The notes under the pieces: model-generated
Seen by the model: only the letters and a program-made list of their open reading frames with translations
The model's database searches: none
Told to the model about the DNA's origin: nothing
Shown here: positions 1 to 64,000 of the stretch, piece after piece
Numbering within the stretch: the stretch's first letter is position 1
Layout of the letters: each line of letters starts with the position of its first letter
Virus record (IMG/VR): IMGVR_UViG_3300025016_000004
Strand: one strand, 5' to 3'
Length of the DNA: 64,000 bases
Origin: a virus
Taxonomy: Duplodnaviria > Caudoviricetes
Translations under genes and position numbers: made by a program

Positions 1-108
1 TAATTTATCAACCAATTGCCCAATTTGAGTTTTAATTGCTTCGTATTCTTGAAGCATTTTAAGATGATGGGCGTTTATTTCCATATTTGACATTTCTTCG
101 TAATTCAT
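1..108 (-). CDS. Hypothetical protein, partial (runs off window start)
   Basis: ATG at 108, open frame MNYEEMSNMEINAHHLKMLQEYEAIKTQIGQLVDKL..., 2 nt after the stop of the 111..515 ORF. Confidence 0.7.
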   Translation of the reverse strand, partial: MNYEEMSNMEINAHHLKMLQEYEAIKTQIGQLVDKL

Positions 109-110
109 AA

Positions 111-515
111 TTATCGTATTACACCTTCACCCACACCAACGTTTGTTGTTGCGCCTTGACTTATTACTGGCCCACCCATATTACCTAAACCAGTTGTGGT
201 TACTTGGACTCCAGGCGGTACAACCACTTCTATTTTAGCATCAAGTTGCATAGCACTTATAATTTCTTCAATTAAAATTACGGTCATAGATTCCATAATA
301 TTTGAATTTTGAGAGAATACATCACCAACAGGTGCTCCAGCTTCCGATTGTCTGGCTATAACCCTTGAAGCAATATTCCTTGCGCTTAACCCCGGCCTCA
401 ATCTAGCACCAACTAATATTAATTGTGGTGGTAAACTTTCTAGTGGTGTTCTAGGTGTTGAAAATGCCGCCTTTAACGTATTGATGACGTTTGTCATTGA
501 ACTCCTTTGTGCCAT
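111..515 (-). CDS. Hypothetical phage protein (possible virion component)
   Basis: 134-aa ORF tightly packed in operon; Gly/Val-rich C-terminus. Confidence 0.75.
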   Translation of the reverse strand: MAQRSSMTNVINTLKAAFSTPRTPLESLPPQLILVGARLRPGLSARNIASRVIARQSEAGAPVGDVFSQNSNIMESMTVILIEEIISAMQLDAKIEVVVPPGVQVTTTGLGNMGGPVISQGATTNVGVGEGVIR

Positions 516-518
516 GAT

Positions 519-1973
519 TTAATTTATTAATCCAGATATTTGTCTAAGTACTTCACCTTTAACCCCTACTAAACTAGCTATCTGAGCTTTTTTATATTTA
601 ACCCTTTCTATTTGAGTTTTAATTATATTATCACTTACCAAGATTTTAATTTGCTTAAGAATTTTATCCATTAATATGCCAACAACAGCATCTCTTATCG
701 ATTGCATTACCGCTGTAATTAAACCCCTATTCTTTTTAATAAAATCTTCAGTATTTTCAAATGCTTCACCATGAATTATAGTGTGATTAACCGCTAAGAT
801 AACAATTAACTTAGGTGATAATATCACACTCACAATTGCAGACATTAAGCTTTTTAACATTTTTTCGATAAAATTAATCTTTACGTTTAATTTATCTTTT
901 TCATTAGCATTACTAGCTGAATCATTGGCTAAATCATCTAAACCGTTTCTAACGATAGTGGTAATAGCTTCAATCAATTGACTTGTGCTTTCTTGATTTG
1001 ATAATGGTGTTAATTGAGCGTTTAGACTACTTAAAGTATCAAATGAAACTGAAGAATCCAAATCACCACAAGTGGTTACTATAGTTTTACCTTTTCTTCT
1101 ATCTTCAGCTCTAGAATCAATTGAATTTAATTCTTCATTGGTAAAAATAAAATAGCTATCATCAATAACCATATTATCATCAGTATTGATGATTCTATCG
1201 ATTATATCTTGAATTTTTATTTCATTTTTTATTTGTTTTTTATCTTTATTTATACTTAAACTAACGGTGCCAAAAACAGATTCAATTATATTATTGATTA
1301 ATTTAGCTGAATCAAAAAGTTTGATGCTATCAATATAATCATTATTTAAATCTGGTAATTTTTTACCATTTGCGCTATCAGCATAATAAGCACTAGGTTT
1401 TATATTAAGTGTATTGTTTGGTAATTCTGGGCCTACACCTTCCTCATTAAACGTAATTTGTAGGATGTCATTACCTGTTGTTACAGCTCCCCAAGAATCT
1501 GTAGTATTACCTTGTATTGTATTGTATAAGAATGTGTTGAAATCTGTGCTATCTGATAATCCATTTGGGTCATTGTATAGTAATTGCCCAGCGGAACTAA
1601 ACGGACTAGTTTTAAACATACCTAATAGGTCTATTTTACTAAGTTCTACATCTATTCCATTATCAATGAATGATTGTGGTATTTTTGGATTCACACTACA
1701 ACTTACCATGGATTTTAAAGCTTTTTTAATTGCTTGTTTAATATCCAATTCAATTTCATTTAAATTATAAGTTAATACGTCAACCAAAGATTCTTTAAGT
1801 GATTCAAAACCAATTAATGCTTTATGTAAGTCTACTAAAAAATCTAGGCTATTTGTTTTTTGTGAAATTGATGCAATGGAGTTAGTCAATGACTGTTTAG
1901 GGTAACCTTCAGCGGAAACCCTTAATGCGGCTATTTGACCGAATACATTAGATTTTTCTCTAGTAACATCCAT
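519..1973 (-). CDS. Hypothetical phage protein
   Basis: 484-aa ORF in operon, no recognised motif. Confidence 0.8.
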   Translation of the reverse strand: MDVTREKSNVFGQIAALRVSAEGYPKQSLTNSIASISQKTNSLDFLVDLHKALIGFESLKESLVDVLTYNLNEIELDIKQAIKKALKSMVSCSVNPKIPQSFIDNGIDVELSKIDLLGMFKTSPFSSAGQLLYNDPNGLSDSTDFNTFLYNTIQGNTTDSWGAVTTGNDILQITFNEEGVGPELPNNTLNIKPSAYYADSANGKKLPDLNNDYIDSIKLFDSAKLINNIIESVFGTVSLSINKDKKQIKNEIKIQDIIDRIINTDDNMVIDDSYFIFTNEELNSIDSRAEDRRKGKTIVTTCGDLDSSVSFDTLSSLNAQLTPLSNQESTSQLIEAITTIVRNGLDDLANDSASNANEKDKLNVKINFIEKMLKSLMSAIVSVILSPKLIVILAVNHTIIHGEAFENTEDFIKKNRGLITAVMQSIRDAVVGILMDKILKQIKILVSDNIIKTQIERVKYKKAQIASLVGVKGEVLRQISGLIN

Positions 1974-1981
1974 TATGTGGT

Positions 1982-2353
1982 TTATTCAGGTTTTTTATTT
2001 CTAGCTTCAACTAATTCTCTAACTCTTTGGAAACTATCTTTGTTGACAATTTCTGAATTATTAGAAAATGCGGCTGCAACATTACCACTATGCTTTATAA
2101 TATCACTTTGTAATTTACCAACATCTAATTTAATCTTAATTGCAGAGTCTTTAAGTTTTAATGCGTCAGTCTTAGCTTTAGCTATTTTAGTCCAATCATC
2201 AACATCTTCTGGTGTTGCTGCGGCAGAAACCTCATTAATTACCTTTTGAGCGTCTTGAATTTGGTTACATGCGTTATTATAAACTTCTTGCATCACATTT
2301 TGAAGTGAGTCATTATCGTTTATCTCTATTTGTTGTCTTTTACTTCTAGGCAT
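1982..2353 (-). CDS. Hypothetical helical/coiled-coil protein
   Basis: 123-aa ORF preceded by the TATTTAT motif at 2370-2376. Confidence 0.75.
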   Translation of the reverse strand: MPRSKRQQIEINDNDSLQNVMQEVYNNACNQIQDAQKVINEVSAAATPEDVDDWTKIAKAKTDALKLKDSAIKIKLDVGKLQSDIIKHSGNVAAAFSNNSEIVNKDSFQRVRELVEARNKKPE

Positions 2354-2394
2354 AATAAGTCTTTTTATTATAAATAGATAGTTTTAGGCTTTTA

Positions 2395-3141
2395 TTATAA
2401 ATAACCTTCATCTATTTTCTCTTCTTTAACTATATCATATATAGTTTTATACCTACGCATTGCAACCCTAATTTCTTTAGTAACTAAATTAGTGTTTTCT
2501 CTTATGGTTGCTAAAATAACATTTTTGTTAAATTTAGAACCACCTTGTAACGATGAAAATAACATTTCCCAATTATTAAGAATATCAATTAACGCTTCAC
2601 CAACCTTTCTTTCATTATCAGTCATTTTCTTTTTACTACCCTTCCCTTCATTCTCAATCTCAACCCTAATTTCCTCAGAAATAGTATCTATTAAATCCGA
2701 TAATGTATAATCAGATTCTGGTAAAGTATAAATGAATTTTTCATCTTGGTGTATCGTTGAAATTGAGGTGTCAAAATCTAGGGCCTGATTAAGCGTTTTT
2801 GTATCTTTAATCATCAAACCTAAAATATAATGTTTACATATCGTTCCGTAATAAGAATAAGCTCTTTTACCCATAGTTGGGTCGAACTTATCGGCTTTTA
2901 ATATAAGGTATGATAAGGTATCACTGTGTAGATTATCAAATGTGTAAGTTTTTCTATATAATTTATAACGTCTAATAATAGATTCAATCATTGTATCGAA
3001 TGCACCTCTTAGATGTTCATTATATATTTTATTCCTTATTAGAGGGTCTTCCTCATTTAAAAAATCTACTACAGCTTTTTCTTGTTCTTCACCAAAATAT
3101 AAACCATTTTTTCTTTTACGACCTCTTCTTCGTTTAGCCAT
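2395..3141 (-). CDS. Phage sigma factor, T4 gp55-like late transcription factor
   Basis: Region-2-like segment KADKFDPTMGKRAYSYYGTICKHY resembles gp55/sigma70 region 2 (FDP..K..F.Y..I). Confidence 0.65.
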   Translation of the reverse strand: MAKRRRGRKRKNGLYFGEEQEKAVVDFLNEEDPLIRNKIYNEHLRGAFDTMIESIIRRYKLYRKTYTFDNLHSDTLSYLILKADKFDPTMGKRAYSYYGTICKHYILGLMIKDTKTLNQALDFDTSISTIHQDEKFIYTLPESDYTLSDLIDTISEEIRVEIENEGKGSKKKMTDNERKVGEALIDILNNWEMLFSSLQGGSKFNKNVILATIRENTNLVTKEIRVAMRRYKTIYDIVKEEKIDEGYL

Positions 3142-3147
3142 GAAATG

Positions 3148-3951
3148 TTAATCCTTTTTTTCGTAAAGAATTACCCTATCATTGATATGGTAACATTCTT
3201 TTTTTGCTAAAGATAACCACCATCTGGATTCATCCATAGATAGCTCTTTTTTATATGTATTGAAAAGGCTTCCTTCTCTATCGTTAACATGTTTGTAAGC
3301 CAATTTTGGGATTACTTTAACTCTGCATGGATTGTAAGTCATTCTTAATAGAAATTCATAAATAAAACTTAATTTAATACTTTCTTTAAGCCCACCATAT
3401 TCTTCATAAGCTTCTTTAAGTACCGCCATTCCATCAATGTTAAAGTTTTGGTATCTTAATAATGCTGCATTATCTAAGACACCAAGTTCATCTGAAAATT
3501 GTGAAGCCCAAACAGCTTCATTCGTAAAGTTCAAAAATTGGTCATTAGGTGTAACATCTAATATCATCGGTAAGAAGATATTTACGTTAGGGTCATCTTT
3601 TCTATATTTAATTACGTTATCAACCCATATAGTAGCTATCTCATCATCTTGTTCAAGGAAAATAAACCATTCTGTTTTAGATTCTTTAACACCTAAATTT
3701 AATTGAGCTTGAAAATTTGTGTCACCTTCATTAGCAACAACCCTAAAATTTAATGTTTTTTCAAACTCACTTTTTAATTTTAATGCTAATTTATAGTCAT
3801 CAGATTCTGCTTTAGCCACCAAAATTAATCCATCTGGTTTTACCTTTTGATTATTAACGCTAGTTACAGCCCTTCTTAAGAAAGTTTCATCAGCTTCAAA
3901 CACTGGAATAATTACACTTATTTCGTTTTTTTCTTTCATCTTATTTTTCAT
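3148..3951 (-). CDS. Glycosyltransferase family 2
   Basis: ISVIIPVFE N-terminal strand, IFLEQDD DxD-like motif. Confidence 0.8.
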   Translation of the reverse strand: MKNKMKEKNEISVIIPVFEADETFLRRAVTSVNNQKVKPDGLILVAKAESDDYKLALKLKSEFEKTLNFRVVANEGDTNFQAQLNLGVKESKTEWFIFLEQDDEIATIWVDNVIKYRKDDPNVNIFLPMILDVTPNDQFLNFTNEAVWASQFSDELGVLDNAALLRYQNFNIDGMAVLKEAYEEYGGLKESIKLSFIYEFLLRMTYNPCRVKVIPKLAYKHVNDREGSLFNTYKKELSMDESRWWLSLAKKECYHINDRVILYEKKD

Positions 3952-5032
3952 TTTTTTCTTCTATTTGTAATAATGTTTCGAATTCAGCTTTTCTGCTAGA
4001 AACAAAATTAGTATATAACTCTTTTATTAATTCAGCTTCTTTTTCTTCAGTAAATAAATCTTTAGAGTCATTGATTCCATCAATAAATTCTTGAGGAATT
4101 GAATCTTCTAACCAAGCTCTCATAAATTCAGCAATTAAATTTGGTATCGCTAAAATATCGTTGGTCCAAATACCATTATTTTTTAATTTAATACTATTTG
4201 AAGTTGAATCTTCACTTTCCATCCATTCTGGTACCATATCAGGTATTTTACCAATTACTGGTGTGTTACATTGAATTGATTCCAATGGAAACGTACCGAA
4301 GCTAGAAATATCATCTACCCATACAGCTAAACAAGATTCACCTAATTGTTCAGCAAATGTTTTTCTAGGCAAGCCTCTTAATTCCCTAAATGTAATCCAC
4401 TTATACATTGGATATCTAAGGTAAAAAGCTTTAACTATTTTTAGAGCTGATTTTTGGTCCCTAGTTAAGATTGATATAATTGGTTTTTTTAATTTTTCAC
4501 TAGGTTTAAAATACTCTGGAATAGACGGTGCTACAATATGAGTTTTTATACTAGGAAATAAACTTTTGATATAATCAGCTTGTTTTTGACTACTTGTTAT
4601 TACATCTCTAAAACCATAATTTAAATCCCATCTTTCAGTCATTTTTAATAATTCTAAAATATAAGTATATGATTGAGATAATACTATTTTCTTACATGGA
4701 AATTCTTTTACCTGTTCCATTACGTTAGCAAAAATTTCAGGTATGATTAAATAATCAATTGCAGTTAAATTTAATTTTTGTTCTTCGATTGATACGTGAG
4801 GTAAACTTGAATAGCTTTCACCTAACCAATCACCAACACCATGGTAATCATTTTTTTCATGTAAGATACTGGCTTTGTAGCCTAAATCATTTAATATTTT
4901 TACGTGTTCGTAAATATTGGCAATCCCAGCTGTTGGATTTCCTTTAGTGTCTAGAGTAAAGAAATAAAAACCAAAATCTTTATTATCTATTTTCTCAATT
5001 AACTGTAATACTTTTTCTTGTTTACTTTCCAT
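3941..5032 (-). CDS. GT-B (GT4-like) glycosyltransferase
   Basis: GIANIYEHVKILN, SFGTFPLESIQCNTPVIG (GxxxxEAMxxGxPVI-like). Confidence 0.7.
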   Translation of the reverse strand: MESKQEKVLQLIEKIDNKDFGFYFFTLDTKGNPTAGIANIYEHVKILNDLGYKASILHEKNDYHGVGDWLGESYSSLPHVSIEEQKLNLTAIDYLIIPEIFANVMEQVKEFPCKKIVLSQSYTYILELLKMTERWDLNYGFRDVITSSQKQADYIKSLFPSIKTHIVAPSIPEYFKPSEKLKKPIISILTRDQKSALKIVKAFYLRYPMYKWITFRELRGLPRKTFAEQLGESCLAVWVDDISSFGTFPLESIQCNTPVIGKIPDMVPEWMESEDSTSNSIKLKNNGIWTNDILAIPNLIAEFMRAWLEDSIPQEFIDGINDSKDLFTEEKEAELIKELYTNFVSSRKAEFETLLQIEEKNEK

Positions 5033-5036
5033 TTTT

Positions 5037-5387
5037 TTAATTCATTTTTTTTAATATTCCATAAGCTAATAGCGTGTTAAAGGCCAATTTAAACCTAATA
5101 CTAGTCTTATCTAAATTATTACGACCTAACATTGGGTCGTCTTCTTTTTCATCTGTCTCATCACCTAAATCAGTAATGAATTGTCTGATTAACTCAAACT
5201 TAACTCCATTAATTTCTTTATGTTTTATATGTTCTTTTGTGGTAAGCCACCTATCAGTTGTGCCATTATGATTAATTTTTTCCACCTTTTTTTTAGTTTC
5301 AACTATATCTTCTTTATCATCAAAGGCTAAAAAAACATCAAGTTCTTCAAAATCTATATAATATAAATCACCAAATATTTTAATCAT
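5037..5387 (-). CDS. Hypothetical protein
   Basis: 116-aa ORF overlapping the upstream gene, operon context. Confidence 0.7.
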   Translation of the reverse strand: MIKIFGDLYYIDFEELDVFLAFDDKEDIVETKKKVEKINHNGTTDRWLTTKEHIKHKEINGVKFELIRQFITDLGDETDEKEDDPMLGRNNLDKTSIRFKLAFNTLLAYGILKKMN

Positions 5388-5958
5388 TATTTATAATTTT
5401 ATTAAACATATCTTCGTCATTAACGAAGTCTAAAATGCTGTCTAATTCATAATCAGCTTCAACATTTTTGTTATAAGACGCATTTATCTTAACAGAAAAT
5501 TTACCTTCTGGTTTAGCTTCTAATGCGATTGGGTTTGCAGTAACTAAAATGTCAATACCATCCCATTTTTTGGTTGTGTCTGTTACAAACTTAATATTAT
5601 CACCAGTGAACCCTAATTTAGATAAAAAGAAGAGTGTTGAAGGTCTGCTTTTATGTGCATCCCTACTAATGATTACAATCTCATGTTCCTCATAATCATT
5701 TATATCAGCTATAAATCTATTTAAAATTGGTCCGATGTTATTATGTAACTGGTCCGCATGTGCATATATTTCCATTGGTGCCTCGCTATAAAGAAATTCA
5801 TTTAATTTTGTTTCATTTGGAAATTGGAAATATTTTAATAAATCCCATTCCTCAATTACAACATCATCTAAATCTTCATTATAGTATTTACCATAAACAT
5901 ATTTTAGTTGTCCGATGAAGTCACGTATGACCTCATTTAAGCTTATTCCTATTCTCAT
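5380..5958 (-). CDS. HAD-fold 5'(3')-deoxyribonucleotidase-like protein (motif I degenerate)
   Basis: MRIGISLNEVIRDF start and overall layout resemble phage NT5C/HAD proteins. Confidence 0.55.
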   Translation of the reverse strand: MRIGISLNEVIRDFIGQLKYVYGKYYNEDLDDVVIEEWDLLKYFQFPNETKLNEFLYSEAPMEIYAHADQLHNNIGPILNRFIADINDYEEHEIVIISRDAHKSRPSTLFFLSKLGFTGDNIKFVTDTTKKWDGIDILVTANPIALEAKPEGKFSVKINASYNKNVEADYELDSILDFVNDEDMFNKIINND

Positions 5959-6006
5959 ATTATTATTTTACTAATTTTTTATTGAAAGTAAACAAAAAGA
6001 TAAAAA

Positions 6007-7812
6007 TTATTTATCAGTGTCTGGTTTTTTATAATTCCTAACCATTTTAGTTATTAATGGATTTCTAACGATATCATTTTCATCAAATTCAAAGAACCCA
6101 ATTTCATCGATATTTCTATGTCTATTCATGGCATCATATAACCCCGTTTTAGTGGCATCATCATATCTATCAGATTGGTCCATATCTCCAGAAACAATAT
6201 ATTTTGAACCGTACCCGATTCTAGTTAAAAGACTTTTCATTTGAGATGGTGACATATTTTGAGCTTCCTCACCGATTAAGATTGAATTATCTAAGGTTTT
6301 ACCTCTAATAAAACCCAAAGGTTCAACCATTAATTCTTTAGAATCTTCTAATTTCCTTCTAGCATCTTCACCTATAATTTTATCAACAATGTCGATTGAT
6401 GCAGCTAAATATGGCTCTAGTTTTTCTTTTAGATTTCCAGGTAAGAATCCTAAGTTCTCTTCAGCTTCAACGGCTGGTTTAACTATTAAAATTTTATTGA
6501 ATGAATTATCTGGGTCTTGAAGTAGTTCTAAAGCTACTGCGATAGCTACGAAAGAATTATGTGTAACTATGAAGTTATCTGTAATATATAAAGAATCTTT
6601 ACTATCAATTGAGATACATTTAGCTTCTGATTGACCTATAGGTTCTATGTCAGTGATATAACGTTTTGGTATATATTTAGTTTTAGGTTTAACTAATTGT
6701 GCTTTTCTTTTTAATTTAAATGGATTAACCTCTGGTGGTAGTGATATAGTTAAGGTGTATGCTTTTTTACATAAAATTTTTTCACCATTATTATCAATAT
6801 ATGAACCTATTTTATCGTTTAACTTAAAAACACCCCCTAAACTATTAACGATAAAACAAACTCCATCAATTAAATCTTTAGATGTGTTAGTGAAAAATGT
6901 GGAAGTACCATTCTTATTTACATAACCATCGGTATCCATTAACCCTCTTAATACTTCTAATCTAACTTTTTTAGTATTAAAAAGGTATTTATCTGGTATT
7001 TTTTTATTTATTGTTGCAATATTTTTTAAGTTTAATTCATTTAAATTATTTAAAATTTCATTATTATTATTTTCACCAATAATTGAGTATTGATACTTAC
7101 CACTTTTTTTATTTATTGTGTGATAATCATTTAATCTTTCGGAAATAAGTTCTACGATTTCAGTATCTTGAGTTGTAAATGTAATTCTATTTTGCGTTAA
7201 ACCACCATCACCTAATAAACATCCTAGAACATAGGGGTCAATAAATAATTCCTTTTCTTCAAATTCAATTGATTTAACTAATGGGATTGTGTGATTTTTA
7301 TCACCTCTACTGGTATTTAAGGTTTCCATTATTTCACTCAAAGGTTTTACATGACCCTTTCTGGGTGAGTAAAATCTTTTACCACCTTTTTTTACTCTAT
7401 AATTTCTATCGTAATATGTGTCAGTTAACCATAAATGCTCATCACAACAATCTGTATAAGAACTATCATTAAAATATACCCTATAAATTTCTTTAATACC
7501 TTGAGGGTGAATTTGAATAACTTTTGTTGGTTTACCTTCAGGGGTTAAAACTTCATCACCAACTCGTATCTCACCCATAGTAGTCCAACCGTTAGGTGTA
7601 AGTATTTTAGAATACAATGGTTGTGCTTTCCCTACGCCAGCAGGCCCAGAACAAAGAACAATTTCTTTCTCTTTAATTAAATTTACAAAATCTTTTTGTT
7701 TAGTGTTTTTGCACTTTAATCTTACCTTGAGTGGTAAGATTTTATTTACAGACCTTTCCTTTGTGGTTGGTTGTGTTGGTGTACTTGTTGTACTTCTTTT
7801 ACCTTTTGCCAT
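6007..7812 (-). CDS. phoH: PhoH-family ATPase containing an intein
   Basis: Walker A GPAGVGK|S split by the intein; LGFLPGNLKEK, RGKTLD, EEAQN, GDMDQSD, IVRNPLI are PhoH motifs. Confidence 0.95.
   Translation of the reverse strand: MAKGKRSTTSTPTQPTTKERSVNKILPLKVRLKCKNTKQKDFVNLIKEKEIVLCSGPAGVGKAQPLYSKILTPNGWTTMGEIRVGDEVLTPEGKPTKVIQIHPQGIKEIYRVYFNDSSYTDCCDEHLWLTDTYYDRNYRVKKGGKRFYSPRKGHVKPLSEIMETLNTSRGDKNHTIPLVKSIEFEEKELFIDPYVLGCLLGDGGLTQNRITFTTQDTEIVELISERLNDYHTINKKSGKYQYSIIGENNNNEILNNLNELNLKNIATINKKIPDKYLFNTKKVRLEVLRGLMDTDGYVNKNGTSTFFTNTSKDLIDGVCFIVNSLGGVFKLNDKIGSYIDNNGEKILCKKAYTLTISLPPEVNPFKLKRKAQLVKPKTKYIPKRYITDIEPIGQSEAKCISIDSKDSLYITDNFIVTHNSFVAIAVALELLQDPDNSFNKILIVKPAVEAEENLGFLPGNLKEKLEPYLAASIDIVDKIIGEDARRKLEDSKELMVEPLGFIRGKTLDNSILIGEEAQNMSPSQMKSLLTRIGYGSKYIVSGDMDQSDRYDDATKTGLYDAMNRHRNIDEIGFFEFDENDIVRNPLITKMVRNYKKPDTDK
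6556..7626 (-). mobile_element. Class 3-type intein (357 aa) with LAGLIDADG endonuclease in PhoH P-loop
   Basis: Starts AQPL, block B DEHLW, block F AKCISID, ends VTHN|S; HEN motifs LGCLLGDGG and LRGLMDTDG. Confidence 0.9.
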
Positions 7813-7816
7813 AAAA

Positions 7817-7845
7817 AAATGTGAGCTTTTTAATAACTCACATTT
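7817..7845 (-). terminator. Hairpin plus U-tract directly upstream of phoH start codon
   Basis: AAATGTGAG-11nt-CTCACATTT followed by TTTT ATG on the minus strand. Confidence 0.4.
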
Positions 7846-7882
7846 AATATAATCACAAAAAATAAAAATTAAATAATAAAAG

Positions 7883-8851
7883 CTATATTTTAGCTTCTTT
7901 ATTTTCGTAGCGTTTTTCTAATTCAGCTAACTTGTACTTTTCGAATATGTTATCTCCATTTACTGTAACTTCAGCAATGAATTTAATTACATAGTGTCCG
8001 TTAAATTCAACGATTTTATCGAATTTTTTTACCTCATATTCATATTCTAAACCATCAATTGCACCTATGGTTTTATCAGTAATGAAACCAATCTTAGTAA
8101 TATCAAGTATATTTGAAGCTCTAGGGTTTTTTATAGCTTTTTTAATTTCACCTATTAAAAATTTGGTTTTCTTATCATATTCATCTTGGTAAGAAGATAC
8201 GTAAAATTCCAATAATTTTTCAGTTTCGTTGATATTTCTAACTAACAATTTTTTGGCATAATATTCAATTTCAAATTTCGGTCTAATATCCCTGTCCACA
8301 TATAGAGCCTTTTTTGATTGCATTGTGGACACCATATCATCAAAAGAAATCTCAGCCAACGTATTACCACTCCAAACATCCGCACCAACTAAATCAAACA
8401 TTATTTTACCATCAATAGGTGTATTATCACCTTTTGGGTTAAGTTTTAATTTATCGTTGCTGAAGGCTTCATAAGCTGATTTGGTGATGTCTTCATTCAT
8501 GACAACTAGCTCAACTGGATACGGGTCGAAGTTATCACGGGTTACTTTATCTAATTTATATTTCTCAATATTATAGGTTTCAACTATTGGTAATCCATCA
8601 GCATCATAACCAACTATTTTAGCTGTTTTATTTTTAGATTCACTTAAAACTTTATACAACCGCCATCTCAACTCTTTAACTTGTTGATTCGTTATCTGAT
8701 TTTTTAACCCATGTAATAATGTACCTTGGTCCTTTTCTATTATTAATCCAACACCTGACAAGTCGGAAGTTTTTGATTGAGATAATATCTTTTTATCAAA
8801 AACTGATAAACCAATCAAAAGCCCCATAATTTTATTTTTTATCCACGTCAT
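7883..8851 (-). CDS. Hypothetical protein whose first ~60 aa are supplied by the upstream HEG cassette
   Basis: ATG at 8851 (MTWIK...) preferred to GTG 8875; overlaps the HEG stop by 20 nt. Confidence 0.8.
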   Translation of the reverse strand: MTWIKNKIMGLLIGLSVFDKKILSQSKTSDLSGVGLIIEKDQGTLLHGLKNQITNQQVKELRWRLYKVLSESKNKTAKIVGYDADGLPIVETYNIEKYKLDKVTRDNFDPYPVELVVMNEDITKSAYEAFSNDKLKLNPKGDNTPIDGKIMFDLVGADVWSGNTLAEISFDDMVSTMQSKKALYVDRDIRPKFEIEYYAKKLLVRNINETEKLLEFYVSSYQDEYDKKTKFLIGEIKKAIKNPRASNILDITKIGFITDKTIGAIDGLEYEYEVKKFDKIVEFNGHYVIKFIAEVTVNGDNIFEKYKLAELEKRYENKEAKI

Positions 8852-9596
8852 ATTTGTATTGCCATTTAAATCCACCCGTTTTATTTCTTTTACCTAAACA
8901 AACCGCACTTATTTTACCTCTAATTATATTTAATTCTTTTTCAGCTTCCCCAGCGTGTGACCATAATTTAATTATTTCACCATCTAACCCAATTTGGTAG
9001 ACGTGTTTTCTTTTATTAGAAACTTCACCCTTTTTACTTTCACTTATTTTAGCCCTAACTACTTCACTAACTATTCTACCTGTTAATTTTTTTGATAGTT
9101 TTATTTTAGTTTCTTCTGATGTAACTCTCCCCATATTAGCTTTACTAATTTTTAATTTAGTTTCTTTGGACAATTTACTACCAGTTCTTAATTTTTTCAT
9201 TCTAATAGAAATCTCTTTTGAATATCTTTTAGCTAAATTCGACATTTTTTTCTTGGTTTCATCACTATGCTTATGCCCTATATTACCATGACCACCCTCA
9301 TTACAATTTAAACCAAACTTAAAACAATCATAATGTTTAATCCAATACTTTTCACGATTATTTAAATATTCTTTATTTACCCCACATAAACATTCTTCGA
9401 TTATTTCATAAGTATCAACAGGGTTCCATTTATGTTTTTCGCAACTAGCCCATAATTTTATTTGCGATTTAAAACCCCCCTTTTTATAATTATATTTTCT
9501 TTTTTTATTATTTATTGTTTGACCTATATAAATTTTACCGTTTGGGCTAGTTAATTTATAAATATAACCCTTTACATTTCTTAAATCTTTTTTCAT
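8832..9596 (-). mobile_element. Free-standing GIY-YIG homing endonuclease with NUMOD3/NUMOD1-type DNA-binding repeats
   Basis: GYIYKLTSPNGKIYIGQT, HSDETKKKMS repeats, C-terminal IIKLWSHAGEAEKELNI...KTGGFKW. Confidence 0.9.
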
Positions 9597-9642
9597 AAAC
9601 ACTATTTATTAATAAATATATAATTTTTAATAAAAGTGAAAA

Positions 9643-9828
9643 TTATTCTTTAACAGGCATCGTTATCTCACCTCGTAATAGAGCATCAGCTAACATGCCT
9701 TGTTGATATGTTTGTTCCATGGAACCAATATCACCCAAAGCGTCAGACTTTTGAGTTAGCATGCTCTTTTCAACCCTAGATAATGATAGGGATAGTAATG
9801 CGAATTTTCGTTTTAAGTAGTTAAGTAT
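9643..9828 (-). pseudogene. Stranded original 5' end of the 7883..8851 gene (61 codons, ATA at the presumed start)
   Basis: ILNYLKRKFALL...QQGMLADALLRGEITMPVKE* aligns ungapped with MTWIKNK...DQGTLL...QQVKE. Confidence 0.8.
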
Positions 9829-11412
9829 TTATGTTCTTATATCTGGGTAATTATTATTAAACCAATCAATACTTTCTTTCAACCCATCACGTAATGAAGT
9901 GAATTCAAAATCTGGTAAGTATTTTTTAATTTTACTATTATCACTTGGTTTTCTATATTGTCCATCAGGTTTACTTGTATCCCAAATAACTTCACCATCA
10001 AATTCCATCAATTCAACTATCATATTAACAACTTCTCTTATTGAATGTTCAGTAGATGTGGTTAAAATAATGGGTTCATCTTCATCATAGTTATATAAAA
10101 CCCATTCAGCTAATTTTGCAACGTCTTTAACATATATAAATTCTCTTAAAGGTATTCCACTACCCCAAATAGTAAACGGAGTGTTGTCACGCTTAGCTAT
10201 ATAACATTTATGTATCAATGAAGGTATAACATGGCCATCTTCGATGTTAAAATCATCATTTGGGCCATAAATATTAGTCGGCACTACACACTTATAATTT
10301 AACCCATGTTGCTCCCTATAAGCTCTTATTTGGACTTCAGCCATACGTTTAGCATAACCATAACCATAATTAGATTCATGTGGAGGACCTAAATGTATTT
10401 TATCTTCAGTTAGGGGGTATTCAATTTTAGCTGGGAATATACATGTAGATAAAAAACAAACTAAATTTTTTACACCATGTTTTCTAGCCGCCTCAATAAC
10501 GTTGGTGTTAATCATTAAATTTTCATAAAAATAATCGCCCATATGTTTCATATTACCACCTAACCCACCAACTTTACCAGCACAGTGTATTACATTATTT
10601 ACTGGGTTAGTTTTAAAATATTCATCAACTGAATTTTTATCCATTAAGTCACATTCTGCTCTAGTTAACTTAATAGAATTGTTGGTAAATTGCGACCCAA
10701 CTAATCCGTTTGCCCCAGTGATTAATTTACTATTTAAAAAAGTAGATAATTTTTGGTGATGTTGGTCAATAACGTGTTCCATATTATCTGGGTATCTTCG
10801 CATTTGAATTAATTCAGCCTTTACGCTTTGGTGCGTTTCATCATTATTATTTCCAGTTACATCAAATCTATCATGAGATATGACAATTAATGGTTCTTTT
10901 ATTGTTAAACCTAAGCGTTTCCCCAATATATCTATCCATGAGTCACAAGCAGCAACTTGTGACCATGAGCCAGTCACTTCAAACCATTTTTTTGGGATTA
11001 TTGGAAATAACACACCTTGTTTTTCCCAAAATTCAATCATTGTGTCAACTTTTGGTGAAATAACACAAAATTTATTTTTATATTTTAATATTTCTAAATC
11101 CCAATGCACACTATTCATAATAGCATCATCATTCCATAATAATAAAAATTCTCCTGATGATTTAGTACTTAAATCATTATAATAATTATGTAACCCACGA
11201 TAAAATTGCCTTTCATAAAAAAAGAGTTTAACATTTGGTTTATCCATTGCATACTCTTTTATTTCATTTATAGAGTGAATATCATCATTATCTAAAGCAA
11301 CTAAAACCTCAAAATTATTAACATCACTACAACTTTCAAAAAGAGAATTAATTGATTTTTTAAATAGTTTACCTCTATTTCTTGTTGGTATTAAAACACT
11401 TACTTTATTCAT
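9829..11412 (-). CDS. fcl: GT2 glycosyltransferase fused to GDP-L-fucose synthase
   Basis: N-half VSVLIPTRNR...WNDD; C-half ITGANGLVG, HCAGKVGGLGGN, STCIFP, YGYAKR, PTNIYGP. Confidence 0.9.
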   Translation of the reverse strand: MNKVSVLIPTRNRGKLFKKSINSLFESCSDVNNFEVLVALDNDDIHSINEIKEYAMDKPNVKLFFYERQFYRGLHNYYNDLSTKSSGEFLLLWNDDAIMNSVHWDLEILKYKNKFCVISPKVDTMIEFWEKQGVLFPIIPKKWFEVTGSWSQVAACDSWIDILGKRLGLTIKEPLIVISHDRFDVTGNNNDETHQSVKAELIQMRRYPDNMEHVIDQHHQKLSTFLNSKLITGANGLVGSQFTNNSIKLTRAECDLMDKNSVDEYFKTNPVNNVIHCAGKVGGLGGNMKHMGDYFYENLMINTNVIEAARKHGVKNLVCFLSTCIFPAKIEYPLTEDKIHLGPPHESNYGYGYAKRMAEVQIRAYREQHGLNYKCVVPTNIYGPNDDFNIEDGHVIPSLIHKCYIAKRDNTPFTIWGSGIPLREFIYVKDVAKLAEWVLYNYDEDEPIILTTSTEHSIREVVNMIVELMEFDGEVIWDTSKPDGQYRKPSDNSKIKKYLPDFEFTSLRDGLKESIDWFNNNYPDIRT

Positions 11413-12634
11413 TTTTATAATTTATTAATTTAAATTTAGGGCATGGTACTATAAAAGTCCCGCCATTTTTTAAATATTCATCTTCCCTAATGGTAAATTC
11501 ATTAATAAAATGCCATGGTAATACTAATAAATAATCAGGTTTAGTTTCTCTCATTTCTTTTTCAGAAAAAATAGGAATATTTGTGCCAACGGTTTTCAAC
11601 CCCCATTTTTGATGGTTTTTTTCAGCAATACCATCAATTAAAGAGTTATCTAGCTCAAAATATTGTAACAGGGTGTTTCCCTTGGTTGATGCACCATAAC
11701 CCCAAATAGACTTACCATTACTTTTTTCTGTTTTGATAAAACTAACCAGTTTATTTTTTAAACTTTCAATTTCATTAAAAAAATTAACCCACGTTTCTTT
11801 TTTATCTAAATTTAATGTTTTTTCATAATTTAATAATGAATTTACTCTAAATTTAGCAACATCTCTATATGGTTGTGTACCAAATTTACTTTTATCGGCT
11901 TCATTTTTCATTGCATAGACTCTAAATGACCCACCATTAACATCATTTAATTGAGCATCCATAATATCCAACCCACATTCTTTAAATAATTTTTCAATAT
12001 TGAATAATGAATAATAAAATATATGCTCATGGCATATATTATCAAACGCTAATTGTTTCAACATTAAAGGTGTATAGGATAATTGTATAACCCAAATACC
12101 ATCATCATCTAAAATTTCTTTTAAATCATTAATAAAATTTTTAGGAGTTTCCAAATCATAAAACATTGCTATTGTTGTAACAACTTTAGCTTTAAGATTT
12201 CCAAATCTACTTTTTTTAAAACCTTCAGCTGAAAAATAATCTTGTATTATTAAATCTGAATGTTCTTCAGCTTCAATTTTAAAGGAATCATCGCATGGGT
12301 CAATACCCACTCTTATTAAATTTTTTGGTACAAAACTTAATAATGTACCATCATTAGACGCAATATCTAACCAAATATCATTATCAGATAATTTTGTTAT
12401 TTTTAAAATAGAATTAACTATACTATTTAATTCATTTTTCATTGTATTATTAATCCCAGAACGATACCAATATTTACCATACATTTCATTAATTTTTGGT
12501 GGGTTGGCAATCTTTACAGCTGAACTTTCCTCATCAAACACCAAAGCTAATTCGTGTTTACCCCCTCTAGGTGTTTCACCTTCATTAATGAAGTCTGAAA
12601 TATATAAGTCGCCTAATGTTAACATTTTTTCCAT
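11405..12634 (-). CDS. NDP-hexose C-methyltransferase family (SAM-dependent)
   Basis: LGDLYISDF, YWYRSG, DIASNDGTLL, FDNICHEH, YGASTKGNTLLQ, LVLPWHF. Confidence 0.85.
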   Translation of the reverse strand: MEKMLTLGDLYISDFINEGETPRGGKHELALVFDEESSAVKIANPPKINEMYGKYWYRSGINNTMKNELNSIVNSILKITKLSDNDIWLDIASNDGTLLSFVPKNLIRVGIDPCDDSFKIEAEEHSDLIIQDYFSAEGFKKSRFGNLKAKVVTTIAMFYDLETPKNFINDLKEILDDDGIWVIQLSYTPLMLKQLAFDNICHEHIFYYSLFNIEKLFKECGLDIMDAQLNDVNGGSFRVYAMKNEADKSKFGTQPYRDVAKFRVNSLLNYEKTLNLDKKETWVNFFNEIESLKNKLVSFIKTEKSNGKSIWGYGASTKGNTLLQYFELDNSLIDGIAEKNHQKWGLKTVGTNIPIFSEKEMRETKPDYLLVLPWHFINEFTIREDEYLKNGGTFIVPCPKFKLINYKNE

Positions 12635-12637
12635 ATT

Positions 12638-13684
12638 TTATTTATAATAATTCATCCAATATTCTATCATTTCATCAATCATAGTTTCAAAGGTATATTT
12701 AGGATTCCATCCTAAGTTATTTTTAATTTTAGAAGAATCACCTTTTAAATCTCTTAATTCTTCTGGCCTTAAGAATTTAATGTCTTGTTTCACATAATCT
12801 TTGTAATCCAAACCTAATTTGTTAAATGTATATTCACATAGGTCTCTAACTGAATGTGATATACCTGTTGAACAGACATAATCTTCTGGTGTTTCTGATT
12901 GTAACATTAACCACATAGCTTCAACATAATCTTTTGCATGACCCCAATCTCTGGTAGCTTCTAAATTACCTAAATTTAATTCACTTTGTAATCCACCTTT
13001 TATCCTTACGGCAGCTTTAACAACTTTGTTAGTTACAAAATTAGTCCCCCTTCTAGGTGATTCATGATTGAATAAAATTCCATTCCATATTTTCATACCA
13101 TAAGAATTTCTATAATTCCTACAGATATTGTAACCATACACCTTAGCGCACCCATAAGGGCTTACTGGTGACATTGGTGTTGTTTCTCTCTGATAACCAT
13201 CTTCATCTATATTATTACCAAACATTTCAGAAGAACTTGCTTGGTATATTTTAGAATCTGGTGATACCATTCTAACAGCTTCCAATAAATTTAAAATTCC
13301 TAAACCTACAACACTTGTGGTATAGATTGGTTGGTCAAAACTAACTCTAACATGTGATTGAGCGGCCAAGTTATATATTTCATCTGGTTTACATAAAAGC
13401 AACACTCTAACCAAAGATGCCATATCGGTCATGTCAGCATATTCCAATTTAATTAATTTATTTACCCTTAATTTTTCAATTCTAGTTGATTGGGTTTCAG
13501 CCACAGAATTTCTTTTAACAATTCCCCAAACTTCATAACCCTTCTCTATTAAAAACTCAGCTAAATATGAACCATCTTGCCCATTTATGCCCGTGATTAA
13601 TACGATTTTTTTACGTTCATTCAAGATAGGTTGTATATCATCTTCAGTATAATAATCATGTTCACTAATTATATCTTTTTTCAT
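12638..13684 (-). CDS. gmd: GDP-mannose 4,6-dehydratase
   Basis: LITGINGQDGSYLAE, NLAAQSHV, QASSSEMFG, SPYGCAK, LFNHESPRRG, RDWGHAKDYV. Confidence 0.97.
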   Translation of the reverse strand: MKKDIISEHDYYTEDDIQPILNERKKIVLITGINGQDGSYLAEFLIEKGYEVWGIVKRNSVAETQSTRIEKLRVNKLIKLEYADMTDMASLVRVLLLCKPDEIYNLAAQSHVRVSFDQPIYTTSVVGLGILNLLEAVRMVSPDSKIYQASSSEMFGNNIDEDGYQRETTPMSPVSPYGCAKVYGYNICRNYRNSYGMKIWNGILFNHESPRRGTNFVTNKVVKAAVRIKGGLQSELNLGNLEATRDWGHAKDYVEAMWLMLQSETPEDYVCSTGISHSVRDLCEYTFNKLGLDYKDYVKQDIKFLRPEELRDLKGDSSKIKNNLGWNPKYTFETMIDEMIEYWMNYYK

Positions 13685-13688
13685 TATA

Positions 13689-14348
13689 TCAATTTTTTAT
13701 TTTATAATTTGGGTTGAAAATATAACATTCTAACCTCTCTATCATCCAAGGGCCTGTAATATCATTTGTTAATAAATCAATGATTTTTTTGTAAAACTCA
13801 CGAGGTCTTAGTTTAATTTGCTCTTTTGTTATAGCAAAATGTCCACCTGGCATAAATTCATACCTATTCGGTGGTCTACCTTCAAATAAAATTTCCCAAT
13901 ATGAATCAACATTAATATTTGGATTATTATCATGCGGGTATCCGTTACTATGACATATTAAGACGCTTCCATTACCAAATTGTATGGATTGATGTAACGG
14001 CCAAGCACTACCAAAAGTGTTATTATGAAATCCATAATAACCACCAAAATTTAATGACACTGTATTTTTAATATCATTAACGTCACCATTTAATACATTT
14101 AATAGATTACCCCAATGGTCAAATGGGAAATCCTGAACAAAAAAAGTATAATCACTTAATTTATCGTAATTAGTGTAGATATGGTAAAAAAATGAATGGA
14201 CGCATCGCCCCATATTAGGTTCAATTAATGTTTCCACTCTATTAGAAGTTTTATCACCTTTTCGATAGATACTAACTAATATATTATCATTAACTTCATC
14301 AACCCAACCTAAATCTTTATCATATGCTGCAATTACTAATTCTTTCAT
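13689..14348 (-). CDS. DUF3431-like protein (glycan-cluster associated)
   Basis: LVIAAYDKDLGWV, PNMGRC..F.YHI..NYD.L, PGGHFAI, LER. Confidence 0.7.
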   Translation of the reverse strand: MKELVIAAYDKDLGWVDEVNDNILVSIYRKGDKTSNRVETLIEPNMGRCVHSFFYHIYTNYDKLSDYTFFVQDFPFDHWGNLLNVLNGDVNDIKNTVSLNFGGYYGFHNNTFGSAWPLHQSIQFGNGSVLICHSNGYPHDNNPNINVDSYWEILFEGRPPNRYEFMPGGHFAITKEQIKLRPREFYKKIIDLLTNDITGPWMIERLECYIFNPNYKIKN

Positions 14349-15181
14349 TTAAACAAATGTTTATATTTTTCTTTATTATTTAAAATATATTCGGGTAAAC
14401 TATTCTCATCAATCACTGACCCCGCTTCTCTACCCTTCATATAACCAATAGTATATATTGGGTGTTTAAAGCTATTAATTTTATTAATTATACCACCTAA
14501 TGCATTAAAATGCCAACCACCATCTTCAATATAAATTGATTCAGTTTTTCTGATTGTTCTTAAATGATTTAAACAACTTTCTTTTACGTTTTTATAAGTG
14601 GTAACTATCGGCCCAGTAAATGGGTTTGAAGCTACAGTCCACTTTTCTGATGTTTTCACATTTAGATAATTAATATAACAGTTAGTAATCATCGGTTTAT
14701 ACACCTTATATTTAGTATTATATTTTTCAGCTAAATGTGGGTTATTAGGGATATCTTCAACGTTTATAGTTAAATTATAATTCCATATTTCATCTACATC
14801 TGAAATATAACAAATATCTTCGTCATGTAAAGATGTTAGAGCATTTTTAATTAATTCTTTTTGGTAGAATTCTTTTAACCAACATAAAATATCACGACTA
14901 ACATTATCACTATTACATGCTAAATTAAATGCATGTTGGTCACAATCTTTATCATTAAAATCTTTTGGTGTGTCAGTAATGACATAATGAATTATTTTAT
15001 GAGCAAACTCCTTAAACCTTTCTTTATTAAGTTCGTAATAAAGTGGTTTCGGAACACCACTAAAAGTTTCAGTAGCTTCTACGATAACGAAATAATCGAC
15101 ATAATCATTTAAAATATTTAATCTTATTTCAAGCATATCTAATTCATCGTTAAAAGTGAAGATATCGTATTTTAAGGCCAT
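14345..15181 (-). CDS. GT17 (MGAT3-like beta-1,4-GlcNAc transferase) family
   Basis: YDIFTFNDELDMLEIRL, IVEATETFSG, SDVDEI, GGWHF. Confidence 0.8.
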   Translation of the reverse strand: MALKYDIFTFNDELDMLEIRLNILNDYVDYFVIVEATETFSGVPKPLYYELNKERFKEFAHKIIHYVITDTPKDFNDKDCDQHAFNLACNSDNVSRDILCWLKEFYQKELIKNALTSLHDEDICYISDVDEIWNYNLTINVEDIPNNPHLAEKYNTKYKVYKPMITNCYINYLNVKTSEKWTVASNPFTGPIVTTYKNVKESCLNHLRTIRKTESIYIEDGGWHFNALGGIINKINSFKHPIYTIGYMKGREAGSVIDENSLPEYILNNKEKYKHLFK

Positions 15182-16068
15182 AAGTGTTTATTTTTTATTT
15201 TATATTCTTCAAATTCACTTATACACTCGTCATAAGTAAATAATTTATTTTCTCTATCAATATAGTTATGGTTTCTAAAAATATTATACCCACAACTCCA
15301 ATATCCATCTGAGATGTTGTGACGACCCCAATATTTAGGTGCTAAAAGATATTTTATAGTATCACTAGTTAATGTAGCAAAATATGGGAAACTAGAATTA
15401 GAAACTATCAAATAATGCGCATTTTTAACAATTGAATAGTCTGTACCAATATCAAAATGACGTACTTTAAAGTTAGGGAAAAATTGAGATGCTCTCACGA
15501 CATCATCCGTAATTACTATAAACTCAAAATTTGGGTTTATCTTTAACATCCTATTAACAGCGTCATTCCAATAATTTTTATTTAAATAAAATTGTGGATG
15601 GTTGGCCCACTCACCACCTCTAAAATTAATTACACAAATATTTTCATTAGAATAATCAAAACAATCTTTTTCAGGTTTAACTCTTAACCATTCTTTTATT
15701 TCTTCTTTTCTATGGATTATTCTATTTTCTGATTGAAAATATCCATCTAATTTAGTATTATCTGTTATTTCTTCTAATAATGGGTCATCAATTCTAATTT
15801 CACTCCCATTAGGGTGTGTGATAGCTCTTTCTCTAAAATAATTTGTTATACCATTTGGTAATGTTGTTGGTGGCGCACCTTCAGCTGGGCTACTACCACC
15901 AATTACTTCCAGACCAAAATCTAAATCCATAAAATCTAAACATTTAAATTTATGTGGATTCATTATTCCAAAATCATAACCTTTGTCTAATGCAACTACT
16001 CTAGTTGTTACATAACAAGCTAATTGATTACCCAAACCTTGGCCATTATATATTTCTGTTACTATCAT
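15172..16068 (-). CDS. GT11 (alpha-1,2-fucosyltransferase-like)
   Basis: GQGLGNQL, DGYFQSE, NFRGGE, ITDD, SNSSF. Confidence 0.8.
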   Translation of the reverse strand: MIVTEIYNGQGLGNQLACYVTTRVVALDKGYDFGIMNPHKFKCLDFMDLDFGLEVIGGSSPAEGAPPTTLPNGITNYFRERAITHPNGSEIRIDDPLLEEITDNTKLDGYFQSENRIIHRKEEIKEWLRVKPEKDCFDYSNENICVINFRGGEWANHPQFYLNKNYWNDAVNRMLKINPNFEFIVITDDVVRASQFFPNFKVRHFDIGTDYSIVKNAHYLIVSNSSFPYFATLTSDTIKYLLAPKYWGRHNISDGYWSCGYNIFRNHNYIDRENKLFTYDECISEFEEYKIKNKHLWP

Positions 16069-16759
16069 ATCTAGCGTTTACTATTTGATGTTCTTTATTT
16101 TTAACTTCCATAGGTGTTGTACTAGATAATCCTGTCCCATGAGTTCTATTAACGTAGGTTGGTTTATCTATAATGTATGGTCCCCCATGTTTATCAAACA
16201 TTTTTTTATAATGGTCAACATCAACCAACCAATTTAAAGTTTCATCAAAAGGTATTATATCTTCGTTTCTTAATGTCATTCCAGATGGGCATCCCATAGT
16301 ATTATTACCTGTCCATATTAAATCATTCCATCTTGGTACAAAATACCTATAAAAATCAGTACCAGTATTGCTATGATAAAATGTTGTCATAGCCCATTTA
16401 ATATCAGGTTGTGATTCTAACTCATCGGCTTGTATTTGTAATGAATTTTCATCATATAAAAAATCATCTTGAAATAATATTTTTATCCATTTACCCGTAC
16501 AACTACGCATAGCTACATTAAGGTTGGGTGAGATAAACCCACGACCTTGTTCATTCGAAACATAAACAATATTTAAATCGTATTTACTATACATTGATAG
16601 TACGTCAACTATGGTATTATCAGTGCTATGGTCAGAAATAACCACTTCGAAATTTTTAAATGTTTGCTTTTTTAATATATCTAAATTAAAGATAAGAAAT
16701 TCAGCACCTTTCCCAGCATATCCAAAGGCTGGTATTGCTATTGAGAAAAATGGTTTCAT
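16046..16759 (-). CDS. Glycosyltransferase family 2
   Basis: FSIAIPA, VISDHS, ILFQDD. Confidence 0.85.
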   Translation of the reverse strand: MKPFFSIAIPAFGYAGKGAEFLIFNLDILKKQTFKNFEVVISDHSTDNTIVDVLSMYSKYDLNIVYVSNEQGRGFISPNLNVAMRSCTGKWIKILFQDDFLYDENSLQIQADELESQPDIKWAMTTFYHSNTGTDFYRYFVPRWNDLIWTGNNTMGCPSGMTLRNEDIIPFDETLNWLVDVDHYKKMFDKHGGPYIIDKPTYVNRTHGTGLSSTTPMEVKNKEHQIVNARYDSNRNI

Positions 16760-17445
16760 AATAAATCTTTTTTAAGCTTATCTACGTTCATTGTTGTGTT
16801 TGTTGGTACATTATTGGGTGCCCAAGCCGTACCGACATCTTTAGTCTCTTTAGCCAACTCAAACATAGTTTTAGTTTCAGTCCCAACATTATAAACACCA
16901 TTTAAATCCTTATTAACCATTTTAATTATAAGGTCAGCTATGACATCAACATAATCAAAATTACCTGTTTGGTTTGTCCATGCGTTATCATATGGGAACG
17001 GCCTTGGTTTATGTGTACACCTACAAATCAAATAATCGTTTGACTCTAATTGTACTAAACCATCGGCTAATAATTTTGTATAGCCATACCAAGTATTACA
17101 ATGAACAGGTACGTTATTTTCAGACGCATTTTCTACTGAGTCAGCATATAAATAATCAGTTGATATATGAACCAACTTAATTCTAAAAGCATTACAATAT
17201 TTTATTAATCTATTAACAAAAACGTAATTAGTATTCCAATGAGATTCTCTATCTTCAGAATACGTGTCAGTATTTGCTATGCAATTAATAATAACATTTG
17301 GTTCGTAATCTAATTTAAATAATTCTCTTATATTATTAATATCAAACCCATCTTTTTTTCTGGAAAAATATTCCCACCCAGTTTGTTTAACAATTTCTGA
17401 ACCTAATAATCCATCCCCTAAAATTAATACTTTTAATTCACCCAT
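16756..17445 (-). CDS. RmlD-like NDP-4-keto-sugar reductase (short form)
   Basis: ILGDGLLG, NCIANTD, HISTDY, YGYTKL. Confidence 0.8.
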   Translation of the reverse strand: MGELKVLILGDGLLGSEIVKQTGWEYFSRKKDGFDINNIRELFKLDYEPNVIINCIANTDTYSEDRESHWNTNYVFVNRLIKYCNAFRIKLVHISTDYLYADSVENASENNVPVHCNTWYGYTKLLADGLVQLESNDYLICRCTHKPRPFPYDNAWTNQTGNFDYVDVIADLIIKMVNKDLNGVYNVGTETKTMFELAKETKDVGTAWAPNNVPTNTTMNVDKLKKDLL

Positions 17446-19883
17446 TTTTCTTTAAAAATTTTATCTATATAATCAAAGACTTCACTAGTATAATGCGGTG
17501 CTGCACCTAAAAAGAATACTTTATCCAATACAGTGTTGGCTTTTGGGTAAGAGTTTAAGTTACCTAAATGTTTATAACCATCATGCATAAGAATATTACC
17601 AGCAAAATAATTTCTTGTTTGGATTTTATTCTCTTCTAAAAACGCAACCAATTTATCTTTCAATGTTTTTGTTTCACAAATGAAAGGAGTTCCAAACCAA
17701 CAAGCGTCAGCTTTAGATAACATCTTAACTCCACTTAAACCTTCAACATAATTTAATAATATATTTTCAATATTATATTTACTAGCCTTTCTGTTAGAGT
17801 CAATTTCATCAAATTTTCTAAGTTGAACCAATCCAATTGAACCTTGAAGGTCCATAGGTTTAAGGTTATAACCCATATTTGCGAATACATATTTATGGTC
17901 AATAATACCATCATAAGAATCTAACCATTGGTCAAATCTATTTCCACATGTACCACAAGGTAATAAGTTGGCCGAACCAACGCAATAGCAATTGTGTGAA
18001 ACGATACCATTCGCATGATAACTTTCGTCTTTTTCAACTTCGAAATTAAAAACTTCTAAATCTTTAACATCATTTACTTCAATTGATGTGATTTCATGAA
18101 TCGCATATTTTTTATCCTCAGTGAAATATTCACTAACGTAGTGATTTTTCTTTTTACTCCAACCTTCATTTATTAAATCACTAAATATTTCAGCATTTTT
18201 ACCATAAGAAACTAAATTATATAAATCACGTTTCGCTTCTATTAATTTACCATTAACAATACTAGGGGTATGTTTATCTGGGGTTCTAACTAATAAATTT
18301 GGTGAAATATTAAATCTACTTAAAATTAATCTAAATTGGTTTGCTAAATTTATATTAGTGGTTGCTAATGACACAGATTGGAAATCATTTGAACCGTCAC
18401 CTCTCCAATAACCTTTAACCAATTCTATTAATAAATTTTTATCATAATGTATAAATTCATATGGTAACATTTTATTATATGATGAAGTTTTTAACGTTTT
18501 ATTAAAAAATTCGTAACCTTTTCTAGTCTTAAAAGTTATTGACACTCCATTTCCTTTAGGTTTTCTAGTAATCATAGACACCCCGAAATATTTTTTCATT
18601 AAATATTTTACATCATCAATATAATTAATCTCTTTCACGTTAAAAGAGAAATCAACCCTATAATATAAATATTTATTTTTAACATTTTGTTTATTTTTAC
18701 CATTAGACCCCTTATTCCCTTTACCTAAAGAACCTTCCGCTAACCAATAACCAATTAACCTAAATAAATCACCTTCAATGTTTAACTTAAAATTTTTAGT
18801 TTTAAGCAATGTTTTGTATGAATATTCCAAATTTTTAGGGGTAGCTTTATTGTCTGGTACTTTTTGAACTAGGAAATCACCTTTAATTATATCTTTAGGT
18901 TGTGTCCACTCAATTTTATTACCCCTCATTACGTATAATGGGTGATTTTCAGTGACTTTTATATCTTCATTTCTCATTGATTTAATTGTGAAAAGATTTC
19001 CATTATAATTTTTTTTAATTAAATCATAAACTTTCTCATAATTACCATTATGCGTATAAACTTTATCACCAATAACTATATTCTCAATATTTTTAACACC
19101 GTTAGTTGTATATATTGACGTTCCAGCTGGGTGACAATCCCTTCCCCACCAAGTAAAACTAGTGAATAACTTGCTTAATTGATGTATGTTGGTACAAACC
19201 ATTCCACCTTCACCCGTTGAAATATGGTGAGCTGGATAAAATGATGATGACCAAGCAACATAATAATCACTGATATCATTACCATCCCATTTACTACCGA
19301 TACTATCACAACTATCACCAATTAATTGCAAGCTATATTTATTACATAATCTAGTTAAGTAATCCATATCGGGTGGGTTACCTAAAACTGGTGAAACAAA
19401 TATAGCTTTTGTTCTATGAGTTATTTTATTTTCTATTTTGGTAATATCAAAATTCAACGTATCAAACTCAATGTCAACGAATACTGGTTTTAAACCATTC
19501 TGTACAACTGTTGATATGGTAGTAGGGAAGCCTACAGGGGACACAATAACTTCATCACCATCTTCCCATCCAAAATACTTTTTAAGACCCGCAATCAGCA
19601 CTAAATTAGCTGAACTACCAGAATTTACCATTTGGGCATACTTCGCACCAAATTTTTTGGCAAACATACGTTCAAATTTTCTAACATTTTCTCCAGCAAC
19701 TACCCATTTACCTGTAACTAAAGTATTGACCGCTTCTATTATTTCAGTTTCATCCCAATAAGGGCCTGAATATAAAACTTGGGATTCCCCAGCCACAAAG
19801 TTTTTATTATAAAGATACTTAGGGTTATTTTCCTTAACGTATTCTTTTAAATCATTTAATATTTTTTCTAATTTATTATCCAT
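17433..19883 (-). CDS. rfbH: CDP-4-keto-6-deoxyglucose 3-dehydrase (RfbH/DdhC, DegT family) containing an intein
   Basis: VNSGSSANL, PVLGNP, SFYPAHHISTGEGG (His in place of the PLP Lys), WGRD|CYC, YDHKY-like IIDHKYV, RNYFAGN. Confidence 0.9.
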   Translation of the reverse strand: MDNKLEKILNDLKEYVKENNPKYLYNKNFVAGESQVLYSGPYWDETEIIEAVNTLVTGKWVVAGENVRKFERMFAKKFGAKYAQMVNSGSSANLVLIAGLKKYFGWEDGDEVIVSPVGFPTTISTVVQNGLKPVFVDIEFDTLNFDITKIENKITHRTKAIFVSPVLGNPPDMDYLTRLCNKYSLQLIGDSCDSIGSKWDGNDISDYYVAWSSSFYPAHHISTGEGGMVCTNIHQLSKLFTSFTWWGRDCHPAGTSIYTTNGVKNIENIVIGDKVYTHNGNYEKVYDLIKKNYNGNLFTIKSMRNEDIKVTENHPLYVMRGNKIEWTQPKDIIKGDFLVQKVPDNKATPKNLEYSYKTLLKTKNFKLNIEGDLFRLIGYWLAEGSLGKGNKGSNGKNKQNVKNKYLYYRVDFSFNVKEINYIDDVKYLMKKYFGVSMITRKPKGNGVSITFKTRKGYEFFNKTLKTSSYNKMLPYEFIHYDKNLLIELVKGYWRGDGSNDFQSVSLATTNINLANQFRLILSRFNISPNLLVRTPDKHTPSIVNGKLIEAKRDLYNLVSYGKNAEIFSDLINEGWSKKKNHYVSEYFTEDKKYAIHEITSIEVNDVKDLEVFNFEVEKDESYHANGIVSHNCYCVGSANLLPCGTCGNRFDQWLDSYDGIIDHKYVFANMGYNLKPMDLQGSIGLVQLRKFDEIDSNRKASKYNIENILLNYVEGLSGVKMLSKADACWFGTPFICETKTLKDKLVAFLEENKIQTRNYFAGNILMHDGYKHLGNLNSYPKANTVLDKVFFLGAAPHYTSEVFDYIDKIFKEKWVN
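17991..19136 (-). mobile_element. Intein (382 aa) with LAGLIDADG endonuclease in RfbH
   Basis: Starts CHPAGT, VTENHP block B, ends VSHN|C; LIGYWLAEG and LVKGYWRGDG. Confidence 0.92.
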
Positions 19884-19886
19884 ATT

Positions 19887-20696
19887 TTATATTTTAATCC
19901 AATTTTCTGGTATTATATCTTGAGTGTCTTTTGGACCTCTTGGGCCAAACCATTGTTTAGGTGCAATCACCTTAGATTCAGCTAATTCATTTTTTCTCAA
20001 ATAAGCACCCCACCAACTAAAACTACTGTTGGCTATTATTTGACTTCCACAATATGATATCAATAGTAAATCTTCTATCTCTTCAGTAAGAGTTGAATAT
20101 GTGATGTTATCACCTTTAAAAGTTTCTTTACACCAATCGATATCATCTGAAACAAATATAAAATATTTATTTTCAAATATATCCATAGCCTCTTTATAAT
20201 AATTGGTAGTGGTTAAGTTTGTGTGAAAATCACTATTCTTTAAGTAATCACCCCTACGCACATGTACCGCCACTAAATCACTATAATTTAGTTTTTTATC
20301 TACAATAAAATTATATAAAAATGTTACAGCTGTATGTTTAAATCTAATAAATTTTGGATTATAAGGGTTAAATAATTTAATTAAACCATCTTTATAATTT
20401 TTAAAATATTTATCACTTTGGAAATACCCATCTAAAACAATATTGTCGTTTTTAGGGATTTCATTAAATGAAAAAGAAGGCTCCCTATACTCCATATTAA
20501 ACCGAGTATTATCTAACCTATTTATATCTTTAAAAAAACTATCTTTATATTTACTTGATGCATTCCCTTGATTTGGCGTATAGCAAGCGTCAAAATTAAA
20601 TCCATACTCAAATCCATGCCGTTTAGCATAAGCATATACGGTTGCTATTTGAAACATTTGGTTACCTATTCCCCCACACAATTTTGTTGTTACCAT
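19887..20696 (-). CDS. GT11 alpha-1,2-fucosyltransferase
   Basis: GGIGNQMFQ, DGYFQS, VHVRRGDY, FVSDD, ANSSFSWWGAYL. Confidence 0.92.
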   Translation of the reverse strand: MVTTKLCGGIGNQMFQIATVYAYAKRHGFEYGFNFDACYTPNQGNASSKYKDSFFKDINRLDNTRFNMEYREPSFSFNEIPKNDNIVLDGYFQSDKYFKNYKDGLIKLFNPYNPKFIRFKHTAVTFLYNFIVDKKLNYSDLVAVHVRRGDYLKNSDFHTNLTTTNYYKEAMDIFENKYFIFVSDDIDWCKETFKGDNITYSTLTEEIEDLLLISYCGSQIIANSSFSWWGAYLRKNELAESKVIAPKQWFGPRGPKDTQDIIPENWIKI

Positions 20697-21415
20697 TTAC
20701 TTAATCTATGATATTTTGGTAATTGTCTTATTTTTGTTGCATGTTCAGTCACCATTTTCATATCTAATTTATGCTCATTAATCGGATTTGTTTCATTATA
20801 AACATAATTAATATCAGTCATAAAATGATAATGTTCGGGGCCAGCCATTTCTAACATTGGAAACATGAAACATACATCACCACTCCATTGCCAGTAATCA
20901 CCGTTTTCATCTCTTAAATCTTGTTCTCTAATTGCTCTCCATAACCCAGCTCTCCATGTTCTAATGTGTGAAGCTGTAAATCGGCCAGTTCTAAGATTGT
21001 CAAAATCTTTTTGTCTTTCAGCAAAACCACGAGCACCGCTAGAATACATAAAACTTCCATTGGCAATCCAAATATCTTGGTTTTTATAAACTTCATTTAT
21101 TCTCTCAAAAACCTTTGTATCTGGTAACCAATCATCACCATCGACTTCAATGCAAACATCGTTATCATCAATATTAAGGTTATGTCTTATTGACGTATCA
21201 AAGTTACCCGTTTGATATAGTTTCTTTTCATAGTCATCAAATAAAATAAATCTATCATCATCTTTGATAAAATCTTTGATTAATTGAACTGAATTATCAG
21301 TTGACATATCATGTGTGATATAACAAGTAAAATCTTTATAAGTTTGACTTTGGATTGTTGCCAAAGACCTTTCTATATAATCTTTCGCATTATAAAATCC
21401 ACATAATACTATCAT
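20690..21415 (-). CDS. Glycosyltransferase family 2
   Basis: YNAKDYIERSL, DMSTDNS, VDGDDWL. Confidence 0.88.
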   Translation of the reverse strand: MIVLCGFYNAKDYIERSLATIQSQTYKDFTCYITHDMSTDNSVQLIKDFIKDDDRFILFDDYEKKLYQTGNFDTSIRHNLNIDDNDVCIEVDGDDWLPDTKVFERINEVYKNQDIWIANGSFMYSSGARGFAERQKDFDNLRTGRFTASHIRTWRAGLWRAIREQDLRDENGDYWQWSGDVCFMFPMLEMAGPEHYHFMTDINYVYNETNPINEHKLDMKMVTEHATKIRQLPKYHRLSKW

Positions 21416-22092
21416 TGTAAATATTTTTTTAAAACTCTTTTAATATAACCTTTTCGCATACTTTCTAGTTTATCCATACACTCATTAACAATATCACTAT
21501 TTTCAAAACTCCAATCATCGTATTTCTCATTTTTAACTAAATTAATGATGGGTTTAATTTTTAAAACACTACCAATTATTTTACAAATTTCCAAAACTTT
21601 AATCTTCTCAAAACCAGAAATATAAATCGTTTTATTGGTTACTTTATTTTTAGTATAATAAACAATTGATGTAACATCATCCACATCAATAATCGACCTA
21701 CTAATATTTTTATAGATTGAGATTTGTTCACCTTCGATTATAGAAGTTTTTAAAAAATTAACTAGGTTATCTTGGTTACCTTTTTCACCTATTACTTGGG
21801 GCAATTTAACTATCAAATAACTATTTGAATTACTTTTGATTAAATCTTCCATTTCTTGTTTATGGTTGTAATAAGGGTTATTGGTTATACCCGCTAATAT
21901 AGTGGTAAAGTAAATAAACTTTAAATCGTTATTTTTAGTTAATGTTTTTAGAATTAAATCAGCTTCACGTTTAAATTCTAAATCGGATATTTCTTTTGAG
22001 GAAGACACACCCGATGCAAAAACAACGCAATCATCGAACAAGTCGATGGATTCTCTAAAACTTGAGGCTATTAGCCCGTTACCTATAATCAT
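21412..22092 (-). CDS. NAD-dependent epimerase/dehydratase-like protein
   Basis: MIIGNGLIA, FASGVSSS, YYNHKQEME. Confidence 0.75.
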   Translation of the reverse strand: MIIGNGLIASSFRESIDLFDDCVVFASGVSSSKEISDLEFKREADLILKTLTKNNDLKFIYFTTILAGITNNPYYNHKQEMEDLIKSNSNSYLIVKLPQVIGEKGNQDNLVNFLKTSIIEGEQISIYKNISRSIIDVDDVTSIVYYTKNKVTNKTIYISGFEKIKVLEICKIIGSVLKIKPIINLVKNEKYDDWSFENSDIVNECMDKLESMRKGYIKRVLKKYLQ

Positions 22093-22838
22093 TAATCTAT
22101 TATTTTTATTCTTCTATTTAGATAATATCTATAATCATCTATATTTTGTTCATCACTAAAAAGATAATAAGTCCCACAATCATATTTTAAGTTGAAATCA
22201 CTCAACCTTTTACCTTTTGGTGTACACTTTTTTAGGTGGTTTTTTAACCCAACATATTTGTAATGCAATAATTTTAAATCTTCACCATCGTAAGTTTTAA
22301 CTTCACCAATTGGTCTAGCAACGTGTGCACCTAAACTATAATTGATTTCTTGTATCTTATTACAATCAAACATCATTGGTTTATTCATTACATCAACAGG
22401 AAAACCAGATTTAACCAATTCAAATATATCATCTTCAGGTTTTAATTCTAATTCCTCATCAGCAATCATATGAACACCATGTGGTTTGAAAAATGTGTAC
22501 CCTTCTTCGAAAGATTTAATTAAAAACTCTTCCATATTTTCATGATATAAAAACTCGTCAATATCACCAATTATTACATAATCAGCCTCACCAACACTTT
22601 GTTTCCAAACCGTATTTTTTATTTGAGCATGTTTTAAATCATCAAATTTTTCATTTGAATTATATGGAATCACTTCCGTATTTTCAAATGAGTTTATAAT
22701 TTCAACACTACTATCGGTTGACATATTATCTATGATGGTAATCTTCTCACAAAACTTTGAATAATATTTCAAAACATGTGGTAAGATATATTCTTCATTA
22801 TAACATAAAAAATACGCATGCATTATTGGTTTTTTCAT
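22092..22838 (-). CDS. GT2-like glycosyltransferase
   Basis: LCYNEEYIL, IDNMSTD, GDIDEFL, LLHYK. Confidence 0.8.
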   Translation of the reverse strand: MKKPIMHAYFLCYNEEYILPHVLKYYSKFCEKITIIDNMSTDSSVEIINSFENTEVIPYNSNEKFDDLKHAQIKNTVWKQSVGEADYVIIGDIDEFLYHENMEEFLIKSFEEGYTFFKPHGVHMIADEELELKPEDDIFELVKSGFPVDVMNKPMMFDCNKIQEINYSLGAHVARPIGEVKTYDGEDLKLLHYKYVGLKNHLKKCTPKGKRLSDFNLKYDCGTYYLFSDEQNIDDYRYYLNRRIKIID

Positions 22839-23620
22839 AATTCTAATAATTTAACCCATTTTTGTATTATTTCTTCATTGGTTAAGCTCTCACCATCATG
22901 TACCGTTGCATCGTTGCCAAAAAATTTAGTTCCAGTGGTTTCGCACTCATCTTTAACCAAAGACGCCACTTCACTTTTTGATGACATAAATACAGCACCT
23001 ACCATATCGTACATCCCTTGTTTATCACCAATAAAACCATATTCAATTACATCCTCACTTACCAATGGTTTTACGTAGTTATTATAATATGGACTATCAT
23101 TTACAGTACCAAATAAAATTACTTTTTCATAACCCTCACTTAAAGCTCTTTGTATTGAAGTGTGGGTTTGTTTATTCTCATCAATTGAACCTATTATCCC
23201 AGCAACCTTTTCAACTTCAGGTGATTTTTCTTTTTTCGCTAAAACTTCTTTTAGGTTAGGGATAATTTCATATTTACCATAATATCCACTATGATACATT
23301 TGTTGTTTCTTATTTAAAAATACGGCAGTATCCCAATATTTTTTCACTTTAGCAACTTCAAATATATTCTTTTCATGACAACATAAAATTGTTTTTTTTA
23401 CATCTAATTTATTAGGTAATTGTAAAAAATGTGCAATAACAACATCATCTTTAGATGGTCTGAATTTATTTAGTTTATCAGCTTTACACTTATCTAAATG
23501 CCAATCGTGTGGCCCATAGAATGTTGTTTCATAACCAGCTTCATTTAAAGCGTTTGTTAATCTAACAAATGCAAATGTAGAACCACCTTTTTCACTCCAA
23601 CCTGATATTATTTTTATCAC
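22835..23620 (-). CDS. GT-B glycosyltransferase-like protein
   Basis: SGWSEKGGST, IGSIDENK, SSKSEVASLV. Confidence 0.6.
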   Translation of the reverse strand: MIKIISGWSEKGGSTFAFVRLTNALNEAGYETTFYGPHDWHLDKCKADKLNKFRPSKDDVVIAHFLQLPNKLDVKKTILCCHEKNIFEVAKVKKYWDTAVFLNKKQQMYHSGYYGKYEIIPNLKEVLAKKEKSPEVEKVAGIIGSIDENKQTHTSIQRALSEGYEKVILFGTVNDSPYYNNYVKPLVSEDVIEYGFIGDKQGMYDMVGAVFMSSKSEVASLVKDECETTGTKFFGNDATVHDGESLTNEEIIQKWVKLLEL

Positions 23621-24705
23621 GCTAATATTTTTTTATATTTTCCCACGTAATCTTCTAATTTAATTTCAGGGTCTATCTTAGTATAGGTTATTTCTGGAAA
23701 AAATTTAGGTAAAACTGCTTCAATTGGTTCAGATGGCCCCACAGTATGAACAATATCATAATTTAAAGGTTTAAATTTATATAATTTACCTTCTTCTGAT
23801 TTTACATTTCCGTTAGGTGTCTTCATTTCGAATTTACCATCACCTTTAATAAAACCTCTAGGAGTGTCTAAAGGGAAAAAATCAATTTTATCCGCTTTAT
23901 ATAATTTAAATGCTTCTGCATCAAATTGTGAGGTTACAGTAACAAAATGACCATCATCTTGTAATAGTTTGGCTAAATCAAATGCAAGCTCCATTGTTAT
24001 TGAAGCTAATAAGATTCTGAATTTATGGTCATCTTTAAACTCTCTACTAATCTTTATTGGTAAATCCTCTTTATATTTCTCAGCAAAAAGACCTCTATTA
24101 ACTTCCCATTGGTCATTGGTTTCACCAATTGACATATGGTTGATTGAAATATTTGTGTGAACTCCAATCTTAACCCCATCTAAATAATTCCTAAAACAAA
24201 AATCAATATCATAAAAATGAAAACCTTCAACAGATTCATCAAAATTATGTTTAAGCCTAGATTTCATTACTGAAAAAAATACACCATCAACAACAACCGC
24301 TTCTTCAATATGATTATTTTGGTCTTCGCTATAACTTGATAATGTTTTTTTACCCTGATGAGTGTGCCAAACACGCCCATACATAGTTTTCCTATCTTCC
24401 CACCATCTACCAGTATCAGCTAAGTATTTTGTACCAGCAACACCTAAAATACCATAATCAGAATTATCATAATGCTTTAATAATTTTTTAGCAAATTGCT
24501 TGGTTTGAATTTCTATATCGTGGTGTAAGAAAACCACAACATCAAATTTAGAATCGTTTAAACCTTTATTATATATTTCAGTTAATGAAAATTCACCTTC
24601 ATTTTTATAAGCTAAAAATTCTACTTTAGGGTGCCCCGCCATTTTTTTTATACCCTTACCATAATCCGTCAAATCATGCGGTGAAGAACAAACAATACTT
24701 ATCAT
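23617..24705 (-). CDS. GT2-like glycosyltransferase with extra C-terminal domain
   Basis: YNKGL, VFLHHDI, VVVDGVF, FHFYDIDFC. Confidence 0.8.
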   Translation of the reverse strand: MISIVCSSPHDLTDYGKGIKKMAGHPKVEFLAYKNEGEFSLTEIYNKGLNDSKFDVVVFLHHDIEIQTKQFAKKLLKHYDNSDYGILGVAGTKYLADTGRWWEDRKTMYGRVWHTHQGKKTLSSYSEDQNNHIEEAVVVDGVFFSVMKSRLKHNFDESVEGFHFYDIDFCFRNYLDGVKIGVHTNISINHMSIGETNDQWEVNRGLFAEKYKEDLPIKISREFKDDHKFRILLASITMELAFDLAKLLQDDGHFVTVTSQFDAEAFKLYKADKIDFFPLDTPRGFIKGDGKFEMKTPNGNVKSEEGKLYKFKPLNYDIVHTVGPSEPIEAVLPKFFPEITYTKIDPEIKLEDYVGKYKKILA

Positions 24706-24721
24706 AATTTATATTTATTTA

Positions 24722-25075
24722 TTAATCGTTATCTTTCACAAAAATTCCATCAACCATTTTACCAGTTCTTTTTGAAATTACATTATAAGCTGACTCTAAA
24801 CAATCTTCTATTGTTAAACCTTGTATTTCAGTTTGAATTATTAGTGTTACTAATATATCACCTATTGCATCTTTAATCTCATGTTCAGTGTTTTTTAAAT
24901 TACCTTTAGGACAAGTAAATTCAAGATTACCCCTTTCTTGAGCATTTAATGCCATGGTTAATTCACCAACTTCTTCTAGAGTTTTTGTGTGTTGGCTAAT
25001 TGGTGTGGCTTTATCAAAAATAGTTTTATCTTTAGCCCAATCAATCACTTTTATATTTAATTCTTTAAAATTCAT
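24722..25075 (-). CDS. MazG-like nucleotide pyrophosphohydrolase
   Basis: KTLEEVGEL, IKDAIGDILVTL, CLESAYNVI. Confidence 0.85.
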   Translation of the reverse strand: MNFKELNIKVIDWAKDKTIFDKATPISQHTKTLEEVGELTMALNAQERGNLEFTCPKGNLKNTEHEIKDAIGDILVTLIIQTEIQGLTIEDCLESAYNVISKRTGKMVDGIFVKDND

Positions 25076-25679
25076 TTTTTTGTTTTAGTATATTAAGAGG
25101 TAATAACTTCTCTGTTTTTTTTTTATTATTTGACCACACTATTAATTCATCTAAAGTCACTCTACCATTATAATACGCCCATAATGTTGCGTTACCAAAT
25201 TGTTTATGTAACCATCTATGGTCAGATGGTGTTATTAATACTAAATTATTTGGGTCGTTATTATTAATATTACAATCTCTATGGTGGGTAATATACCCTT
25301 CTGGTAATTTATTAATATTTAACGTTTCAAATACAATTTTATGGTGTAACTTTATTCTACCAAATTTAGGTAAATAATCTAATTTATAACCACCGTCAGT
25401 TGTTACGTTTTCCCTAAAATTTGGGTTATTCTCACCTAAATATTCTTTTTTTCTAAAATTAGCAACACATTTAGTTGAACAGAAATAACCTTGACTTCTT
25501 TTATATCTTTTCTTAGAAGACTCTTTTAAATGAAACCCTACACCACATTGAGTACAGGTCGTATTAGGTTTACTTTTCCTAAAATTTGCTGAACACTCAA
25601 TACTACAAGTATGAGCGTTTTTAATTTGCTTCCCATATCTTTTAAATAGTTTACCACATATTTTACATTCTATTTCCAT
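25065..25679 (-). mobile_element. Free-standing HNH homing endonuclease with Cys-rich N-terminal repeats
   Basis: CxxC...CS.EC repeats; THHRDCNINNNDPNNLVLITPSDHRWLH. Confidence 0.85.
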
Positions 25680-25758
25680 AATTTTTTACCTTTAATATGA
25701 ATATAAATATAACGAAAATGGTTTTATTGAAAATATGGGTTAAATCTATTACACCGAC

Positions 25759-26328
25759 TTACTTAGCTAAAAATTTTTCTTCTATTATGGCTAATTTAAT
25801 GGCGATTTTTAAAACGTCACCTAACGTAGAATTGTACCATTCTGATTGTACATCATCAACTTTATCATAATTAACGATAGCCGCAAATTCTTCATCAGTT
25901 AATTTAATACCACAACTCAAAGCATAATAAGCTGAACGCTCACCAACTTTCATTGAGACTAAATCATTATTGAAATCGTAGAACTTACCTCTTTTTTCTC
26001 TTTGCCATGCGTCTTTTTCTGGAATGTATAATTTTACTTTACCAATTCCATGTAATAAAACCACTTTAAATAATGAATCTTCTTTTATTTTTAGCCCATC
26101 GGTTAAATTATTTTCATTTATTTTATATGCATGTTTCATAACTCTAAGTGTGTGGTCAATTAAACCACCCTCAAATGCATTGTTTAAATGCTCAAAGCTA
26201 GATTCTGGTGCTTTTATTAAATCTTCACCTAAAAGATTTTCCAATTCTTCTGTCATAGCACCATGTTTTCTCGCTGCTTCCAAATACCTTTTGGTATTCT
26301 TTACGATTTTTTCTTTTGTTAGTTCCAT
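25759..26328 (-). CDS. HD-domain phosphohydrolase-like protein
   Basis: AFEGGLIDHTLRV, LLHGIGK, GERS (YhaM-like layout). Confidence 0.7.
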   Translation of the reverse strand: MELTKEKIVKNTKRYLEAARKHGAMTEELENLLGEDLIKAPESSFEHLNNAFEGGLIDHTLRVMKHAYKINENNLTDGLKIKEDSLFKVVLLHGIGKVKLYIPEKDAWQREKRGKFYDFNNDLVSMKVGERSAYYALSCGIKLTDEEFAAIVNYDKVDDVQSEWYNSTLGDVLKIAIKLAIIEEKFLAK

Positions 26329-26329
26329 T

Positions 26330-26776
26330 TTATACCTCTGTTTTTATTTTTTTATTTCTAAGTCGTTCTTGAAGTTTTTGAAATGCTTCATCCAATTCTT
26401 TTATATCTGTCTTATGTTTTTTATAAGCCTCTATTTTATCCGATTCATCATTTTTTAGAAATTTTTTCATCCTAGCACTAATCCAAAGTGGTCTACGGTA
26501 GTTATATCGATTACCATATAAATCTAAGGCTCCCTTCAATTCTTCATTATACTTCTCCGCTTCTTTTATTGTTTTAATATCTGTGATGGAAGACTTATTT
26601 TTCTGGTACATTAAGTACTGAAGTCTTTTTTTATTTTCTTCTAAGAATGAATACAACGCTTCTTCTCTTGTTAGTTCCATAGGTCTAACAAAATCTTTAT
26701 TTACCAACGAATATAATATCCTAATTATATAAATTGATATCTTTGATAATACACTTTTAATTGTTTTTATATTCAT
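26330..26776 (-). CDS. Hypothetical protein (start may be 26680)
   Basis: 148-aa ORF in operon. Confidence 0.6.
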   Translation of the reverse strand: MNIKTIKSVLSKISIYIIRILYSLVNKDFVRPMELTREEALYSFLEENKKRLQYLMYQKNKSSITDIKTIKEAEKYNEELKGALDLYGNRYNYRRPLWISARMKKFLKNDESDKIEAYKKHKTDIKELDEAFQKLQERLRNKKIKTEV

Positions 26777-26807
26777 TTTTACTTAAAATATTCATAACGC
26801 AATTATA

Positions 26808-29188
26808 CTACTTTTCAGTGCCAAAAACAAGTTTTTTGTAATATTTAGCACGATTTTCTGTAACTTTATCCATTGAGTAGGTTTCAGCCACAGTATTATA
26901 TAAATTATCCCCAAGTATTTTTATCATCTCAGGGTTTTGTATCAATTTTTTAAGGTATTGATACCATTGTTTATGATTCCTATGAGAATCAACCAATAAA
27001 CCATTTTTAGTTAAATCAATTTCACCACCTTTTTGAAATGCATTTTGAATATCAATTGTATAAGGACCATAATTTTGAGCGATTAACGCCTTTTTATGGA
27101 AACCGCTTTCAATTACCTTTAATTGACTTTTAACTTTATTGAAGGTATGTTCAGTCAACGGTGCTAATGAAATATCAAATAAATTATAATTGGTCGCATA
27201 ATTGGTGATTGGTTTTGTCCAAACTCTTCTGTACGGCTCTTGCATAATGCTAGGGAATTCTTCAGTCACATATCTCAATAAATGCTCTTTATATTCTTTT
27301 GAAATTGTCGTATAATCATTGGTGAATATTTTTTCATATTCACACCAAACTGTTTCGTGTGGTAATATATCTCTTTGAGTTTGTTCACCTGTATCTTTGT
27401 TAATTGAATTAACCTTACCTCTAGTATCAAACCCACATAACACAAATTGTATTTTATCTAATAACCCGTCACCTTTTAATTTAGAAACTAATTGATTTAA
27501 TAATTTTAAATCTGCTAAATGACTATTCCCAATCCAAAATGCTTTACCATTTCGTCTAATATATATTATATGATTTTGAACTTCAACGCAATAAACATTT
27601 CCTTTATAATATTTTTTATATTGGTCATCTGTTTTAATTAAAGGGGTATTTTTATTATGTTTACTAACACTAGGGTGTTTTGTAAAATTAACAACTAATG
27701 AATCAAATTGGTTAGTGATTTTACGGCCTTTAATCATAGACGTTCTTTTACCTCGATTAGTAATGGTGGCTGAAATACCTAATTTTAATGCCATTTCTTG
27801 TAAATCATTGGCTAACGCTGATGAAGAGGTAAAAGCTCTAGTTCTACCATATTTGTTATTTTCAATATGACCATCACCATTAATAAACCATTCTAAAAAT
27901 ATCTTTAATTGCCTAGATGACAAATTTAATATTTCTTTAGGTATAAATTTTTCTGTAGCGGTACCAAAATCAGATAAATAATTCCATAATTGTTTATCAA
28001 AGACTCTCAATTGTTTTTTATCTTTAGTGTATTTTGGGTTAAATCCCATTTTAGTTAACAAATTAAACATATGCTCCAAATAATGATTATCTTTAGATTG
28101 AGCAATACCTACTTGATGTAAACCCTTACTTTTACTAGTCCAACCTTCAGCCATCCAAAAGCCGAAAAACTCTAACCAATCATTCATTTCTATCATAGTA
28201 TCAGTCCCATATTTTTCATATAAATCAACCCCATACTTATTTTTTTTATGTCCTTTTATAAAATTTTCATTATAAGCTTCTTCAAATTCGAACTTTAATT
28301 CAGTATAACTAGCTAAATTAGGTAATATAAAATATTCTACCTCATTACCAATCCAATTAGCATTTTTTCTAACATGAAAATTTTTACCATATATTTTTTC
28401 TGATTGTACTAACCCTAAATTCAATTTTTTATGAGTTAAATTCTTAGCTTCTGATGCGTACATATTATGGTTTGGTGTAACTTCATACTCAATTAACCCA
28501 TTTTTAGCACAATTTAATTCACCATCGAATGGTTCACATATATACCCACTTGGTTTATGATATTCCAAATAATTAGTTTCTGGGTTTAATGTTACTACTT
28601 TTTCAGTCTTATCTAACTCATCAAATCGTTTCCAACCACCATCAGTTAAAATTTCGGTATCTGGAGTCATACAACTCCCACCTAACCAACCAATTCTGAT
28701 TTTATCAGAAGGTTCTGGGTTTGAAGTGTATTGTTTTTCTGTTGGGTCAATAGCATTTGGTAAGACTACAACATTCTTGTTATGTTTTTTAATTTCATTT
28801 GCAAAAATTTCTGTTGTTGTTATAATATTCTCAGCAATTTTTAAATTATTAAGGATTTTTTTATCCAAATCATTATTTTTTATAATATGATATGCTGGGT
28901 GAGTCATATCTGGTAACCAATAATCATCTAAATCCATAACTGTAGGGATTCCTAATGATTTTAATTTTTCTAATAATCCTTCCATTTGGTCATAATTACC
29001 CAAAGCTCTATGATAATGAATTAGGTCGTATTGTTTTAACCAATCGTCATCATGTAATTTTGGCTCATATTCAATATCCACATGAAATTCATCTGGATAT
29101 AATTTTTCTAAATGTAAGTTTGGCTTGGTTGAACGAAAATAGCTCAACTTACCCCAGTACGGTCTGAAGGGACTACAAGTATCTTCAT
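26808..29188 (-). CDS. GT-B (GT4-like) glycosyltransferase with intein; first 14 codons out of frame with the body
   Basis: MKILVVPSDRTGVS* (29188-29144) then SYFRSTKP... in another frame; MDLDDYW, PNAID, GWLGGS|SH, KSQLKVIESG. Confidence 0.8.
27525..28673 (-). mobile_element. Intein (383 aa) with LAGLIDADG endonuclease in glycosyltransferase
   Basis: Starts CMTPDTEILT, VTPNH block B, ends WIGN|S; FFGFWMAEG and FLEWFINGDG. Confidence 0.9.
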
Positions 29189-29207
29189 TTTTTGACCTAC
29201 TGGGGTA
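29150..29207 (-). promoter_or_regulatory. RNA hairpin enclosing the glycosyltransferase start codon
   Basis: TACCCCAGTA-GGTC pairs with GACC-G-TACTGGGGTA (14 bp, 1 bulge); begins at the base after the HEG stop. Confidence 0.7.
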
Positions 29208-29975
29208 TCAATTTTGTTTGTTTTCATAATATTTTATTATTTCGTTTATTAGTTCTGGGTTTCTTTTATAATCACTTTCCCAAATAACTTTACTATTATA
29301 ACCATTTTTTTTCGCTAAGTAAAGCTTTTTATTATCACATAACCAAATTTCTTTGGCTGTTTTACTTTTTTTCTTATGCCAATACTCAGCATTATATTTT
29401 TTTGGGTTACAATGCCAATAATCACCATTATACTCTATTAATAAATTAAATTGTGGGACGTAAATATCAAAAATTTTACTTCCTATTCTATAATTAGGTT
29501 CACAATTAATACCTACTTCACTTAATTTATTTATTATTTCATCTTCAGCTTTAGACCTATTATAACTTTTTAATTCACCATTCATTATCCTTTCTTTCAT
29601 CAACTTACTCATTTTAACCCTAACACCTTCCATTTCACCACTTGCCCATAATTTTTTTTTCATATCACTAAACATTTTTCTATATTTTGGTTTAGACATG
29701 TGATTACTGGTGGAAACCCCTATTTTTGATTTACTTATCTTGTTTTTAGTTTCTTCAGTATGGGTTTTATTATAAAATGGGTTACCAACACCTTTTTGTT
29801 TTTTTAATGAACATTTTTTACATATACCTTTCTTTTTTAAATTTCTAGCTAAATAATATTCTTTTGAGGCTTCAACTAATATTTTATTTTTACATAAATG
29901 GCATTTGTAAAAAGAATACCATTTCTGGTTATCAACATTAAATTTGAAGTGTTTATATTTTTCATTTGATTCCAT
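29208..29975 (-). mobile_element. Free-standing Vsr-like/EDxHD-type homing endonuclease with NUMOD3-like repeats
   Basis: GNPFYNKTHTEETKNKIS, SKAEDEI, FDIYVP...IEYNGDYWH, KVIWESD. Confidence 0.8.
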
Positions 29976-30004
29976 AAATTATTTATTAATAAATATGGAA
30001 AAAT

Positions 30005-30076
30005 TTATAAAAAGTTTAAGTATGATACACCTGTTCTGTCACTTGGGACAACTAAGATTTTTATTTTTTTACTCAT
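30005..30076 (-). pseudogene. Stranded original 5' end of the glycosyltransferase
   Basis: MSKKIKILVVPSDRTGVSYLNFL*; KILVVPSDRTGVSY is identical to the downstream copy. Confidence 0.88.
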
Positions 30077-30095
30077 TCTAAAATTCACTTAAACA

Positions 30096-30124
30096 AGTAT
30101 AAGGAAATAAAAAGAATAAGTAAA
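30096..30124 (-). promoter_or_regulatory. sigma70-like promoter TTTACT-N17-TATACT
   Basis: Exact 17-nt spacing, 19 nt upstream of the stranded ATG, just after a terminator. Confidence 0.6.
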
Positions 30125-30125
30125 T

Positions 30126-30153
30126 AAAAAAACCCACTTAAAGTGGGTTTTTT
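30126..30153. terminator. Intrinsic terminator
   Basis: AAAAAAACCCACTT-A-AAGTGGGTTTTTT. Confidence 0.8.
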
Positions 30154-30156
30154 ATA

Positions 30157-30750
30157 TTATTTAGTTGATTTTGGTGTAACTTTTATCTTACCTTCTTTGA
30201 TAAGAGTGGTAATAGTCCTTTTAATTGTAGTTTCAGTTAAATTTTTGGTAAAGGTAGTAGCCATAAAATCTAATAATTTATCTTGAATCTTTTTATCTAA
30301 CTCAGCTTCAGTCATTGTAATTAACATTTGACCTTTTGAATTTACGATTGTAGTTTCATTAATTTGAGAAACTTGAGTTTGTGTAGGTTGTACATATTGA
30401 GCTTGTGGTGCTATTTGTGGTCTAACTAATTTCTTAACATCATCTAAAGAAAATGTTGGCCCACCACCACTAGCCATTTCAAATTTAGGTATTGGGTTTT
30501 CTACCATAGCTCTTTTTATTGCTTCAGGCATTTTACTTTTTTCTAAATTTTGATATGTATTACTGATTTGTCTAGCTGGGTTTGTATGAGGTGTTGCGCC
30601 ATCTGGCAACGCTTCTAATAAATCAACATTACCCGTTAATGTTTCATTTATTATTGTATGGTCAACTTTAAAGTTCGTATTATTAACTTTATCCATTACA
30701 GCTTTGGCCCCACCAAGCATTGCTTCTAATCTTTCTTTACTTACGTCCAT
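30157..30750 (-). CDS. Hypothetical protein
   Basis: 197-aa ORF with Gln/Pro-rich linker. Confidence 0.75.
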   Translation of the reverse strand: MDVSKERLEAMLGGAKAVMDKVNNTNFKVDHTIINETLTGNVDLLEALPDGATPHTNPARQISNTYQNLEKSKMPEAIKRAMVENPIPKFEMASGGGPTFSLDDVKKLVRPQIAPQAQYVQPTQTQVSQINETTIVNSKGQMLITMTEAELDKKIQDKLLDFMATTFTKNLTETTIKRTITTLIKEGKIKVTPKSTK

Positions 30751-30753
30751 TTT

Positions 30754-31419
30754 TTAATTCTTTATATTTTCTATTTCCTCTTGGTCAGTATCTTGGTTAT
30801 TAACTTGGTTATTAACTTGGTTACTAACTCGGTTACCTTTTTCATCCGCTACTTTATCGCTATATAAATTACTATATTGGTAATCTTTAGCTGTTGGATA
30901 ATTAGGTTGAGGCTTTTCTTCATTATCAGCTCTATTTCTAACTAGTGGCTCATTAGTTTTTTTAGTATCTAAATTACTTTGCCAGTTAGCATGTCTTTGT
31001 CTATATTTATCTAAATTTTTATCACTAAATATAGCCATATTAGCCATACCATCATTATTTGGTATGTTAAGTGTTTTATCACCTAAAGCGTTATATAACT
31101 CATCAGGTGGTGCATAAAACGTAAAGTTAGTGGGGGTTATTGTCATTTTATTAGTTAAAAATGTTTTCCAACGAATTATTTTACCGTTTTTATCCCTTTT
31201 TAAATTTGGCCCAGATATTTGATAAACCCTAACTGCGTTATTACCTTTAGATGTTTTACCCATTGCCAAAATTTGACAATACCTAGGCCCACTATTACTA
31301 TCTATACTGTTATCTTCATAACTAATATTAACCGCACGATTGTTATTTATTACATCTTGGATGGTTTTTATATCAGTTCCTTCTAATATAACCTCTTTAT
31401 ATAAATTGTAAAGCTTCAT
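30754..31419 (-). CDS. Hypothetical protein (possible WYL-like fold)
   Basis: VNISYE...RYCQILAMGKTSKGNNAVRVYQ...W. Confidence 0.55.
   Translation of the reverse strand: MKLYNLYKEVILEGTDIKTIQDVINNNRAVNISYEDNSIDSNSGPRYCQILAMGKTSKGNNAVRVYQISGPNLKRDKNGKIIRWKTFLTNKMTITPTNFTFYAPPDELYNALGDKTLNIPNNDGMANMAIFSDKNLDKYRQRHANWQSNLDTKKTNEPLVRNRADNEEKPQPNYPTAKDYQYSNLYSDKVADEKGNRVSNQVNNQVNNQDTDQEEIENIKN
30793..30836. repeat. 12-bp tandem repeat (about 3.7 copies) encoding NQVN
   Basis: ttggttattaac x2, ttggttactaac, tcggttac. Confidence 0.85.
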
Positions 31420-31427
31420 TTAAAAAT

Positions 31428-31754
31428 TTATTCAATAGTTACTTGCCCTACGTTACCAGTTGTATCTGGATGCTTGTAAGTGTTATCACTATTAAATTGA
31501 TTAATAATAGTGTTACCAATCCTACCAGACCCCGCAGCACTAGGTACTCCATAGATATCATAATACCCACCACCATTAGCACTGTCAAATTGTACGCCAG
31601 TACCTTTACCATGAATTGGTGTAATATCATCACTCTTAGCTCTAGTATGTATAGCTGAGTAATTGTGACTAATGTCGAAATTATTAAACGTGTTGTTTGT
31701 TAATAATTGTTGTCTTGCTGCAATTGCAGCTTCTTCTAATTTGTTAGATGCCAT
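31428..31754 (-). CDS. Hypothetical protein (possible virion)
   Basis: 108-aa Gly/Asn-rich ORF in operon. Confidence 0.7.
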   Translation of the reverse strand: MASNKLEEAAIAARQQLLTNNTFNNFDISHNYSAIHTRAKSDDITPIHGKGTGVQFDSANGGGYYDIYGVPSAAGSGRIGNTIINQFNSDNTYKHPDTTGNVGQVTIE

Positions 31755-31767
31755 AATTAATTGTTTT

Positions 31768-32307
31768 TTATTTTCTATTCATATACTCTATTAAATATTT
31801 AATAGATTCTATTTCTTTATTATAAGCTTCAGTTTTCCTGTCACTTGATTTATATATTTCATCACCTCTTAATATCTTATCTGATACTTTACCTTTGGTG
31901 ATATCAATCATTCCACTATCTGGATTCGTTGGGTTTGCGTTATCGTTATCCTTTTCATGTGTTCGAATGAATTGGTTTTCTAACCCAGCATCCATTTTAG
32001 CCTTCTTAGATTGTTTGATACTATCTCTATTTGAACCTAATGTTTTATCAACCCATAACCTAGTTATTTTACCACCAATAAGTTTATACTCACTATCTGA
32101 ACCATCACCTTCATAACTATCAAAGTAGTTTTTTAATCTTTTCATTTGAGCATAAGAAACTTTTCTATCTGATACAATATCTTTAGCTCTTTTAACCCCC
32201 TTAGCATGGTCATCATTTGTAATAACCATTTTAAGAGCTTGATTAACTTTATTAAAGACTTTATCAGGTACGTTAAAGTACTTATCTTGTAAACTACTAT
32301 TAGGCAT
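31768..32307 (-). CDS. Hypothetical protein
   Basis: 179-aa ORF overlapping the upstream gene. Confidence 0.75.
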   Translation of the reverse strand: MPNSSLQDKYFNVPDKVFNKVNQALKMVITNDDHAKGVKRAKDIVSDRKVSYAQMKRLKNYFDSYEGDGSDSEYKLIGGKITRLWVDKTLGSNRDSIKQSKKAKMDAGLENQFIRTHEKDNDNANPTNPDSGMIDITKGKVSDKILRGDEIYKSSDRKTEAYNKEIESIKYLIEYMNRK

Positions 32308-33013
32308 TCGGTTTTAATTTATTTATTATAGAGTTTATTATCATATCTATTGTTTCAGGTTTATCACTTAACCCATTCATATTAATACTATTAACTAAAT
32401 TATTAATACCACGGTCAACACTAGCTGGTAATTCTTTACCATCAATTATTGCGTTATCATTATAATCAGAATCTAATCCTTCTAATAATGATATAGCTTT
32501 TTCTTTAGCTAATCTATCAAATTCTTCAGCGGTAACACCCATAACACGAGGGCCAACACTATTCACATTATATAAATATCTGTTAGGTTGAATTGCTACT
32601 GTATTGAATTCATCTGATGTTGCTTGTGGTGCTGTTTTTATTTCAGTATTATTAACATTCTTTTCATCACCAGAAATGGGGGCTCCAAGTGCATTTACAA
32701 ATTCATCTAAATTACCTTCTTCAACACCACCATTAAGTTCTGGGCGACTATAAAGTTTTGGGTAATTTATTTTAATGAATTCCTCAACTTGATTTGGGAT
32801 ATTTGATAACACATCCATTTCTGGATACATAGCGTCATATATCTTCATAACAACATTTTCACCTTGAATAGGATTTAACTTTTTTAATATTGGACTTAAA
32901 AATTCTTCAATCGCTTCTTGATAATCATCACCCAATCTTTCAGAATTATCATACCCACCTTCTTTAAGGTTTACCTTATAGTTTTTGATATCTTTTTTCT
33001 TTAAAGTTTGCAT
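32300..33013 (-). CDS. Hypothetical protein
   Basis: 237-aa ORF preceded by TATTTAT at 33028-33034. Confidence 0.75.
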   Translation of the reverse strand: MQTLKKKDIKNYKVNLKEGGYDNSERLGDDYQEAIEEFLSPILKKLNPIQGENVVMKIYDAMYPEMDVLSNIPNQVEEFIKINYPKLYSRPELNGGVEEGNLDEFVNALGAPISGDEKNVNNTEIKTAPQATSDEFNTVAIQPNRYLYNVNSVGPRVMGVTAEEFDRLAKEKAISLLEGLDSDYNDNAIIDGKELPASVDRGINNLVNSINMNGLSDKPETIDMIINSIINKLKPNA

Positions 33014-33073
33014 ATATTCATTTTTATATAAATATAACCGAAAAGGTTAATATTTATATACAAACGTATATTT

Positions 33074-36000
33074 ATGTCTTTTGTAACCAAATTAGATTAC
33101 TCAGATAATAGACAAATAAAGCAATTCCAATTAACGAATACTAAACTTTCTGGAACAACAGAGTTCGGTCTTGATGTTAATGATTTGGGTGGTGTCAATG
33201 AATCAACAGTTTATCAAACTGGAACTTTAGTTAATATTACTTCGACTTTCTCAGGAAATTCAAGTACAACTATTTTTTGGTTTGGCGACTCTAGTATGAT
33301 TCCCGCAGCATCAAGTTTATATGCTATTACTAACTTAACATCAGGTGATACCCAAACTGCAAGAGGTTTTGAGGGTGTTGGTCCTACTATTGTCGATGGT
33401 AATAATATCTATAGTGGTTATACAGGTTCTACTTATGACCTTATAGTTACAGCGATAACTGAAACAGGTGTTAATGAATGGACTGGTGAAACTTATTCAA
33501 GTAATGTTGCTATTTTAAGTGGTGCTTCAGCTGATTTTACTGGTAGAGCTATATGGGTTGACGTTTTAGGTGTTACTAGGACCAAACGTTTAATTTTAGC
33601 CGATAAACCAGATTCTTTAACTGGTGTTACAACTGTATTAACTAGAGATGAATTTGGCGATATTTATGAAGTTGAATTCAGTGCTGTAACAAATGATAAT
33701 TATATTTCTGGTGCAACTTTTAGCGCATCAACTGGTGATTTACTCTTAATAAATACATCAGGTGAAACCATAACAACTAATCTTGATGGTAGATATCTAC
33801 CGTTATCTGCAACAACTGGTGATGACTATGTAACTGGAAGTACTTATGATTCATCTACTGGGTTAATTACATTTGAAAGACTTTCAGGTGGTACATTTAC
33901 TGCTAATATTGGTATTACTTCAGGTGATACAACTAATTGGGATTCAGCTTATAACAATATAATAACTGGTGTTACTGTAACTGGAACTAGTAATAAAACA
34001 TTAACTCTTACGCAAAGAAATGGTGTTACTATAACAACCTCTTTTGTTGATTTAACTGGTGGTGGAGCTGGTGAGACTATTACTGGTATAACGTTTAATA
34101 CAACTAACGGTGATTTAATCCTTACAACTAATTCAGGTAGTACAATCCCAACCAATTTAGATGGTAGATACTCATTAACTGGACACACCCACGATTTTAG
34201 TGGTTTAACAAACACAGGTCATACTCATGTTATTAGTGAAATAACTGATTTCCCAACCAACGTTTCATTTTTCACAAATGATGTTGGTTATTTAACGGCT
34301 TATACAAATACGGATAATTATTTAACAACCCATACCTTTAACACAAGTACTGGATTATTTGAATCCACATTACAATCTGGTGGTACTGTTTCAGTTAACC
34401 TTGATGGTAGATACGCATTTAGTTCAGGTCATACACATACGGTATCTGATATCACCGATTTTCCAACTGATTTATCAGCATTCACAAATAGTGTTGGTTA
34501 CATAACTGGATTCACTGATACGAATGATAATGATTATGTATCATCTGCTGGATTTGATATTGGTACTGGCGTATTAACTTTAACTAGATTATCTGGTGGA
34601 ACTGTAACAGTTGATTTGGATGATAGGTATTCATTAAGTGGTCATACACACCCTCAATATTTAACTGGTTATACAGATAATAATGATTATATTACATCTG
34701 GTTCATTCAACCCAGCAAATGGTGAAGTAACCCTTACAAGAGTTTCAGGTGGGACAGTAGTATACAATTTAGATGGTAGATATAGTCTTACTGGCCATAC
34801 TCATACTGTATCTGAAATAACTGATTTTCCAAGTGTTGTCTCATACTTCACAAATGATGTTGGGTATTTAACGGCCTATACGGATACAAATATATTCGTT
34901 AGTGGTGGAACTTTTAATTCTGAAATATTAGAATTCACAAATACATCAGGTGGCACATTTAATATAGATTTAAGCAACACATATACATTAACAGGGCATA
35001 CTCATACTGTTAGTAATATTACCGATTTTCCAACAAATATTTCATACTTCACCAATGACGTAGGTTATATCACAGGATTCACAGACACAAATGATTATGT
35101 AACTAGTGGGGTATTTGATATTTCAACTGGTAATTTAACATTAACAAGAGTTTCAGGTGGAACTGTTGTAACAAATTTAGATAATAGGTATTCATTAACT
35201 GGTCATACACATGTTGGTCTTTCTGATGATTATGTGTCATCCGCTGGATTTGATATTAGTACTGGGGTATTAACCCTAACTAGAATAAGTGGTGGAACAG
35301 TTACGGTTGATTTGGACGATAGATATTCATTAAGTGGACACACACACACTGTATCTGAAATAACAGATTTTCCAATTGTTATCAGCTATTTCACAAATGA
35401 TGTTGGGTATTTAACTGCATATACAGATACAAATATATTTGTATCAGGTGGTACATTCAGTTCTGAATTATTAGAATTCACCAACACTTCAGGTGGAACA
35501 TTCAATATAGATTTAAGTAATACGTATGCGTTAACAGGCCATACTCATACGATTAGTGATATAACTGATTATGTGGTGGTTGATGATTATGTTACTACAG
35601 CTTCATTAAATCAATCGACTGGTGATTTGACGTTAACAAGACTTTCAGGTGATACTGTTGTTACTAATTTAGGGTTTACTTCAGGTGATACAACCAACTG
35701 GAACTCAGCTTATAACGACATAATAACTGGTGCTACTTTCACTGGACTTGCAACTAAAACATTAACTCTTACACAAAGGGACGGTAATACAATAACAGCT
35801 AATTTCACAGATAATAGTGGTGGTGGAGCTGGTGAGACTATTACTGGTGCAACATTTGATACGTCAACTGGTGATTTAGATTTAAATAGTAATTCAGGTA
35901 ATACTATTACAACTAATTTAGATGGTAGATATTCATTAACTGGTCATACTCACGTTGTTGCAGACATAACAGATTTCCCAACTGATTTAAGTGGATTTAC

Positions 36001-38926
36001 TAACGGACCAGGTTACATAACTGGATTTACTGATACAAACGATAATATATTTGTAAGCGGAGCCACATTCAATACGGGTGATGGTGTGTTAGAATTTACC
36101 AATACTTCAGGTGGAACCTTTAATATCGATTTAGATGGAAGGTATTTAACTGGATATACAGATAATGATGATTACGTAACTAGTGCTACGTTTAATGCTG
36201 GGACTGGTGATTTAACTCTTTCAACGTTAAGTGGAAATACAATAATTGAAAATCTTGATGGTAGATACCTAACTGGGTATACTGAAACTGGGAATACTGA
36301 TGATTATGTAACAAGTGGTTCTTTCAACACAACTAACGGTGAAGTAACCCTTACTAGAGTAAGCGGTGGAACTGTTGTATATGATTTAGATGGGAGGTAT
36401 TCATTAACAGGGCATACTCATGATTTTAGTACTTTAACTAATACAGGTCATACGCATGATTTTAGCGAAATAACCAATACAGGTCATACTCATACGGTAT
36501 CTGAAATAACAGATTTTCCAACTGATTTAAGTGCATTTACAAATAGTGTTGGTTATATAACTGGATTCACAGATACAAATGATTATTTAACTACACATAC
36601 ATTTAACACTTCAACTGGATTATTTGAGTCTACATTGCAAAGTGGTGGAACGGTATCTGTTAACCTTGATGGTAGATATTTACCAATCTCAGCATATACA
36701 GATAACGATACAAATATCTTTGTAAGTGGTGGTACTTTTAACTCTGAAATATTAGAATTCACAAATACAAGTGGTGGAACATTCAACATAGATTTAAGCA
36801 ACACTTATTCATTAACTGGTCACACTCATACAATTAGTGATATTACTGATTATGTAGTAGTTGACGATTATGTAAATTCAGCTGGGTTTGATATTGGTAC
36901 TGGTGTATTAACTTTAACTAGATTATCTGGTGGAACCGTAACAGTTGATTTAGATGATAGGTATTCATTAAGTGGTCATACCCATGACTTTAGTGAGTTA
37001 ACAAATACAGGTCATACTCATACGGTAAGTGAAATAACTGATTTCCCAATAAATGTATCATATTTCACAAATGATGTCGGTTATTTAACGGCTTATACGG
37101 ATACAAATATCTTTGTATCAGGCGCAACATTCAATACTGGAAATGGAATTATTGAATTTACAAACACAAGTGGTGGAACATTTAATGTTGATATTGATAA
37201 TAGATACTTATTATCTTCAGATTATAATCCAACGGATGATTATGTAACTTCTGGGTCATTTAACACAACAAATGGTGTCTTAACTCTTACTAGATTAAGT
37301 GGTGGAACTGTTACAACAAATTTAGATAATCGTTATTCATTAACTGGGCATACCCATGACCTTTCTGGACTAACCAATACTGGTCATACCCATACGGTTT
37401 CTGAAGTAACAGATTTTCCAACTAATGTAAGTTTTTTCACTAATGATGTTGGTTATTTAACTGGTTATACTGAAACTGGAAATACGGATGATTATGTAAC
37501 TGGTGGTACATTTAACGTAACAAACGGTAATTTAACACTTACAAGAGTTTCAGGTGGTACCGTTAATGTAGACCTTGATGGTAGATATCTACTAATAACG
37601 GGATTTACTGCACCTACTGGTCTTGAAGCTATTGATGAAGGGAATGGAATTGGTTGGAGATTAATTAGTAGAAATTCGAGTAACTTTGGTGATATAGGAT
37701 TAGATGCTGTAGATTTTAGTAGAAGTACTTCAACATCTACAACTAGAGGGGCTGTTGGTGATTTTAGTTTTGCGGCTGGAGAAAATAATATAGTATTATC
37801 TGATAGAGGTACTGTTTTTGGTTCTGATAATACACTTGATTTAGCTGCATCTAGAGGGTTTGTTTGTGGTTATCAAAATACAGCTAACAATCAATACACC
37901 TTTGTCGCAAATAGAAAAAATTTAGCTTCTGGGAATGCATCATCAGCATTTGGTTTTAGTACTGTAGCTAGTGGTGAAGAATCATTTGCAATTGGTGATG
38001 ACTCTATAGCGGCTGGTACTACTTCATTTTGTGCTGGTGATGGTGGTACAGCTAATGGGGCTTATTCATCAACTTTAGGTGGTCAACTTAATAATTCTAA
38101 CGGTGATAGTTCAGCTTGTTTAGGCGTTGATAATGATGCTTATTCTTATGGTGAATTCTCAATAGGTATTGCATCTACAGTATATATACCAACTAGTACT
38201 ATTGCTTGGGCGGCTACTGATAGGGTTTTTAATGTTGGTAATGGGGTTGCTTTTGGTGTTAAAAGTGACGCTTTTACTATTTTAAAAAATGGTACTATAA
38301 CAGCACCTAGCTTAAGTAATGATATTATACTAACTGGTGATTCTAAAATAATAATAACTAAAGATTATCTAAATACCTATTATTCACCGACTTCAGGTAT
38401 TACAAATAATAATGATTACGTTACTTCAGGTTCATTTAATCCAGCAAATGGTGAAGTAACACTTACAAGACTTTCAGGTGGTACCGTTGTTTATGATTTA
38501 GATGGTAGATATAGTTTAACTGGTCATACTCACCCAGAATTTGATAATTATTTATTCTTATCTGGCGGTACTTTAACAGGGCCTGTTACTGGTACGACTT
38601 TCAACGTATCTGACGCATTATTAGATTATCAAGAAAATCTTGATGTTCTTTCTGCGGCAACTGAAGTTGTGGCTACAGTTTCTAAATTGACTTATGACGC
38701 TGTATTCTTTGATTATGTTGTTAAAAAAGATAGTAATTTAAGGGCTGGTATTGTTATGGCTGTACATGATGGCACTTCAGTAACTTATACAGATACTTCA
38801 ACAGCTGATTTAGGTGATACTTCAGGCGTGGTATTTACAGTTAATATTTCAGGTAACGATTTAAGATTAGTAGCTAGTGTAACTACAGATAATTGGATAA
38901 TTAAAACACTATTAAGAGGAATTTAA
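33074..38926 (+). CDS. Large repeat-rich virion fibre protein with His-x-His motifs and a YadA-head-like segment
   Basis: Repeated DDYVxSGxFxxxxGxLTLTRxSGGTVxxxLDGRYSLTGHTH modules; SAFGFSTVASGEESFAIG beta-roll-like repeats. Confidence 0.8.
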   Translation: MSFVTKLDYSDNRQIKQFQLTNTKLSGTTEFGLDVNDLGGVNESTVYQTGTLVNITSTFSGNSSTTIFWFGDSSMIPAASSLYAITNLTSGDTQTARGFEGVGPTIVDGNNIYSGYTGSTYDLIVTAITETGVNEWTGETYSSNVAILSGASADFTGRAIWVDVLGVTRTKRLILADKPDSLTGVTTVLTRDEFGDIYEVEFSAVTNDNYISGATFSASTGDLLLINTSGETITTNLDGRYLPLSATTGDDYVTGSTYDSSTGLITFERLSGGTFTANIGITSGDTTNWDSAYNNIITGVTVTGTSNKTLTLTQRNGVTITTSFVDLTGGGAGETITGITFNTTNGDLILTTNSGSTIPTNLDGRYSLTGHTHDFSGLTNTGHTHVISEITDFPTNVSFFTNDVGYLTAYTNTDNYLTTHTFNTSTGLFESTLQSGGTVSVNLDGRYAFSSGHTHTVSDITDFPTDLSAFTNSVGYITGFTDTNDNDYVSSAGFDIGTGVLTLTRLSGGTVTVDLDDRYSLSGHTHPQYLTGYTDNNDYITSGSFNPANGEVTLTRVSGGTVVYNLDGRYSLTGHTHTVSEITDFPSVVSYFTNDVGYLTAYTDTNIFVSGGTFNSEILEFTNTSGGTFNIDLSNTYTLTGHTHTVSNITDFPTNISYFTNDVGYITGFTDTNDYVTSGVFDISTGNLTLTRVSGGTVVTNLDNRYSLTGHTHVGLSDDYVSSAGFDISTGVLTLTRISGGTVTVDLDDRYSLSGHTHTVSEITDFPIVISYFTNDVGYLTAYTDTNIFVSGGTFSSELLEFTNTSGGTFNIDLSNTYALTGHTHTISDITDYVVVDDYVTTASLNQSTGDLTLTRLSGDTVVTNLGFTSGDTTNWNSAYNDIITGATFTGLATKTLTLTQRDGNTITANFTDNSGGGAGETITGATFDTSTGDLDLNSNSGNTITTNLDGRYSLTGHTHVVADITDFPTDLSGFTNGPGYITGFTDTNDNIFVSGATFNTGDGVLEFTNTSGGTFNIDLDGRYLTGYTDNDDYVTSATFNAGTGDLTLSTLSGNTIIENLDGRYLTGYTETGNTDDYVTSGSFNTTNGEVTLTRVSGGTVVYDLDGRYSLTGHTHDFSTLTNTGHTHDFSEITNTGHTHTVSEITDFPTDLSAFTNSVGYITGFTDTNDYLTTHTFNTSTGLFESTLQSGGTVSVNLDGRYLPISAYTDNDTNIFVSGGTFNSEILEFTNTSGGTFNIDLSNTYSLTGHTHTISDITDYVVVDDYVNSAGFDIGTGVLTLTRLSGGTVTVDLDDRYSLSGHTHDFSELTNTGHTHTVSEITDFPINVSYFTNDVGYLTAYTDTNIFVSGATFNTGNGIIEFTNTSGGTFNVDIDNRYLLSSDYNPTDDYVTSGSFNTTNGVLTLTRLSGGTVTTNLDNRYSLTGHTHDLSGLTNTGHTHTVSEVTDFPTNVSFFTNDVGYLTGYTETGNTDDYVTGGTFNVTNGNLTLTRVSGGTVNVDLDGRYLLITGFTAPTGLEAIDEGNGIGWRLISRNSSNFGDIGLDAVDFSRSTSTSTTRGAVGDFSFAAGENNIVLSDRGTVFGSDNTLDLAASRGFVCGYQNTANNQYTFVANRKNLASGNASSAFGFSTVASGEESFAIGDDSIAAGTTSFCAGDGGTANGAYSSTLGGQLNNSNGDSSACLGVDNDAYSYGEFSIGIASTVYIPTSTIAWAATDRVFNVGNGVAFGVKSDAFTILKNGTITAPSLSNDIILTGDSKIIITKDYLNTYYSPTSGITNNNDYVTSGSFNPANGEVTLTRLSGGTVVYDLDGRYSLTGHTHPEFDNYLFLSGGTLTGPVTGTTFNVSDALLDYQENLDVLSAATEVVATVSKLTYDAVFFDYVVKKDSNLRAGIVMAVHDGTSVTYTDTSTADLGDTSGVVFTVNISGNDLRLVASVTTDNWIIKTLLRGI

Positions 38927-38984
38927 ATATTATTTGAGATATTTATTAGTAATACCTTTGGATAGTTGGAAGAAGGATTAAACT

Positions 38985-41900
38985 ATGGCAAACGAATTTA
39001 TTATACGTAACGGATTTATTTCTAAATCTGGTTCTACGGTACAGAATTTTTTAAACGTTAGTGGAAACACTACATCAGCCGCATTTGTAACAATTGGTGG
39101 AACAGAATTACAATTTGTAAAAGGTGATGGTACATTAGATTCAAATACATATTTAACGGGGGTAACTGATGCTAACATATCATTTAGTGGCACACCTAAC
39201 TACGTGCCAGTATTTGATGCTTCAAGTAATTTAACCGATTCACCAATTTATATTAGTGGGGGAAGTAGCAACGTTGGTATAGGCACTACAGGTCCAACTG
39301 AAAAATTACATGTATCTGGAAATACATTAATGACTGGTAAAGTAGCTGCTTCTGGTGCAACATTAACTGGTTTATCAAATCAAGGTTCTGAAGCTACCGC
39401 TTTAGTGATTGATAGTTCTGGAATTGTTGGGACAAGGGAGTTAGGTAGTGGTGCGTTTGTTTCTAGTGGTAGTTACTTATTAGATACAACAGATACATTT
39501 ACAGGTGTTTTAACCATAAATGGAGAAATAATCTCAACTGGTAATATCTATTCACAAACCAACTTACTTTTAGATTCCAACAAACGTATAGTTTTTGATA
39601 CTGATTTTGACGGATTTTCTTTTATCGAAAATGATTTTACAAATACATATTCTCACGGTATAAACGCTATGATTCACGGAGGGTATCCAACAGGACATCA
39701 TTTTATTGATGGAGAGGATAGTACTTATACCCCAGTTTATGCTAGTAACTTCACAGCAACTGGTACACTACAAGGTACAAGATTAATATCTACACAAACA
39801 ACAGGTACTGCACCATTTACAGTTGCTAGTACAACAGTAGTACCTAATCTTAATGCCGATTTGTTAGATGGTGTACAAGGTTCTAGTTTTTTAAGAAGTG
39901 ATGTGGCTGATACGAAAACATCAGGAAATTTAATATTCAATAATGATATTAGGCTTCAATTTGGTAATACTCCAAATGTTGATTTAAGAAGTTTTTCTGG
40001 GGGGGATTTTGGTATTACTACTTATATTAGTACAGGAGACCCTAATATAGTATTTAAAAGGGATGCATCAATCCAGTTTACATTTAATATGCCATCTGGT
40101 AACTTCATAGCAACTGGTGAAATAAGAAATTTAGCAAATAAATTTTATATTGGAAATAGTGATACAAGAACTATTATAAGAGACAATAATAGTGGAGCTA
40201 CTATCATATCTCAAAACCAAGTTGGGGGTGGAACTTTATTTTTCAGACCTAATAATGATGTTTCACCAGTTGGTCAAGCAACTCTTGAACCATCTGGTAA
40301 CTTCATAGCAACTGGAGCAATATTTTCAAAAAATTCGATGACTATTGATAATGGTTTAGCCGATGGAGGCTCATTATCATTACGTTCTCTTGGATATAAT
40401 AGTTGGGAATTTGATAACTTTTCTGGGGCTTTAAGAATGTTTCAAGGTGGAACTGTTAAACAGACAATATTAGAGAACGGTAATGTCGGTATTGGAACTA
40501 GTACACCTGATTATTTATTTGAAGTAGAAAACCCAAGCGGACCTGGTGCTTTTACAACTATAGCTAATTTTAAATCAGGAACAGATGCTGATAATACAGG
40601 AGCTCAGATTAATGTTGGTATGAATTCGAGGGGCTGGTTCGTGAGAGCTGGTCGCAATGTTGGGAATGTTGCAATATCAACTATGGGTCAAAGAGAATCT
40701 TACGGTTCTTTTGATTATATGACATTTAAAGGAGGTAATATAGGTATCGGTACTGCATCACCTAATGAACTTTTAGAAGTTGCTGGTAGTACTGGTGCTA
40801 CAATTAGAATAACAAGTACCAAAAATGGAACTTGGACAGTTGGTGAAGAATTAGGTGCGTTAGAGTTTTATGGTTCAGATACATCAGGAGCAGGAGCCAA
40901 TGTAAAAGCATCTATTAGAGTTTCTGACTTTAACACTTTTGGAGCAGCTCATAATATGACATTCTATACAAATGGTGGTACTACTGAAGCCGAAAGAATG
41001 AGAATTACTGCTACTGGAAACGTAAGTATTGGTAACACAAATGATACTTACAAACTAGATGTAAGTGGTACTTGTAGGTTTACAGGAGCATTAAGAGCAG
41101 AAGGTAATATACAATTAGCTAGTGATGCATCAACAATCGTCAATGGTAATAATGCTAGTATATTAAGAAATAACGGTTCTTCAACTATTATTTCATCACA
41201 GAATAACATTATGTATTTCAGACCAGTTGGTGATGCTAGTACTACGGGTCAAGCAACTCTTGATACAGCAGGTAATTTTATAACAACTGGAGCAATAACT
41301 TCAAAAAATTCGATGACTATTGATAATGGTTTAGCTGATGGAGGCTCATTATCATTATTTTCTCTTGGACATAATAGTTGGCAATTTGATAACTTTTCTG
41401 GGGCTTTAAGAATGTTTCAAGGTGGAACTGTTAAACAGACAATATTAGAGAACGGTAATGTAGGTATTGGTACAACAACACCTCAATCAAGAATACACGT
41501 ACAAAATAATTCTGACAATGCTAATATAGCGATGTTTAAAGGATTTTCAACAAATATCAATGACGTAACTACAATTAGCGTTAATAATGGGTTTTCAACA
41601 GAATATGGTAAGCAAGTTAAGATAGGGGCGGTTGCTGAATCAGCAAGTTCTAATGCAACTGGAATGGCTTTATTTACTTCACCTAATAGCAGCACAGCGT
41701 TAGAAAGAGTAAGAATTTCATCTGATGGTAACGTAGGTATTGGTACAACATCTCCAGCATACAAACTAGATGTAACTGGTACAGGTAGGTTTACTGGGGA
41801 TGTGACTGCCACAAATTTTGTGTTAAGCTCTGATAAAAGATTAAAAACAAAAATTAAAGATTTAGAAATTGAGCCTATTAATATTAATTGGAAACAATTT

Positions 41901-42077
41901 GAACTTAAATCAGAAGCTGGTCAAAAAAGGTATGGGGTAATAGCTCAAGAGTTAGAAAAAGACCACCCTAGTTTTATTAGAACAAATGCTGAAGGTATGA
42001 AGTCTGTAGCATATATAGATTTACTTATTGCCAAGGTAGCTGAATTAGAAGCAAGAATAAATAAATTAGAGAAATAA
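38985..42077 (+). CDS. Tail fibre protein with C-terminal intramolecular chaperone (peptidase S74)
   Basis: Repeated NVGIGTTxP; C-terminal SSDKRLKTKIKDL...YGVIAQELE...VAYIDLLIAK. Confidence 0.9.
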   Translation: MANEFIIRNGFISKSGSTVQNFLNVSGNTTSAAFVTIGGTELQFVKGDGTLDSNTYLTGVTDANISFSGTPNYVPVFDASSNLTDSPIYISGGSSNVGIGTTGPTEKLHVSGNTLMTGKVAASGATLTGLSNQGSEATALVIDSSGIVGTRELGSGAFVSSGSYLLDTTDTFTGVLTINGEIISTGNIYSQTNLLLDSNKRIVFDTDFDGFSFIENDFTNTYSHGINAMIHGGYPTGHHFIDGEDSTYTPVYASNFTATGTLQGTRLISTQTTGTAPFTVASTTVVPNLNADLLDGVQGSSFLRSDVADTKTSGNLIFNNDIRLQFGNTPNVDLRSFSGGDFGITTYISTGDPNIVFKRDASIQFTFNMPSGNFIATGEIRNLANKFYIGNSDTRTIIRDNNSGATIISQNQVGGGTLFFRPNNDVSPVGQATLEPSGNFIATGAIFSKNSMTIDNGLADGGSLSLRSLGYNSWEFDNFSGALRMFQGGTVKQTILENGNVGIGTSTPDYLFEVENPSGPGAFTTIANFKSGTDADNTGAQINVGMNSRGWFVRAGRNVGNVAISTMGQRESYGSFDYMTFKGGNIGIGTASPNELLEVAGSTGATIRITSTKNGTWTVGEELGALEFYGSDTSGAGANVKASIRVSDFNTFGAAHNMTFYTNGGTTEAERMRITATGNVSIGNTNDTYKLDVSGTCRFTGALRAEGNIQLASDASTIVNGNNASILRNNGSSTIISSQNNIMYFRPVGDASTTGQATLDTAGNFITTGAITSKNSMTIDNGLADGGSLSLFSLGHNSWQFDNFSGALRMFQGGTVKQTILENGNVGIGTTTPQSRIHVQNNSDNANIAMFKGFSTNINDVTTISVNNGFSTEYGKQVKIGAVAESASSNATGMALFTSPNSSTALERVRISSDGNVGIGTTSPAYKLDVTGTGRFTGDVTATNFVLSSDKRLKTKIKDLEIEPININWKQFELKSEAGQKRYGVIAQELEKDHPSFIRTNAEGMKSVAYIDLLIAKVAELEARINKLEK
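40272..41470 (+). repeat. 224-bp near-identical direct repeat (40272-40495, 41247-41470)
   Basis: Both copies encode GQATL...SKNSMTIDNGLADGGSLSL...FQGGTVKQTILENGNVGIG. Confidence 0.9.
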
Positions 42078-42082
42078 TTATA

Positions 42083-42703
42083 ATGAAGAAATATCACTAC
42101 TTATATATAACAGAAAATCTAATAAATAAAAAATTATATATTGGAGTACATTCTACTGATAATATAGAAGATGGTTATTTAGGTTCTGGTATGAATATTT
42201 TACGAGCTATAAAAAAATATGGAAAAGAAAATTTTGAAAGAGAAATTATTGAGTTTTTTGATTCTAGGGAAGAGGTAGAAGAAGCAGAAAAATTAATTGT
42301 TAATAAATATGTAGTAGATTGTAATCTATTTTATAATTTAAAAGAGGGTGGATGCCTTCCTCCTATAATGATAGGGAAAGATAATCCTATGTTTGGTAAA
42401 GAAAAAAATAAAGACACTAAATCTAAAATTTCTAATTCATTAAAAATATACCAAAGCAAAAATGGGTACAATAAACCTAATCTAGGTAAAAATTTTAGTG
42501 AAGAGTGGAAAGAAAATATAGGAAAAAGCCTAACTGGTAAAAAGAGACCAGAAATGTCAAGCAAAGTTTCTAGTCCAGTACAACATACTAAATTAAATAT
42601 ATTTTTTTCAAGCCTAAAAGAAGCTTGTGTAGTAATGGATATAAATTTAAGTACTGAGAGAGGTAGAATGTGGAGAAACAAATCTGATTTTAAATTTATA
42701 TAA
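42083..42703 (+). mobile_element. Free-standing GIY-YIG homing endonuclease
   Basis: YLYITENLINKKLYIGVH, YLGSG, FYNLKEGG, NPMFGK. Confidence 0.9.
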
Positions 42704-42705
42704 AA

Positions 42706-43533
42706 ATGGTTCCAAATACAAATACATTTTCTTTACAAGATGTGGTAAATGAAATAATACCTACTACAAATGATTTAGCTAGTTGTATTGCAGATGCTAA
42801 TGCAAGTTTTTATGACCCAAGTTATTACACAGCACCGGCAACAAGTTTATTAGAGTTTAGAAATTATGGAGCAATTTCAGTATTTCCAACTGTTAGCAAC
42901 ACTTCTGGTGGTATTAATAACGTTGGGGGGTTTGGAGGTTTTGCAGATATAACAATAGGTGCTTCTGATACAATAGCCATGATATTTATATCTGCATATT
43001 CTAATTTAGGCACTGTTAGTGTTACTGATGATAAAGGTGTTACTTGGAGTCTATATGGAACTCCTTCTAGTAAACAGGCCATTTATTACACTTCGGATTT
43101 AGCTACAACGGGTGTTAGAAGGATTACATATAGCCTTTCAGGTACTTTTTATAGTGCACACTTAGCTGCAACATTTATAAATAGTGCTAATACACCTTCT
43201 GGCACTTTTATAACTAACTCAAGTACTTCAAGTACCTCAGTATCTCAATCTTTTACCCCAGTAGTAGCTACTCCATCTCTTATATTATCTATTTATTTTT
43301 CTTATAGAGGTGGAGAAGTGGGCTCAGTATCTGAATTAGACCCAACATCTTATGGTACTGGACAAGTATTTATAGACTCGGAGGGAGCAGATGGGTCTGG
43401 TGGCCCTCCTGATTTTGTTACAACCTTAACTAAAGAAGAAAAGACATCAACATCAGCAGATACACAATTATTTACAAATCTTATTACAAATGATAATAAG
43501 TTTATTATGTCTGTTGGTCTTAATGGAATTTAA
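42706..43533 (+). CDS. Hypothetical tail-fibre-associated protein
   Basis: 275-aa Ser/Thr-rich ORF starting MVPNTNTFSLQDVV. Confidence 0.75.
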   Translation: MVPNTNTFSLQDVVNEIIPTTNDLASCIADANASFYDPSYYTAPATSLLEFRNYGAISVFPTVSNTSGGINNVGGFGGFADITIGASDTIAMIFISAYSNLGTVSVTDDKGVTWSLYGTPSSKQAIYYTSDLATTGVRRITYSLSGTFYSAHLAATFINSANTPSGTFITNSSTSSTSVSQSFTPVVATPSLILSIYFSYRGGEVGSVSELDPTSYGTGQVFIDSEGADGSGGPPDFVTTLTKEEKTSTSADTQLFTNLITNDNKFIMSVGLNGI

Positions 43534-43613
43534 CATAAAATAAAAAATAAGCTCTTAATTTTCCGTAAAGGATTTTTAACTATTTTTGTAAATAAATCTA
43601 AATCAAATCTAAA

Positions 43614-43847
43614 ATGCAAAAAAACATTAGAAAATTAATAGTTGGGGATAACTACTCTTACAATATTAAATATGTAAAAGGTGCTGAATACAAAGTAGGT
43701 ACTAAAAAGTGTATAATAACAGACTTCATTATAAATGAAGAAACAAACAGTATAGATATTTACGTAACTGACGGAGATTCAAAATTCTTATGGAAAACTA
43801 TCGGCTCAATTCCCTTAGAGGTAGAGTACGATGTAAACTTTTCATAA
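43614..43847 (+). CDS. Small hypothetical phage protein
   Basis: 77-aa ORF, TAnnTTTG (TATTTTTG) at 43581-43588 upstream. Confidence 0.7.
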   Translation: MQKNIRKLIVGDNYSYNIKYVKGAEYKVGTKKCIITDFIINEETNSIDIYVTDGDSKFLWKTIGSIPLEVEYDVNFS

Positions 43848-43848
43848 C

Positions 43849-44046
43849 ATGAAAGCTACATTATATTTTCTTGTAGAAGTAACAAATGATTACAATAACT
43901 ACGAGACTCTTTCTAATGGATTAGAGGTGATGACTAATAATACAATAGAGAGTGTAGAAAACGTAAATAGAATAGTATTGGATTACCTGTCAACGCCAAT
44001 ACCAAAAAATTGGTTAAATGGTTATTTCTTAATAACGTTTATTTAG
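43849..44046 (+). pseudogene. Probably truncated gene (N-terminus recalls phage GroES-like proteins)
   Basis: MKATLYFLVE..DYNN......E....IES..NVNR, then unrelated-looking tail; recognition from memory only. Confidence 0.4.
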
Positions 44047-44136
44047 GTTGTGAACCTATCGGGGCTCAATTCTCATTTTAATCAATATATATCGTATTAA
44101 AGGTGTAAAGCTCATATTTATATAGAAATAGGGTTT

Positions 44137-45345
44137 ATGGCTTTTGTAACCAAAGTAGACTATTCCGATAATAGACAAATAAAACAGTATCTTCTTACGG
44201 ATACACAACTTTCTGGTACAACCACTTTTGGTATTGCCGATGCATTGATACCAATGAATGTTAGTGGTGATACTATTAATATTGATGCCTTACAATATAT
44301 TCAAGCTAGAGGTATTATTTTACCAAATTCATTACCCTTATTTACTGGTGCTACATCACAAATATTAGGTAGGGATAACGATACTGGTAAAATTGTTGAA
44401 ATTGAACTCAGTGGGGTTACCTTTACTGGTGGTAGTGATTATGTAGTTTCTAGTTCATTTAATATAGGTACTGGTGATTTAACTTTAACTAGAGTTTCAG
44501 GTGGGACTGTTATTACAAATTTAGATGGTCGTTATTTAACTGGTACTACTGAAATCGTAGAGTCAATTGCTAACCCTTTAAATGTTTATTTTGCAAACAG
44601 AGTTAAACCTGTTTCAGATAATGAAGGATTTTATGTTAATGCGTCATCAAATAAAGATTCTGGATATCTTGTAAATAATACTGACACCGTGGGCAATGCA
44701 GCGTTAGCTGGTTTTAGAGCTACAGTTAATGGAGACCCTTTTGGTAATGGTTTTTATTTTGGAGTTCCAAATACTAATTATTTTGCGCCATGGTTAAGGG
44801 AGCATGGAATAATAACGGGTAAAGATTTAAATATAATGGTCGGCACCAACGCTGGTACGATAAGCTTTTCACAAGGTAATACGAGTACTAACCAAATAAC
44901 AGAAGCTCAACAAGATAAAGTTTTACTCTTTAATACCGATAGAACCATTGTAGCACCAAGTTTAAGTAAAACGTTAATTGAGGGTGAGTCAAGTGGTAGA
45001 ATATTAACTACTAGAGAATTTTTAGAAAGTAATTATGTTAAAATAGGTAAAAGGATTATAGTTAGTGGTGCAACATCTTATAATTTTGACCATTCACTAG
45101 CTACTGATTGGAAATTTTACATGACAGGTGCAACCACATTTTCAGATAGTAATTTACCATCAGGTGATACTATAATCGAATTTACTGTAAAATTAACTGG
45201 TAATTTTACAGTAACTTGGCCAGTATATTGGGATGTTATTGGGGATACATACGATGGTACTATTTGGAACTTTATAGTGGTACGGGTACATGATGGAAAT
45301 TCTGGGACTGAAGAGGTTACGGCCTTAATTTCAAATATAGTGTAA
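44137..45345 (+). CDS. Virion protein, short paralogue of the 33074 fibre
   Basis: Shares FVTKxDYSDNRQIKQ...T.LSGTT.FG, one LTLTRVSGGT..LDGRY repeat and I.APSLS. Confidence 0.8.
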   Translation: MAFVTKVDYSDNRQIKQYLLTDTQLSGTTTFGIADALIPMNVSGDTINIDALQYIQARGIILPNSLPLFTGATSQILGRDNDTGKIVEIELSGVTFTGGSDYVVSSSFNIGTGDLTLTRVSGGTVITNLDGRYLTGTTEIVESIANPLNVYFANRVKPVSDNEGFYVNASSNKDSGYLVNNTDTVGNAALAGFRATVNGDPFGNGFYFGVPNTNYFAPWLREHGIITGKDLNIMVGTNAGTISFSQGNTSTNQITEAQQDKVLLFNTDRTIVAPSLSKTLIEGESSGRILTTREFLESNYVKIGKRIIVSGATSYNFDHSLATDWKFYMTGATTFSDSNLPSGDTIIEFTVKLTGNFTVTWPVYWDVIGDTYDGTIWNFIVVRVHDGNSGTEEVTALISNIV

Positions 45346-45455
45346 TTGGGAGAACAAGGTTAATCATTTATTACATGTGGTATTTAAGTTTTATAATAAA
45401 AGCCTATAAAAATGTGTTTTAGAATAAAAAATTAACTATTTATAAAAAAAGATAA

Positions 45456-47186
45456 ATGACTAATATAAAGAATTATAATTTTAGTAGAATTGATTACCGA
45501 GTGAGTGATAGTGAATATTATGACTTTTATTTGTGTAGTGATAGTGCAAGTGTGTATATCAGTGATTTTGATTTTATATCTGATTTTGACGTTGAAGATT
45601 TTTTCTACTCTGATTTTAAATTAGATAATAGCCCTAGTGATTATTTGATTTCTTCATTTAATTTCAGTTCAGATAACCAATTAATTTCATTAATTAATAG
45701 TGCTAACACAAAAAGTAGTGTTTTTATACCTTTAAGTAGTACCTTTACGGCCTCTACATACGGTTTAACGGGGTTAGATAATGGAAGCATACCTTATACA
45801 CCAGAAACCGATGATTTCGCTCATAATGAGCTTATAAATACTTTAACGGGTAGTTCATTGGTGATTACTGGTGACACTGCATTAAAATTAAATAAAGTTA
45901 CTGGTTATACAGGTCAATTCGTATACCCAACTGAATTAATAACAACAGGTACCACTGCATACATAAATTTTTGTGGGGGATTTTATCAAGGGTTTTATAA
46001 ATTGGATGGTTATGACTATGAAGTTTTGCCTAATAGATACCAAAAAGGTTGGACTATCGAGACTTGGTTAAATAAATCAGATAATATATGTAGTGGTACA
46101 ACAGGTAACACATTAAATGATGAATATCCAGAAAATAAAGGATTTTTTTATTATGTCGGTACAAGGGCTGAAAATAAATTCTGGAATATATTTACTGGAA
46201 ACACTCTTTCCGCTTGTACTTCAGGCGCAACGTCTGGGTTCTGTACAGATATTAAAGAAATTGATGTTAATATAAATAATGTTACGGTTGATGGTAGTGG
46301 TAGTACTTTAAGTGTACCTATAAGCCCACCACCTATTGATATTAAACAAATAAAGAATAATTTCTTAATATTTGGTAGGTCTGAAGGTACGTTATGTAAT
46401 AATACCCCATCAAAAGATGGTTATGGGCAAGTAAGAGCTGGTAGAGATTTCGATAAAAATAAAATATATTATTCAAGAATTATTAGAGAAGAAACAACCA
46501 ATTTCTTAAATCCATTTTTAATATTTGGTAGGTCTGAAGGTACATTATGTACTAATCAACCATCTTCAGATGGTTATGGTCAAGTAAGAGCTGGTAGAGA
46601 TTTTTCAGGTATGACAACCCCTATATTAGAATTAGATAAAGATACTGATTTAATTGGTAACGCACTAGGGTTTAGAATTACTGATGATGGTCGTATTGGT
46701 TATAGGTTATTAGCGGTTTCAGCTGATTGTAAATCGGTTGATGTGATTGAGGAATATTCTGCTAGTGGTACTGTTACTGCGGATAAATGGACACATATCA
46801 CAGTTAAATGGGTTAATAATGATACTTATAATGCGTGTGATTTAATAAATGCTGGACCTAGAAAGGGTAAATATAAGTTTTATGTAAACTCTATGTTGGT
46901 TTTTATTTCACAAGAATTAGATGAAATAATACCTAAAAGGTTGGCTGATTTAATGGAAAAACAACTGGGTGTACCATATAATATAAGTATTGGTGGTGGT
47001 TCACAAGGGTTATTAGAAAGTATAACATTCGATGGGCAAGACCCTGATGATTTAGGTTTAATAATAGAACAAAATTTTGCTGGAACGTTTATTGGTTCAA
47101 TTTCAAGTTTTAAGATTTACTATAAAAATTTAAGTTGGTGTGAAATTAAAGAGACGTATAATAGTAACTTATCTAATTATTTATAA
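45456..47186 (+). CDS. LamG/concanavalin-A-like domain virion protein
   Basis: GWTIETW, WTHITVKW, KFYVN, IGGGSQGL, FIGSISSFKIY. Confidence 0.75.
   Translation: MTNIKNYNFSRIDYRVSDSEYYDFYLCSDSASVYISDFDFISDFDVEDFFYSDFKLDNSPSDYLISSFNFSSDNQLISLINSANTKSSVFIPLSSTFTASTYGLTGLDNGSIPYTPETDDFAHNELINTLTGSSLVITGDTALKLNKVTGYTGQFVYPTELITTGTTAYINFCGGFYQGFYKLDGYDYEVLPNRYQKGWTIETWLNKSDNICSGTTGNTLNDEYPENKGFFYYVGTRAENKFWNIFTGNTLSACTSGATSGFCTDIKEIDVNINNVTVDGSGSTLSVPISPPPIDIKQIKNNFLIFGRSEGTLCNNTPSKDGYGQVRAGRDFDKNKIYYSRIIREETTNFLNPFLIFGRSEGTLCTNQPSSDGYGQVRAGRDFSGMTTPILELDKDTDLIGNALGFRITDDGRIGYRLLAVSADCKSVDVIEEYSASGTVTADKWTHITVKWVNNDTYNACDLINAGPRKGKYKFYVNSMLVFISQELDEIIPKRLADLMEKQLGVPYNISIGGGSQGLLESITFDGQDPDDLGLIIEQNFAGTFIGSISSFKIYYKNLSWCEIKETYNSNLSNYL
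46365..46603 (+). repeat. 86-bp direct repeat (46365-46450, 46518-46603)
   Basis: Both encode LIFGRSEGTLC.N.PS.DGYGQVRAGRDF. Confidence 0.9.
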
Positions 47187-47224
47187 CGTTAATAGGTTAA
47201 AGAGTATATTTATAATAAAAGATT

Positions 47225-48400
47225 ATGGCAGCATTAGATTTATATAAAGATAGAATATTTACACAATTTAAACACTCATTAGGGGCACCTATAAGGGATA
47301 TTGAGTTGTTGGATGAAATGTTATGTACATTTTTAGAGATAGCTACTGAGGACTATTCTATGTATGTTCAACAATGGTTAATTGAACATCAATGGCAATC
47401 ATTGTTAGGTAAGAACGTAGATACTACAGATATGGCATTTGCTTTAAGTGTGCGTGATTTCGATTTTGTTACTCAATATACTTATGCCTATTCTAAACAA
47501 ACTGGGTTACAAGCGAGAGGTCCATGGGAACTTAAGAAAGATTTTATTGAAGTTGAAGCTGGTAGACAAGTATATGTGATTCCAGCTGGTAGAGAAGTTA
47601 ATGAAGTGTTATGGATGACTCCACCAACTACTGATGCCGCATTATTTGCCAATTATGGTGGTTTTGACGCTGGTTATGGTGGTGGTTTTGCACAAATGGG
47701 TATTGGTCATGCGGCCAACGGTGCTTCAGGTGCTGGTGCTGGTGGTGGATATTACGTTGCCCCAGCTTTCGATGTATTATTAACAGCTTCAGATTTCAAC
47801 TTAAAAAATAGATTACTTAGAAGTGAATTAGCATATAAAATAACCGCTGGCCCTAATGGTACAAGATTATTACACCTTATGAGTACACCAGGTTCTAGAT
47901 TATCATTTGGTGGTGCTGGTGTAGGTGCTGGTGCGGGTGCTGGTGCGGGTCCTACAGCTGTAGGTTTACAAGGTTGTAAAGTTTGGTATCATTATTATGA
48001 CACTGGTGTTGACCCAGAAGCAATAAAGGAATGTAGAAAACTAAACCCTGATATAATTACATTACCAAATGAGGTCCCATTATCTAAATTAGATTTTTCT
48101 CAATTTAATGAACCAACTAAAGTATTAGTAAGACAGTTATTCATGGCTGAAGCTAAAAAAGCTTTAGGTAGAACTAGAGGTAAATTTGGTGGTATTGTTG
48201 GACCACCTGAAGCTGAAAGGACTATGGATTATGAAACTCTTATTTCTGAAGGTAACGAAGAAAAGAGATATACTTTAGAAAGGTTAGATAAGCAACTTGA
48301 AAGATTAGGTAGTGAAAAACAACTTGAGAGGGCTGCCAACGAAGCTGAGAATTTAAATAAACACCTTCGTTATCGCCCTTTGGGAATTTATTGGCATTAA
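47225..48400 (+). CDS. Neck protein (T4 gp13-like)
   Basis: LGAPIRDIELLDEML, GRTRGKFGG. Confidence 0.7.
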   Translation: MAALDLYKDRIFTQFKHSLGAPIRDIELLDEMLCTFLEIATEDYSMYVQQWLIEHQWQSLLGKNVDTTDMAFALSVRDFDFVTQYTYAYSKQTGLQARGPWELKKDFIEVEAGRQVYVIPAGREVNEVLWMTPPTTDAALFANYGGFDAGYGGGFAQMGIGHAANGASGAGAGGGYYVAPAFDVLLTASDFNLKNRLLRSELAYKITAGPNGTRLLHLMSTPGSRLSFGGAGVGAGAGAGAGPTAVGLQGCKVWYHYYDTGVDPEAIKECRKLNPDIITLPNEVPLSKLDFSQFNEPTKVLVRQLFMAEAKKALGRTRGKFGGIVGPPEAERTMDYETLISEGNEEKRYTLERLDKQLERLGSEKQLERAANEAENLNKHLRYRPLGIYWH

Positions 48401-48402
48401 AC

Positions 48403-48428
48403 AAAAAGAGGTCAATTGACCTCTTTTT
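48403..48428. terminator. Bidirectional intrinsic terminator
   Basis: Perfect palindrome AAAAAGAGGTCAATTGACCTCTTTTT between convergent genes. Confidence 0.88.
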
Positions 48429-51400
48429 CTGTTTCTAACGCTACTTTATAGTCTTCTAATACCAACTCAACACCAGCTAAATCCAATTCTTTCTTAATCT
48501 TAAGAGCTTTTTTATCATCACCCTCTTTTCTAGCCTCAATCCAAAGGTGCGTTAACCAAAATTCGAAAGTTTTTTCTTTTCTAAGAGTTAGGGTTTGATA
48601 AAATTTTTGTCTTTGTGCCGCCCAAGGCTCATATTTTAAAATATCAGTAACACAACATAAATCAATTTCCCATTCTTTTGATTTGACATATATATTTGGT
48701 TTTCCATTTTCATCATCATGTACTGTAAATTCAGCTAAATTTTCTAAAGCTTTAGGTAATTTAGTGGTTTTCTTCATTTTTTGAATCTCATCATACTCTA
48801 ATCGTTTAATGATTTCACGGGTTTTAGATTTCTCAAACTTAATACCTTCAATCCTACGAATCCTTTCACGCTCATGATAATCTTCTTGAATTTGTTTCCA
48901 ATCCATGTTTAATTCTTCAAGATTATTTGGTATTTTATTGACTCTAATCCAAAATTGAATTTCCTTATCTTCCATTTCCATCAATTCAGCTAAAGTATTT
49001 TGGTCACCATCTTTGAACGCAGTACCACTATGTAACTCACACTCTTTTTTGGTAAATACTTTCCTTTCAGTTAACTCCATTTCTTTCGTTTTCTTATTTT
49101 TTACCATATCCATTAGAATACCTTCTCTGATTTCAGGTTTAAAACATACTAACAATGGATGAATCCTTTTATTGAAGGCATCTAAGTATTTAGGTACGTT
49201 ATATTCATCAGTTGTTAAATTAGGGTTATTTTCAATTTGCTCAGTTGGAATTAATTTACATTGCAGATTTATTGTTCTCTCACCAGTTTCTTTATTCGTT
49301 ACAACTTTAACATCACCATGACTTTTAACCGTACCTGTATTAACGTAATATACTGTATCACCTAAATTAGCTTTGATATTGTTGGCTATCAATAATTCCA
49401 TATGAGCTTTTTTAGCTTTTAAATTACCAGCTATTGTAGTTGTTTTCATATCAGTCATATAAGAAGATATTGAATCTTTAACATTAGCTTTTGAAGCTAT
49501 TTTAACTAATGGGATTCTAAAATTATAGATATCATCAACCGTTCTGTTGTATAAATCAATAAAACTTTCACCATCACCGTTTAAAAGATATTTAATCCCT
49601 TCATCTAGGAAATCTTCAATATAACCTGGCATCTTAGACGATTTAATAGTGTTACCAACCAACTTTGTTTTACCACCAATAAAGTTAGCATAATTTTTTC
49701 TAGAGAAATTAATTGTTGATGAACAAATATCATCAATATCTAATCCCATTCTACCAATCATAAATAATTCATTGAATTTGGCCACTACAGCGTCTAAACC
49801 TACAAGGATTTTACCTTTATCTTTTTCAGTAAATCTATGAGTACCTTTAGGTATGTAAGTATGTTTACTAACATCTTTTGGAATTGCGAAGTTGAATCCA
49901 TCGGTATTCTTTAAATTAACACCTCCAATACCACCTATGAAAGTCCCATCCTCAGTTGATATATCATAAACGTAATTTTCTTTATCTCTATTTAAAATTT
50001 CTTCATTTTTCCAAACCTCATTCGCTTGCATTATCGTTTTATCGGTAAACTCAGAATTATTACGATTACTATTTCTTAATTTAAATGATATGAAATTCTC
50101 TTTATCTTTACGAAGTTTTAATTTGTATTGAACTCCTAAACAATTCAAAAGATACCCAATACCCGACATCGCAACTTGTGATTTCATACCAATATCAGAA
50201 ACCGTTTCCATATCATTACCATACCCATCAGAAGCGCAAACACCATCCATGAAAGCTTTTTTATTTTCTAAAGTAGTATTTAAAACAAATGTTGGTACTT
50301 TCTTTTCTCTATAACTAGTATAAAAATCCTCACAGAACCTTTGACTAAAATCAGTTTTATACACCACAAGGTTATAAACACCACTACTTTTACGATGGTC
50401 TTTAATCCTTGGTTTAACATCCCAAAAAGCCCAATTTTCTTCAATAATGGATTTTAATTTCTCAAGGTTTTCCAAATTATTACTAGATATTTTCCACTCA
50501 CCTCTCACTCCTTTATTTATATGAGTTTCACCAGTTTTACGAGATTTATAATATTGTTTCCTTGACCCATATATCGCAGAACCATCCCCTAAGAAATATC
50601 CTAGTAACCAATAAAAATCAGTTCTAGTCTCAGGGAAAGTATCTGTATTATGCTGTGGTAATTGGTGAACGTCTATTAAATCACCCCTTTTAAGTGAAGA
50701 TGGTTTAACTTGAATTCCATTTTGGAATAAAGAGTGGTCTTCAGTAACGCAAACTAATCTATCTTTAGTGGAAACTCTATGAATTTGTTTTTGAGTTTCA
50801 TGTTTATAAACATAATTAATTTCTTTCCAACCATTAACAGTTAAAACTTCATAAGGTTTAGTCTCATAATCTCTAATTTCTTCTTCATCAATAGAATTCG
50901 AATTAGGGTTATATAAATCACAAATAGGTAAAATATCAATTGCCCCATTATCTTTCCATTTTATATAAATTGGCGTGTTAAAAGTAACAGAATCACCAAC
51001 CAGAGGTCTAAAATCATAATCCATAAAGAATTTAACCATCAATCTCAAATATTGTCTTCCTCTACATGTTGTTTCTTCAGCACAATTAATATCACCCCAG
51101 TTAAAGATATTTGGTGCCCCTAGTGAACCAAAGAATGAGTTACCAAGAATTTTAATTGGTAATTGTTTCTTATCGTACATACTAGCTAAACTACTTTCTT
51201 TTTCTATTTGAGATTCTAGTAATTCAAAATCTTCTTTAGGTAATTTATCACCATTAGCTTTCTTAAAGTCTTTTAATTTAGATAATTCACCTTTATGATG
51301 GTTCATTAGATTTTTAAATTTATCCCTTGTTGAAGCGATATAAATTAACATACCTTTCATTACTCCCGTAATATCAGTGTCAGGGAAAACATCATGCGTA

Positions 51401-52956
51401 ATCTCAATATTAGGATATAGAGCAGCAAAATCCAGTTTTGCGACGTCTTCAGCATATCCAACCTCTAGTAATCTAGATAATCCACCAGTAAATGTTTTTC
51501 TAGGTTTTAAATCAGGGATAGCCAATCTATTTTCATAAGACCATGCTAACATAATCAATTTCCAAATACCAGCTGTTCCCATTGTTGTTGAACGCATATA
51601 AGATGTAGGAATAATTTTAGATAATAAGAATGAAGCTTGATTATAAACACCATCCACTTGTTCAGTTTCCCAAAGGTCATCAAGTAAGTATTGTCTAACT
51701 ATATCAGAACCCTTAGCCTCCTTATAACCTTCTTTTAATGGGTTTTCTTCATTTATCTTATAATAAGTGCCATCAGTATTATTATAGGCGTATACGCTAT
51801 CCTTATCGTTCCAAGTTTCATATATTTTATTACCTTCAACATAAACTCGATTCTCTTTATTTAAACCTGAAAATTTGGTAATATATTTTAACCCCGCTTT
51901 TTTAATATTCGAGTTGATTGCTTTTGCTCTACGAACTGCATGATAAACATCAACAATATTATAACCCCACATTGTGGTTTGTTTATAATATTCACGCTCA
52001 CCACCTAATTTAAGTGATTTATCAACCCTTCTAATTTTACTATTACCATGTCTATCTAAAGTCTTAGCGATTAATTCAATATCTAACCCTAAAATATCAC
52101 ATCTAGTAAAAATAAAATGCCAGTCAAAGTTTTCTGAGTTATAACCAGCTATAACATCAGGTTTTAGTGTATTAATTACATCAAAAAATTTAAGAATTGA
52201 ATAAGCTTCATAATCCCTTAATTCTTGTTTGGTACCTTCTTGTGGAACTTCTATAATTTCTTCGTAACCTCTATTATCTCTAATACCAACTTGAAATATT
52301 TTATCATCCTTATACCTAATAGGTTCATTGGTACTATCAAATTCATATAATTTGGTTAAATCTTCACCAGTACCCATCCTCTCTTTAATATCTTCAATAT
52401 CTTCCTGAGATAATAATCGACCTTTTGGGTTTAATCCTGTTGTTTCTAAGTCAAATTGAAGTCTATGGACATCGTTATAATCATCCATCCCTTTAAACAA
52501 TCGTCTACCAGTGGCAATTAAATATTGTTCAACTGGGTTTATTGTTATAAAATAACTTTTGTGTGAATCACCATAAACATCAATACCACCATCTTTAAAA
52601 AAATTTAATAATTTTGTATAAGGGCCTTTAACTTTGGCAATGTATTTAAAACCATTCTTCATTCGCCTAGCTTCTTCTTGGTCAGGCATGGAAGTTTTTA
52701 GTTTTTTAATAGAAACACCATATTTTTTTGCAGAGGCGGCAATTAAATTTCTTTTACCACCAAACATTATTTTAGTAACTTCCTCTTTAAACCATAAAAA
52801 TGAAATTAATGAGTCTTTTGATATAAATTTACCTCTTTCAGGGTCATTAATTATCAATGAAACATCTGGGCTACCATATGGAATTTCTACACCTACAATA
52901 TATTTCTTTTGGTTTCTACCCTCTAAGAACCTAGCAATAATTTCTTCGTCAACCAT
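48412..52956 (-). CDS. polB: Family B DNA polymerase with intein
   Basis: FDLETTG, YNSENFD, LDFAALYP, KILGNSFFG, VGD|TDG, KNYA. Confidence 0.95.
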   Translation of the reverse strand: MVDEEIIARFLEGRNQKKYIVGVEIPYGSPDVSLIINDPERGKFISKDSLISFLWFKEEVTKIMFGGKRNLIAASAKKYGVSIKKLKTSMPDQEEARRMKNGFKYIAKVKGPYTKLLNFFKDGGIDVYGDSHKSYFITINPVEQYLIATGRRLFKGMDDYNDVHRLQFDLETTGLNPKGRLLSQEDIEDIKERMGTGEDLTKLYEFDSTNEPIRYKDDKIFQVGIRDNRGYEEIIEVPQEGTKQELRDYEAYSILKFFDVINTLKPDVIAGYNSENFDWHFIFTRCDILGLDIELIAKTLDRHGNSKIRRVDKSLKLGGEREYYKQTTMWGYNIVDVYHAVRRAKAINSNIKKAGLKYITKFSGLNKENRVYVEGNKIYETWNDKDSVYAYNNTDGTYYKINEENPLKEGYKEAKGSDIVRQYLLDDLWETEQVDGVYNQASFLLSKIIPTSYMRSTTMGTAGIWKLIMLAWSYENRLAIPDLKPRKTFTGGLSRLLEVGYAEDVAKLDFAALYPNIEITHDVFPDTDITGVMKGMLIYIASTRDKFKNLMNHHKGELSKLKDFKKANGDKLPKEDFELLESQIEKESSLASMYDKKQLPIKILGNSFFGSLGAPNIFNWGDINCAEETTCRGRQYLRLMVKFFMDYDFRPLVGDSVTFNTPIYIKWKDNGAIDILPICDLYNPNSNSIDEEEIRDYETKPYEVLTVNGWKEINYVYKHETQKQIHRVSTKDRLVCVTEDHSLFQNGIQVKPSSLKRGDLIDVHQLPQHNTDTFPETRTDFYWLLGYFLGDGSAIYGSRKQYYKSRKTGETHINKGVRGEWKISSNNLENLEKLKSIIEENWAFWDVKPRIKDHRKSSGVYNLVVYKTDFSQRFCEDFYTSYREKKVPTFVLNTTLENKKAFMDGVCASDGYGNDMETVSDIGMKSQVAMSGIGYLLNCLGVQYKLKLRKDKENFISFKLRNSNRNNSEFTDKTIMQANEVWKNEEILNRDKENYVYDISTEDGTFIGGIGGVNLKNTDGFNFAIPKDVSKHTYIPKGTHRFTEKDKGKILVGLDAVVAKFNELFMIGRMGLDIDDICSSTINFSRKNYANFIGGKTKLVGNTIKSSKMPGYIEDFLDEGIKYLLNGDGESFIDLYNRTVDDIYNFRIPLVKIASKANVKDSISSYMTDMKTTTIAGNLKAKKAHMELLIANNIKANLGDTVYYVNTGTVKSHGDVKVVTNKETGERTINLQCKLIPTEQIENNPNLTTDEYNVPKYLDAFNKRIHPLLVCFKPEIREGILMDMVKNKKTKEMELTERKVFTKKECELHSGTAFKDGDQNTLAELMEMEDKEIQFWIRVNKIPNNLEELNMDWKQIQEDYHERERIRRIEGIKFEKSKTREIIKRLEYDEIQKMKKTTKLPKALENLAEFTVHDDENGKPNIYVKSKEWEIDLCCVTDILKYEPWAAQRQKFYQTLTLRKEKTFEFWLTHLWIEARKEGDDKKALKIKKELDLAGVELVLEDYKVALETEKEVN
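49906..50991 (-). mobile_element. Intein (362 aa) with LAGLIDADG endonuclease in polymerase motif C
   Basis: Starts SVTFNTP, VTEDHSL, VYDISTE, ends NLKN|T; LLGYFLGDG and FMDGVCASDG. Confidence 0.92.
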
Positions 52957-53129
52957 TTTTGTCTATAACTTTGTGCAATAAAACACAATTTTTAGCCAAA
53001 AAACAAGTTTTTTTTAAAGATTTTTATCATAATTTGTTACTTACCAGGTTTTTACGATATTCATTTGTATGATAAAAGTTTTAAAATGTAATACAAAAAT
53101 ATTCACGAATTTATGGAGATTTAAGAAGT

Positions 53130-53492
53130 TTAATTCTCAAGGATGTGAATATATAATTTATCTCTAATTGGGACTATTAGAGTACCAGAGCCATCTCTAA
53201 ATACTATTTTAAATTCGCCAATATAAGTACCAGCTTGTTTAGTTTCTTTTTCTGTAAAGTAGTATGCAAGGTAATATTCTTCACCTACACAGTCACTTGA
53301 GGATTCTTTTAGTAAGCATAAAGCGTCTTTACCACCAATTCTTTTAACCCCAGTATTTGTATCTGTCATACAAAATGTTATATCAGAATTTTGTATCATA
53401 TCATGGAATCTACTATAATCGTTTCGTCCATCGTTAATTAATTCCAATTTTAAAATCGGTAATGTTGCTTTTTTATTTATGTAAAAATCCAT
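53130..53492 (-). CDS. BppU-like small virion/baseplate protein
   Basis: FYINKKATLPILKLEL...Y....ETKQAGTYIGEFKI...TLIVP. Confidence 0.55.
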   Translation of the reverse strand: MDFYINKKATLPILKLELINDGRNDYSRFHDMIQNSDITFCMTDTNTGVKRIGGKDALCLLKESSSDCVGEEYYLAYYFTEKETKQAGTYIGEFKIVFRDGSGTLIVPIRDKLYIHILEN

Positions 53493-53517
53493 TTGTTCTT
53501 TTATTATAAATATATTG

Positions 53518-53772
53518 TTATGTATTTAAAGATTGAATTAATACAATTGCTTGGTCAATTGTTTGGAAACTCCTATTTGGAACCAATACATGTTTATCAA
53601 ATATGATGATAGGGATTACAGGTTCACCAACGAAATCAAATAATTTAATGACATGTTCTCTATTGGAATCATCATCAATATTTATATTGGTGAACTCAAG
53701 GTTTAATTTGCTTAACTTTTCTTGTAAATCCTTACAATAAGGGCAATTATTACTTGTATATACTTTTATCAT
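53518..53772 (-). CDS. Glutaredoxin-like protein
   Basis: VYTSNNCPYC. Confidence 0.9.
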   Translation of the reverse strand: MIKVYTSNNCPYCKDLQEKLSKLNLEFTNINIDDDSNREHVIKLFDFVGEPVIPIIIFDKHVLVPNRSFQTIDQAIVLIQSLNT

Positions 53773-56678
53773 AACTCTAATCCGTTTTCTTCTAAATCAT
53801 TTAATAATCTGGATAATCTATCACTAGTTTTATCACCTCTATTTAATATTTTATCAATATTTTTTTGTTTATTCATCACAGAATACCACATCACAAAAGA
53901 TACTGTACCTCTAAATAATTGGTAATAAACTGAAACGTTATTTTTCTGCCCGATTCTGTAACAATTATGAACATTATAATTACCAACTACAAATGAGTGG
54001 TCATCTTCTACTGATAAATCATAAACCCTTTCCTCACCTCTTTTAGGTTTTGAAATTTTAATTGATTTAATCGGGTAAGTAATATAATCACCTACTTGAT
54101 TAATTCTTTTATTTTCAACTCTATTTAATGAATACTCAATTGAGTAATTATTAACATTTTTATTAGATAAAGTAACACTCCTACCTAAATTAGCGTTATA
54201 TCTAACCAATTGTGATATTAATTTTAAAGAAGCGGTAGTAGCTTGTTGAGTATTTTTACGTTGGTAACCATCACCATGATAATACCCATCTAATAAATGT
54301 TTTAATTGTTCATTATTTAAATAATCAACCCAATATGGTAATTGTTTAGAATATACATTTTCACCGAACCACATTTTAAATAAATTTGCCATTTCACTAG
54401 AATGTATGGTACAAGTTTTTGTATTATTTTTATCAACATAAGATGAATGTTTATCAATTTTAAAACCCCTTTTTATTATATCAATAATATATTCTGAAGC
54501 GTCATACATTTTAGGGTTAGTTATTTTTTGACATACATTAATTGTATCTGATTTATTATCAGAAATACTACACCAACCATCAGCAATGTAAAACCCAAAA
54601 GCGTATAATAATTCATTAGTTAATAAAACACTTTTAGGTAAAGTAACTAACCTACCATTGGTTTGTAAAAGATTGTGATTATTTTTAAAGTACTTACTTT
54701 TAAAACTTGGTATTTTTAATTCTTCTAATCTACTTATTGGTTGATGTTCACTTCTAATCGTTAAAAAATGATTCAAAATATTTAAATCTTTTGCTTCAAT
54801 CCAAATAAAATCATCTAATATTTTATCATATACATATAATTTATGGTCATGTGTAACTGATAAACTGTTATTATATCCAAAAGCATTTATATCATATCTT
54901 AATTTTTTACGTTCTAATTTAGAAGTTTTATCAATTACATTTTTAAATTTACCTTTATGTGTATAAACTTTATCACCAATTTCAATTTCTTGAATCATTT
55001 TATAACCATCGTCAGTCATAACCCATTGGTCACCAAATATACATCTATCTTCCGCTTGTTCATTATCCCCTGGCACCCAACTGAATGAATTAAAGATAAC
55101 CACAGTACCTTCAGTTAACGTAATACCAACACCCGCAGAAGCTATATTTCCAATAAATACCTTACATTTCTTATTGGTTTGGAATTTATCCACTGATTTT
55201 TGTTTTTCAGTTGAATTCATTCTACCATTATGTATAACGCATTGATTTCCGAAATGTTCAGCTAATTCTTCCAATTCATCAGTAAAAGTAGTAAAAATAA
55301 CGATTTTTTGACCTTGTTCTATGGCATCTTCAGCTAATTCGATTGTTTTTGGTATCACTTCCATAGCAATAAACTTTCTTAAAAGACCTAATTCAACCAA
55401 ATCTTTATTTAAACTAACTCGCTTACCTTCAGCCGCCTTTTTCTCTAAATATTCTTCCCAAAGGTTTTCATATTCAGCCCAACCACGTTTTGACATATCA
55501 TGATACATTGTGGTAATGGTTTTATCTGGCATATCCAAAACATCAGTTTTTAATCTTCTTAAAAGGTTGTTTTTAGTTCTAATTCCTAATTCATCTAAAT
55601 TAGAAGCACCATCAGTTATCCAAATCTGTCTTTTAACTCCGTTTATTACTTTATAAAATCTTTTAGCATCACAATATCTTTGAGCAAAGAACTTCCAATT
55701 ATCAGCCAATGGTGATTTAACCAATTTTAATAAATTGAAGAAATCCATAGGTCTATTAGCAATTGGTGTACCTGTTAATAACCACACTTTACCGATTTGA
55801 CCTTTAGAAACAATATCATTGATTAATTTGGTTCTTTGAGCTTTGGGGTTTTTAACCTTATGAGCTTCATCTAAAATCATCAAATCATAATCTTCATCAA
55901 TTATATTGGTGTAACAAGGGTCACCTTCTTTTTTAGGTTTACCTATACTGTGAAAGTTTTTAAGTATTTCATAATTTATAATGGTAAACCTACCAACGTG
56001 AGACCACTTACTACCATTAATAATCGTAGCTTTTTGTTTAAAACTTTCTATTTCTCGTTGCCAAGTAATTTTCATACTCACTGGACAAATTATTAAAACT
56101 TTTTTAATATCCATTTCTAATGCAGCGATAATTGATTGATAAGTTTTTCCTAGGCCCATCGAATCAGCTAAGATTGCACCATCTCTACACGCTAAGAACT
56201 CAATACCACTTTTTTGATGCTCATATGGGTGACGGCCATCAGTGTCTAATTCTTCATATTTACCCCAATCAATTTCAATTTCACATTCAGTAAAATATGG
56301 GTCATCCAAAACCATTGTTTTTGGTAACCAATACATTTTGGATTGTTTTTGTTTTTGTGTTAGCTTACCATAAACGTGATATGTCTTTTCTTGGTCAGCC
56401 AACATTGCTTGAATTAGCATACGCTCAGGTACAAAAGATAAACTGTATTTATCTTTTAATGATTCACCTAGAAATGGGTTAATCCTAATCACACGATTTA
56501 GGACTTGTGGTTCCACATCATGAAATTTATTTATATATTCAACTTGACCTTCAGTTAAAGTTATTTTATCATTTTTTCTTAACTTACTTTGCAAGTCTTT
56601 TAAGTATGGGTTAATCCCTGTATATGTTTGTAATAAGGTTACTGCACCTCTACTCTTTATGTCTTCTAAATTTATCAA
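53769..56678 (-). CDS. SNF2-family helicase with intein
   Basis: LADSMGLGKT, ILDEAH, LTGTPIAN, GVGITLT, QAEDR|CYRIGQ. Confidence 0.93.
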   Translation of the reverse strand: MINLEDIKSRGAVTLLQTYTGINPYLKDLQSKLRKNDKITLTEGQVEYINKFHDVEPQVLNRVIRINPFLGESLKDKYSLSFVPERMLIQAMLADQEKTYHVYGKLTQKQKQSKMYWLPKTMVLDDPYFTECEIEIDWGKYEELDTDGRHPYEHQKSGIEFLACRDGAILADSMGLGKTYQSIIAALEMDIKKVLIICPVSMKITWQREIESFKQKATIINGSKWSHVGRFTIINYEILKNFHSIGKPKKEGDPCYTNIIDEDYDLMILDEAHKVKNPKAQRTKLINDIVSKGQIGKVWLLTGTPIANRPMDFFNLLKLVKSPLADNWKFFAQRYCDAKRFYKVINGVKRQIWITDGASNLDELGIRTKNNLLRRLKTDVLDMPDKTITTMYHDMSKRGWAEYENLWEEYLEKKAAEGKRVSLNKDLVELGLLRKFIAMEVIPKTIELAEDAIEQGQKIVIFTTFTDELEELAEHFGNQCVIHNGRMNSTEKQKSVDKFQTNKKCKVFIGNIASAGVGITLTEGTVVIFNSFSWVPGDNEQAEDRCIFGDQWVMTDDGYKMIQEIEIGDKVYTHKGKFKNVIDKTSKLERKKLRYDINAFGYNNSLSVTHDHKLYVYDKILDDFIWIEAKDLNILNHFLTIRSEHQPISRLEELKIPSFKSKYFKNNHNLLQTNGRLVTLPKSVLLTNELLYAFGFYIADGWCSISDNKSDTINVCQKITNPKMYDASEYIIDIIKRGFKIDKHSSYVDKNNTKTCTIHSSEMANLFKMWFGENVYSKQLPYWVDYLNNEQLKHLLDGYYHGDGYQRKNTQQATTASLKLISQLVRYNANLGRSVTLSNKNVNNYSIEYSLNRVENKRINQVGDYITYPIKSIKISKPKRGEERVYDLSVEDDHSFVVGNYNVHNCYRIGQKNNVSVYYQLFRGTVSFVMWYSVMNKQKNIDKILNRGDKTSDRLSRLLNDLEENGLEL
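53964..55043 (-). mobile_element. Intein (360 aa) with LAGLIDADG endonuclease in helicase motif VI
   Basis: Starts CIFGD, VTHDH, VYDLSVEDDHSF, ends VHN|C; FGFYIADG and LLDGYYHGDG. Confidence 0.92.
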
Positions 56679-56712
56679 ATTAATTATTTTTATAACAATA
56701 TATTATATTGTT

Positions 56713-56741
56713 AATATACTAAATTTTAATGAAAAAGTAAA
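56713..56741 (-). promoter_or_regulatory. sigma70-like promoter TTTACT-N17-TATATT for the helicase operon
   Basis: Same -35 hexamer and spacing as the 30096-30124 promoter. Confidence 0.6.
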
Positions 56742-56795
56742 TAGTTGGGACTATTTATATAATATGAAATATTTATCAATATATGATTAAGAGTT

Positions 56796-56843
56796 ATGGG
56801 TGCAAATAGAAATAAAATACCAATTAAAAGAATCAACAAATAA
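56796..56843 (+). pseudogene. Stranded original 5' end of the 57619 gene
   Basis: MGANRNKIPIKRINK*; the 24 nt at 56818-56841 are identical to 57632-57655. Confidence 0.85.
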
Positions 56844-56850
56844 GTTTTAT

Positions 56851-57064
56851 AAAACGGAGCGTAAAACCCATTCATCGCTTTAGCGTGAATGGGATGTAAG
56901 CAACAAAAAGATTTGACTTTTAAAAATAAAGTTGTATATTTTTATTAACTCTGGTTTTGGGATGCAATCGGAGTATAAACAAAAACAAGTGGAGGTGTTG
57001 ACGTTGGTCGAGTCTATGAAACTTGAAGCCCAACCCATCGGCTCGCCGTGGGTGGGTAGTTCAC
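56851..57064 (+). mobile_element. Non-autonomous IS200/IS605-family miniature element
   Basis: Follows TTTAT; left hairpin CCCATTCA..CGCT/AGCG..TGAATGGG; right end GAAGCCC-hairpin-GGGTAGTTCAC; internal TTGACT-16-TATATT. Confidence 0.8.
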
Positions 57065-57065
57065 T

Positions 57066-57641
57066 GAAAAACTTAAAAGTAGGAAAAAAGAAATTGGTTA
57101 TAATATATCAGTTGGTGGTCGAAATGGAGTAACTCTTAACAGAAAACATTCTAAAGAAACAATAAAGAAAATGAGTGAAACTAGAAAGGGGATTACATTT
57201 TCTAAGGAAACTTTAAAAAAAATGAGTGAAGCTAAAAAAGGTAAAAAACACTCTAAGGAAACTAGAGAAAAGATGAGTAGACTTAAAAAAGATAAAAAAG
57301 GTAAAAAACACTCTAAGGAAACTAGAGAAAAGATGAGTAGTCTTAGAAAAGGTAAAAAACATTCTAAGGAAACTTTAAAAAAAATGAGTGAAGTTAAAAA
57401 GGGTGATAATAACCATTTTTTTGGTTTATCTCACACAATGAAAATTAGAAATATCATTTCCAAAAAAAACTCTAAAAAAGTATTTGAATTTAAAGATGGT
57501 GATAAAATTAATGAATGGGATAGTTTAAGTAAATGTGCTTTAGATAATAATATTAATATTGGTTACTTATCAAAATGTATAACTAATAATAAAAAATGTA
57601 AAAAAAGATATTTTAAATATGAAAAAGTTGGTACCAATTAA
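57066..57641 (+). pseudogene. GIY-YIG homing endonuclease lacking its catalytic N-terminus
   Basis: In frame with ATG 57171 upstream: EKLKSRKKEIGYNISVGG (end of a GIY-YIG domain), then KKHSKETREKMS NUMOD3 repeats. Confidence 0.8.
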
Positions 57642-58131
57642 AAGAATCAACAAATTTTTTTCTAAAAGAGATTTTGATTTGGAAATTTCTTTAGGTCGTG
57701 AAGCGATAGAAGGTGATGGAAATTTTACTGTAATTTTATATAGAGTTGATAGGAAAACAACCCAGGTTGATGATTTATATGGTGAAGCAAGTGCTAGTGA
57801 AATCAATTTTCTACCTCCCGTTGAGATTTATATAGTTCCGATTATAGATAAAGCTGAAAATAAAACATATAATCCAGATTCCATGCGTTATCTTGAAGAT
57901 GGTAATTTAACTTTCATTGTTTATGTACAACATTTAAACGAATTGGCTGTTGATATAACTGTTGGTGATTATATAGCGTATCCAATTGATGAATCGGACG
58001 TTGTTTATTTTAATGTGACTAATGCTGGTGAAAAGAATTACGACAACGCTCACACAATAATGGGTTATAAAGGTGCTTATAGAATTATCAATTGTACTTT
58101 TGCCAATGAAGATGAATTCAAAGGAATATAA
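57619..58131 (+). CDS. Head completion/neck protein (T4 gp14-like)
   Basis: VILYRVD, DDLYGEA, F.PPVEI, GDYIAY; position among neck and tail genes. Confidence 0.6.
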   Translation: MKKLVPIKRINKFFSKRDFDLEISLGREAIEGDGNFTVILYRVDRKTTQVDDLYGEASASEINFLPPVEIYIVPIIDKAENKTYNPDSMRYLEDGNLTFIVYVQHLNELAVDITVGDYIAYPIDESDVVYFNVTNAGEKNYDNAHTIMGYKGAYRIINCTFANEDEFKGI

Positions 58132-58143
58132 AAAAAATAAATT

Positions 58144-58887
58144 ATGCCACTACCAAAAGGGTTTATTAAAAAAGTAAATTTTATACATCAAAATGTCGGA
58201 CCTGAAAAAAGACAAGACTACCTTGATGATATAGATTATAAAGGTACGTACCTGCCAAAGGGTGTGAGCTATGAAGATATCGATAAAACATTCATCGATT
58301 TTATTGATAAAGAATTATCCCTAGAAATTGATGGTGAATTAGTGCCAGTAAGATTCTTAACCATTCAAAGGTTTGCTGAATTCTCTAAAACATGGTCATT
58401 TTCAGATAAATTTAAAAACTTAAAAATGCCCTTCATTACCGTAGTTAGACAACCTGATATTCAGGTAGGTACTAACCAAGCGGGTATATGGAATATTCCA
58501 GGCCAACAAGTCTATACATACATGAAAGTACCTACTTTTATTGATGGTAGAAAGGGTATGGACACATATAAAATTCCTCAACCAACTTCGGTTGATATTA
58601 CTTATGATGTTAGATTTTTCTGTAATAGAATGAAAGATTTGAATAAATTACACACAATTGTTCAAACAACCTTTAACTCTAGACAGTTTTATATTAATGT
58701 AAATGCACACCCAATGCCAATTCATTTAGAGAAAATTGGTGATGAGAGTCAAAAAGATGATTTCGACAAAAGAAGATTCTATGTTCAACATTTTGAAATG
58801 AAAGTATTGGGATATATTTTAGATGAAGAAGATTTCGAACATATCCCAACTATTAACAGGGGTAATATTCGATTTACGGAAGAATAA
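58144..58887 (+). CDS. Tail terminator-like protein (gp15-like), short paralogue
   Basis: EDIDKTF, VPVRFLTIQRFAE, PFITVVR, P...DITY.V. Confidence 0.55.
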   Translation: MPLPKGFIKKVNFIHQNVGPEKRQDYLDDIDYKGTYLPKGVSYEDIDKTFIDFIDKELSLEIDGELVPVRFLTIQRFAEFSKTWSFSDKFKNLKMPFITVVRQPDIQVGTNQAGIWNIPGQQVYTYMKVPTFIDGRKGMDTYKIPQPTSVDITYDVRFFCNRMKDLNKLHTIVQTTFNSRQFYINVNAHPMPIHLEKIGDESQKDDFDKRRFYVQHFEMKVLGYILDEEDFEHIPTINRGNIRFTEE

Positions 58888-58911
58888 AGTGAAGCATTTA
58901 TATTTATTAGT

Positions 58912-59943
58912 ATGCCACAAGGATATAAAAAAAATATAAAATTTATAAATCAAAATATCGGACCTGAAAAAAGGCAAGATTATCTTGATAATATAGATTA
59001 TAAAGGAAGTTATTTACCTAAAAGTATCTATTACGAAGATATCGACCAAACATTTATTAATTTTGTTGATAAAATTTTAGAAATAGAAATTAATGGGGTA
59101 AAGGTCCCTGTTTATTTTTTAACCATCCAAAGATGGGCTGAATTCTATAAAACTTGGGATACAGCTGATAAATTCAAAAATATTAAAATTCCCTTCATTA
59201 CTATAGTTAGACAACCTGATATTCAAGTTGGAACAAATCAAAATGGATTATGGAATATTCCAGGCCATAAACTATACACTTATATGAAAGTACCTACCTA
59301 TATAGGTGGTAGAAAAGGTGCTGATATGTATAAAATCCCTCAACCAACTTCAGTTGATATAACTTATGAAGTTAGGTTTTTCTGTAATAGGATGAGAGAT
59401 TTAAATATGTTTAATAGAAAAACTCAATTTACTTTTCAATCAAGACAATACTACATCAACGTAAGTGGTCATCCAATGCCAATACATTTAGAGAATATTG
59501 GTGATGAAAGTCAGGTTACTGATTTTGATAGACGTAGATTTTATGTTCAAAATTTTGAAATGAAAGTATTGGGTTATATTTTAGATGAAAATGATTATGA
59601 ATTTGTACCAACTATCAATAGAATGATAGTGTTTACAGAATTATACGATAAAAAACTTAAACCTAAAGTAGTTATTAGGTCATTTAAAGATATTGATGAG
59701 ATAATTTTAAACGTTGTTATTAAAGCGGACCATTATACTGAAGAATTTATAATAGTACCAGAATATGATGCTGAAATAAGGTCAATAACATACGTAACAA
59801 ACGTTACAAATGTCAATATAGCCATCAATGGAGTTCAACAAACACTTCCATTTAATATTTTAGCAAACCAAGAAATAACTTTAACTGTTGATAGAGATGT
59901 AACTAAAGAAGCTAGATTTGAAATTAAAGGATTAGTTAAATAA
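58912..59943 (+). CDS. Tail terminator-like protein (gp15-like), long paralogue
   Basis: Collinear with the preceding gene plus ~95-aa C-terminal extension. Confidence 0.55.
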   Translation: MPQGYKKNIKFINQNIGPEKRQDYLDNIDYKGSYLPKSIYYEDIDQTFINFVDKILEIEINGVKVPVYFLTIQRWAEFYKTWDTADKFKNIKIPFITIVRQPDIQVGTNQNGLWNIPGHKLYTYMKVPTYIGGRKGADMYKIPQPTSVDITYEVRFFCNRMRDLNMFNRKTQFTFQSRQYYINVSGHPMPIHLENIGDESQVTDFDRRRFYVQNFEMKVLGYILDENDYEFVPTINRMIVFTELYDKKLKPKVVIRSFKDIDEIILNVVIKADHYTEEFIIVPEYDAEIRSITYVTNVTNVNIAINGVQQTLPFNILANQEITLTVDRDVTKEARFEIKGLVK

Positions 59944-60232
59944 TGAGTAATATTAATAGAACATATGTATTTGAAACCGTATTAATTAGCGGTGGGACTA
60001 GTGGAACTACTCTTGAGTTCTTCACTGGTGCAACCTTTGATACAGGTACAGGTCATTTAGTGCTGATACAACAGTGATAGCCGCTGCGGTTTGGGATAAA
60101 TTAACTGCTGACCATCAAACTGCCGATACATTCGGTAAAATGTTATATGATATATTGGTTGCTACTGGACAGATTCAACATACAGGGAATGTCAATACTG
60201 AATTACTTAAAAATAAGCCAAATAATCCGTAA
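59943..60232 (+). pseudogene. Out-of-frame chimera of two virion gene fragments
   Basis: MSNINRTY...TGATFDTGTGHL (stop at 60077) joined to another frame SADTTVIAAAVWDKLTADHQTADTFGKML...NNP*. Confidence 0.65.
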
Positions 60233-60272
60233 TTTAATTTTACGAATTTTTTTCCATATTTATATATAGAGG

Positions 60273-60422
60273 TTATTCACCATATAAGTCTGCTTGTTTT
60301 TTACAAGCATCCTTGATTAACTTCTCAACAAACCCAAACATTTTAAGACCATTGTCTTGACAATAATCTTTTAAAATTTTATGTGTTGTTGGTGTGATTT
60401 TCAAGTTTTTACTCCTTTTCAT
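60273..60422 (-). CDS. Small ribbon-helix-helix-like DNA-binding protein
   Basis: MKRSKNLKITPTTHKILKDYC...LKMFGFVEKLI; TATTTAT 12 nt upstream supports ATG 60422. Confidence 0.6.
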   Translation of the reverse strand: MKRSKNLKITPTTHKILKDYCQDNGLKMFGFVEKLIKDACKKQADLYGE

Positions 60423-60573
60423 AGGGTTTTTATTATAAATATAGAGGAAGTATGATAAAACTAAGACAAAAATCATACTAATTATTATATATGTAATATA
60501 TAATAAAACCTTTTGATAAAAATTTATATATTTATTTAAAAATAAGAATTACAAACTTTAAAATATTAATTAC

Positions 60574-62994
60574 ATGAGTTCTAACAACAGAGTATTCGTA
60601 AGCCCAGGAGTTTACACTTCAGAGAAAGATTTATCATTTGTAACACGTCAAGTTGGTGTAACAACATTAGGTTTGGTAGGTGAGACAACAAAAGGTCCAG
60701 CTTTCCAACCAATTTTTGTTTCTGACTTTAACGAGTTCAAAGCGTTTTTCGGTGGTCTTAACGCAACAAAAGTAGCCAGCACAGGTTACCCAAAATATGA
60801 ATTGCCATATATCGCAAAATCATATTTCACAAAATCAAACCAACTGTATGTGACTAGAGTTTTAGGATTTTCAGGCTATGATGCTGGACAATCTTGGGCG
60901 ATAACAGCTGATAATAACCAAGTGGTTGCGCTTTTAAGAAGTAGAGCCGCTTATGATGGTACTGAAACATTAACATTCCAAACTACCGCATTAGGAATGG
61001 TTGATAGTTTAAGTGCGTTGACTGCTGATGCTAAGGCTGAGTTTACTCTTAGTGGGGCTTCAACAACAAGTACTGGATTTACATACAACGTTTCTTTTGA
61101 TTCAACCAAAAAGAATTTCATTACTAGAGTATTAGGTACTAACGCTGAAACAGGTCAAGCACCTATTTATGTTGAGGAAATTTATTCAAAGATGTTAGAA
61201 AATTTAATTTCTACTTCAGGTGTGACTGGATTAACTGTTGGGTTAATTGATAATGCGTCTATATTTTCAGATTATAAAACTGAATATTTACCAGCTGTAA
61301 CACCATGGGTAGTTTCAGAGGTTAACGGTAACGTTATTAAAAAATTATTTAGATTAGTTACAATATCTGATGGTAATACTGCAAACTCTGAAATTAAGGT
61401 TTCAATTGAAAATATTAAACCTGATGATAGAGAATTCGATGTTAGAATTAGGGCTTTTTATGATACTGATGCAAACCCTGTTACATTAGAAAGATTTTCA
61501 AGATGTACTATGGACCCAACTTCAGATAACTTCGTTGCTAGAAGAATTGGTACTTTAGATGGTTTTTATGCATCTAACTCAAATTATGTATTACTTGAAT
61601 TGGATGAAGATGAAGATACTACAACTTCTTTCCCAGCTGGTTTTACAGGTGTTCCATCAAGAATTTATAGTGGTGTTGATGCACCTTCAATTGGGTATAA
61701 CCAATCTTACGCTGCATATTCTAAAATTAGAAAAATTTATTTAGGTTTATCTGATACTGTTGGTATTGACCAAAATTTCTTTAATTACTTAGGTACTGAT
61801 TTAACAGTAACAAGTGGTGTTACTGATGGATTCCACATGGATAGCGGTGCAACTAACAGTATGTTAGCTGGATACACCTTTGTTAATGGTGATTCTGAAC
61901 TTAGAGATGATGCTGGAATAGTTGGTACTAGCTACGAAAAGATATATTCTCGTAAATTCACAATGGCACCTTACGGTGGTTTTGATGGGTGGGATATCTT
62001 TAGAAATAGTGAAAGAACAAACACTGACACATTCAAAATTGGTGGAGCTAAAAGTAGTTTAGCTATAACAAGTACTGCAATTGAAACTAAAGTTGTGAGT
62101 AACGGTGATTTAGGAACAACTTCCGATTATTACGCTTATTTTGAAGCTATAAACACATTCAATAACCCTGAAGCTATTAACATTAATGTGTTAGCAACAC
62201 CAGGTATTGATGTATTTAATCAAACAAATTTAGTTGAAGCTACAATTGAAATGGTTGAAGAGCAAAGATGTGATTCAATTTATATTGTAACTACACCAGA
62301 TAGAAATGCTGGTACTGAAGATATCTTAGATGTTGATGATGTAGTTTCTACATTGGATAATACAGGAATCGATAGTAACTATACTGCAACATACTGGCCT
62401 TGGGTGCAAGTATCTGATACAGATAACAACGTATTACTTTACTTACCGCCTACAAGAGATGTGTGTAGAAATATCGCATTAACTGATAATGTATCATTCC
62501 CATGGTTTGCTGTGGCGGGTGTTCAAAGAGGTGTTGTGCAAGCGATTAAAGCAAGAAAAAAATTAACTCTAGATGAAAGAGATACATTGTATGAAGGTAG
62601 AATTAACCCAATTGCAACATTCGCTTCTGAAGGACTTGTTATATTTGGTAATAAAAACTTACAAACTAAAGATTCTGCATTAAACAGACTTAACGTAAGA
62701 AGGTTATTATTACAAGCAAGAAAATTAATATCTGCTGTATCAATAAGATTATTATTCGAACAAAACGATGAAGTAGTAAGAAATCAATTCAAAACATTGG
62801 TTAACCCAATTCTTGAAAACATTAGAAGTGAAAGAGGTCTTACAGATTTCCGTGTAGAAGTTGATAACACACCTGAATCAATTGATAGAGGTGAATTAAA
62901 TGGTAGAATTTTAATAAAACCAACTAGAGCTTTAGAGTTCATCACAGTTGAATTTGTGGTAATGAATACTGGTGCTTCATTCGAGGACATATAA
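60574..62994 (+). CDS. Contractile tail sheath protein (gp18-like)
   Basis: FVSPGVYTSE, VGETTKGP, ATPGID, PWFAVAG.QRG, RINPI, NVRRLL, PTRALEFI. Confidence 0.95.
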   Translation: MSSNNRVFVSPGVYTSEKDLSFVTRQVGVTTLGLVGETTKGPAFQPIFVSDFNEFKAFFGGLNATKVASTGYPKYELPYIAKSYFTKSNQLYVTRVLGFSGYDAGQSWAITADNNQVVALLRSRAAYDGTETLTFQTTALGMVDSLSALTADAKAEFTLSGASTTSTGFTYNVSFDSTKKNFITRVLGTNAETGQAPIYVEEIYSKMLENLISTSGVTGLTVGLIDNASIFSDYKTEYLPAVTPWVVSEVNGNVIKKLFRLVTISDGNTANSEIKVSIENIKPDDREFDVRIRAFYDTDANPVTLERFSRCTMDPTSDNFVARRIGTLDGFYASNSNYVLLELDEDEDTTTSFPAGFTGVPSRIYSGVDAPSIGYNQSYAAYSKIRKIYLGLSDTVGIDQNFFNYLGTDLTVTSGVTDGFHMDSGATNSMLAGYTFVNGDSELRDDAGIVGTSYEKIYSRKFTMAPYGGFDGWDIFRNSERTNTDTFKIGGAKSSLAITSTAIETKVVSNGDLGTTSDYYAYFEAINTFNNPEAININVLATPGIDVFNQTNLVEATIEMVEEQRCDSIYIVTTPDRNAGTEDILDVDDVVSTLDNTGIDSNYTATYWPWVQVSDTDNNVLLYLPPTRDVCRNIALTDNVSFPWFAVAGVQRGVVQAIKARKKLTLDERDTLYEGRINPIATFASEGLVIFGNKNLQTKDSALNRLNVRRLLLQARKLISAVSIRLLFEQNDEVVRNQFKTLVNPILENIRSERGLTDFRVEVDNTPESIDRGELNGRILIKPTRALEFITVEFVVMNTGASFEDI

Positions 62995-63008
62995 AGTATT
63001 AATATAAT

Positions 63009-63043
63009 AAAAAACTCCTTAATGATTTATTAAGGAGTTTTTT
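63009..63043. terminator. Bidirectional intrinsic terminator
   Basis: AAAAAACTCCTTAAT-GATTT-ATTAAGGAGTTTTTT. Confidence 0.88.
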
Positions 63044-64000
63044 TATATGTAATAGTTCCACAATCATAAATTCTATTAAAACCCCTATTACTCATTATCT
63101 CACATTCAGTTAGATTTCCATCAAAACCTTCTTTAATTAATTTATCTTTTCTAAAACCAAATCTATGTTTACGATTTTTATTAATAACATACCAATAATT
63201 AGGTTTGTTGATTCTAATTTCTTCAAAACCTAATGTTTTATATAATCCACCATCACTCCATCTTCTATCTGCATAACTAACAATTTCTTTCGGCCTATTT
63301 TCACGTATGAAATGTTTTAAAAGTTTTGATGCACCACCAATAACATTTGTGTTTAATTTATTACAAAATCTAGACAATTCAAAATCATATTTTTGTTGTC
63401 CAATACCCAATCTAGGTTTATTAAATAACATAATACTAACCAATTCACCCTTATAACGCAATCCAATGTGATGCGTTGCATTTATACCACCTTGTAGGTG
63501 ATTATCATTAAGAAATTTAATACTCTCTGAGTTACTTATATTATCTATAATACACTCTCTACCATAAATTCTATTTTCAGTTAGATTTAATAGATTTTTT
63601 AATCTTGATTTAACAATTTCTGGTGTGTTAACCCATTCATCTTCAAAAATATGGATTAATTGAATACCTTGTTTATCACATAATTGGGTTTTATTTAAAT
63701 GATAATCTTTATTTAAAAATTCTTCAGAATGCCAATATAATCCATCAAACTCGATTGCTATTTTCTTAGATGGTATGTATATATCTAATTCTTTACCTAA
63801 TATTATTGACCTATTAGATGTAATTGTGTCAACACCTAACGAATTAATGAATTTATTAATTTCAATTTCTTGGTTGGATATAATTGAGACACATTTAGCA
63901 CAACCATGTCCACTTAAATGGTCATAAGGTAATTGCTCAAAATCACCATGCTTGGGGCATGTAATATTGTATTTATTAACCATATTAACATAATCACCAG
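63030..64000 (-). mobile_element. Free-standing Vsr-like homing endonuclease, partial (frame open to window end)
   Basis: ITCPKHG...HL.GHGCAKC, ELDIYIP..IAIEFDGLYWH, IHIFEDEW; frame continues GDYVN upstream of 63983. Confidence 0.8.

What the first reader, a model, noticed from the sequence alone, without database searches (positions are those of the whole stretch)
3148..29188. About 26 kb phage glycan-synthesis island with about 12 glycosyltransferase domains
It carries a complete GDP-mannose to GDP-fucose route (Gmd, Fcl), two GT11 fucosyltransferase-like genes, a GT17, a C-methyltransferase, RfbH and two reductase/epimerase genes. It is co-oriented with a gp55-like sigma factor, and very Ser/Thr-rich fibre proteins lie nearby. 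This could build a complex fucosylated, methyl-branched glycan on virions (virion glycosylation is established for some mycobacteriophages), or remodel the host surface or DNA.
Basis: partly seen in the sequence, partly recalled or inferred. Interest (0 to 1): 0.7.

Follow-up and report, generated by a model that had tools for sequence, protein, structure and literature searches.

The report
Variable sugar-chain locus of giant phage
A giant uncultured groundwater phage carries about 18 intact genes that turn GDP-mannose into several rare sugars and join them into a complex chain without any membrane or export parts. The genes sit in a slot whose content is swapped between related phages, much as bacterial O-antigen loci vary between strains, but what the chain is attached to is still unknown.

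Summary
Window 3148-30075 (minus strand) holds 18 glycan genes (19 kb). They include Gmd, an Fcl domain fused to a GT2, a sugar C-methyltransferase, an E1/RfbH-type 3-dehydratase, a short RmlD-like reductase and 11-13 glycosyltransferase domains.

The stretch is not one uniform island. It is cut by PhoH, nucleotide-metabolism genes, three homing-endonuclease genes and three inteins.

New here:
- The core 8.9-23.6 kb is a hypervariable cassette in a conserved frame (GT2_5 ... u330-PhoH-u192-u116-GT-B-GT2-gp55-like sigma). At least 537 viral contigs share that frame.
- A relative with a 72-81% identical frame carries a wholly different sugar set.
- No island protein has a membrane segment. There is no initiating transferase, flippase, polymerase or ligase.
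- The C-methyltransferase belongs to a virus-dominated clade and sits beside Gmd in 66 of 80 viral and 69 of 80 cellular loci.

Best reading: three GDP-4-keto-6-deoxymannose branches (fucose, a 3-C-methyl-6-deoxyhexose, a 3,6-dideoxyhexose) feed soluble transferases. The acceptor is undecided: virion proteins about 0.4, host envelope glycans about 0.3, DNA unlikely.

This scan found the same kind of locus before on other DNA (e1-5374127, e1-4648148, e1-792445). Comparable clusters are published for jumbo cyanophages. I class it as a new variant of a known kind.

The parts
30127..30153 (.). Bidirectional intrinsic terminator (12-bp stem) just upstream of the glycan transcription unit
30004..30075 (-). 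Stub of the original GT4 N-terminus (contains KILVVPSDRTGVSY, then runs into a stop), displaced by a homing-endonuclease cassette
29208..29975 (-). Free-standing homing-endonuclease gene (NUMOD3 plus a DUF559/MTES_1575-like nuclease domain)
29144..29188 (-). Replacement GT4 N-terminus (MKILVVPSDRTGVS, then TGA). The GT4 body continues in the -1 frame. The break is identical in contigs of four sequencing runs
26808..29147 (-). GT4-like GT-B glycosyltransferase. It is conserved in relatives as a 403-410 aa protein. It carries a 383-aa LAGLIDADG intein at 27525-28673, inserted at the motif WLGGS|SH
24722..26776 (-). Non-glycan insert: u148, an HD phosphohydrolase, an HNH endonuclease and MazG. 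Relatives have an exonuclease, dUTPase, HD and MazG at this position
23617..24705 (-). GT2_5 glycosyltransferase (PF13712), the conserved upstream flank of the variable cassette
22835..23620 (-). Possible short GT-B-like protein, supported only by language-model neighbours that carry Glycos_transf_1
22092..22838 (-). GT2_4 glycosyltransferase (PF13704)
21412..22092 (-). Weak, atypical SDR-like protein (Gly-rich N-terminus, a YxxxK motif); candidate 4-ketoreductase
20690..21415 (-). GT2 glycosyltransferase
19887..20696 (-). GT11 (alpha-1,2-fucosyltransferase family), PF01531, E 6.7e-28
17433..19883 (-). E1/RfbH-type PMP-dependent 3-dehydratase. It has His at the Lys position. A 383-aa class-1 intein (17988-19136) sits between WWGRD and CYCVG, inside the [2Fe-2S] Cys motif
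16756..17445 (-). Short RmlD-like NDP-4-keto-sugar reductase (229 aa) with the STDY and YGYTK motifs. Homologues of the same length exist; one lies next to an RfbH-like gene in L050
16046..16759 (-). GT2 glycosyltransferase
15172..16068 (-). Diverged GT11-like glycosyltransferase (GLGNQ motif)
14345..15181 (-). GT17-family glycosyltransferase (PF04724, E 1.6e-20)
13689..14348 (-). DUF3431 protein. Its predicted fold weakly resembles GT-A transferases; the best match is Bacteroides ovatus GT6 (BoGT6a), E 5e-4, TM about 0.4
12638..13684 (-). GDP-mannose 4,6-dehydratase (Gmd)
11405..12634 (-). NDP-hexose C-methyltransferase of a virus-dominated clade; lacks the N-terminal zinc domain of TylC3/TcaB9
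9829..11412 (-). Fusion protein: an N-terminal GT2 domain (about 10753-11412) and a C-terminal GDP-L-fucose synthase domain (about 9832-10731)
8832..9602 (-). GIY-YIG/NUMOD3 homing-endonuclease gene
7883..8875 (-). u330: conserved gene of unknown function at the downstream boundary of the cassette (34 of 80 lineage loci, 39-90% identity)
7817..7845 (-). Intrinsic terminator (11-bp stem plus a T run) that ends the cassette unit before PhoH
6007..7812 (-). PhoH with a 357-aa intein (6556-7626) in the P-loop (GVGK|A...HN|S). The near-identical relatives L162 and L164 lack the intein
5037..5958 (-). u192 and u116: conserved backbone genes of unknown function
3941..5032 (-). Lineage-core GT-B glycosyltransferase (AF2 mean pLDDT 81). 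Best solved fold is 8XSG (AmGGT) of the Actinobacillus Agt family, E 1e-13
3148..3951 (-). Lineage-core GT2 glycosyltransferase
2395..3141 (-). gp55-like late sigma candidate, conserved directly behind the GT2 gene in 77 of 80 lineage loci

Best explanation
The locus is a working, phage-owned glycan factory. Steps are marked as shown or inferred.

1. Substrate (inferred): the host supplies GDP-mannose. No manA, manB or manC lies here.
2. First step (shown at family level): Gmd makes GDP-4-keto-6-deoxy-D-mannose.
3. Three enzymes compete for that intermediate (family shown, products inferred):
   a. The Fcl domain gives GDP-L-fucose, used by the two GT11-type transferases.
   b. The C-methyltransferase adds a methyl branch, most likely at C-3. 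The Fcl domain or an SDR then reduces the keto group, giving a 6-deoxy-3-C-methylhexose of the virenose/evalose type.
   c. After its intein splices out, the E1-type iron-sulfur 3-dehydratase removes the 3-hydroxyl, using host ferredoxin- or flavodoxin-type reductases. The adjacent short RmlD-like reductase then gives a 3,6-dideoxyhexose.
4. Assembly (inferred): eleven to thirteen soluble transferases of at least six families build a complex branched chain in the cytoplasm. No lipid-carrier initiation, flipping, polymerisation or ligation gene is present.
5. Genomic setting (shown): the sugar genes occupy a swappable cassette between conserved flanks in a large phage lineage. Related phages make different chains, like serotypes.
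6. Acceptor (inferred, the weakest step): the phage's own virion proteins (fibres or head decoration), as in mycobacteriophages and giant viruses.
For: Enzyme identities and intact catalytic motifs:
- The 3-dehydratase has His at the Lys position (AHH). All Fe-S cysteines are restored once the intein is removed. Its best solved relative is Yersinia E1, 3BCX.
- The Fcl domain keeps its Ser/Cys/Tyr/Lys/His residues.
- The C-methyltransferase matches TylC3, TcaB9 and KijD1.

Linkage of the C-methyltransferase to a GDP-sugar:
- Gmd lies within 10 kb of it in 66 of 80 viral loci and 69 of 80 cellular loci.
- The triad Gmd, C-methyltransferase and GMER (the Fcl-type epimerase/reductase) is the route proposed for virenose in Coxiella (PMC3539893).
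- The RfbH-like gene and the short reductase are neighbours both here and in L050.

No membrane machinery:
- No protein between 2395 and 33013 has a 19-residue window with mean hydropathy above 1.6.
- No Pfam match to phosphoglycosyl transferase, Wzx, Wzy, ABC-transporter, ligase or oligosaccharyltransferase families.

Swappable cassette in a conserved frame:
- Shown by the gene-order comparisons.
- Relative L170 has a 72-81% identical frame but carries a Polysacc_synt_2 dehydratase, GT25, GT10 and a CmcI-type O-methyltransferase instead.

The genes are long resident in viruses:
- The C-methyltransferase sits in a virus-dominated clade (100% SH-aLRT) that is sister to the CPR bacteria.
- GC content is flat across the locus.

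Leaning towards a virion acceptor:
- Four transferases (GT4, GT2_5, GT-B363, GT2a) are conserved beside the gp55-like gene across the lineage.
- The nearest solved fold of GT-B363 is the Agt/AmGGT family, which elongates glycans on soluble acceptors in the cytoplasm.
- Fibre genes lie 3 kb away.
- Two contigs labelled as giant-virus bins carry the same C-methyltransferase.

Sequence quality: the 20 kb is reproduced with 0-1 differences in contigs of four runs.
Against: - Nothing was measured: no sugar, no glycoprotein, no transcript.
- GT2, GT4 and GT11 enzymes of ordinary O-antigen loci are also soluble. The lack of membrane genes therefore does not exclude use of host undecaprenyl-linked acceptors and host export.
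- The box ATATTTATA precedes fibre and other structural genes, but it does not stand at the head of either glycan transcription unit. Co-expression with virion genes is thus not indicated.
- No E3-type reductase for the 3-dehydratase was found in the window.
- The nucleotide carrier of the dehydratase and methyltransferase substrates is inferred from neighbourhood only.
- The conserved GT4 gene has a frame break after codon 14, present in all four runs. It may be dead.
- Fold similarity of a GT-B enzyme at 18% identity does not define its acceptor.
Confidence: 0.4

Rival explanations
1. Host-surface remodelling. The same sugar pathways operate, but the soluble phage transferases act at the inner face of the membrane on host undecaprenyl-linked O-antigen, capsule or general O-glycan intermediates. 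Host flippase, polymerase and ligase then export the altered chain. This blocks superinfection by rival phages, or stops progeny sticking to debris. It is the function proposed for the LPS and capsule clusters of jumbo cyanophages.
For: - The published interpretation of comparable clusters is host-surface remodelling (Iyer et al. 2021, PMC7824862).
- The transferase families here (GT2, GT4, GT11, and GT25 and GT10 in relatives) are typical of O-antigen and capsule loci.
- Hypervariability between close relatives fits an arms race at the cell surface, or matching to different host glycans.
- The glycan units lack the box that precedes structural genes.
- From general knowledge: Bacteroidota make fucosylated surface glycans.
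Against: - There is no initiating transferase, flippase, polymerase, ligase or any membrane protein. The phage would depend wholly on the host export system accepting a foreign 10-plus-sugar chain.
- Four of the transferases are lineage-core and sit beside a sigma factor and conserved phage genes, unlike typical accessory host-modifying genes.
- The key enzyme clade is virus-dominated and has no Bacteroidota isolate among its relatives.
- No integrase or lysogeny gene was seen in the window.
Confidence: 0.3
2. DNA hypermodification. Some of the transferases attach sugars to hydroxymethylated bases of phage DNA to evade restriction and CRISPR, and the neighbouring nucleotide-metabolism genes belong to the same system.
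For: - MazG, HD and PhoH genes here, and dUTPase and an exonuclease in relatives, are interleaved with the conserved GT4 and GT2_5 genes.
- Phage GT-A and GT-B enzymes are known to hypermodify DNA with diverse glycans (bioRxiv 10.1101/2023.12.21.572611).
Against: - Known DNA-glycosylating clusters lie beside a thymidylate-synthase-type hydroxymethylase, or beside a 5-methylpyrimidine dioxygenase with a C5-methyltransferase. No such family was detected in any scanned reading frame of the window.
- Twelve transferases and three deoxysugar branches far exceed any known DNA glycan.
- GDP-deoxyhexoses are not known DNA-sugar donors.
- GT-B363 matches GT4-type enzymes best. T4 beta-glucosyltransferase is not among its 50 best fold matches.
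Confidence: 0.07
3. The glycan is made on some other soluble or secreted target: a free oligosaccharide, a glycolipid or small-molecule glycoside, or a host cytoplasmic protein.
For: - The machinery is carrier-free and soluble.
- AmGGT, the nearest solved fold of GT-B363, uses free oligosaccharides as acceptors.
- Iyer et al. raise a secondary-metabolite role for part of the cyanophage clusters.
Against: - No polyketide, peptide or lipid scaffold genes are present.
- There is no precedent for a 12-transferase product of this kind in a phage.
Confidence: 0.13
4. Decaying or inert cargo. The cassette is a recently captured bacterial locus being eroded by selfish elements and makes nothing useful.
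For: - Three inteins and three free-standing endonuclease genes lie in 26 kb.
- The GT4 gene has a frame break.
Against: - 17 of the 18 glycan genes are uninterrupted, tightly packed ORFs, and the sugar-nucleotide enzymes keep their catalytic motifs.
- The RfbH intein keeps the canonical splice residues; the GT4 intein ends in Gly-Asn, without the usual penultimate His, and the PhoH intein starts with Ala.
- GC content equals that of the rest of the genome.
- The sequence is clonal across four runs at 17-79x depth.
- The enzymes belong to virus clades.
Confidence: 0.03

Closest known systems
LPS / capsular-polysaccharide gene clusters of jumbo cyanophages (e.g. P-SSM2; reviewed by Iyer et al. 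2021, PMC7824862)
   Same: Both are phage-borne clusters of NDP-sugar enzymes (Gmd and Fcl are common) plus several paralogous transferases from many families. Both are polymorphic between related phages, and in both the function is untested.
   Different: - This locus is in a different phage lineage, one with Bacteroidota-like genes, from groundwater.
- It lies in a defined slot between conserved flanks, next to a gp55-like gene.
- It adds a C-methyl branch and an E1-type 3-deoxygenation.
- It is heavily colonised by inteins and homing endonucleases.
- No kinase or nucleotidyltransferase genes are present, so GDP-mannose must come from the host.
Proposed GDP-virenose route of Coxiella burnetii (CBU_0689 Gmd, CBU_0691 C-methyltransferase, CBU_0688 GMER; PMC3539893)
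   Same: It uses the same enzyme triad acting on GDP-4-keto-6-deoxymannose to give a 6-deoxy-3-C-methylhexose.
   Different: - The Coxiella route is itself only an in-silico proposal.
- The phage methyltransferase belongs to a separate clade and lacks a zinc domain.
- Here the Fcl domain is fused to a GT2 domain.
- The Coxiella product goes into LPS through normal membrane machinery.
Yersinia E1 (AscC/RfbH/DdhC, PDB 3BCX) and E. coli ColD (PDB 2GMS)
   Same: All are PMP-dependent 3-dehydratases of the DegT family with His in place of the catalytic Lys. The phage enzyme also keeps the four-Cys [2Fe-2S] motif of E1.
   Different: - E1 acts on a CDP-sugar and has a dedicated E3 reductase. Here the neighbour is Gmd (a GDP-sugar enzyme) and no E3 is present.
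- ColD acts on the GDP-sugar but has no iron-sulfur cluster.
- An E1-type enzyme on a GDP-sugar has, to my knowledge, not been characterised.
- The phage gene carries an intein exactly in the cluster-binding motif.
Virion glycosylation of mycobacteriophages (Freeman et al. 2023, cited in PMC12619734) and of giant viruses (PBCV-1, Mimivirus; from general knowledge)
   Same: In those systems, virus-encoded soluble transferases, and in giant viruses also sugar-nucleotide pathways, decorate capsid, tail or fibril proteins without the usual host lipid-carrier route. Gene sets in giant viruses are clade-specific.
   Different: Mycobacteriophages carry only one to a few transferases and no sugar pathways. 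Giant viruses infect eukaryotes. For this phage no virion glycan has been observed.
Bacterial O-antigen / capsule loci (hypervariable cassette between conserved flanking genes)
   Same: The population-genetic architecture is the same: conserved flanks, wholesale replacement of sugar-pathway and transferase genes between close relatives, and exchange of modules between lineages.
   Different: The phage locus has no Wzx/Wzy or ABC transporter, no initiating phosphoglycosyl transferase and no chain-length regulator. It also sits in a virus genome.
Moraphages (Perez-Hernandez et al. 2025, PMC12619734)
   Same: Both are large aquatic T4-like phages with predicted Flavobacteriia hosts. The moraphage core set includes four glycosyltransferase orthogroups, PhoH, dUTPase, a sigma factor and an exonuclease. 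The frame seen here and in relatives has the same inventory.
   Different: Membership was not tested, because no moraphage sequence was at hand. The paper does not describe a variable sugar cassette.

Membership tests
GDP-mannose 4,6-dehydratase (Gmd) | Full-length match to the Gmd-specific models | tested here: met
   PF16363 covers profile positions 1-332 of 332 at 404 bits. TIGR01472 scores 391 bits, just under its equivalog cut-off of 415. The next family (dTDP-glucose dehydratase) scores only 116 bits.
GDP-L-fucose synthase (Fcl/GMER) | SDR with Ser-x-Cys, YxxxK and the epimerisation His; closest relatives are fucose synthases | tested here: met
   The motifs LSTCIFP, YGYAKRM and EDGHVIP align to human GFS (GDP-L-fucose synthase) 4E5Y (302 bits). 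All 18 best solved hits are GFS. The NCBIfam equivalog cut-off is not reached (228 bits against 500), and the domain is fused to a GT2 domain.
E1 / RfbH type NDP-hexose 3-dehydratase | DegT fold with His replacing the PLP-binding Lys | tested here: met
   FYPAHHISTGEGG aligns with wild-type E1 (3BCX, AHH); the H220K mutant 3BB8 reads AKH at this place.
E1 / RfbH type NDP-hexose 3-dehydratase | Four-Cys [2Fe-2S] motif | tested here: met
   The DSCD motif lies upstream. After the intein is removed the sequence reads WWGRD-CYC...PCGTC. Intein-free homologues in L034, L019 and L050 show the same motif.
E1 / RfbH type NDP-hexose 3-dehydratase | Dedicated E3 reductase and CDP-glucose pathway genes (RfbF, RfbG) alongside | tested here: not met
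   No ferredoxin-NADP-reductase-type protein, cytidylyltransferase or CDP-glucose dehydratase was found in the window. The neighbour is Gmd.
ColD (GDP-4-keto-6-deoxymannose 3-dehydratase) | No iron-sulfur cluster; shorter protein lacking the Cys insert | tested here: not met
   The phage protein scores 234 bits to E1 against 155 bits to ColD, and it keeps the Cys motif. ColD-like forms without the motif occur in other viral loci (L022, L031).
TylC3 / TcaB9 NDP-hexose 3-C-methyltransferases | C-methyltransferase C-terminal domain plus a SAM-binding domain | tested here: met
   PF08484, E 4.6e-45; PF13489, E 1.8e-9. The solved relatives are 4RV9, 3NDI and 5T64.
TylC3 / TcaB9 NDP-hexose 3-C-methyltransferases | N-terminal four-Cys zinc domain | tested here: not met
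   Alignment to the solved enzymes starts at residue 41 of the phage protein and residue 63 of the solved chain. The first 25 residues hold no Cys. No zinc-domain family was reported.
Wzx/Wzy- or ABC-dependent O-antigen / capsule locus | Initiating phosphoglycosyl transferase, flippase or ABC transporter, polymerase, ligase (all membrane proteins) | tested here: not met
   The highest 19-residue hydropathy is 1.52 for any protein between 2395 and 33013. No such Pfam family was found.
Phage DNA sugar-hypermodification cluster | Transferase adjacent to a ThyS-type hydroxymethylase, or to a 5mYOX dioxygenase with a C5-methyltransferase | tested here: not met
   None was found in any scanned ORF of the 64-kb window. 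The rest of the genome was not available.
Jumbo-phage LPS/capsule modification clusters (Iyer et al. 2021) | Several paralogous transferases of different families plus NDP-sugar enzymes, polymorphic between related phages | tested here: met
   At least six transferase families are present. Cassette content differs completely in 24 of 38 lineage loci.
Virion glycosylation system (mycobacteriophage or giant-virus type) | Glycans demonstrated on capsid, tail or fibre proteins | not testable with these tools
   This needs particles or co-expression. Only context is available: fibre genes at 33074-42077 and core transferases beside the gp55-like gene.
T4 gp55 late sigma factor | Detectable homology to gp55 over most of its length | tested here: inconclusive
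   A profile of 12 family members has gp55 (7D7C_F) as top solved hit, covering gp55 residues 5-146 of 185, but only at E 0.011. The Pfam Sigma70_r2 match is E 0.076.
Class 1 intein (RfbH and GT4 inserts) | Cys at position 1, terminal Asn, and a nucleophile at +1, inserted in a conserved motif, with intein-free homologues | tested here: met
   RfbH: C...SHN|C. GT4: C...IGN|S, with no penultimate His. Intein-free alleles exist in relatives. The PhoH intein starts with Ala and ends HN|S.

The most novel reading that the evidence does not exclude
A whole lineage of large phages with Bacteroidota-like genes (at least 537 contigs) owns an autonomous, lipid-carrier-free protein-glycosylation system that dresses its virions in complex glycans. 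Four core transferases form a fixed scaffold. A swappable cassette gives each phage its own 'serotype'; here that is fucose, a GDP-derived 3-C-methyl-6-deoxyhexose, and a 3,6-dideoxyhexose made by an E1-type iron-sulfur dehydratase working on a GDP-sugar. This would be the bacterial-virus counterpart of giant-virus fibril glycosylation. It would also reveal two uncharacterised GDP-sugar reactions that are widespread in viruses, CPR bacteria and chlamydiae.
Probability: 0.35. Interest if true: 0.8.

Novelty: new variant of a known kind. Interest (0 to 1): 0.52.

Why it matters
- Phage particles are usually treated as bare protein. If large environmental phages routinely coat themselves, or their hosts, with self-made and strain-specific glycans, that would change how we think about adsorption, host range, defence evasion and particle survival.
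- The locus gives a clean natural experiment: conserved flanks with swapped sugar cassettes.
- It points to two enzyme activities worth testing. One is a zinc-domain-less C-methyltransferase that is almost always paired with Gmd. The other is an E1-type 3-dehydratase apparently working on a GDP-sugar without a dedicated reductase.
- It shows that inteins and homing endonucleases can target sugar-pathway genes. That implies these genes are shared and conserved among co-infecting phages.

Tried and rejected
- Whole genome: none is held for this window. Genome-wide searches for hydroxymethylase, E3 reductase or capsid genes were therefore impossible.
- Megablast of 19 kb of the island against GenBank phages: no match. 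tblastn of GT-B363 against the same set: no match.
- T4 late-promoter motif TATAAATA: 29 hits against 24 expected, so not enriched.
- Sigma-70-type promoter scan: not above shuffles.
- The box ACTTGTTT stands in front of the old GT4 start, u148, the DNA polymerase gene and one mini-element. That is only four hits (6.3 expected), and only two share an extended motif. This is too thin to date the island's expression.
- Sequencing runs: no RNA holder listed. Contigs cannot show transcripts.
- PHROGs and Pfam at relaxed thresholds gave nothing for u116, u192, u330 and u148, or for the small genes at 30157-33013. The protein atlas gave no usable hit for u330.
- I first took u330 for an orphan. I dropped that after one search showed 34 lineage homologues.
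- I considered the Fcl domain as ColC (colitose synthase). This cannot be separated from Fcl by sequence here and is kept as a possibility within branch (c).
- I considered the two short reductases as paralogues. They are not detectably related.
- The DUF3431 fold gives only weak GT-A matches (TM 0.37-0.42), so I do not count it as an established transferase.

Full report
WHAT IS THERE

The window is 29% GC with densely packed genes and no Shine-Dalgarno sequences in front of them. It encodes a T4-type tail sheath, tail fibres, a family-B DNA polymerase and a helicase, so it is a large myovirus. Earlier notes of this scan call it a giant groundwater phage of Bacteroidota-type hosts. All 24 listed public runs that hold the stretch are groundwater or aquifer metagenomes. 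No whole genome is held.

From 33013 down to 111 every gene is on the minus strand. In transcription order the genes are as follows.

Upstream edge:
- A strong terminator at 30127-30153.
- A 24-codon stub of a GT4 N-terminus (30075-30004).
- A homing-endonuclease gene (29975-29208).
- A recoded copy of that N-terminus (29188-29144).
- The GT4 body (29147-26808).

Non-glycan insert:
- u148, an HD hydrolase, an HNH endonuclease and MazG.

Fifteen back-to-back glycan genes:
- GT2_5, 23617-24705.
- A possible short GT-B protein, 22835-23620.
- GT2_4, 22092-22838.
- A weak SDR, 21412-22092.
- GT2, 20690-21415.
- GT11, 19887-20696.
- An RfbH-like enzyme, 17433-19883.
- A short RmlD-like reductase, 16756-17445.
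- GT2, 16046-16759.
- A GT11-like gene, 15172-16068.
- GT17, 14345-15181.
- DUF3431, 13689-14348.
- Gmd, 12638-13684.
- A C-methyltransferase, 11405-12634.
- A GT2-Fcl fusion, 9829-11412.

Downstream:
- A GIY-YIG endonuclease gene, then u330, then a terminator at 7817-7845.
- PhoH, u192, u116, a GT-B gene (3941-5032), a GT2 gene (3148-3951) and a gp55-like gene (2395-3141).

The label 'island' hides the fact that about 7 kb is not glycan-related.

THE ENZYMES

Gmd is unambiguous (404 bits to PF16363).

The Fcl domain keeps the catalytic Ser, Tyr and Lys, and the epimerisation Cys and His. It is closer to human GDP-fucose synthase (302 bits) than to the E. coli enzyme (175 bits). In relatives the GT2 and Fcl parts are separate genes on either side of the methyltransferase gene, so the fusion here is a local rearrangement.

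The RfbH-like protein is not an aminotransferase. It has His at the Lys position, as do Yersinia E1 and ColD. A 383-residue LAGLIDADG intein (C...HN|C) sits between WWGRD and CYCVG. Intein-free homologues in other viral contigs show that splicing restores the E1 iron-sulfur motif. It is therefore an E1-type 3-dehydratase, not a ColD-type one. No E3 reductase and no CDP-glucose genes are in the window.

The gene next to it encodes a 229-residue RmlD-like reductase with the catalytic Thr-Asp and YxxxK motifs. Homologues of the same length occur elsewhere, one beside an RfbH homologue in L050.

The C-methyltransferase matches TylC3, TcaB9 and KijD1 but lacks their zinc domain.

Two unannotated proteins were folded:
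- 3941-5032 has a clear GT-B fold (mean pLDDT 81; Foldseek E 1e-13 to 8XSG). 8XSG is AmGGT, which is more than 50% identical to the Actinobacillus Agt enzyme that elongates glucose on adhesins in the cytoplasm.
- DUF3431 gives only weak GT-A-like matches.

Counting firm and supported cases there are 11 transferase domains, with 2 more as leads.

THE C-METHYL BRANCH IS A VIRAL HALLMARK

The methyltransferase has 378 relatives in viral contigs, up to 70% identical, and 267 in cellular genomes, all of them metagenome bins. A Gmd homologue lies within 10 kb in 66 of 80 viral loci and 69 of 80 cellular loci.

A maximum-likelihood tree puts all 40 viral sequences, the window's own sequence, and 6 bin contigs of scattered taxonomy in one clade with 100% SH-aLRT support. 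Those 6 are probably mis-binned phage DNA. The sister group is the CPR bacteria, followed by DPANN and other archaea, and then chlamydiae and verrucomicrobia. The only Bacteroidota-labelled relative is one short contig from a Flavobacteriales metagenome bin (L098), which falls inside the viral clade.

The gene is therefore old in viruses, not a recent capture from a host O-antigen locus. The Gmd, C-methyltransferase and GMER triad is the route proposed in silico for virenose in Coxiella. I infer a GDP-6-deoxy-3-C-methylhexose. Earlier reports of this scan reached the same inference on chlamydial and CPR DNA.

A SWAPPABLE CASSETTE IN A CONSERVED FRAME

The GT-B gene 3941-5032 has at least 537 relatives in viral contigs. 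In 80 fetched loci the order u330-PhoH-u192-u116-GT-B-GT2-sigma-like-u123-u484-u134 is kept; each of these genes is found in 34 to 80 of the 80 loci, and only u330 in fewer than 56. Identities reach 96-100% in L162.

Upstream of u330/PhoH the content changes completely. Of 38 loci with at least 9 kb of upstream sequence, 24 share none of this window's 14 cassette genes.

L170 has a frame that is 72-81% identical, yet it carries a Polysacc_synt_2 dehydratase, GT25, a CmcI-type O-methyltransferase, GT10 and another SDR. More distant relatives carry FkbM methyltransferases and an Rmd-like reductase with the same methyltransferase-Gmd pair. GT2_5, and further out GT4 beyond a few nucleotide-metabolism genes, form the other conserved flank.

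Conversely, eight of this phage's cassette genes recur at 43-73% identity in contigs that lack the frame (L034, L019, L020). They are GT2, GT11-like, Fcl, the C-methyltransferase, GT2', GT17, DUF3431 and RfbH. Modules therefore move between phage lineages.

This is the architecture of a bacterial O-antigen locus, but inside a virus. With 15 genes this phage has an unusually large version; relatives have 3-10.

WHAT IS MISSING, AND WHAT THAT MEANS

No protein from 2395 to 33013 has a hydrophobic segment of membrane-spanning strength. No family of initiating transferase, flippase, ABC exporter, polymerase, ligase or oligosaccharyltransferase was found. The chain is thus assembled by soluble enzymes.

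That fits direct glycosylation of a soluble acceptor, as in mycobacteriophage virions, giant-virus fibrils and the Actinobacillus NGT/Agt system. It does not exclude action on host lipid-linked intermediates, because ordinary O-antigen transferases are soluble too.

For DNA modification the usual partners (ThyS-type hydroxymethylase, TET/JBP dioxygenase, C5-methyltransferase) are absent from the window, and the size of the machinery is out of proportion.

Timing gave no help:
- A box ATATTTATA stands 10-46 nt before the fibre genes, other structural genes and the endonuclease genes. It does not stand at the head of either glycan unit.
- The classic T4 late box is not enriched.
- No RNA data exist.

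I therefore rank virion proteins first (about 0.4), because four transferases are lineage-core beside the gp55-like gene and because the key enzymes are viral. Host envelope remodelling comes second (about 0.3), which is the published guess for cyanophage clusters. Other soluble targets get about 0.13, DNA about 0.07 and decay about 0.03.

INTEGRITY AND SELFISH ELEMENTS

Contigs assembled separately from four runs reproduce 20 kb of the locus with 0-1 differences at 17-79x depth. These runs may include the source sample.

All enzymes but one are intact. The GT4 gene lost its start to an endonuclease cassette that brought a synonymously recoded copy of the first 14 codons. That copy ends in TGA and the body continues in the -1 frame. 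The break is present in all four runs. Whether it is bypassed is open, and it is the subject of other notes.

Three inteins sit in conserved motifs:
- The PhoH P-loop. The near-identical relatives L162 and L164 are intein-free, and their alignments stop exactly at the junction.
- The iron-sulfur motif of the dehydratase.
- The WLGGS|SH motif of GT4.

Such elements spread only between genomes that share the target. Their presence argues that these sugar genes are common property of co-infecting phages rather than junk.

COMPARISON AND VERDICT

Phage-borne sugar and transferase clusters have been known in cyanophages since the first large genomes and are reviewed for jumbo phages. A recently described lineage of large aquatic phages of Flavobacteriia has four core transferase orthogroups plus PhoH, dUTPase and a sigma factor. 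That matches the frame seen here, though membership was not tested. This scan itself described a 17-gene island in a 428-kb groundwater phage with the same reading (e1-5374127).

The finding is therefore a new variant of a known kind. Four things are new here:
- The sharply bounded cassette-in-frame architecture across hundreds of contigs.
- The three-branch use of GDP-4-keto-6-deoxymannose.
- An E1-type dehydratase in a GDP-sugar context.
- The load of inteins in sugar genes.

The acceptor of the glycan remains the open and interesting question.

Noticed in passing
window 33050-33058, 44114-44122, 47206-47214, 53505-53513(-), 33027-35(-), 25702-10(-); weaker form at 9612-9619(-), 29989-29996(-), 38939-46, 58900-07, 60528-35: A box ATATTTATA (weaker form ATATTTAT) stands 10-46 nt upstream of the start codons of fibre and other structural genes and of all three free-standing endonuclease genes. 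The full 9-mer has 13 hits against 8 expected. It looks like this phage's late-type promoter and differs from the T4 box TATAAATA. The endonuclease cassettes seem to bring their own copy.
   Followed up: partly
window 26790-26850 and 52960-53020, minus strand: The sequences upstream of u148 and of the DNA polymerase gene share an extended motif: AAAAAACTTGTTTTTGGC, then 13-14 nt, then T(A/T)T(A/T)ATTGC. It resembles a Bacteroidota-type -33/-7 promoter and is possibly the early or middle promoter class.
   Followed up: partly
L162:314-1057 and L164:8307-9032 versus window 6007-7812: Relatives whose PhoH is 92-96% identical lack the intein. Their alignments cover residues 1-63 and 420-601 exactly. 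A more distant relative (L192) has a 658-aa PhoH that does contain an intein. Together these give a natural pair of occupied and empty homing sites.
   Followed up: partly
window 7883-8875: u330 has no detectable family, but it is conserved in 34 of 80 lineage loci. It is always the last gene before PhoH, at the edge of the variable cassette. Here its 5' end overlaps the GIY-YIG endonuclease cassette. It is a candidate for a cassette-independent step such as acceptor recognition.
   Followed up: partly
window 33074-38926: This 1950-aa fibre protein is 18% Thr and has about 20 copies of a repeat containing GHTH...SEITDFP and LDGRYSLTG, followed by a YadA-head-like segment. It matches the Pfam 'phage tail repeat' family.
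   Followed up: partly
window 48412-52956 and 53769-56678: The DNA polymerase (1514 aa) contains an intein (Intein_splicing and LAGLIDADG matches). The helicase (969 aa) has an insert that matches intein-bearing ribonucleotide reductase families. The whole window is unusually rich in inteins and homing endonucleases.
   Followed up: no
L082, L084, L086, L088, L090, L098 (genome contigs): Six contigs from metagenome bins labelled Rhodoferax, Methylococcaceae, Bordetella, an alphaproteobacterium, an archaeon and Flavobacteriales carry a C-methyltransferase that falls inside the viral clade. They are probably phage contigs binned with cellular genomes.
   Followed up: partly
window 5380-5958: The u192 protein starts MRIGISLNEVIRDF. 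From memory this resembles the DxDxV start of 5'(3')-deoxyribonucleotidase-type HAD (haloacid dehalogenase superfamily) phosphatases, but with both Asp residues replaced. It may be an inactive HAD-like protein conserved in the frame. No family match supports this.
   Followed up: no
window 13689-14348 with 19887-20696 and 15172-16068: The weak best fold match of the DUF3431 protein is Bacteroides ovatus GT6, an enzyme that, from general knowledge, acts on Fuc-alpha-1,2-Gal acceptors. Two GT11-type (alpha-1,2-fucosyltransferase family) genes lie nearby. This hints at a blood-group-like epitope, but it is very speculative (TM about 0.4).
   Followed up: no
window 21385: This is the only base difference among four run assemblies over 20 kb (T>C in run X1). 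The phage population is nearly clonal across the sampled aquifer metagenomes.
   Followed up: no

What the first reader, a model, noticed from the sequence alone, without database searches (positions are those of the whole stretch)
8672..57655. Recurrent system: HEG cassettes that insert in a gene's 5' end and supply a replacement N-terminus
The same layout occurs three times (8672-9828, 29142-30076, 56796-57655): stranded old 5' end with stop, then AT-rich leader, HEG, and a new start plus a copy of the lost codons joined to the gene body. In each case the new start overlaps or directly follows the HEG stop, so the host gene is tied to the HEG transcript and probably to its translation. Two unrelated nuclease families (GIY-YIG, Vsr-like) share the leader ATATTTATTAATAAATA...TTTATG. 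This would be a splicing-free way to be harmless while splitting the target site. Gene-end replacement by HEGs is known from fungal mitochondria (e.g. Allomyces atp6). I am not aware of it being described as a repeated strategy within one phage genome; that novelty claim is unverified.
Basis: partly seen in the sequence, partly recalled or inferred. Interest (0 to 1): 0.88.

Follow-up and report, generated by a model that had tools for sequence, protein, structure and literature searches.

The report
Endonuclease cassettes carrying replacement gene starts
In this large uncultured phage, selfish DNA-cutting genes have inserted into the starts of at least three genes and each brings a spare copy of the start it displaced; in one case the spare start can only join its gene if the ribosome hops over a stop codon, which would make it a rare natural example of such hopping.

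Summary
Each has the native 5' end stranded behind a stop, a promoter-like leader, a homing endonuclease gene (HEG), and a new start overlapping the HEG stop by 20-23 nt that re-encodes the lost codons.

Cassette-free relatives in IMG/VR begin with the remnant-type N-terminus, and remnant plus body form one gene. Cassettes 2 and 3 recur in other phages, and I checked a fourth cassette just outside the window. Independent assemblies give identical DNA.

Corrections:
- The cassette-1 remnant is 61 codons long and has lost its start.
- The cassette-3 HEG has lost its catalytic domain.
- The shared leader matches this phage's general promoter-like motif.
- In cassette 2 the new 5' end is not in frame with the body.

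In 53 distinct cassette-2 alleles, a 27-29-codon ORF ends in Ser/Gly plus a stop. A short gap follows, then a matching or near-matching landing codon and an intact glycosyltransferase, a shift of +5 to +13 nt in all three frames. A covarying hairpin abuts the take-off codon. I read this as a ribosomal hop that also splits the HEG target.

The closest known systems are the T4 mobA/gene 60 element and fungal mitochondrial mobile endonuclease ORFs (mORFs). First-reader notes on this genome had flagged these features; none had been followed up.

The parts
9643..9828 (-). C1 remnant: native 5' end of the 330-aa gene (61 codons plus TAA). The start codon is lost (ATA). It ends ...PVKE then stop.
   Evidence: It is 43/61 identical to the N-termini of cassette-free relatives L010/L012, the same level as the body (181/258).
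9597..9642 (-). C1 leader with the 18-nt palindrome at 9602-9619, which contains the phage promoter-like core ATATTTAT 23 nt before the HEG ATG.
8832..9596 (-). C1 HEG: intact GIY-YIG plus NUMOD3 endonuclease of the I-TevI type.
   Evidence: Pfam GIY-YIG 23.5 bits (cut-off 22.6) and NUMOD3. TIGR01453 75.4 bits (cut-off 56); phrog_314.
8672..8851 (-). C1 replacement 5' end (60 codons, ATG 8851). It overlaps the HEG 3' end by 20 nt and is in frame with the body.
   Evidence: It is only 20/58 identical to relatives' N-termini and to the remnant.
7883..8671 (-). C1 gene body, function unknown. It starts LRWRLYK, as in relatives.
   Evidence: No Pfam, PHROG or Atlas hit.
30005..30076 (-). C2 remnant: native start plus 18 native codons of the glycosyltransferase, running to ...RTGVSY, then 4 foreign codons and a stop.
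   Evidence: It matches the start of cassette-free L006, and homologous remnants occur in L135, L140 and L143.
29976..30004 (-). C2 leader with the palindrome at 29979-29996 (promoter-like core 21 nt before the HEG ATG).
   Evidence: Homologous leaders are seen in L140 and L143.
29208..29975 (-). C2 HEG: a NUMOD3 segment plus a C-terminal Vsr-like (EDxHD-type) nuclease domain, intact.
   Evidence: NUMOD3; PF18741 is below its cut-off. AlphaFold2 model with pLDDT 81. Best PDB matches are the I-Bth0305I catalytic domain (E 2.5e-3, TM-score by target 0.72) and Vsr (E 1.6e-2). D170/E181/D185/H188/D214 are invariant in 27 homologues.
29144..29227 (-). C2 replacement 5' ORF. It has 27 codons (a 13-codon extension, then KILVVPSDRTGVS) followed by TGA, and its ATG overlaps the HEG 3' end by 20 nt.
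   Evidence: 53 distinct homologous alleles.
29149..29207 (-). C2 conserved RNA hairpin. The 5' arm (29194-29207) lies in the extension codons (TPVGQ). The 3' arm (29150-29164) lies in the DRTGV codons, ending at the take-off codon.
   Evidence: MFE -27 kcal/mol, z -5.5; 93% of cells paired versus 32-48% in slid controls, with covariation exceeding all 500 shuffles; absent from cassette-free alleles and remnants.
29142..29149 (-). C2 proposed hop site: take-off AGT (29147-29149), stop TGA (29144-29146), landing AGC (29142-29144). This is a +5 shift.
26808..29141 (-). C2 gene body: a GT4-type glycosyltransferase that resumes at YFRSTKP and carries a LAGLIDADG intein at 27525-28673.
   Evidence: The model of cassette-free L006 places the junction between the beta1-loop and helix 1.
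56796..56843 (+). C3 remnant: native promoter context, start, 15 codons ending ...PIKRINK, and TAA.
   Evidence: It is colinear with the promoter and start of L019, L024 and others. The same junction is seen in L067 and L081.
56844..57059 (+). C3 debris where the HEG leader and GIY-YIG catalytic half should be. It holds a leader-like motif (about 56932-56950) and a patch of 45-48% GC (about 56950-57100).
   Evidence: Rfam finds no intron.
57060..57641 (+). C3 HEG relic: an open frame holding the last motif of the GIY-YIG domain (IGYNISVGG), NUMOD3 repeats and a C-terminal domain. The catalytic N-half is missing.
   Evidence: Intact counterparts are in L067 (215 aa) and L070 (254 aa).
57619..57654 (+). 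C3 replacement 5' end (12 codons, MKKLVPIKRINK). It overlaps the HEG relic by 23 nt. The 24-nt repeat 57632-57655 is identical to 56818-56841.
57655..58131 (+). C3 gene body, a 170-aa protein that is widely conserved. It may be a neck or head-tail joining protein (weak lead).
   Evidence: 172 relatives. Atlas feature hits include clusters carrying T4_neck-protein and Phage_H_T_join_2.

Best explanation
These are homing-endonuclease cassettes that behave like introns or inteins but need no splicing.

How each cassette is built:
- It sits at a fixed point in the first 15-60 codons of a phage gene.
- To its left remain the gene's own promoter and 5' codons, closed off by a stop at or within a few codons of the cassette's left edge.
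- The cassette supplies a phage-type promoter-like leader, the endonuclease gene, and a new start codon inside the last about 20 nt of that gene.
- It also supplies a diverged copy of the displaced codons that runs into the untouched gene body. The gene stays functional while the endonuclease's target is split.

Inferred homing and life cycle:
- In a mixed infection the enzyme would cut the uninterrupted allele at the junction.
- The remnant and the body would then serve as left and right homology arms for copying the cassette in.
- Divergence of the replacement codons would protect against self-cleavage. It would also protect against deletion by recombination with the remnant.
- C1 and C2 look active. 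C3 is in decay: the catalytic half of its HEG is gone, and 24-nt perfect repeats could excise the cassette precisely.

Cassette 2 in particular:
- The replacement copy would rebuild the target, so a 2-10-nt spacer beginning with a stop codon separates it from the body.
- I propose that the ribosome reaches the Ser or Gly take-off codon with a stop in the A site.
- The peptidyl-tRNA then unpairs, the mRNA slides 5-13 nt, and the tRNA re-pairs at a cognate or near-cognate landing codon. Refolding of the conserved upstream hairpin behind the ribosome would help this.
- The result is a continuous glycosyltransferase.

What is shown and what is inferred: the anatomy, the cassette-free alleles, the recurrence, the hairpin covariation and the intact bodies are shown. 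Cleavage specificity, homing, the promoter function and the hop itself are inferred.
For: Architecture and overlaps.

Cassette-free alleles that begin like the remnants:
- C1. The remnant is 70% identical to relatives, like the body; the new end is 34%.
- C2.
- C3.

The same cassettes occur elsewhere:
- C2 with a remnant and a homologous leader in L135, L140 and L143.
- C3-type with intact GIY-YIG HEGs in L067/L081 and L070, and with a different junction fused in frame in L050.
- A fourth cassette in this genome.

HEG identity.

Synonymous recoding of the replacement versus the remnant: 10/14 identical-residue codons differ in window C2, 8/14 in L143, 7/9 in L067 and 8/13 in L070.

Hop:
- 53 distinct alleles have the stop directly after the take-off codon. 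Shifts are +5 to +13 in all three frames, and every resolved landing codon shares at least 2 of 3 nt with the take-off codon, 31 of them strictly cognate.
- In the 18 IMG/VR alleles checked, 15 bodies are complete and open (378-408 aa, or 764-778 aa with the intein) and 3 run off the contig end. In most of them no start codon lies near the landing site.
- The hairpin is present in all 42 distinct 78-nt segments folded. Its covariation includes all four Watson-Crick pairs at the Val third position, and the first take-off nucleotide is paired.
- It is absent from cassette-free alleles and remnants.
- The N-ORF encodes beta1 and the loop of the Rossmann domain, and the body starts at helix 1.
- HEG-less alleles keep the N-ORF, hairpin and gap.

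Identical DNA is found in independent assemblies.
Against: - No enzyme activity, homing event, transcript or protein was observed. No RNA run holds the stretch.
- The take-off and landing codons both descend from the same native Ser/Gly codon. Part of their match may therefore be ancestry or gene conversion rather than selection for tRNA re-pairing. 22 of 53 alleles are only 2-of-3 matches, and one (GGC to AGC) needs an A.C mismatch.
- The search pattern itself required V-P-S-D-R-T-G-V, so invariance of those residues is partly ascertainment. The unbiased sets agree, but they are small.
- The alleles are phylogenetically related, so the shuffle controls overstate significance.
- The in-frame (+6, +9) alleles could instead use stop-codon readthrough.
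- The window allele has TTG overlapping TGA, so termination-reinitiation is possible there.
- In some lineages the replacement and remnant share long identical runs (20 nt in L135, 18 in L081, 23-24 in window C3). Recoding is therefore not universal.
- A screen of about 65 other loci with homologous HEGs found duplications only at the glycosyltransferase. That screen also missed C3, so it is insensitive.
Confidence: 0.8

Rival explanations
1. These are ordinary free-standing endonuclease genes in intergenic DNA. The remnants are accidental debris of one-off illegitimate recombination or local tandem duplication, with no role in mobility. There is no selected 'system'.
For: - Many C2-family loci carry the HEG and the N-ORF but no remnant, so the remnant is dispensable once the cassette is in place.
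- The C1 remnant has lost its start codon.
- In window C3 the two copies share 24 identical nt, as a recent local duplication would.
- A screen of other homologous HEG loci found no further duplications.
Against: - The same remnant junction recurs in diverged phages. C2 breaks after GV[SG]Y in the window, L135, L140 and L143. C3 breaks after RINK in the window, L067, L081 and L070.
- Four cassettes in about 70 kb share one layout, each with an overlap of the HEG 3' end and the new start: 20-23 nt for the three in the window and 4 nt for the fourth.
- The replacement copies are far more diverged than the remnants. This fits import with the HEG, not local duplication.
- The leader, N-extension, hairpin and gap travel together with the HEG.
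Confidence: 0.12
2. In cassette 2 the glycosyltransferase is not rejoined by a hop. Either the gene is a pseudogene, or the body is made separately by reinitiation or non-canonical initiation. The 27-codon ORF with its hairpin would then be only a regulatory leader or a separate complementing peptide.
For: - In the window a TTG overlaps the TGA, the classic coupling geometry.
- A few alleles have GTG or TTG within 13 codons upstream of the landing site.
- In T4 and Aeh1, HEG-split proteins work as two chains (bioRxiv 10.1101/2022.08.31.505936, section 12).
- No protein data exist.
Against: - In most of the 18 alleles checked, the first canonical start in the body frame lies 5-69 codons downstream of the landing site. 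Starting there would delete helix 1 and more.
- Of those 18 bodies, 15 are complete open frames and 3 run off the contig end, although the 53 alleles share only about 50-65% identity.
- The stop always directly follows the take-off codon, and the landing codon always precedes the first conserved body residue whatever the frame.
- The ORF encodes beta1 of the Rossmann core. Leu, Ser and Arg codons there switch between six-fold boxes while the residue is kept.
- The hairpin ends at the take-off codon, not around a start codon.
Confidence: 0.12
3. The interruptions are spliced elements (a group I intron or an intein) whose flanking 'duplications' are exon or extein sequences. The gene would be restored by RNA or protein splicing.
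For: - The window is rich in inteins (PhoH, glycosyltransferase, SNF2).
- I-TevI-type and I-Bth0305I-type enzymes are typically intron-encoded (TIGR01453 name; PDB 3r3p title).
- The C3 debris has a GC-rich, mildly structured patch (z -2.2).
Against: - Rfam finds no intron in the window at gathering thresholds, nor in 56650-57250 at E up to 1.
- The remnants end in stop codons, and the replacement ends have their own ATG.
- The codons are present twice, which splicing would not require.
- No Hint/intein blocks flank the HEGs.
Confidence: 0.02

Closest known systems
T4 MobA / gene 60 mobile element (HNH endonuclease, N-terminal extension (NTE) with an insert-encoded copy of the deleted target region ('HomR'), and a 50-nt translational bypass). 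Sources: Manning & Atkins, bioRxiv 10.1101/2022.08.31.505936, sections 6 and 12, and the Bonocora et al. work cited there as [19].
   Same: - The HEG sits directly upstream of the interrupted gene's downstream part.
- The new start lies out of frame inside the HEG 3' end (8-32 nt there, 20-23 nt here).
- A unique N-terminal extension is followed by an insert-encoded, diverged copy of the target region.
- A coding gap begins with a stop right after the take-off codon, with a matched landing codon.
- The gap lies at the HEG target and is thought to confer self-immunity.
- Alleles exist that lost the HEG but kept the bypass.
- VSR and GIY-YIG enzymes can replace MobA.
   Different: - The host gene differs: a glycosyltransferase and two other genes rather than a topoisomerase.
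- The insertion is at codons 15-60, so the upstream piece is a useless stub and the whole N-terminus is replaced. In T4 the gene is split into two functional chains with C- and N-terminal tails.
- The target codons are duplicated, not deleted.
- The gap is 2-10 nt (shift +5 to +13), not 50 nt.
- There is no take-off stem-loop spanning the gap and no KKYK-type signal. Instead a hairpin lies wholly upstream, formed between the extension codons and the copied codons.
- C1 and C3 need no recoding at all.
Fungal mitochondrial mobile endonuclease ORFs (mORFs) with gene-end replacement. Examples are Allomyces macrogynus atp6, and Glomus sp. atp6, atp9, cox2 and nad3 (PMC3630166).
   Same: - An endonuclease ORF is inserted in a gene together with a foreign copy of the displaced gene end.
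- The native end is stranded next to it.
- The native piece is close to relatives and the inserted piece is much more diverged, mostly at synonymous sites.
- It occurs several times in one genome and with two nuclease families (LAGLIDADG and GIY-YIG there).
   Different: - It is a mirror image. There the 3' end is replaced and the native C-terminus is stranded downstream. Here the 5' end is replaced, so the cassette must also supply a promoter and start.
- Here the native promoter and start are what get stranded.
- The host is a phage, not an organelle.
- No recoding is known in the fungal cases.
Synthetic 'stop-hops' in E. coli and programmed bypassing in Magnusiomyces mitochondria (reviewed in PMC5009743).
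   Same: - The peptidyl-tRNA leaves a codon that is followed by a stop or a slow-to-decode codon. It re-pairs at a matched or 2-of-3-matched codon a few nucleotides on.
- Shifts of +5 and +6 were seen with synthetic constructs (the construct details rest on my own recollection of the primary literature).
   Different: - The review states that no natural in-frame stop-hop is known, and that short-distance counterparts of gene 60 had long been presumed but not found.
- Here the sites are natural and conserved in 53 alleles, tied to an HEG, and equipped with a covarying hairpin.
Fractured genes: a free-standing Vsr-like HEG between split-intein halves (Dassa et al. 2009, PMC2677866; abstract and title seen only).
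   Same: The nuclease family appears to be the same as the C2 HEG, and the enzyme likewise sits inside a phage or environmental gene.
   Different: There the gene product is restored by protein trans-splicing. Here no intein flanks the HEG, and the gene is restored by a replacement 5' end.

Membership tests
HEG cassette with gene-end replacement (mitochondrial mORF / Allomyces atp6 type) | An endonuclease ORF lies inside a host gene between two copies of one gene end. | tested here: met
   for the three window cassettes. for a fourth.
HEG cassette with gene-end replacement (mitochondrial mORF / Allomyces atp6 type) | The stranded copy is the native one (as close to relatives as the rest of the gene), and the copy continuous with the gene is more diverged. 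| tested here: met
   C1: 43/61 versus 20/58 identical, with the body at 181/258. C2 and C3: the remnant plus upstream region looks colinear with cassette-free relatives when the sequences are read side by side. Synonymous recoding is shown.
HEG cassette with gene-end replacement (mitochondrial mORF / Allomyces atp6 type) | The replaced end is the 3' (C-terminal) end of a mitochondrial gene. | tested here: not met
   Here the 5' end of phage genes is replaced. The logic is the same but the orientation is mirrored.
HEG cassette with gene-end replacement (mitochondrial mORF / Allomyces atp6 type) | The endonuclease cleaves the ORF-less allele and drives insertion. | not testable with these tools
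   This needs enzyme and homing assays.
T4 MobA / gene 60 bypass element | The HEG is followed by an overlapping new ORF that carries a unique extension plus an insert-encoded copy of the target region. | tested here: met
   The description is compared with sections 6 and 12 of bioRxiv 10.1101/2022.08.31.505936.
T4 MobA / gene 60 bypass element | A coding gap begins with a stop immediately 3' of the take-off codon, and a matched landing codon sits immediately 5' of the resume codon. | tested here: met
   This holds for 53 of 53 alleles. 31 are strictly cognate and the rest are 2-of-3 matches.
T4 MobA / gene 60 bypass element | A homologous 50-nt gap with a take-off stem-loop, a KKYK-type nascent peptide signal, an HNH MobA enzyme and a topoisomerase host gene. 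| tested here: not met
   The gap is 2-10 nt. The HEG is Vsr-like. The host gene is a glycosyltransferase. The N-extension has no KKYK. This is not a member but works in a similar way.
T4 MobA / gene 60 bypass element | Ribosomes actually bypass the gap. | not testable with these tools
   This is inferred only from comparative data.
GIY-YIG homing endonucleases (I-TevI type, TIGR01453) | A GIY-YIG catalytic domain plus NUMOD3/DNA-binding modules, scoring above curated cut-offs. | tested here: met
   C1 HEG: Pfam GIY-YIG 23.5 bits (cut-off 22.6), NUMOD3 48 bits, TIGR01453 75.4 bits (cut-off 56). The C3 relic has NUMOD3 only and lacks the catalytic half. The intact L067 counterpart scores 76.4 bits.
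Vsr-like / EDxHD homing endonucleases (I-Bth0305I type) | A C-terminal nuclease domain with the Vsr fold and conserved acidic and His residues. | tested here: inconclusive
   - No sequence family is above its cut-off: PF18741 scores 22 bits against 38, and there are no NCBIfam or PDB sequence hits.
- The fold search puts I-Bth0305I (E 2.5e-3, TM-score by target 0.72) and Vsr (E 1.6e-2) on top, but none reaches E 1e-3.
- D170, E181, D185, H188 and D214 are invariant in 27 homologues.
- Membership is likely but not proven.
Intron- or intein-encoded HEG | A flanking group I intron RNA or Hint splicing domains. | tested here: not met
   Rfam finds nothing. No Hint/intein domains flank these HEGs. 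The remnants end in stops and the new ends have their own ATG.

The most novel reading that the evidence does not exclude
The cassette-2 family would be a second natural, endonuclease-linked translational bypass element unrelated to T4 gene 60. It would be a programmed short 'stop-hop' of 5-13 nt. In it, refolding of a conserved hairpin built from the codons of an added N-terminal extension pulls the mRNA forward. The peptidyl-tRNA (Ser or Gly) then re-pairs just past a stop codon. The few inserted nucleotides would exist to break the endonuclease's own target. Together with C1, C3 and a fourth cassette, it would show that phage endonucleases have a general splicing-free way to live inside genes: carry a replacement 5' end.
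Probability: 0.65. Interest if true: 0.9.

Novelty: new variant of a known kind. Interest (0 to 1): 0.82.

Why it matters
- **A third route for endonucleases.** Homing endonucleases are thought to survive inside genes by hiding in self-splicing introns or inteins, or by splitting proteins that still assemble. These cassettes point to another route in phages: insert near the 5' end and bring a recoded spare start. The same route is used at least four times in one genome by two nuclease families.
- **Annotation.** Genes downstream of such cassettes will be called truncated, TTG-started or pseudogenes, and the remnants will be called orphan ORFs.
- **Natural hopping.** If the hop is real, it supplies dozens of natural sequence variants, with gap lengths in all three frames, several take-off/landing pairs and a covarying hairpin. 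These could test models of how mRNA structure behind the ribosome drives forward sliding. A 2016 review notes that short natural counterparts of gene 60 had long been expected but not found (PMC5009743).
- **A recurring solution.** It would also show that the pairing of 'endonuclease plus bypass as self-immunity' arose more than once.

Tried and rejected
- Nucleotide searches of the INPHARED phage collection with all three regions found no relatives. No whole genome is held for this window.
- Rfam found no intron or other RNA, either over the whole window at gathering thresholds or over the C3 debris at permissive E-values. The only hit was a meaningless 19-bit sRNA match.
- RNAalifold on a MAFFT alignment of 18 N-ORFs gave no structure, because the 5' arm was out of register in some clades. 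I replaced it with MFE-anchored counting and a gapless 31-sequence alignment with a stated structure.
- A protein-level screen for upstream/downstream duplications around about 65 homologous HEG loci found only the glycosyltransferase cases. It also missed window C3, so it says little about rarity.
- I considered an SD-like GGGG/GGAG element three nt before the take-off codon, as in prfB. The same bases are explained by the hairpin and covary with their partners, so no separate claim is made.
- The GC-rich patch in C3 is only mildly structured (z -2.2) and remains unexplained.
- Sequence searches of the PDB and NCBIfam gave nothing for the C2 HEG.
- The Atlas gave nothing for the C1 body.
- No RNA runs hold the region, so expression could not be examined.

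Full report
**Setting**

The window has 30% GC. It belongs to an uncultured phage seen in groundwater and aquifer metagenomes. No whole genome is held for it, and it has no close relative in the INPHARED phage collection.

Protein-level relatives occur on IMG/VR contigs of up to about 360 kb. A contig overlapping the window's start carries a Gp23-type capsid gene.

Only three NUMOD3-type endonuclease genes lie in the window. All three are the ones in the finding.

**Observation**

Reading both strands confirms the layout at all three sites.

C1 (minus strand):
- The reading frame homologous to the gene's N-terminus runs from the stop of the upstream epimerase gene (9829-9831) down to a TAA at 9643-9645. 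That is 61 codons. The 39-aa ATG-ORF is only its tail.
- Where relatives have ATG, the remnant has ATA.
- Then come a 46-nt leader, an intact GIY-YIG/NUMOD3 gene (8832-9596), and a new ATG at 8851. From there 60 codons run in frame into the body.

C2 (minus strand):
- The remnant (30005-30076) keeps the native start and 18 native codons.
- The HEG (29208-29975) has a NUMOD3 segment and a C-terminal nuclease domain.
- The new ATG is at 29227.

C3 (plus strand):
- The remnant (56796-56843) keeps 15 codons and stops at TAA.
- The endonuclease frame (57060-57641) retains only the last GIY-YIG motif, the NUMOD3 repeats and a C-terminal domain.
- The new ATG is at 57619.
- A 24-nt exact repeat (56818-56841 and 57632-57655) flanks the cassette.

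New starts overlap the HEG 3' ends by 20, 20 and 23 nt.

Contigs assembled separately from four runs contain 28900-30200 without a single difference. These runs may include the source sample.

Cassette-free alleles were found for all three genes.

- **C1.** Seven IMG/VR loci encode one continuous protein through ...PVKE|LRWRLYK. The window's remnant is 43/61 identical to the N-termini of L010 and L012, the same level as the body (181/258). The new N-terminus is only 20/58 identical. The remnant is therefore the native end, and the replacement is foreign or fast-evolving.
- **C2.** L006-L009 start M(S)K.IKVLVVPSDRTGVS|Y, like the remnant. They have the same upstream terminator and spacing.
- **C3.** Dozens of loci share the upstream motif AAATATTTAT and a start ...K.PI.RINK|FFS. 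The remnant ends exactly at K followed by TAA.

**Recurrence**

- C2-type cassettes with a remnant, a homologous leader, the HEG and the new ORF occur in L135, L140 and L143. Their remnants all break after GV[SG]Y/F.
- C3-type cassettes with intact GIY-YIG enzymes occur in L067/L081 (remnant MDNKKITPITRINK plus TAA) and in L070.
- In L050 a longer 24-codon remnant is fused in frame to the HEG, so this is a different junction.
- A first-reader note (e1-5389457) pointed to a fourth cassette just outside the window. I fetched that DNA and confirmed a 55-codon remnant, a promoter-like leader, a 276-aa GIY-YIG gene and a 304-aa body. The body's first about 38 residues duplicate the remnant, and the stop and start overlap as ATGA.

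**The enzymes**

- The C1 HEG and the L067 HEG pass TIGR01453 and Pfam GIY-YIG/NUMOD3.
- The C2 HEG has no sequence family above its cut-off.
- An AlphaFold2 model built on 27 homologues (pLDDT 81) matches the I-Bth0305I catalytic domain and Vsr best, at marginal E-values.
- 'Vsr-like' is therefore probable, not proven.

**The leader**

The 17-nt identity between the C1 and C2 leaders is real and unique to them. Its core, ATATTTAT(A/T), also sits 19-31 nt before about ten other start codons that head gene blocks. It also resembles the conserved motif upstream of C3-gene relatives.

I read it as the phage's own promoter type carried by the cassettes. This is an inference.

**Cassette 2 is not seamless**

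The new ORF ends ...GTA AGT TGA, and the body reads AGC TAT TTT... five nucleotides after the AGT.

The IMG/VR relatives L001-L003 have GGT TAA GGC at the same place. I then scanned for the degenerate pattern encoding VPSDRTGV-x-stop. The scan returned 25 IMG/VR loci, all of which are homologues. It also returned 80 metagenome loci, of which about 19 GC-rich ones are chance hits.

This gives 53 distinct alleles:
- The ORF has 27-29 codons.
- The take-off codon is AGY or GGY, directly followed by TGA (29 alleles) or TAA (24).
- The landing codon lies 5, 6, 7, 8, 9, 10, 11 or 13 nt after the take-off codon.
- All three frames are represented: 16 alleles stay in frame, 15 shift by one and 22 by two.
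- The next codon is always the first conserved body residue ([YKFHA][FY]RS).
- Landing codons are strictly cognate in 31 alleles. They differ at the third position in 12. They are AGY to GGC in 9, where a G.U pair with U36 is possible. One is GGC to AGC.

Other points from the 18 IMG/VR alleles examined in detail:
- 15 of the 18 bodies are complete open frames, and 3 run off the contig end.
- Most have no start codon near the landing site.
- Several have lost the HEG but keep the ORF, hairpin and gap.

**The hairpin**

A first-reader note on this window (e1-5389472) drew my attention to a hairpin. By then I had already found the matched-codon pattern.

- The codons of the added extension (typically TPVGRK) pair with the codons for DRTGV and with the first one or two nucleotides of the take-off codon.
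- MFEs are -24 to -38 kcal/mol, with z-scores of -2.3 to -8.2.
- On a gapless alignment of 31 alleles, 93.4% of cells are paired, against 32-48% when partners are slid.
- The covariation score is 0.201 against 0.117 +/- 0.008, and none of 500 shuffles reaches it.
- The pair at the Val third position shows CG, UA, AU and GC. The pair at the first take-off nucleotide switches UA/CG with Ser/Gly.
- Cassette-free alleles and remnants have no such structure.

**Why the two ORFs must be joined**

A high-confidence model of cassette-free L006 (pLDDT 92) places residues 5-10 in strand beta1 and starts helix 1 at residue 17. The short ORF therefore encodes the core strand and loop of the N-terminal Rossmann domain.

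A ribosomal hop is the only single mechanism that fits all frames. The spacer sits about 5 nt from the point where the remnants break. It is thus within the presumed target, as in T4.

**Caveats**

- Nothing was measured biochemically.
- The alleles are related, and the search pattern fixed eight residues.
- Codon matching may be partly inherited.
- In-frame alleles could use readthrough, and the window allele could reinitiate at TTG.

**Comparison with the literature**

The closest system is the MobA element. It has an HEG, an overlapping N-terminal extension, an insert-encoded copy of the target region ('HomR'), a bypass that blocks self-cleavage, and HEG-less survivors. That preprint calls the bypass cassette unique.

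The 2016 review says no natural stop-hop is known, and that short-distance counterparts of gene 60 had been presumed to exist.

Fungal mitochondrial mORFs show the mirror-image C-terminal replacement, four times in one Glomus mitochondrial genome.

Full-text searches found no description of the present family. That library is incomplete.

**Verdict**

It is a new variant of a known kind, and the cassette-2 hop is its most notable part.

Noticed in passing
L294:14780-16710 (same genome, about 3-5 kb before the window's start): A fourth cassette of the same design. It has a 55-codon remnant, a promoter-like leader, a 276-aa GIY-YIG/NUMOD3 HEG and a 304-aa body (weak Zn-ribbon hit at its C-terminus). 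The body's first about 38 residues duplicate the remnant, and the HEG stop and new start overlap as ATGA.
   Followed up: partly
window 6007-7812 (-), 27525-28673 (-), 53769-56678 (-): Three LAGLIDADG-type inteins lie in one 64-kb window, in the PhoH-like ATPase, the glycosyltransferase and the SNF2 helicase. Some relatives lack them (L006-L009 for the glycosyltransferase, L067 and L070 for the helicase). The glycosyltransferase thus carries an intein and an HEG cassette independently.
   Followed up: partly
window, e.g. 33050, 44114, 47206 (+); 53513, 33035, 25710 (-): The motif ATATTTAT(A/T) sits 19-31 nt upstream of about ten start codons that head gene blocks. It is a candidate phage promoter with very short leaders.
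   Followed up: partly
window 56950-57100: A patch of 45-48% GC in a 30% GC genome sits where the catalytic half of the C3 GIY-YIG domain should be. It has two local hairpins and only mild overall structure (z -2.2). Its origin is unknown.
   Followed up: partly
L050:3196-4002: Here a 24-codon remnant of the C3-type gene is fused in frame to an intact GIY-YIG HEG. The endonuclease could therefore be translated from the host gene's own start, as with intron ORFs fused to upstream exons.
   Followed up: no
L099, L104, L106, L108, L110, L116, L120 (upstream of the N-ORF): These alleles keep the extension, hairpin, stop and gap, but have no endonuclease gene upstream. In L099, L104, L106 and L116 a terminator and intergenic DNA lie directly before the ORF. 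This suggests the gap persists after the HEG is lost.
   Followed up: partly
window 58144-58887 and 58912-59943 (+): Two adjacent genes are clear paralogues with near-identical first about 230 residues in pattern. They lie directly downstream of the C3 gene and are probably structural proteins.
   Followed up: no
L224, L225, L228, L232, L247, L261, L274, L279 and relatives: One clade has take-off AGY, TGA, C, then GGC. This is a non-cognate landing codon that would need a G.U pair at the first position. Alternatively the hop lands elsewhere and adds a Gly.
   Followed up: no

What the first reader, a model, noticed from the sequence alone, without database searches (positions are those of the whole stretch)
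8672..9828. Cassette 1: GIY-YIG HEG carries a highly diverged 60-aa replacement N-terminus
An unannotated 61-codon remnant (9828-9643) and the first 60 aa of the downstream gene both end in VKE. They align without gaps at 15/60 identical positions (manual count), with junction microhomology GTTAAAGA(A/G)T. The remnant's start appears decayed (ATA). The host gene would now be a chimera with an N-terminus from a distant relative.
Basis: partly seen in the sequence, partly recalled or inferred. Interest (0 to 1): 0.75.

Follow-up and report, generated by a model that had tools for sequence, protein, structure and literature searches.

The report
Homing-endonuclease cassette replacing a gene start
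A selfish DNA-cutting-enzyme gene has inserted 60 codons into a conserved gene of a large uncultured phage and brought a foreign, very different copy of those 60 codons, so the gene stays whole while its original start is left behind as a dead stub; the same cassette has done this in several distantly related phages.

Summary
Compared with endonuclease-free relatives, the window carries a 966-bp insertion (8681-9646, minus strand) exactly between codons 60 and 61 of a conserved 322-aa phage gene of unknown function. The insertion has three parts: an AT-rich spacer, an intact GIY-YIG/NUMOD3 homing endonuclease gene, and a 60-codon replacement gene start that overlaps the endonuclease stop by 20 nt.

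- **Stub.** The 61-codon stub upstream (9828-9646) is 93-95% identical to the N-termini of the proteins whose bodies are closest to this gene. Its ATG has mutated to ATA.
- **Replacement.** The new N-terminus belongs to a separate "class B" allele clade. Its best match is 65% identical, in a protein whose body is only 46% identical.
- **Recurrence.** Four further lineages with only 43-57% identical bodies carry the same stub/spacer/endonuclease/replacement layout at the same codon. One more has only a short stub. One has a decayed endonuclease and no stub.
- **Phylogeny.** Class B is one clade on the N-terminus tree but scattered on the body tree (AU p = 2e-85).

The closest known things are the fungal mitochondrial mobile endonuclease ORFs that create gene hybrids, and the gene fragments seen in phage endonuclease islands. 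This scan has noted the same kind of cassette on other DNA before. Cleavage by the endonuclease is inferred, not shown.

The parts
9829..11412 (-). Upstream gene: glycosyltransferase-2 / NAD-epimerase fusion. This is the left flank and is syntenic with endonuclease-free relatives.
   Evidence: Pfam PF00535 and PF01370. BLASTN window 10590->9647 is collinear with L096 2239-3182 at 87% identity.
9646..9828 (-). Stub: the original 61-codon N-terminus of the host gene. Its first codon is ATA (ATG in relatives). It is followed by the stop TAA at 9645-9643, which belongs to the insertion.
   Evidence: Translation. It is 93-95% aa and 92-93% nt identical to the N-termini of P0002 and P0004. Profile E = 1.3e-28. 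ATG->ATA against L096.
8681..9646 (-). The inserted cassette as a whole: 966 bp, with boundaries ambiguous by the 8-bp repeat. It holds the stop, spacer, endonuclease gene and replacement 5' gene segment.
   Evidence: The window blocks 10590->9647 and 8680->7797 are contiguous in L096, and 9827->9647 and 8680->7624 are contiguous in L003, with an 8-nt overlap in each.
9647..9654 (-). Direct repeat copy 1, GTTAAAGA, at the end of the stub.
9597..9642 (-). AT-rich spacer. It holds the 17-nt motif ATATTTATTAATAAATA (9603-9619), whose core is palindromic. It is promoter-like by position only.
   Evidence: An exact copy of the motif also lies just upstream of the unrelated second endonuclease gene (29980-29996). 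There were 7 matches against 1.2 expected. The motif occurs upstream of the endonuclease gene in L002 and L098, and between other genes in related loci.
8832..9596 (-). Free-standing GIY-YIG homing endonuclease gene: 254 aa, intact. It has an N-terminal GIY-YIG domain, NUMOD3 repeats and a C-terminal I-HmuI-like NUMOD-like tail. Its last 20 nt overlap the host gene start.
   Evidence: PF01541 E = 7e-5 (23.5 bits, cutoff 22.6) and PF07460 E = 1.1e-12. phrog_314 homing endonuclease E = 1e-29. It is 69% identical to the L002 endonuclease.
8672..8851 (-). Replacement N-terminus (N'): 60 codons of the class-B allele, now the 5' end of the host gene.
   Evidence: Nearest match is P0047 at 65%. It lies inside the class-B clade at 99*.
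8673..8680 (-). Direct repeat copy 2, GTTAAAGA, at the end of N'.
7883..8671 (-). Native body of the host gene: 262 codons plus stop, beginning at the conserved LRWRLYKVL.
   Evidence: It is 90% aa and 89% nt identical to P0002/L003. Sister to P0002 at 99*.

Best explanation
A mobile cassette has been copied into a conserved phage gene precisely between codons 60 and 61. The cassette consists of an AT-rich promoter-like spacer, a free-standing GIY-YIG/NUMOD3 homing endonuclease gene, and an overlapping 60-codon class-B 5' segment of the target gene.

The host gene is therefore a chimera of a foreign N-terminus and a native body. The native N-terminus survives upstream as an untranslated stub whose ATG is now ATA.

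Inferred mechanism:
1. The endonuclease cuts endonuclease-free class-A alleles near the conserved stretch that encodes GEITxEVK|LRWRxYK.
2. Double-strand-break repair copies the cassette from a co-infecting carrier.
3. Donor and recipient are very divergent, so only the short conserved patches next to the cut can pair. This gives razor-sharp junctions.
4. The insertion plus the different class-B coding sequence destroys the recognition site and protects the carrier.
5. After fixation the endonuclease and stub can decay or be lost, leaving the class-B N-terminus behind.

Shown here: the insertion, the chimera, its recurrence in other lineages, the phylogenetic discordance, and the decay series. 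Inferred: the cleavage site, immunity of carriers, promoter function of the spacer, and function of the chimeric protein.
For: **The insertion and the chimera**
- A 966-bp insertion flanked by an 8-bp repeat, relative to endonuclease-free L096 and L003, with both flanks collinear.
- Stub and body share their closest relatives; the replacement does not.

**Recurrence**
- The full stub-spacer-endonuclease-N' layout also occurs in L002, L029, L179 and L181. Each stub matches that lineage's own relatives. For example, the L029 stub is 92% identical to P0119, which is sister to its body at 99*.
- Endonuclease catalytic domains are 79-81% identical among WIN, L002 and L181. Their host bodies are only 43-47% identical.

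**The endonuclease and N' travel together**
- The endonuclease stop overlaps the N' start by 20 nt in the window, L002 and L001. The overlap is about 14 nt in L029, L179 and L181 and about 11 nt in L072.
- A class-B N-terminus is associated with an upstream endonuclease or its relic: 6 of 11 class-B loci against 1 of 58 class-A loci, Fisher p = 2.5e-5.

**A common junction**
- Junctions fall within a few nt of the codon before LRWR in every full case.
- L001 is 96-100% nt identical to endonuclease-free L178 from the LRWR codon onward. Identity collapses immediately upstream of it.
- The junction stretch is among the most conserved DNA in the gene: 1.35 bits/nt against a median of 1.03.

**Phylogenetic discordance**
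- Class B needs 11 changes on the body tree, at least 7 of them forced by starred branches. The AU test rejects class-B monophyly at p = 1.9e-85.
- On the N-terminus tree class B is one clade at 99*.

**Decay series**
- L001 keeps only the last ~34 residues of the endonuclease and has no stub.
- L028, L046, L180 and L182 carry class B with no endonuclease.
Against: - No enzymology. The cut site, and even whether this endonuclease is active, are unknown.
- The 8-11-nt junction repeats lie in conserved V-K/E codons of an AT-rich genome, so they could be shared by conservation rather than by the insertion event.
- Five class-B lineages have no endonuclease. Class B can therefore also exist natively or spread by ordinary recombination.
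- No near-identical donor was found. The best N' match is 65%, so the transfer is inferred from phylogeny and not from a donor-recipient pair.
- The synonymous differences just 3' of the junction (5 in 21 nt against L003) are not matched in the L001/L178 pair. There is no consistent immunity signature on the right side.
- The host protein's function is unknown, so function of the chimera rests on an intact frame and on fixation in many assemblies.
Confidence: 0.8

Rival explanations
1. Ordinary phage mosaicism. General homologous or illegitimate recombination at the short conserved LRWR patch swapped the N-terminal segment. The endonuclease gene is a passive passenger that merely happens to live upstream of class-B alleles, and it does not cut this gene.
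For: - Class-B alleles exist without any endonuclease.
- The junction lies in one of the few conserved DNA patches, where any recombination would be favoured.
- Cleavage has not been tested.
Against: - Simple allele exchange would replace the N-terminus, not leave the old one as a stub with an endonuclease gene in between.
- The same three-part layout arose in at least five lineages.
- The endonuclease is far more conserved than the host gene between carriers: 79-81% against 43-47%.
- The DNA-binding half is shared by two different nuclease subfamilies, as expected if one target is kept.
Confidence: 0.13
2. The stub is still functional. It could be made as a small protein (in L002, L029, L179 and L181 it keeps its ATG), or kept under selection as the left homology arm for further homing, rather than being a decaying relic.
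For: - The window stub is open for 61 codons.
- It differs from relatives mostly synonymously: 9 synonymous against 4 non-synonymous codons versus L003.
- Four of five stubs keep a start codon.
- Barth et al. proposed that such fragments serve as recombination substrates (PMC10055350).
Against: - The window stub's start codon is mutated to ATA.
- L072 keeps only about 8 stub codons, and L001 keeps none.
- The stub's divergence from relatives (92-93% nt) is no less than that of the body (89%). Recent insertion explains its intactness equally well.
Confidence: 0.05
3. Local tandem duplication of the gene's 5' end with in-situ divergence, or an assembly chimera.
For: The two 60-aa segments are homologous and collinear.
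Against: - The replacement is nested in a clade of class-B N-termini from other phages, while the stub is 93-95% identical to close relatives. In-situ divergence cannot give that pattern.
- All 24 contigs read for the exact host protein share the same arrangement.
- The same architecture occurs in unrelated samples.
Confidence: 0.02

Closest known systems
Fungal mitochondrial mobile endonuclease ORFs (mORFs) that create gene hybrids: Allomyces macrogynus atp6; Glomus atp6, atp9, cox2 and nad3 (Beaudet et al. 2013, PMC3630166, which cites the 1994 Allomyces work)
   Same: - An endonuclease ORF (GIY-YIG or LAGLIDADG) travels with a foreign copy of a gene terminus.
- The gene becomes a hybrid.
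- The displaced native terminus stays beside it and is much closer to the sister species than the inserted copy is.
   Different: - There the C-terminus is replaced and the endonuclease ORF lies downstream of it. Here the N-terminus is replaced, the endonuclease lies upstream, and its stop overlaps the new start codon. The cassette must therefore supply start signals.
- The host is a phage, not an organelle.
- The replacement is strongly diverged at the protein level (25% identical to the stub), not mainly at the DNA level.
Gene fragments in phage 'HEG-islands' (Barth, Dunham and Seed 2023, 'Nuclease genes occupy boundaries of genetic exchange between bacteriophages', PMC10055350)
   Same: - Homing endonuclease genes sit at recombination boundaries between phages.
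- Small adjacent ORFs can be fragments of the neighbouring essential genes and may act as recombination substrates.
   Different: - That work describes the fragments in passing, for ICP1-like and other cultured phages.
- It does not, in the passages I read, define a cassette with a precise insertion codon, an overlapping replacement gene start, or a replacement allele that is polyphyletic on the host-gene tree.
Free-standing Seg/Mob endonucleases of T-even phages ('intronless homing', marker exclusion, co-conversion); split genes made by mobE in Aeh1 nrdA and by mobA in T4 genes 39/60 (Edgell, Gibb and Belfort 2010, PMC2988022; bioRxiv 10.1101/2022.08.31.505936)
   Same: - A free-standing GIY-YIG endonuclease with a modular DNA-binding half.
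- It spreads by double-strand-break repair with co-conversion of flanking coding sequence.
- The endonuclease can be swapped or decay after insertion.
   Different: - Seg endonuclease genes lie between genes, and homing replaces flanks without leaving a duplicate.
- mobE and mobA insertions split the gene into two polypeptides that are both needed. Here the downstream gene is complete and the upstream piece is redundant.

Membership tests
GIY-YIG homing endonucleases (free-standing, Seg / I-TevI-like) | N-terminal GIY-YIG catalytic domain | tested here: met
   PF01541 E = 7e-5, 23.5 bits against a cutoff of 22.6, residues 11-91. phrog_314 and phrog_5123 'homing endonuclease with GIY-YIG motif'. 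The YIY...YIG...R...E...N pattern is visible in alignment A2, with invariant Y13, Y23, G25, R81, E82 and N97.
GIY-YIG homing endonucleases (free-standing, Seg / I-TevI-like) | Separate C-terminal DNA-binding module (NUMOD repeats / helix-turn-helix) | tested here: met
   NUMOD3 PF07460 E = 1.1e-12. I-HmuI NUMOD-like PF22083 is below its cutoff. This half is 47-69% identical across two nuclease subfamilies.
GIY-YIG homing endonucleases (free-standing, Seg / I-TevI-like) | Presence/absence polymorphism between close relatives at one site | tested here: met
   WIN against L003 and L096. L001 against L178. L029 against P0119.
GIY-YIG homing endonucleases (free-standing, Seg / I-TevI-like) | Site-specific cleavage of the endonuclease-free allele, and super-Mendelian inheritance | not testable with these tools
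   Needs an in-vitro cleavage assay and mixed infections.
mORF-type 'gene hybrid' elements | An endonuclease ORF linked to a duplicated gene terminus, with the native terminus retained next to it | tested here: met
mORF-type 'gene hybrid' elements | The native copy is closer to sister taxa than the inserted copy is (the foreign-origin signature) | tested here: met
   Stub 93-95% against replacement 29-31% identity to P0002 and P0004. Trees.
mORF-type 'gene hybrid' elements | The C-terminal end is replaced, in a mitochondrial genome | tested here: not met
   Here the N-terminal end of a phage gene is replaced and the endonuclease lies upstream. It works like a mORF hybrid but is not a member of that organellar group.
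Endonuclease-split genes (mobE nrdA; mobA genes 39/60) or intron/intein-borne endonucleases | The two gene pieces are complementary and both needed, or a splicing element is present | tested here: not met
   The downstream gene has a full-length N-terminus aligned to the family. The stub is redundant and has lost its start. No Rfam intron reached threshold in 7700-10000, and there is no Hint/intein domain in this gene.

The most novel reading that the evidence does not exclude
This is a family of self-repairing homing-endonuclease cassettes that home into coding sequence at one precise codon.

- They carry a protein-level-diverged N-terminal module that doubles as their immunity determinant.
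- The cassette has driven that module into at least seven distant lineages of large phages.
- It outlives its own endonuclease.
- It has exchanged its nuclease domain while keeping its DNA-binding half.

If so, homing endonucleases act as engines of protein-domain allele replacement in phages, not just as markers of mosaic boundaries.
Probability: 0.55. Interest if true: 0.65.

Novelty: new variant of a known kind. Interest (0 to 1): 0.55.

Why it matters
It shows how a homing endonuclease can invade the inside of a conserved protein-coding gene without an intron or intein and without breaking the gene: it brings a substitute gene start.

The six related loci fetched give a natural series:
- empty site;
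- full cassette in five lineages;
- a swap of only about 8 codons;
- a decayed endonuclease;
- the replacement allele alone.

This series makes two things directly testable. One is the life cycle of such elements. The other is how much sequence divergence a protein N-terminus tolerates.

There is a practical consequence for annotation. The short unannotated ORFs upstream of phage endonuclease genes can be old gene starts, and chimeric genes like this one will mislead single-gene phylogenies of phages.

Tried and rejected
- **GenBank phages (INPHARED).** No tblastn match for the host protein and no blastn match for the region. The phage group is known only from metagenomes.
- **Host protein family.** No Pfam or PHROG family, no PDB sequence hit with a family profile, and no ESM Atlas neighbour.
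- **Host protein fold.** The AlphaFold model is moderate (pLDDT 71.5). Foldseek against PDB gave nothing at E <= 0.001. BFVD returned only an uncharacterised Myoviridae protein. VIA-align gave Z 5-6.5 to tail-tube, neck and baseplate proteins over residues ~180-300. That is too weak to name a function.
- **Metagenome scan with the endonuclease alignment.** It returned 80 loci, but none carries the host gene. It therefore added no cassette copies.
- **Whole-genome search for paralogous endonucleases.** No genome is held for this window.
- **Group I intron or other RNA family in the cassette.** None at threshold.
- **Immunity substitutions 3' of the junction.** There are 5 synonymous differences in 21 nt against L003, but only 1 in the L001/L178 pair. 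I do not claim a signature.
- **DNA of P0119, the sister of L029.** It could not be fetched, so that junction is read at protein level only.

Full report
**Anatomy**

On the minus strand the window reads, in order:
- a glycosyltransferase/epimerase fusion gene (11412..9829);
- a 61-codon open stretch ending VKE and then TAA (9828..9643);
- a 46-nt AT-rich spacer;
- a 254-aa GIY-YIG/NUMOD3 endonuclease gene (9596..8832);
- a 322-aa gene with no Pfam or PHROG family (8851..7883), whose ATG lies 20 nt inside the endonuclease gene;
- phoH, interrupted by a LAGLIDADG intein (7812..6007).

**Check of the observation**

- The stub and the first 60 residues of the 322-aa gene align without gaps at 15 of 60 identities. 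None of 20,000 shuffles reached this.
- Both hit a profile built from the family's N-termini, at E = 1.3e-28 and 1.3e-16.
- The junction strings and the ATA first codon are as described.

**The insertion**

The 322-aa protein has about 170 metagenomic homologues of about 320 aa, on contigs up to 360 kb. BLASTN against two endonuclease-free relatives shows what differs:
- Window 10590->9647 and 8680->7797 are contiguous in L096, with an 8-nt overlap (GTTAAAGA). The same holds for L003.
- The window therefore has a 966-bp insertion (8681..9646) exactly after codon 60. Both flanks are collinear with the relatives.
- L096 reads ATG where the window stub reads ATA.

**Chimera test**

| Segment | Closest relatives | Identity |
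|---|---|---|
| Stub | N-termini of P0002 / P0004 | 93% / 95% |
| Body | bodies of P0002 / P0004 | 90% / 74% |
| Replacement N-terminus | N-termini of P0002 / P0004 | 29-31% |
| Replacement N-terminus | N-termini of P0047 / P0045 | 65% / 57% (their bodies are 46-47% identical to the window body) |

At the DNA level the stub is 92-93% identical to the relatives' N-termini. That is no more diverged than the body (89%), and most codon differences are synonymous. The insertion is therefore recent, or the stub is kept.

**Recurrence**

The same layout, with a native-type stub, spacer, endonuclease and class-B replacement overlapping the endonuclease stop, is present in:
- L002, the P0045 contig;
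- L029, an IMG/VR contig;
- L179, the P0054 contig;
- L181, the P0109 contig.

In each case the stub resembles that lineage's own relatives. The L029 stub is 92% identical to P0119, whose body is sister to L029's at 99*. The L179 stub resembles P0065 and P0073, the sister clade of its body.

Two loci show other states:
- **L072** has the endonuclease but only about 8 stub codons, and apparently only about 8 swapped codons.
- **L001** (P0047) keeps only the last ~34 residues of the endonuclease and no stub. Its gene is 96-100% nt identical to endonuclease-free L178 from the LRWR codon onward, with no similarity just upstream of it.

Class-B alleles with no endonuclease occur in L028, L046, L065, L180 and L182.

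**Phylogenetic evidence**

- I defined class B by an N-terminal motif before building any tree.
- On the body tree its 22 members need 11 changes, at least 7 of them forced by well-supported branches. Forcing them together costs 1083 log-likelihood units (AU p = 1.9e-85).
- On the N-terminus tree they form one clade (99*), and the window stub sits with P0004 and P0002.
- An upstream endonuclease or its relic accompanies 6 of 11 class-B loci but only 1 of 58 class-A loci (Fisher p = 2.5e-5).

**The endonuclease**

- Catalytic domains fall into two subfamilies. Identity is 71-81% within a subfamily and about 30% between them.
- The NUMOD3/C-terminal DNA-binding halves are 47-69% identical across all six loci, with no such split. 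This suggests one conserved target and an exchanged nuclease domain.
- Among WIN, L002 and L181 the catalytic domain is 79-81% identical while the host bodies are 43-47% identical. The cassette has therefore moved horizontally.

**Mechanism (inferred)**

- All left and right junctions lie within a few nt of the codon before LRWR.
- That stretch is among the most conserved DNA of the gene, at 1.35 bits/nt against a median of 1.03.
- I infer that the endonuclease cuts class-A alleles there, and that repair uses a cassette-bearing co-infecting genome as template.
- Only the short conserved patches (GEITxEVK on the left, via the donor's stub; LRWRxYK on the right) can pair between such divergent phages. 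This would explain the sharp boundaries.
- The class-B sequence replaces the GEIT-coding half of the putative site, and the insertion separates the two halves. This would give immunity.
- The left end of the second cassette subfamily carries a conserved GGTGAAATTAYT, resembling the GEIT codons. It may be a fossil of an earlier stub.
- None of this has been tested biochemically.

**Spacer**

- The 17-nt motif ATATTTATTAATAAATA lies just upstream of this endonuclease gene. An identical copy lies upstream of the unrelated second endonuclease gene of the window.
- Variants precede the endonuclease in L002 and L098, and other genes (for example downstream of the host gene) in related loci.
- It is probably a promoter-type signal of this phage group. 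That is inference only. The sigma-70 scan was not informative.

**Host gene**

- Its function is unknown. It is always found just upstream of phoH in these large myovirus-like genomes; tail sheath, tail-fibre-like and family-B polymerase genes are in the window.
- The fold of residues ~180-300 weakly resembles tail-tube-family proteins at Z 5-6.5. This is inconclusive.

**Comparison with what is known**

- **Closest match in logic:** the fungal mitochondrial mORF 'gene hybrid' (PMC3630166), mirrored to the 5' end.
- **In phages:** Barth et al. noted fragments of essential genes inside endonuclease islands and proposed that they act as recombination substrates (PMC10055350).
- **T4:** the literature describes co-conversion and gene splitting by endonuclease genes, but I found no mention of duplicated replacement termini in the review I read (PMC2988022).
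- **This scan:** earlier notes record the same kind of cassette in this genome and in other genomes. I treated those as leads only.

**Verdict**

It is a well-documented new variant of a known kind of element, with an unusually complete comparative series. Interest is moderate.

Noticed in passing
window 29144-30088 (minus strand): A second cassette of the same design, built around an unrelated endonuclease. The parts are: a stub ORF containing MSKKIKILVVPSDRTGVSY (30088..30005); the identical 17-nt motif ATATTTATTAATAAATA (29980-29996); a 255-aa endonuclease ORF (29975..29208); and a second MKILVVPSDRTGVS segment that ends in a stop just before the 779-aa intein-bearing gene (29147..26808). 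Earlier notes of this scan treat the stop as a possible ribosome hop.
   Followed up: partly
window 6007-7812 (minus strand); gap 6549-7624 in BLASTN vs L003: phoH carries a ~1.07-kb LAGLIDADG intein inserted after the Walker-A GPAGVGK. The intein appears to begin with Ala (AQPLY...) and end with ...THN|S. Endonuclease-free relatives L003 and L096 lack it. L001, the contig with the closest class-B N-terminus, has a very similar intein at the same site.
   Followed up: partly
window 17433-19883, 26808-29147, 48412-52956, 53769-56678: Four more genes with intein or LAGLIDADG signatures: a DegT-type aminotransferase, a 779-aa protein, the family-B DNA polymerase, and an SNF2 helicase. The genome is unusually rich in selfish elements.
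   Followed up: no
L002, L181, WIN vs L029, L072, L179 (endonuclease genes): The cassette endonucleases have two different GIY-YIG catalytic domains (~30% identical) joined to one shared DNA-binding half (47-69% identical). This points to a nuclease-domain swap with the target specificity kept.
   Followed up: partly
L179:1690-1720, L072:3185-3215, L029:210-245: The left end of the second cassette subfamily holds a conserved TGGTGAAATTAYTTAA..AAGTTATAAC. Its first part resembles the GEIT codons of the host gene's N-terminus. It may be a fossil of a stub from an earlier host.
   Followed up: no
L179:3457-4369: In this cassette-bearing contig phoH is called as two overlapping ORFs (116 aa and 196 aa). 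This may be a frameshift or a further interruption.
   Followed up: no
L098, L099, L100: The nearest other relatives of the endonuclease (46-49% identical) sit in metagenome contigs that do not carry the host gene. L098 has the same ATATTTAT..ATAAA motif just upstream. Their targets were not examined.
   Followed up: no
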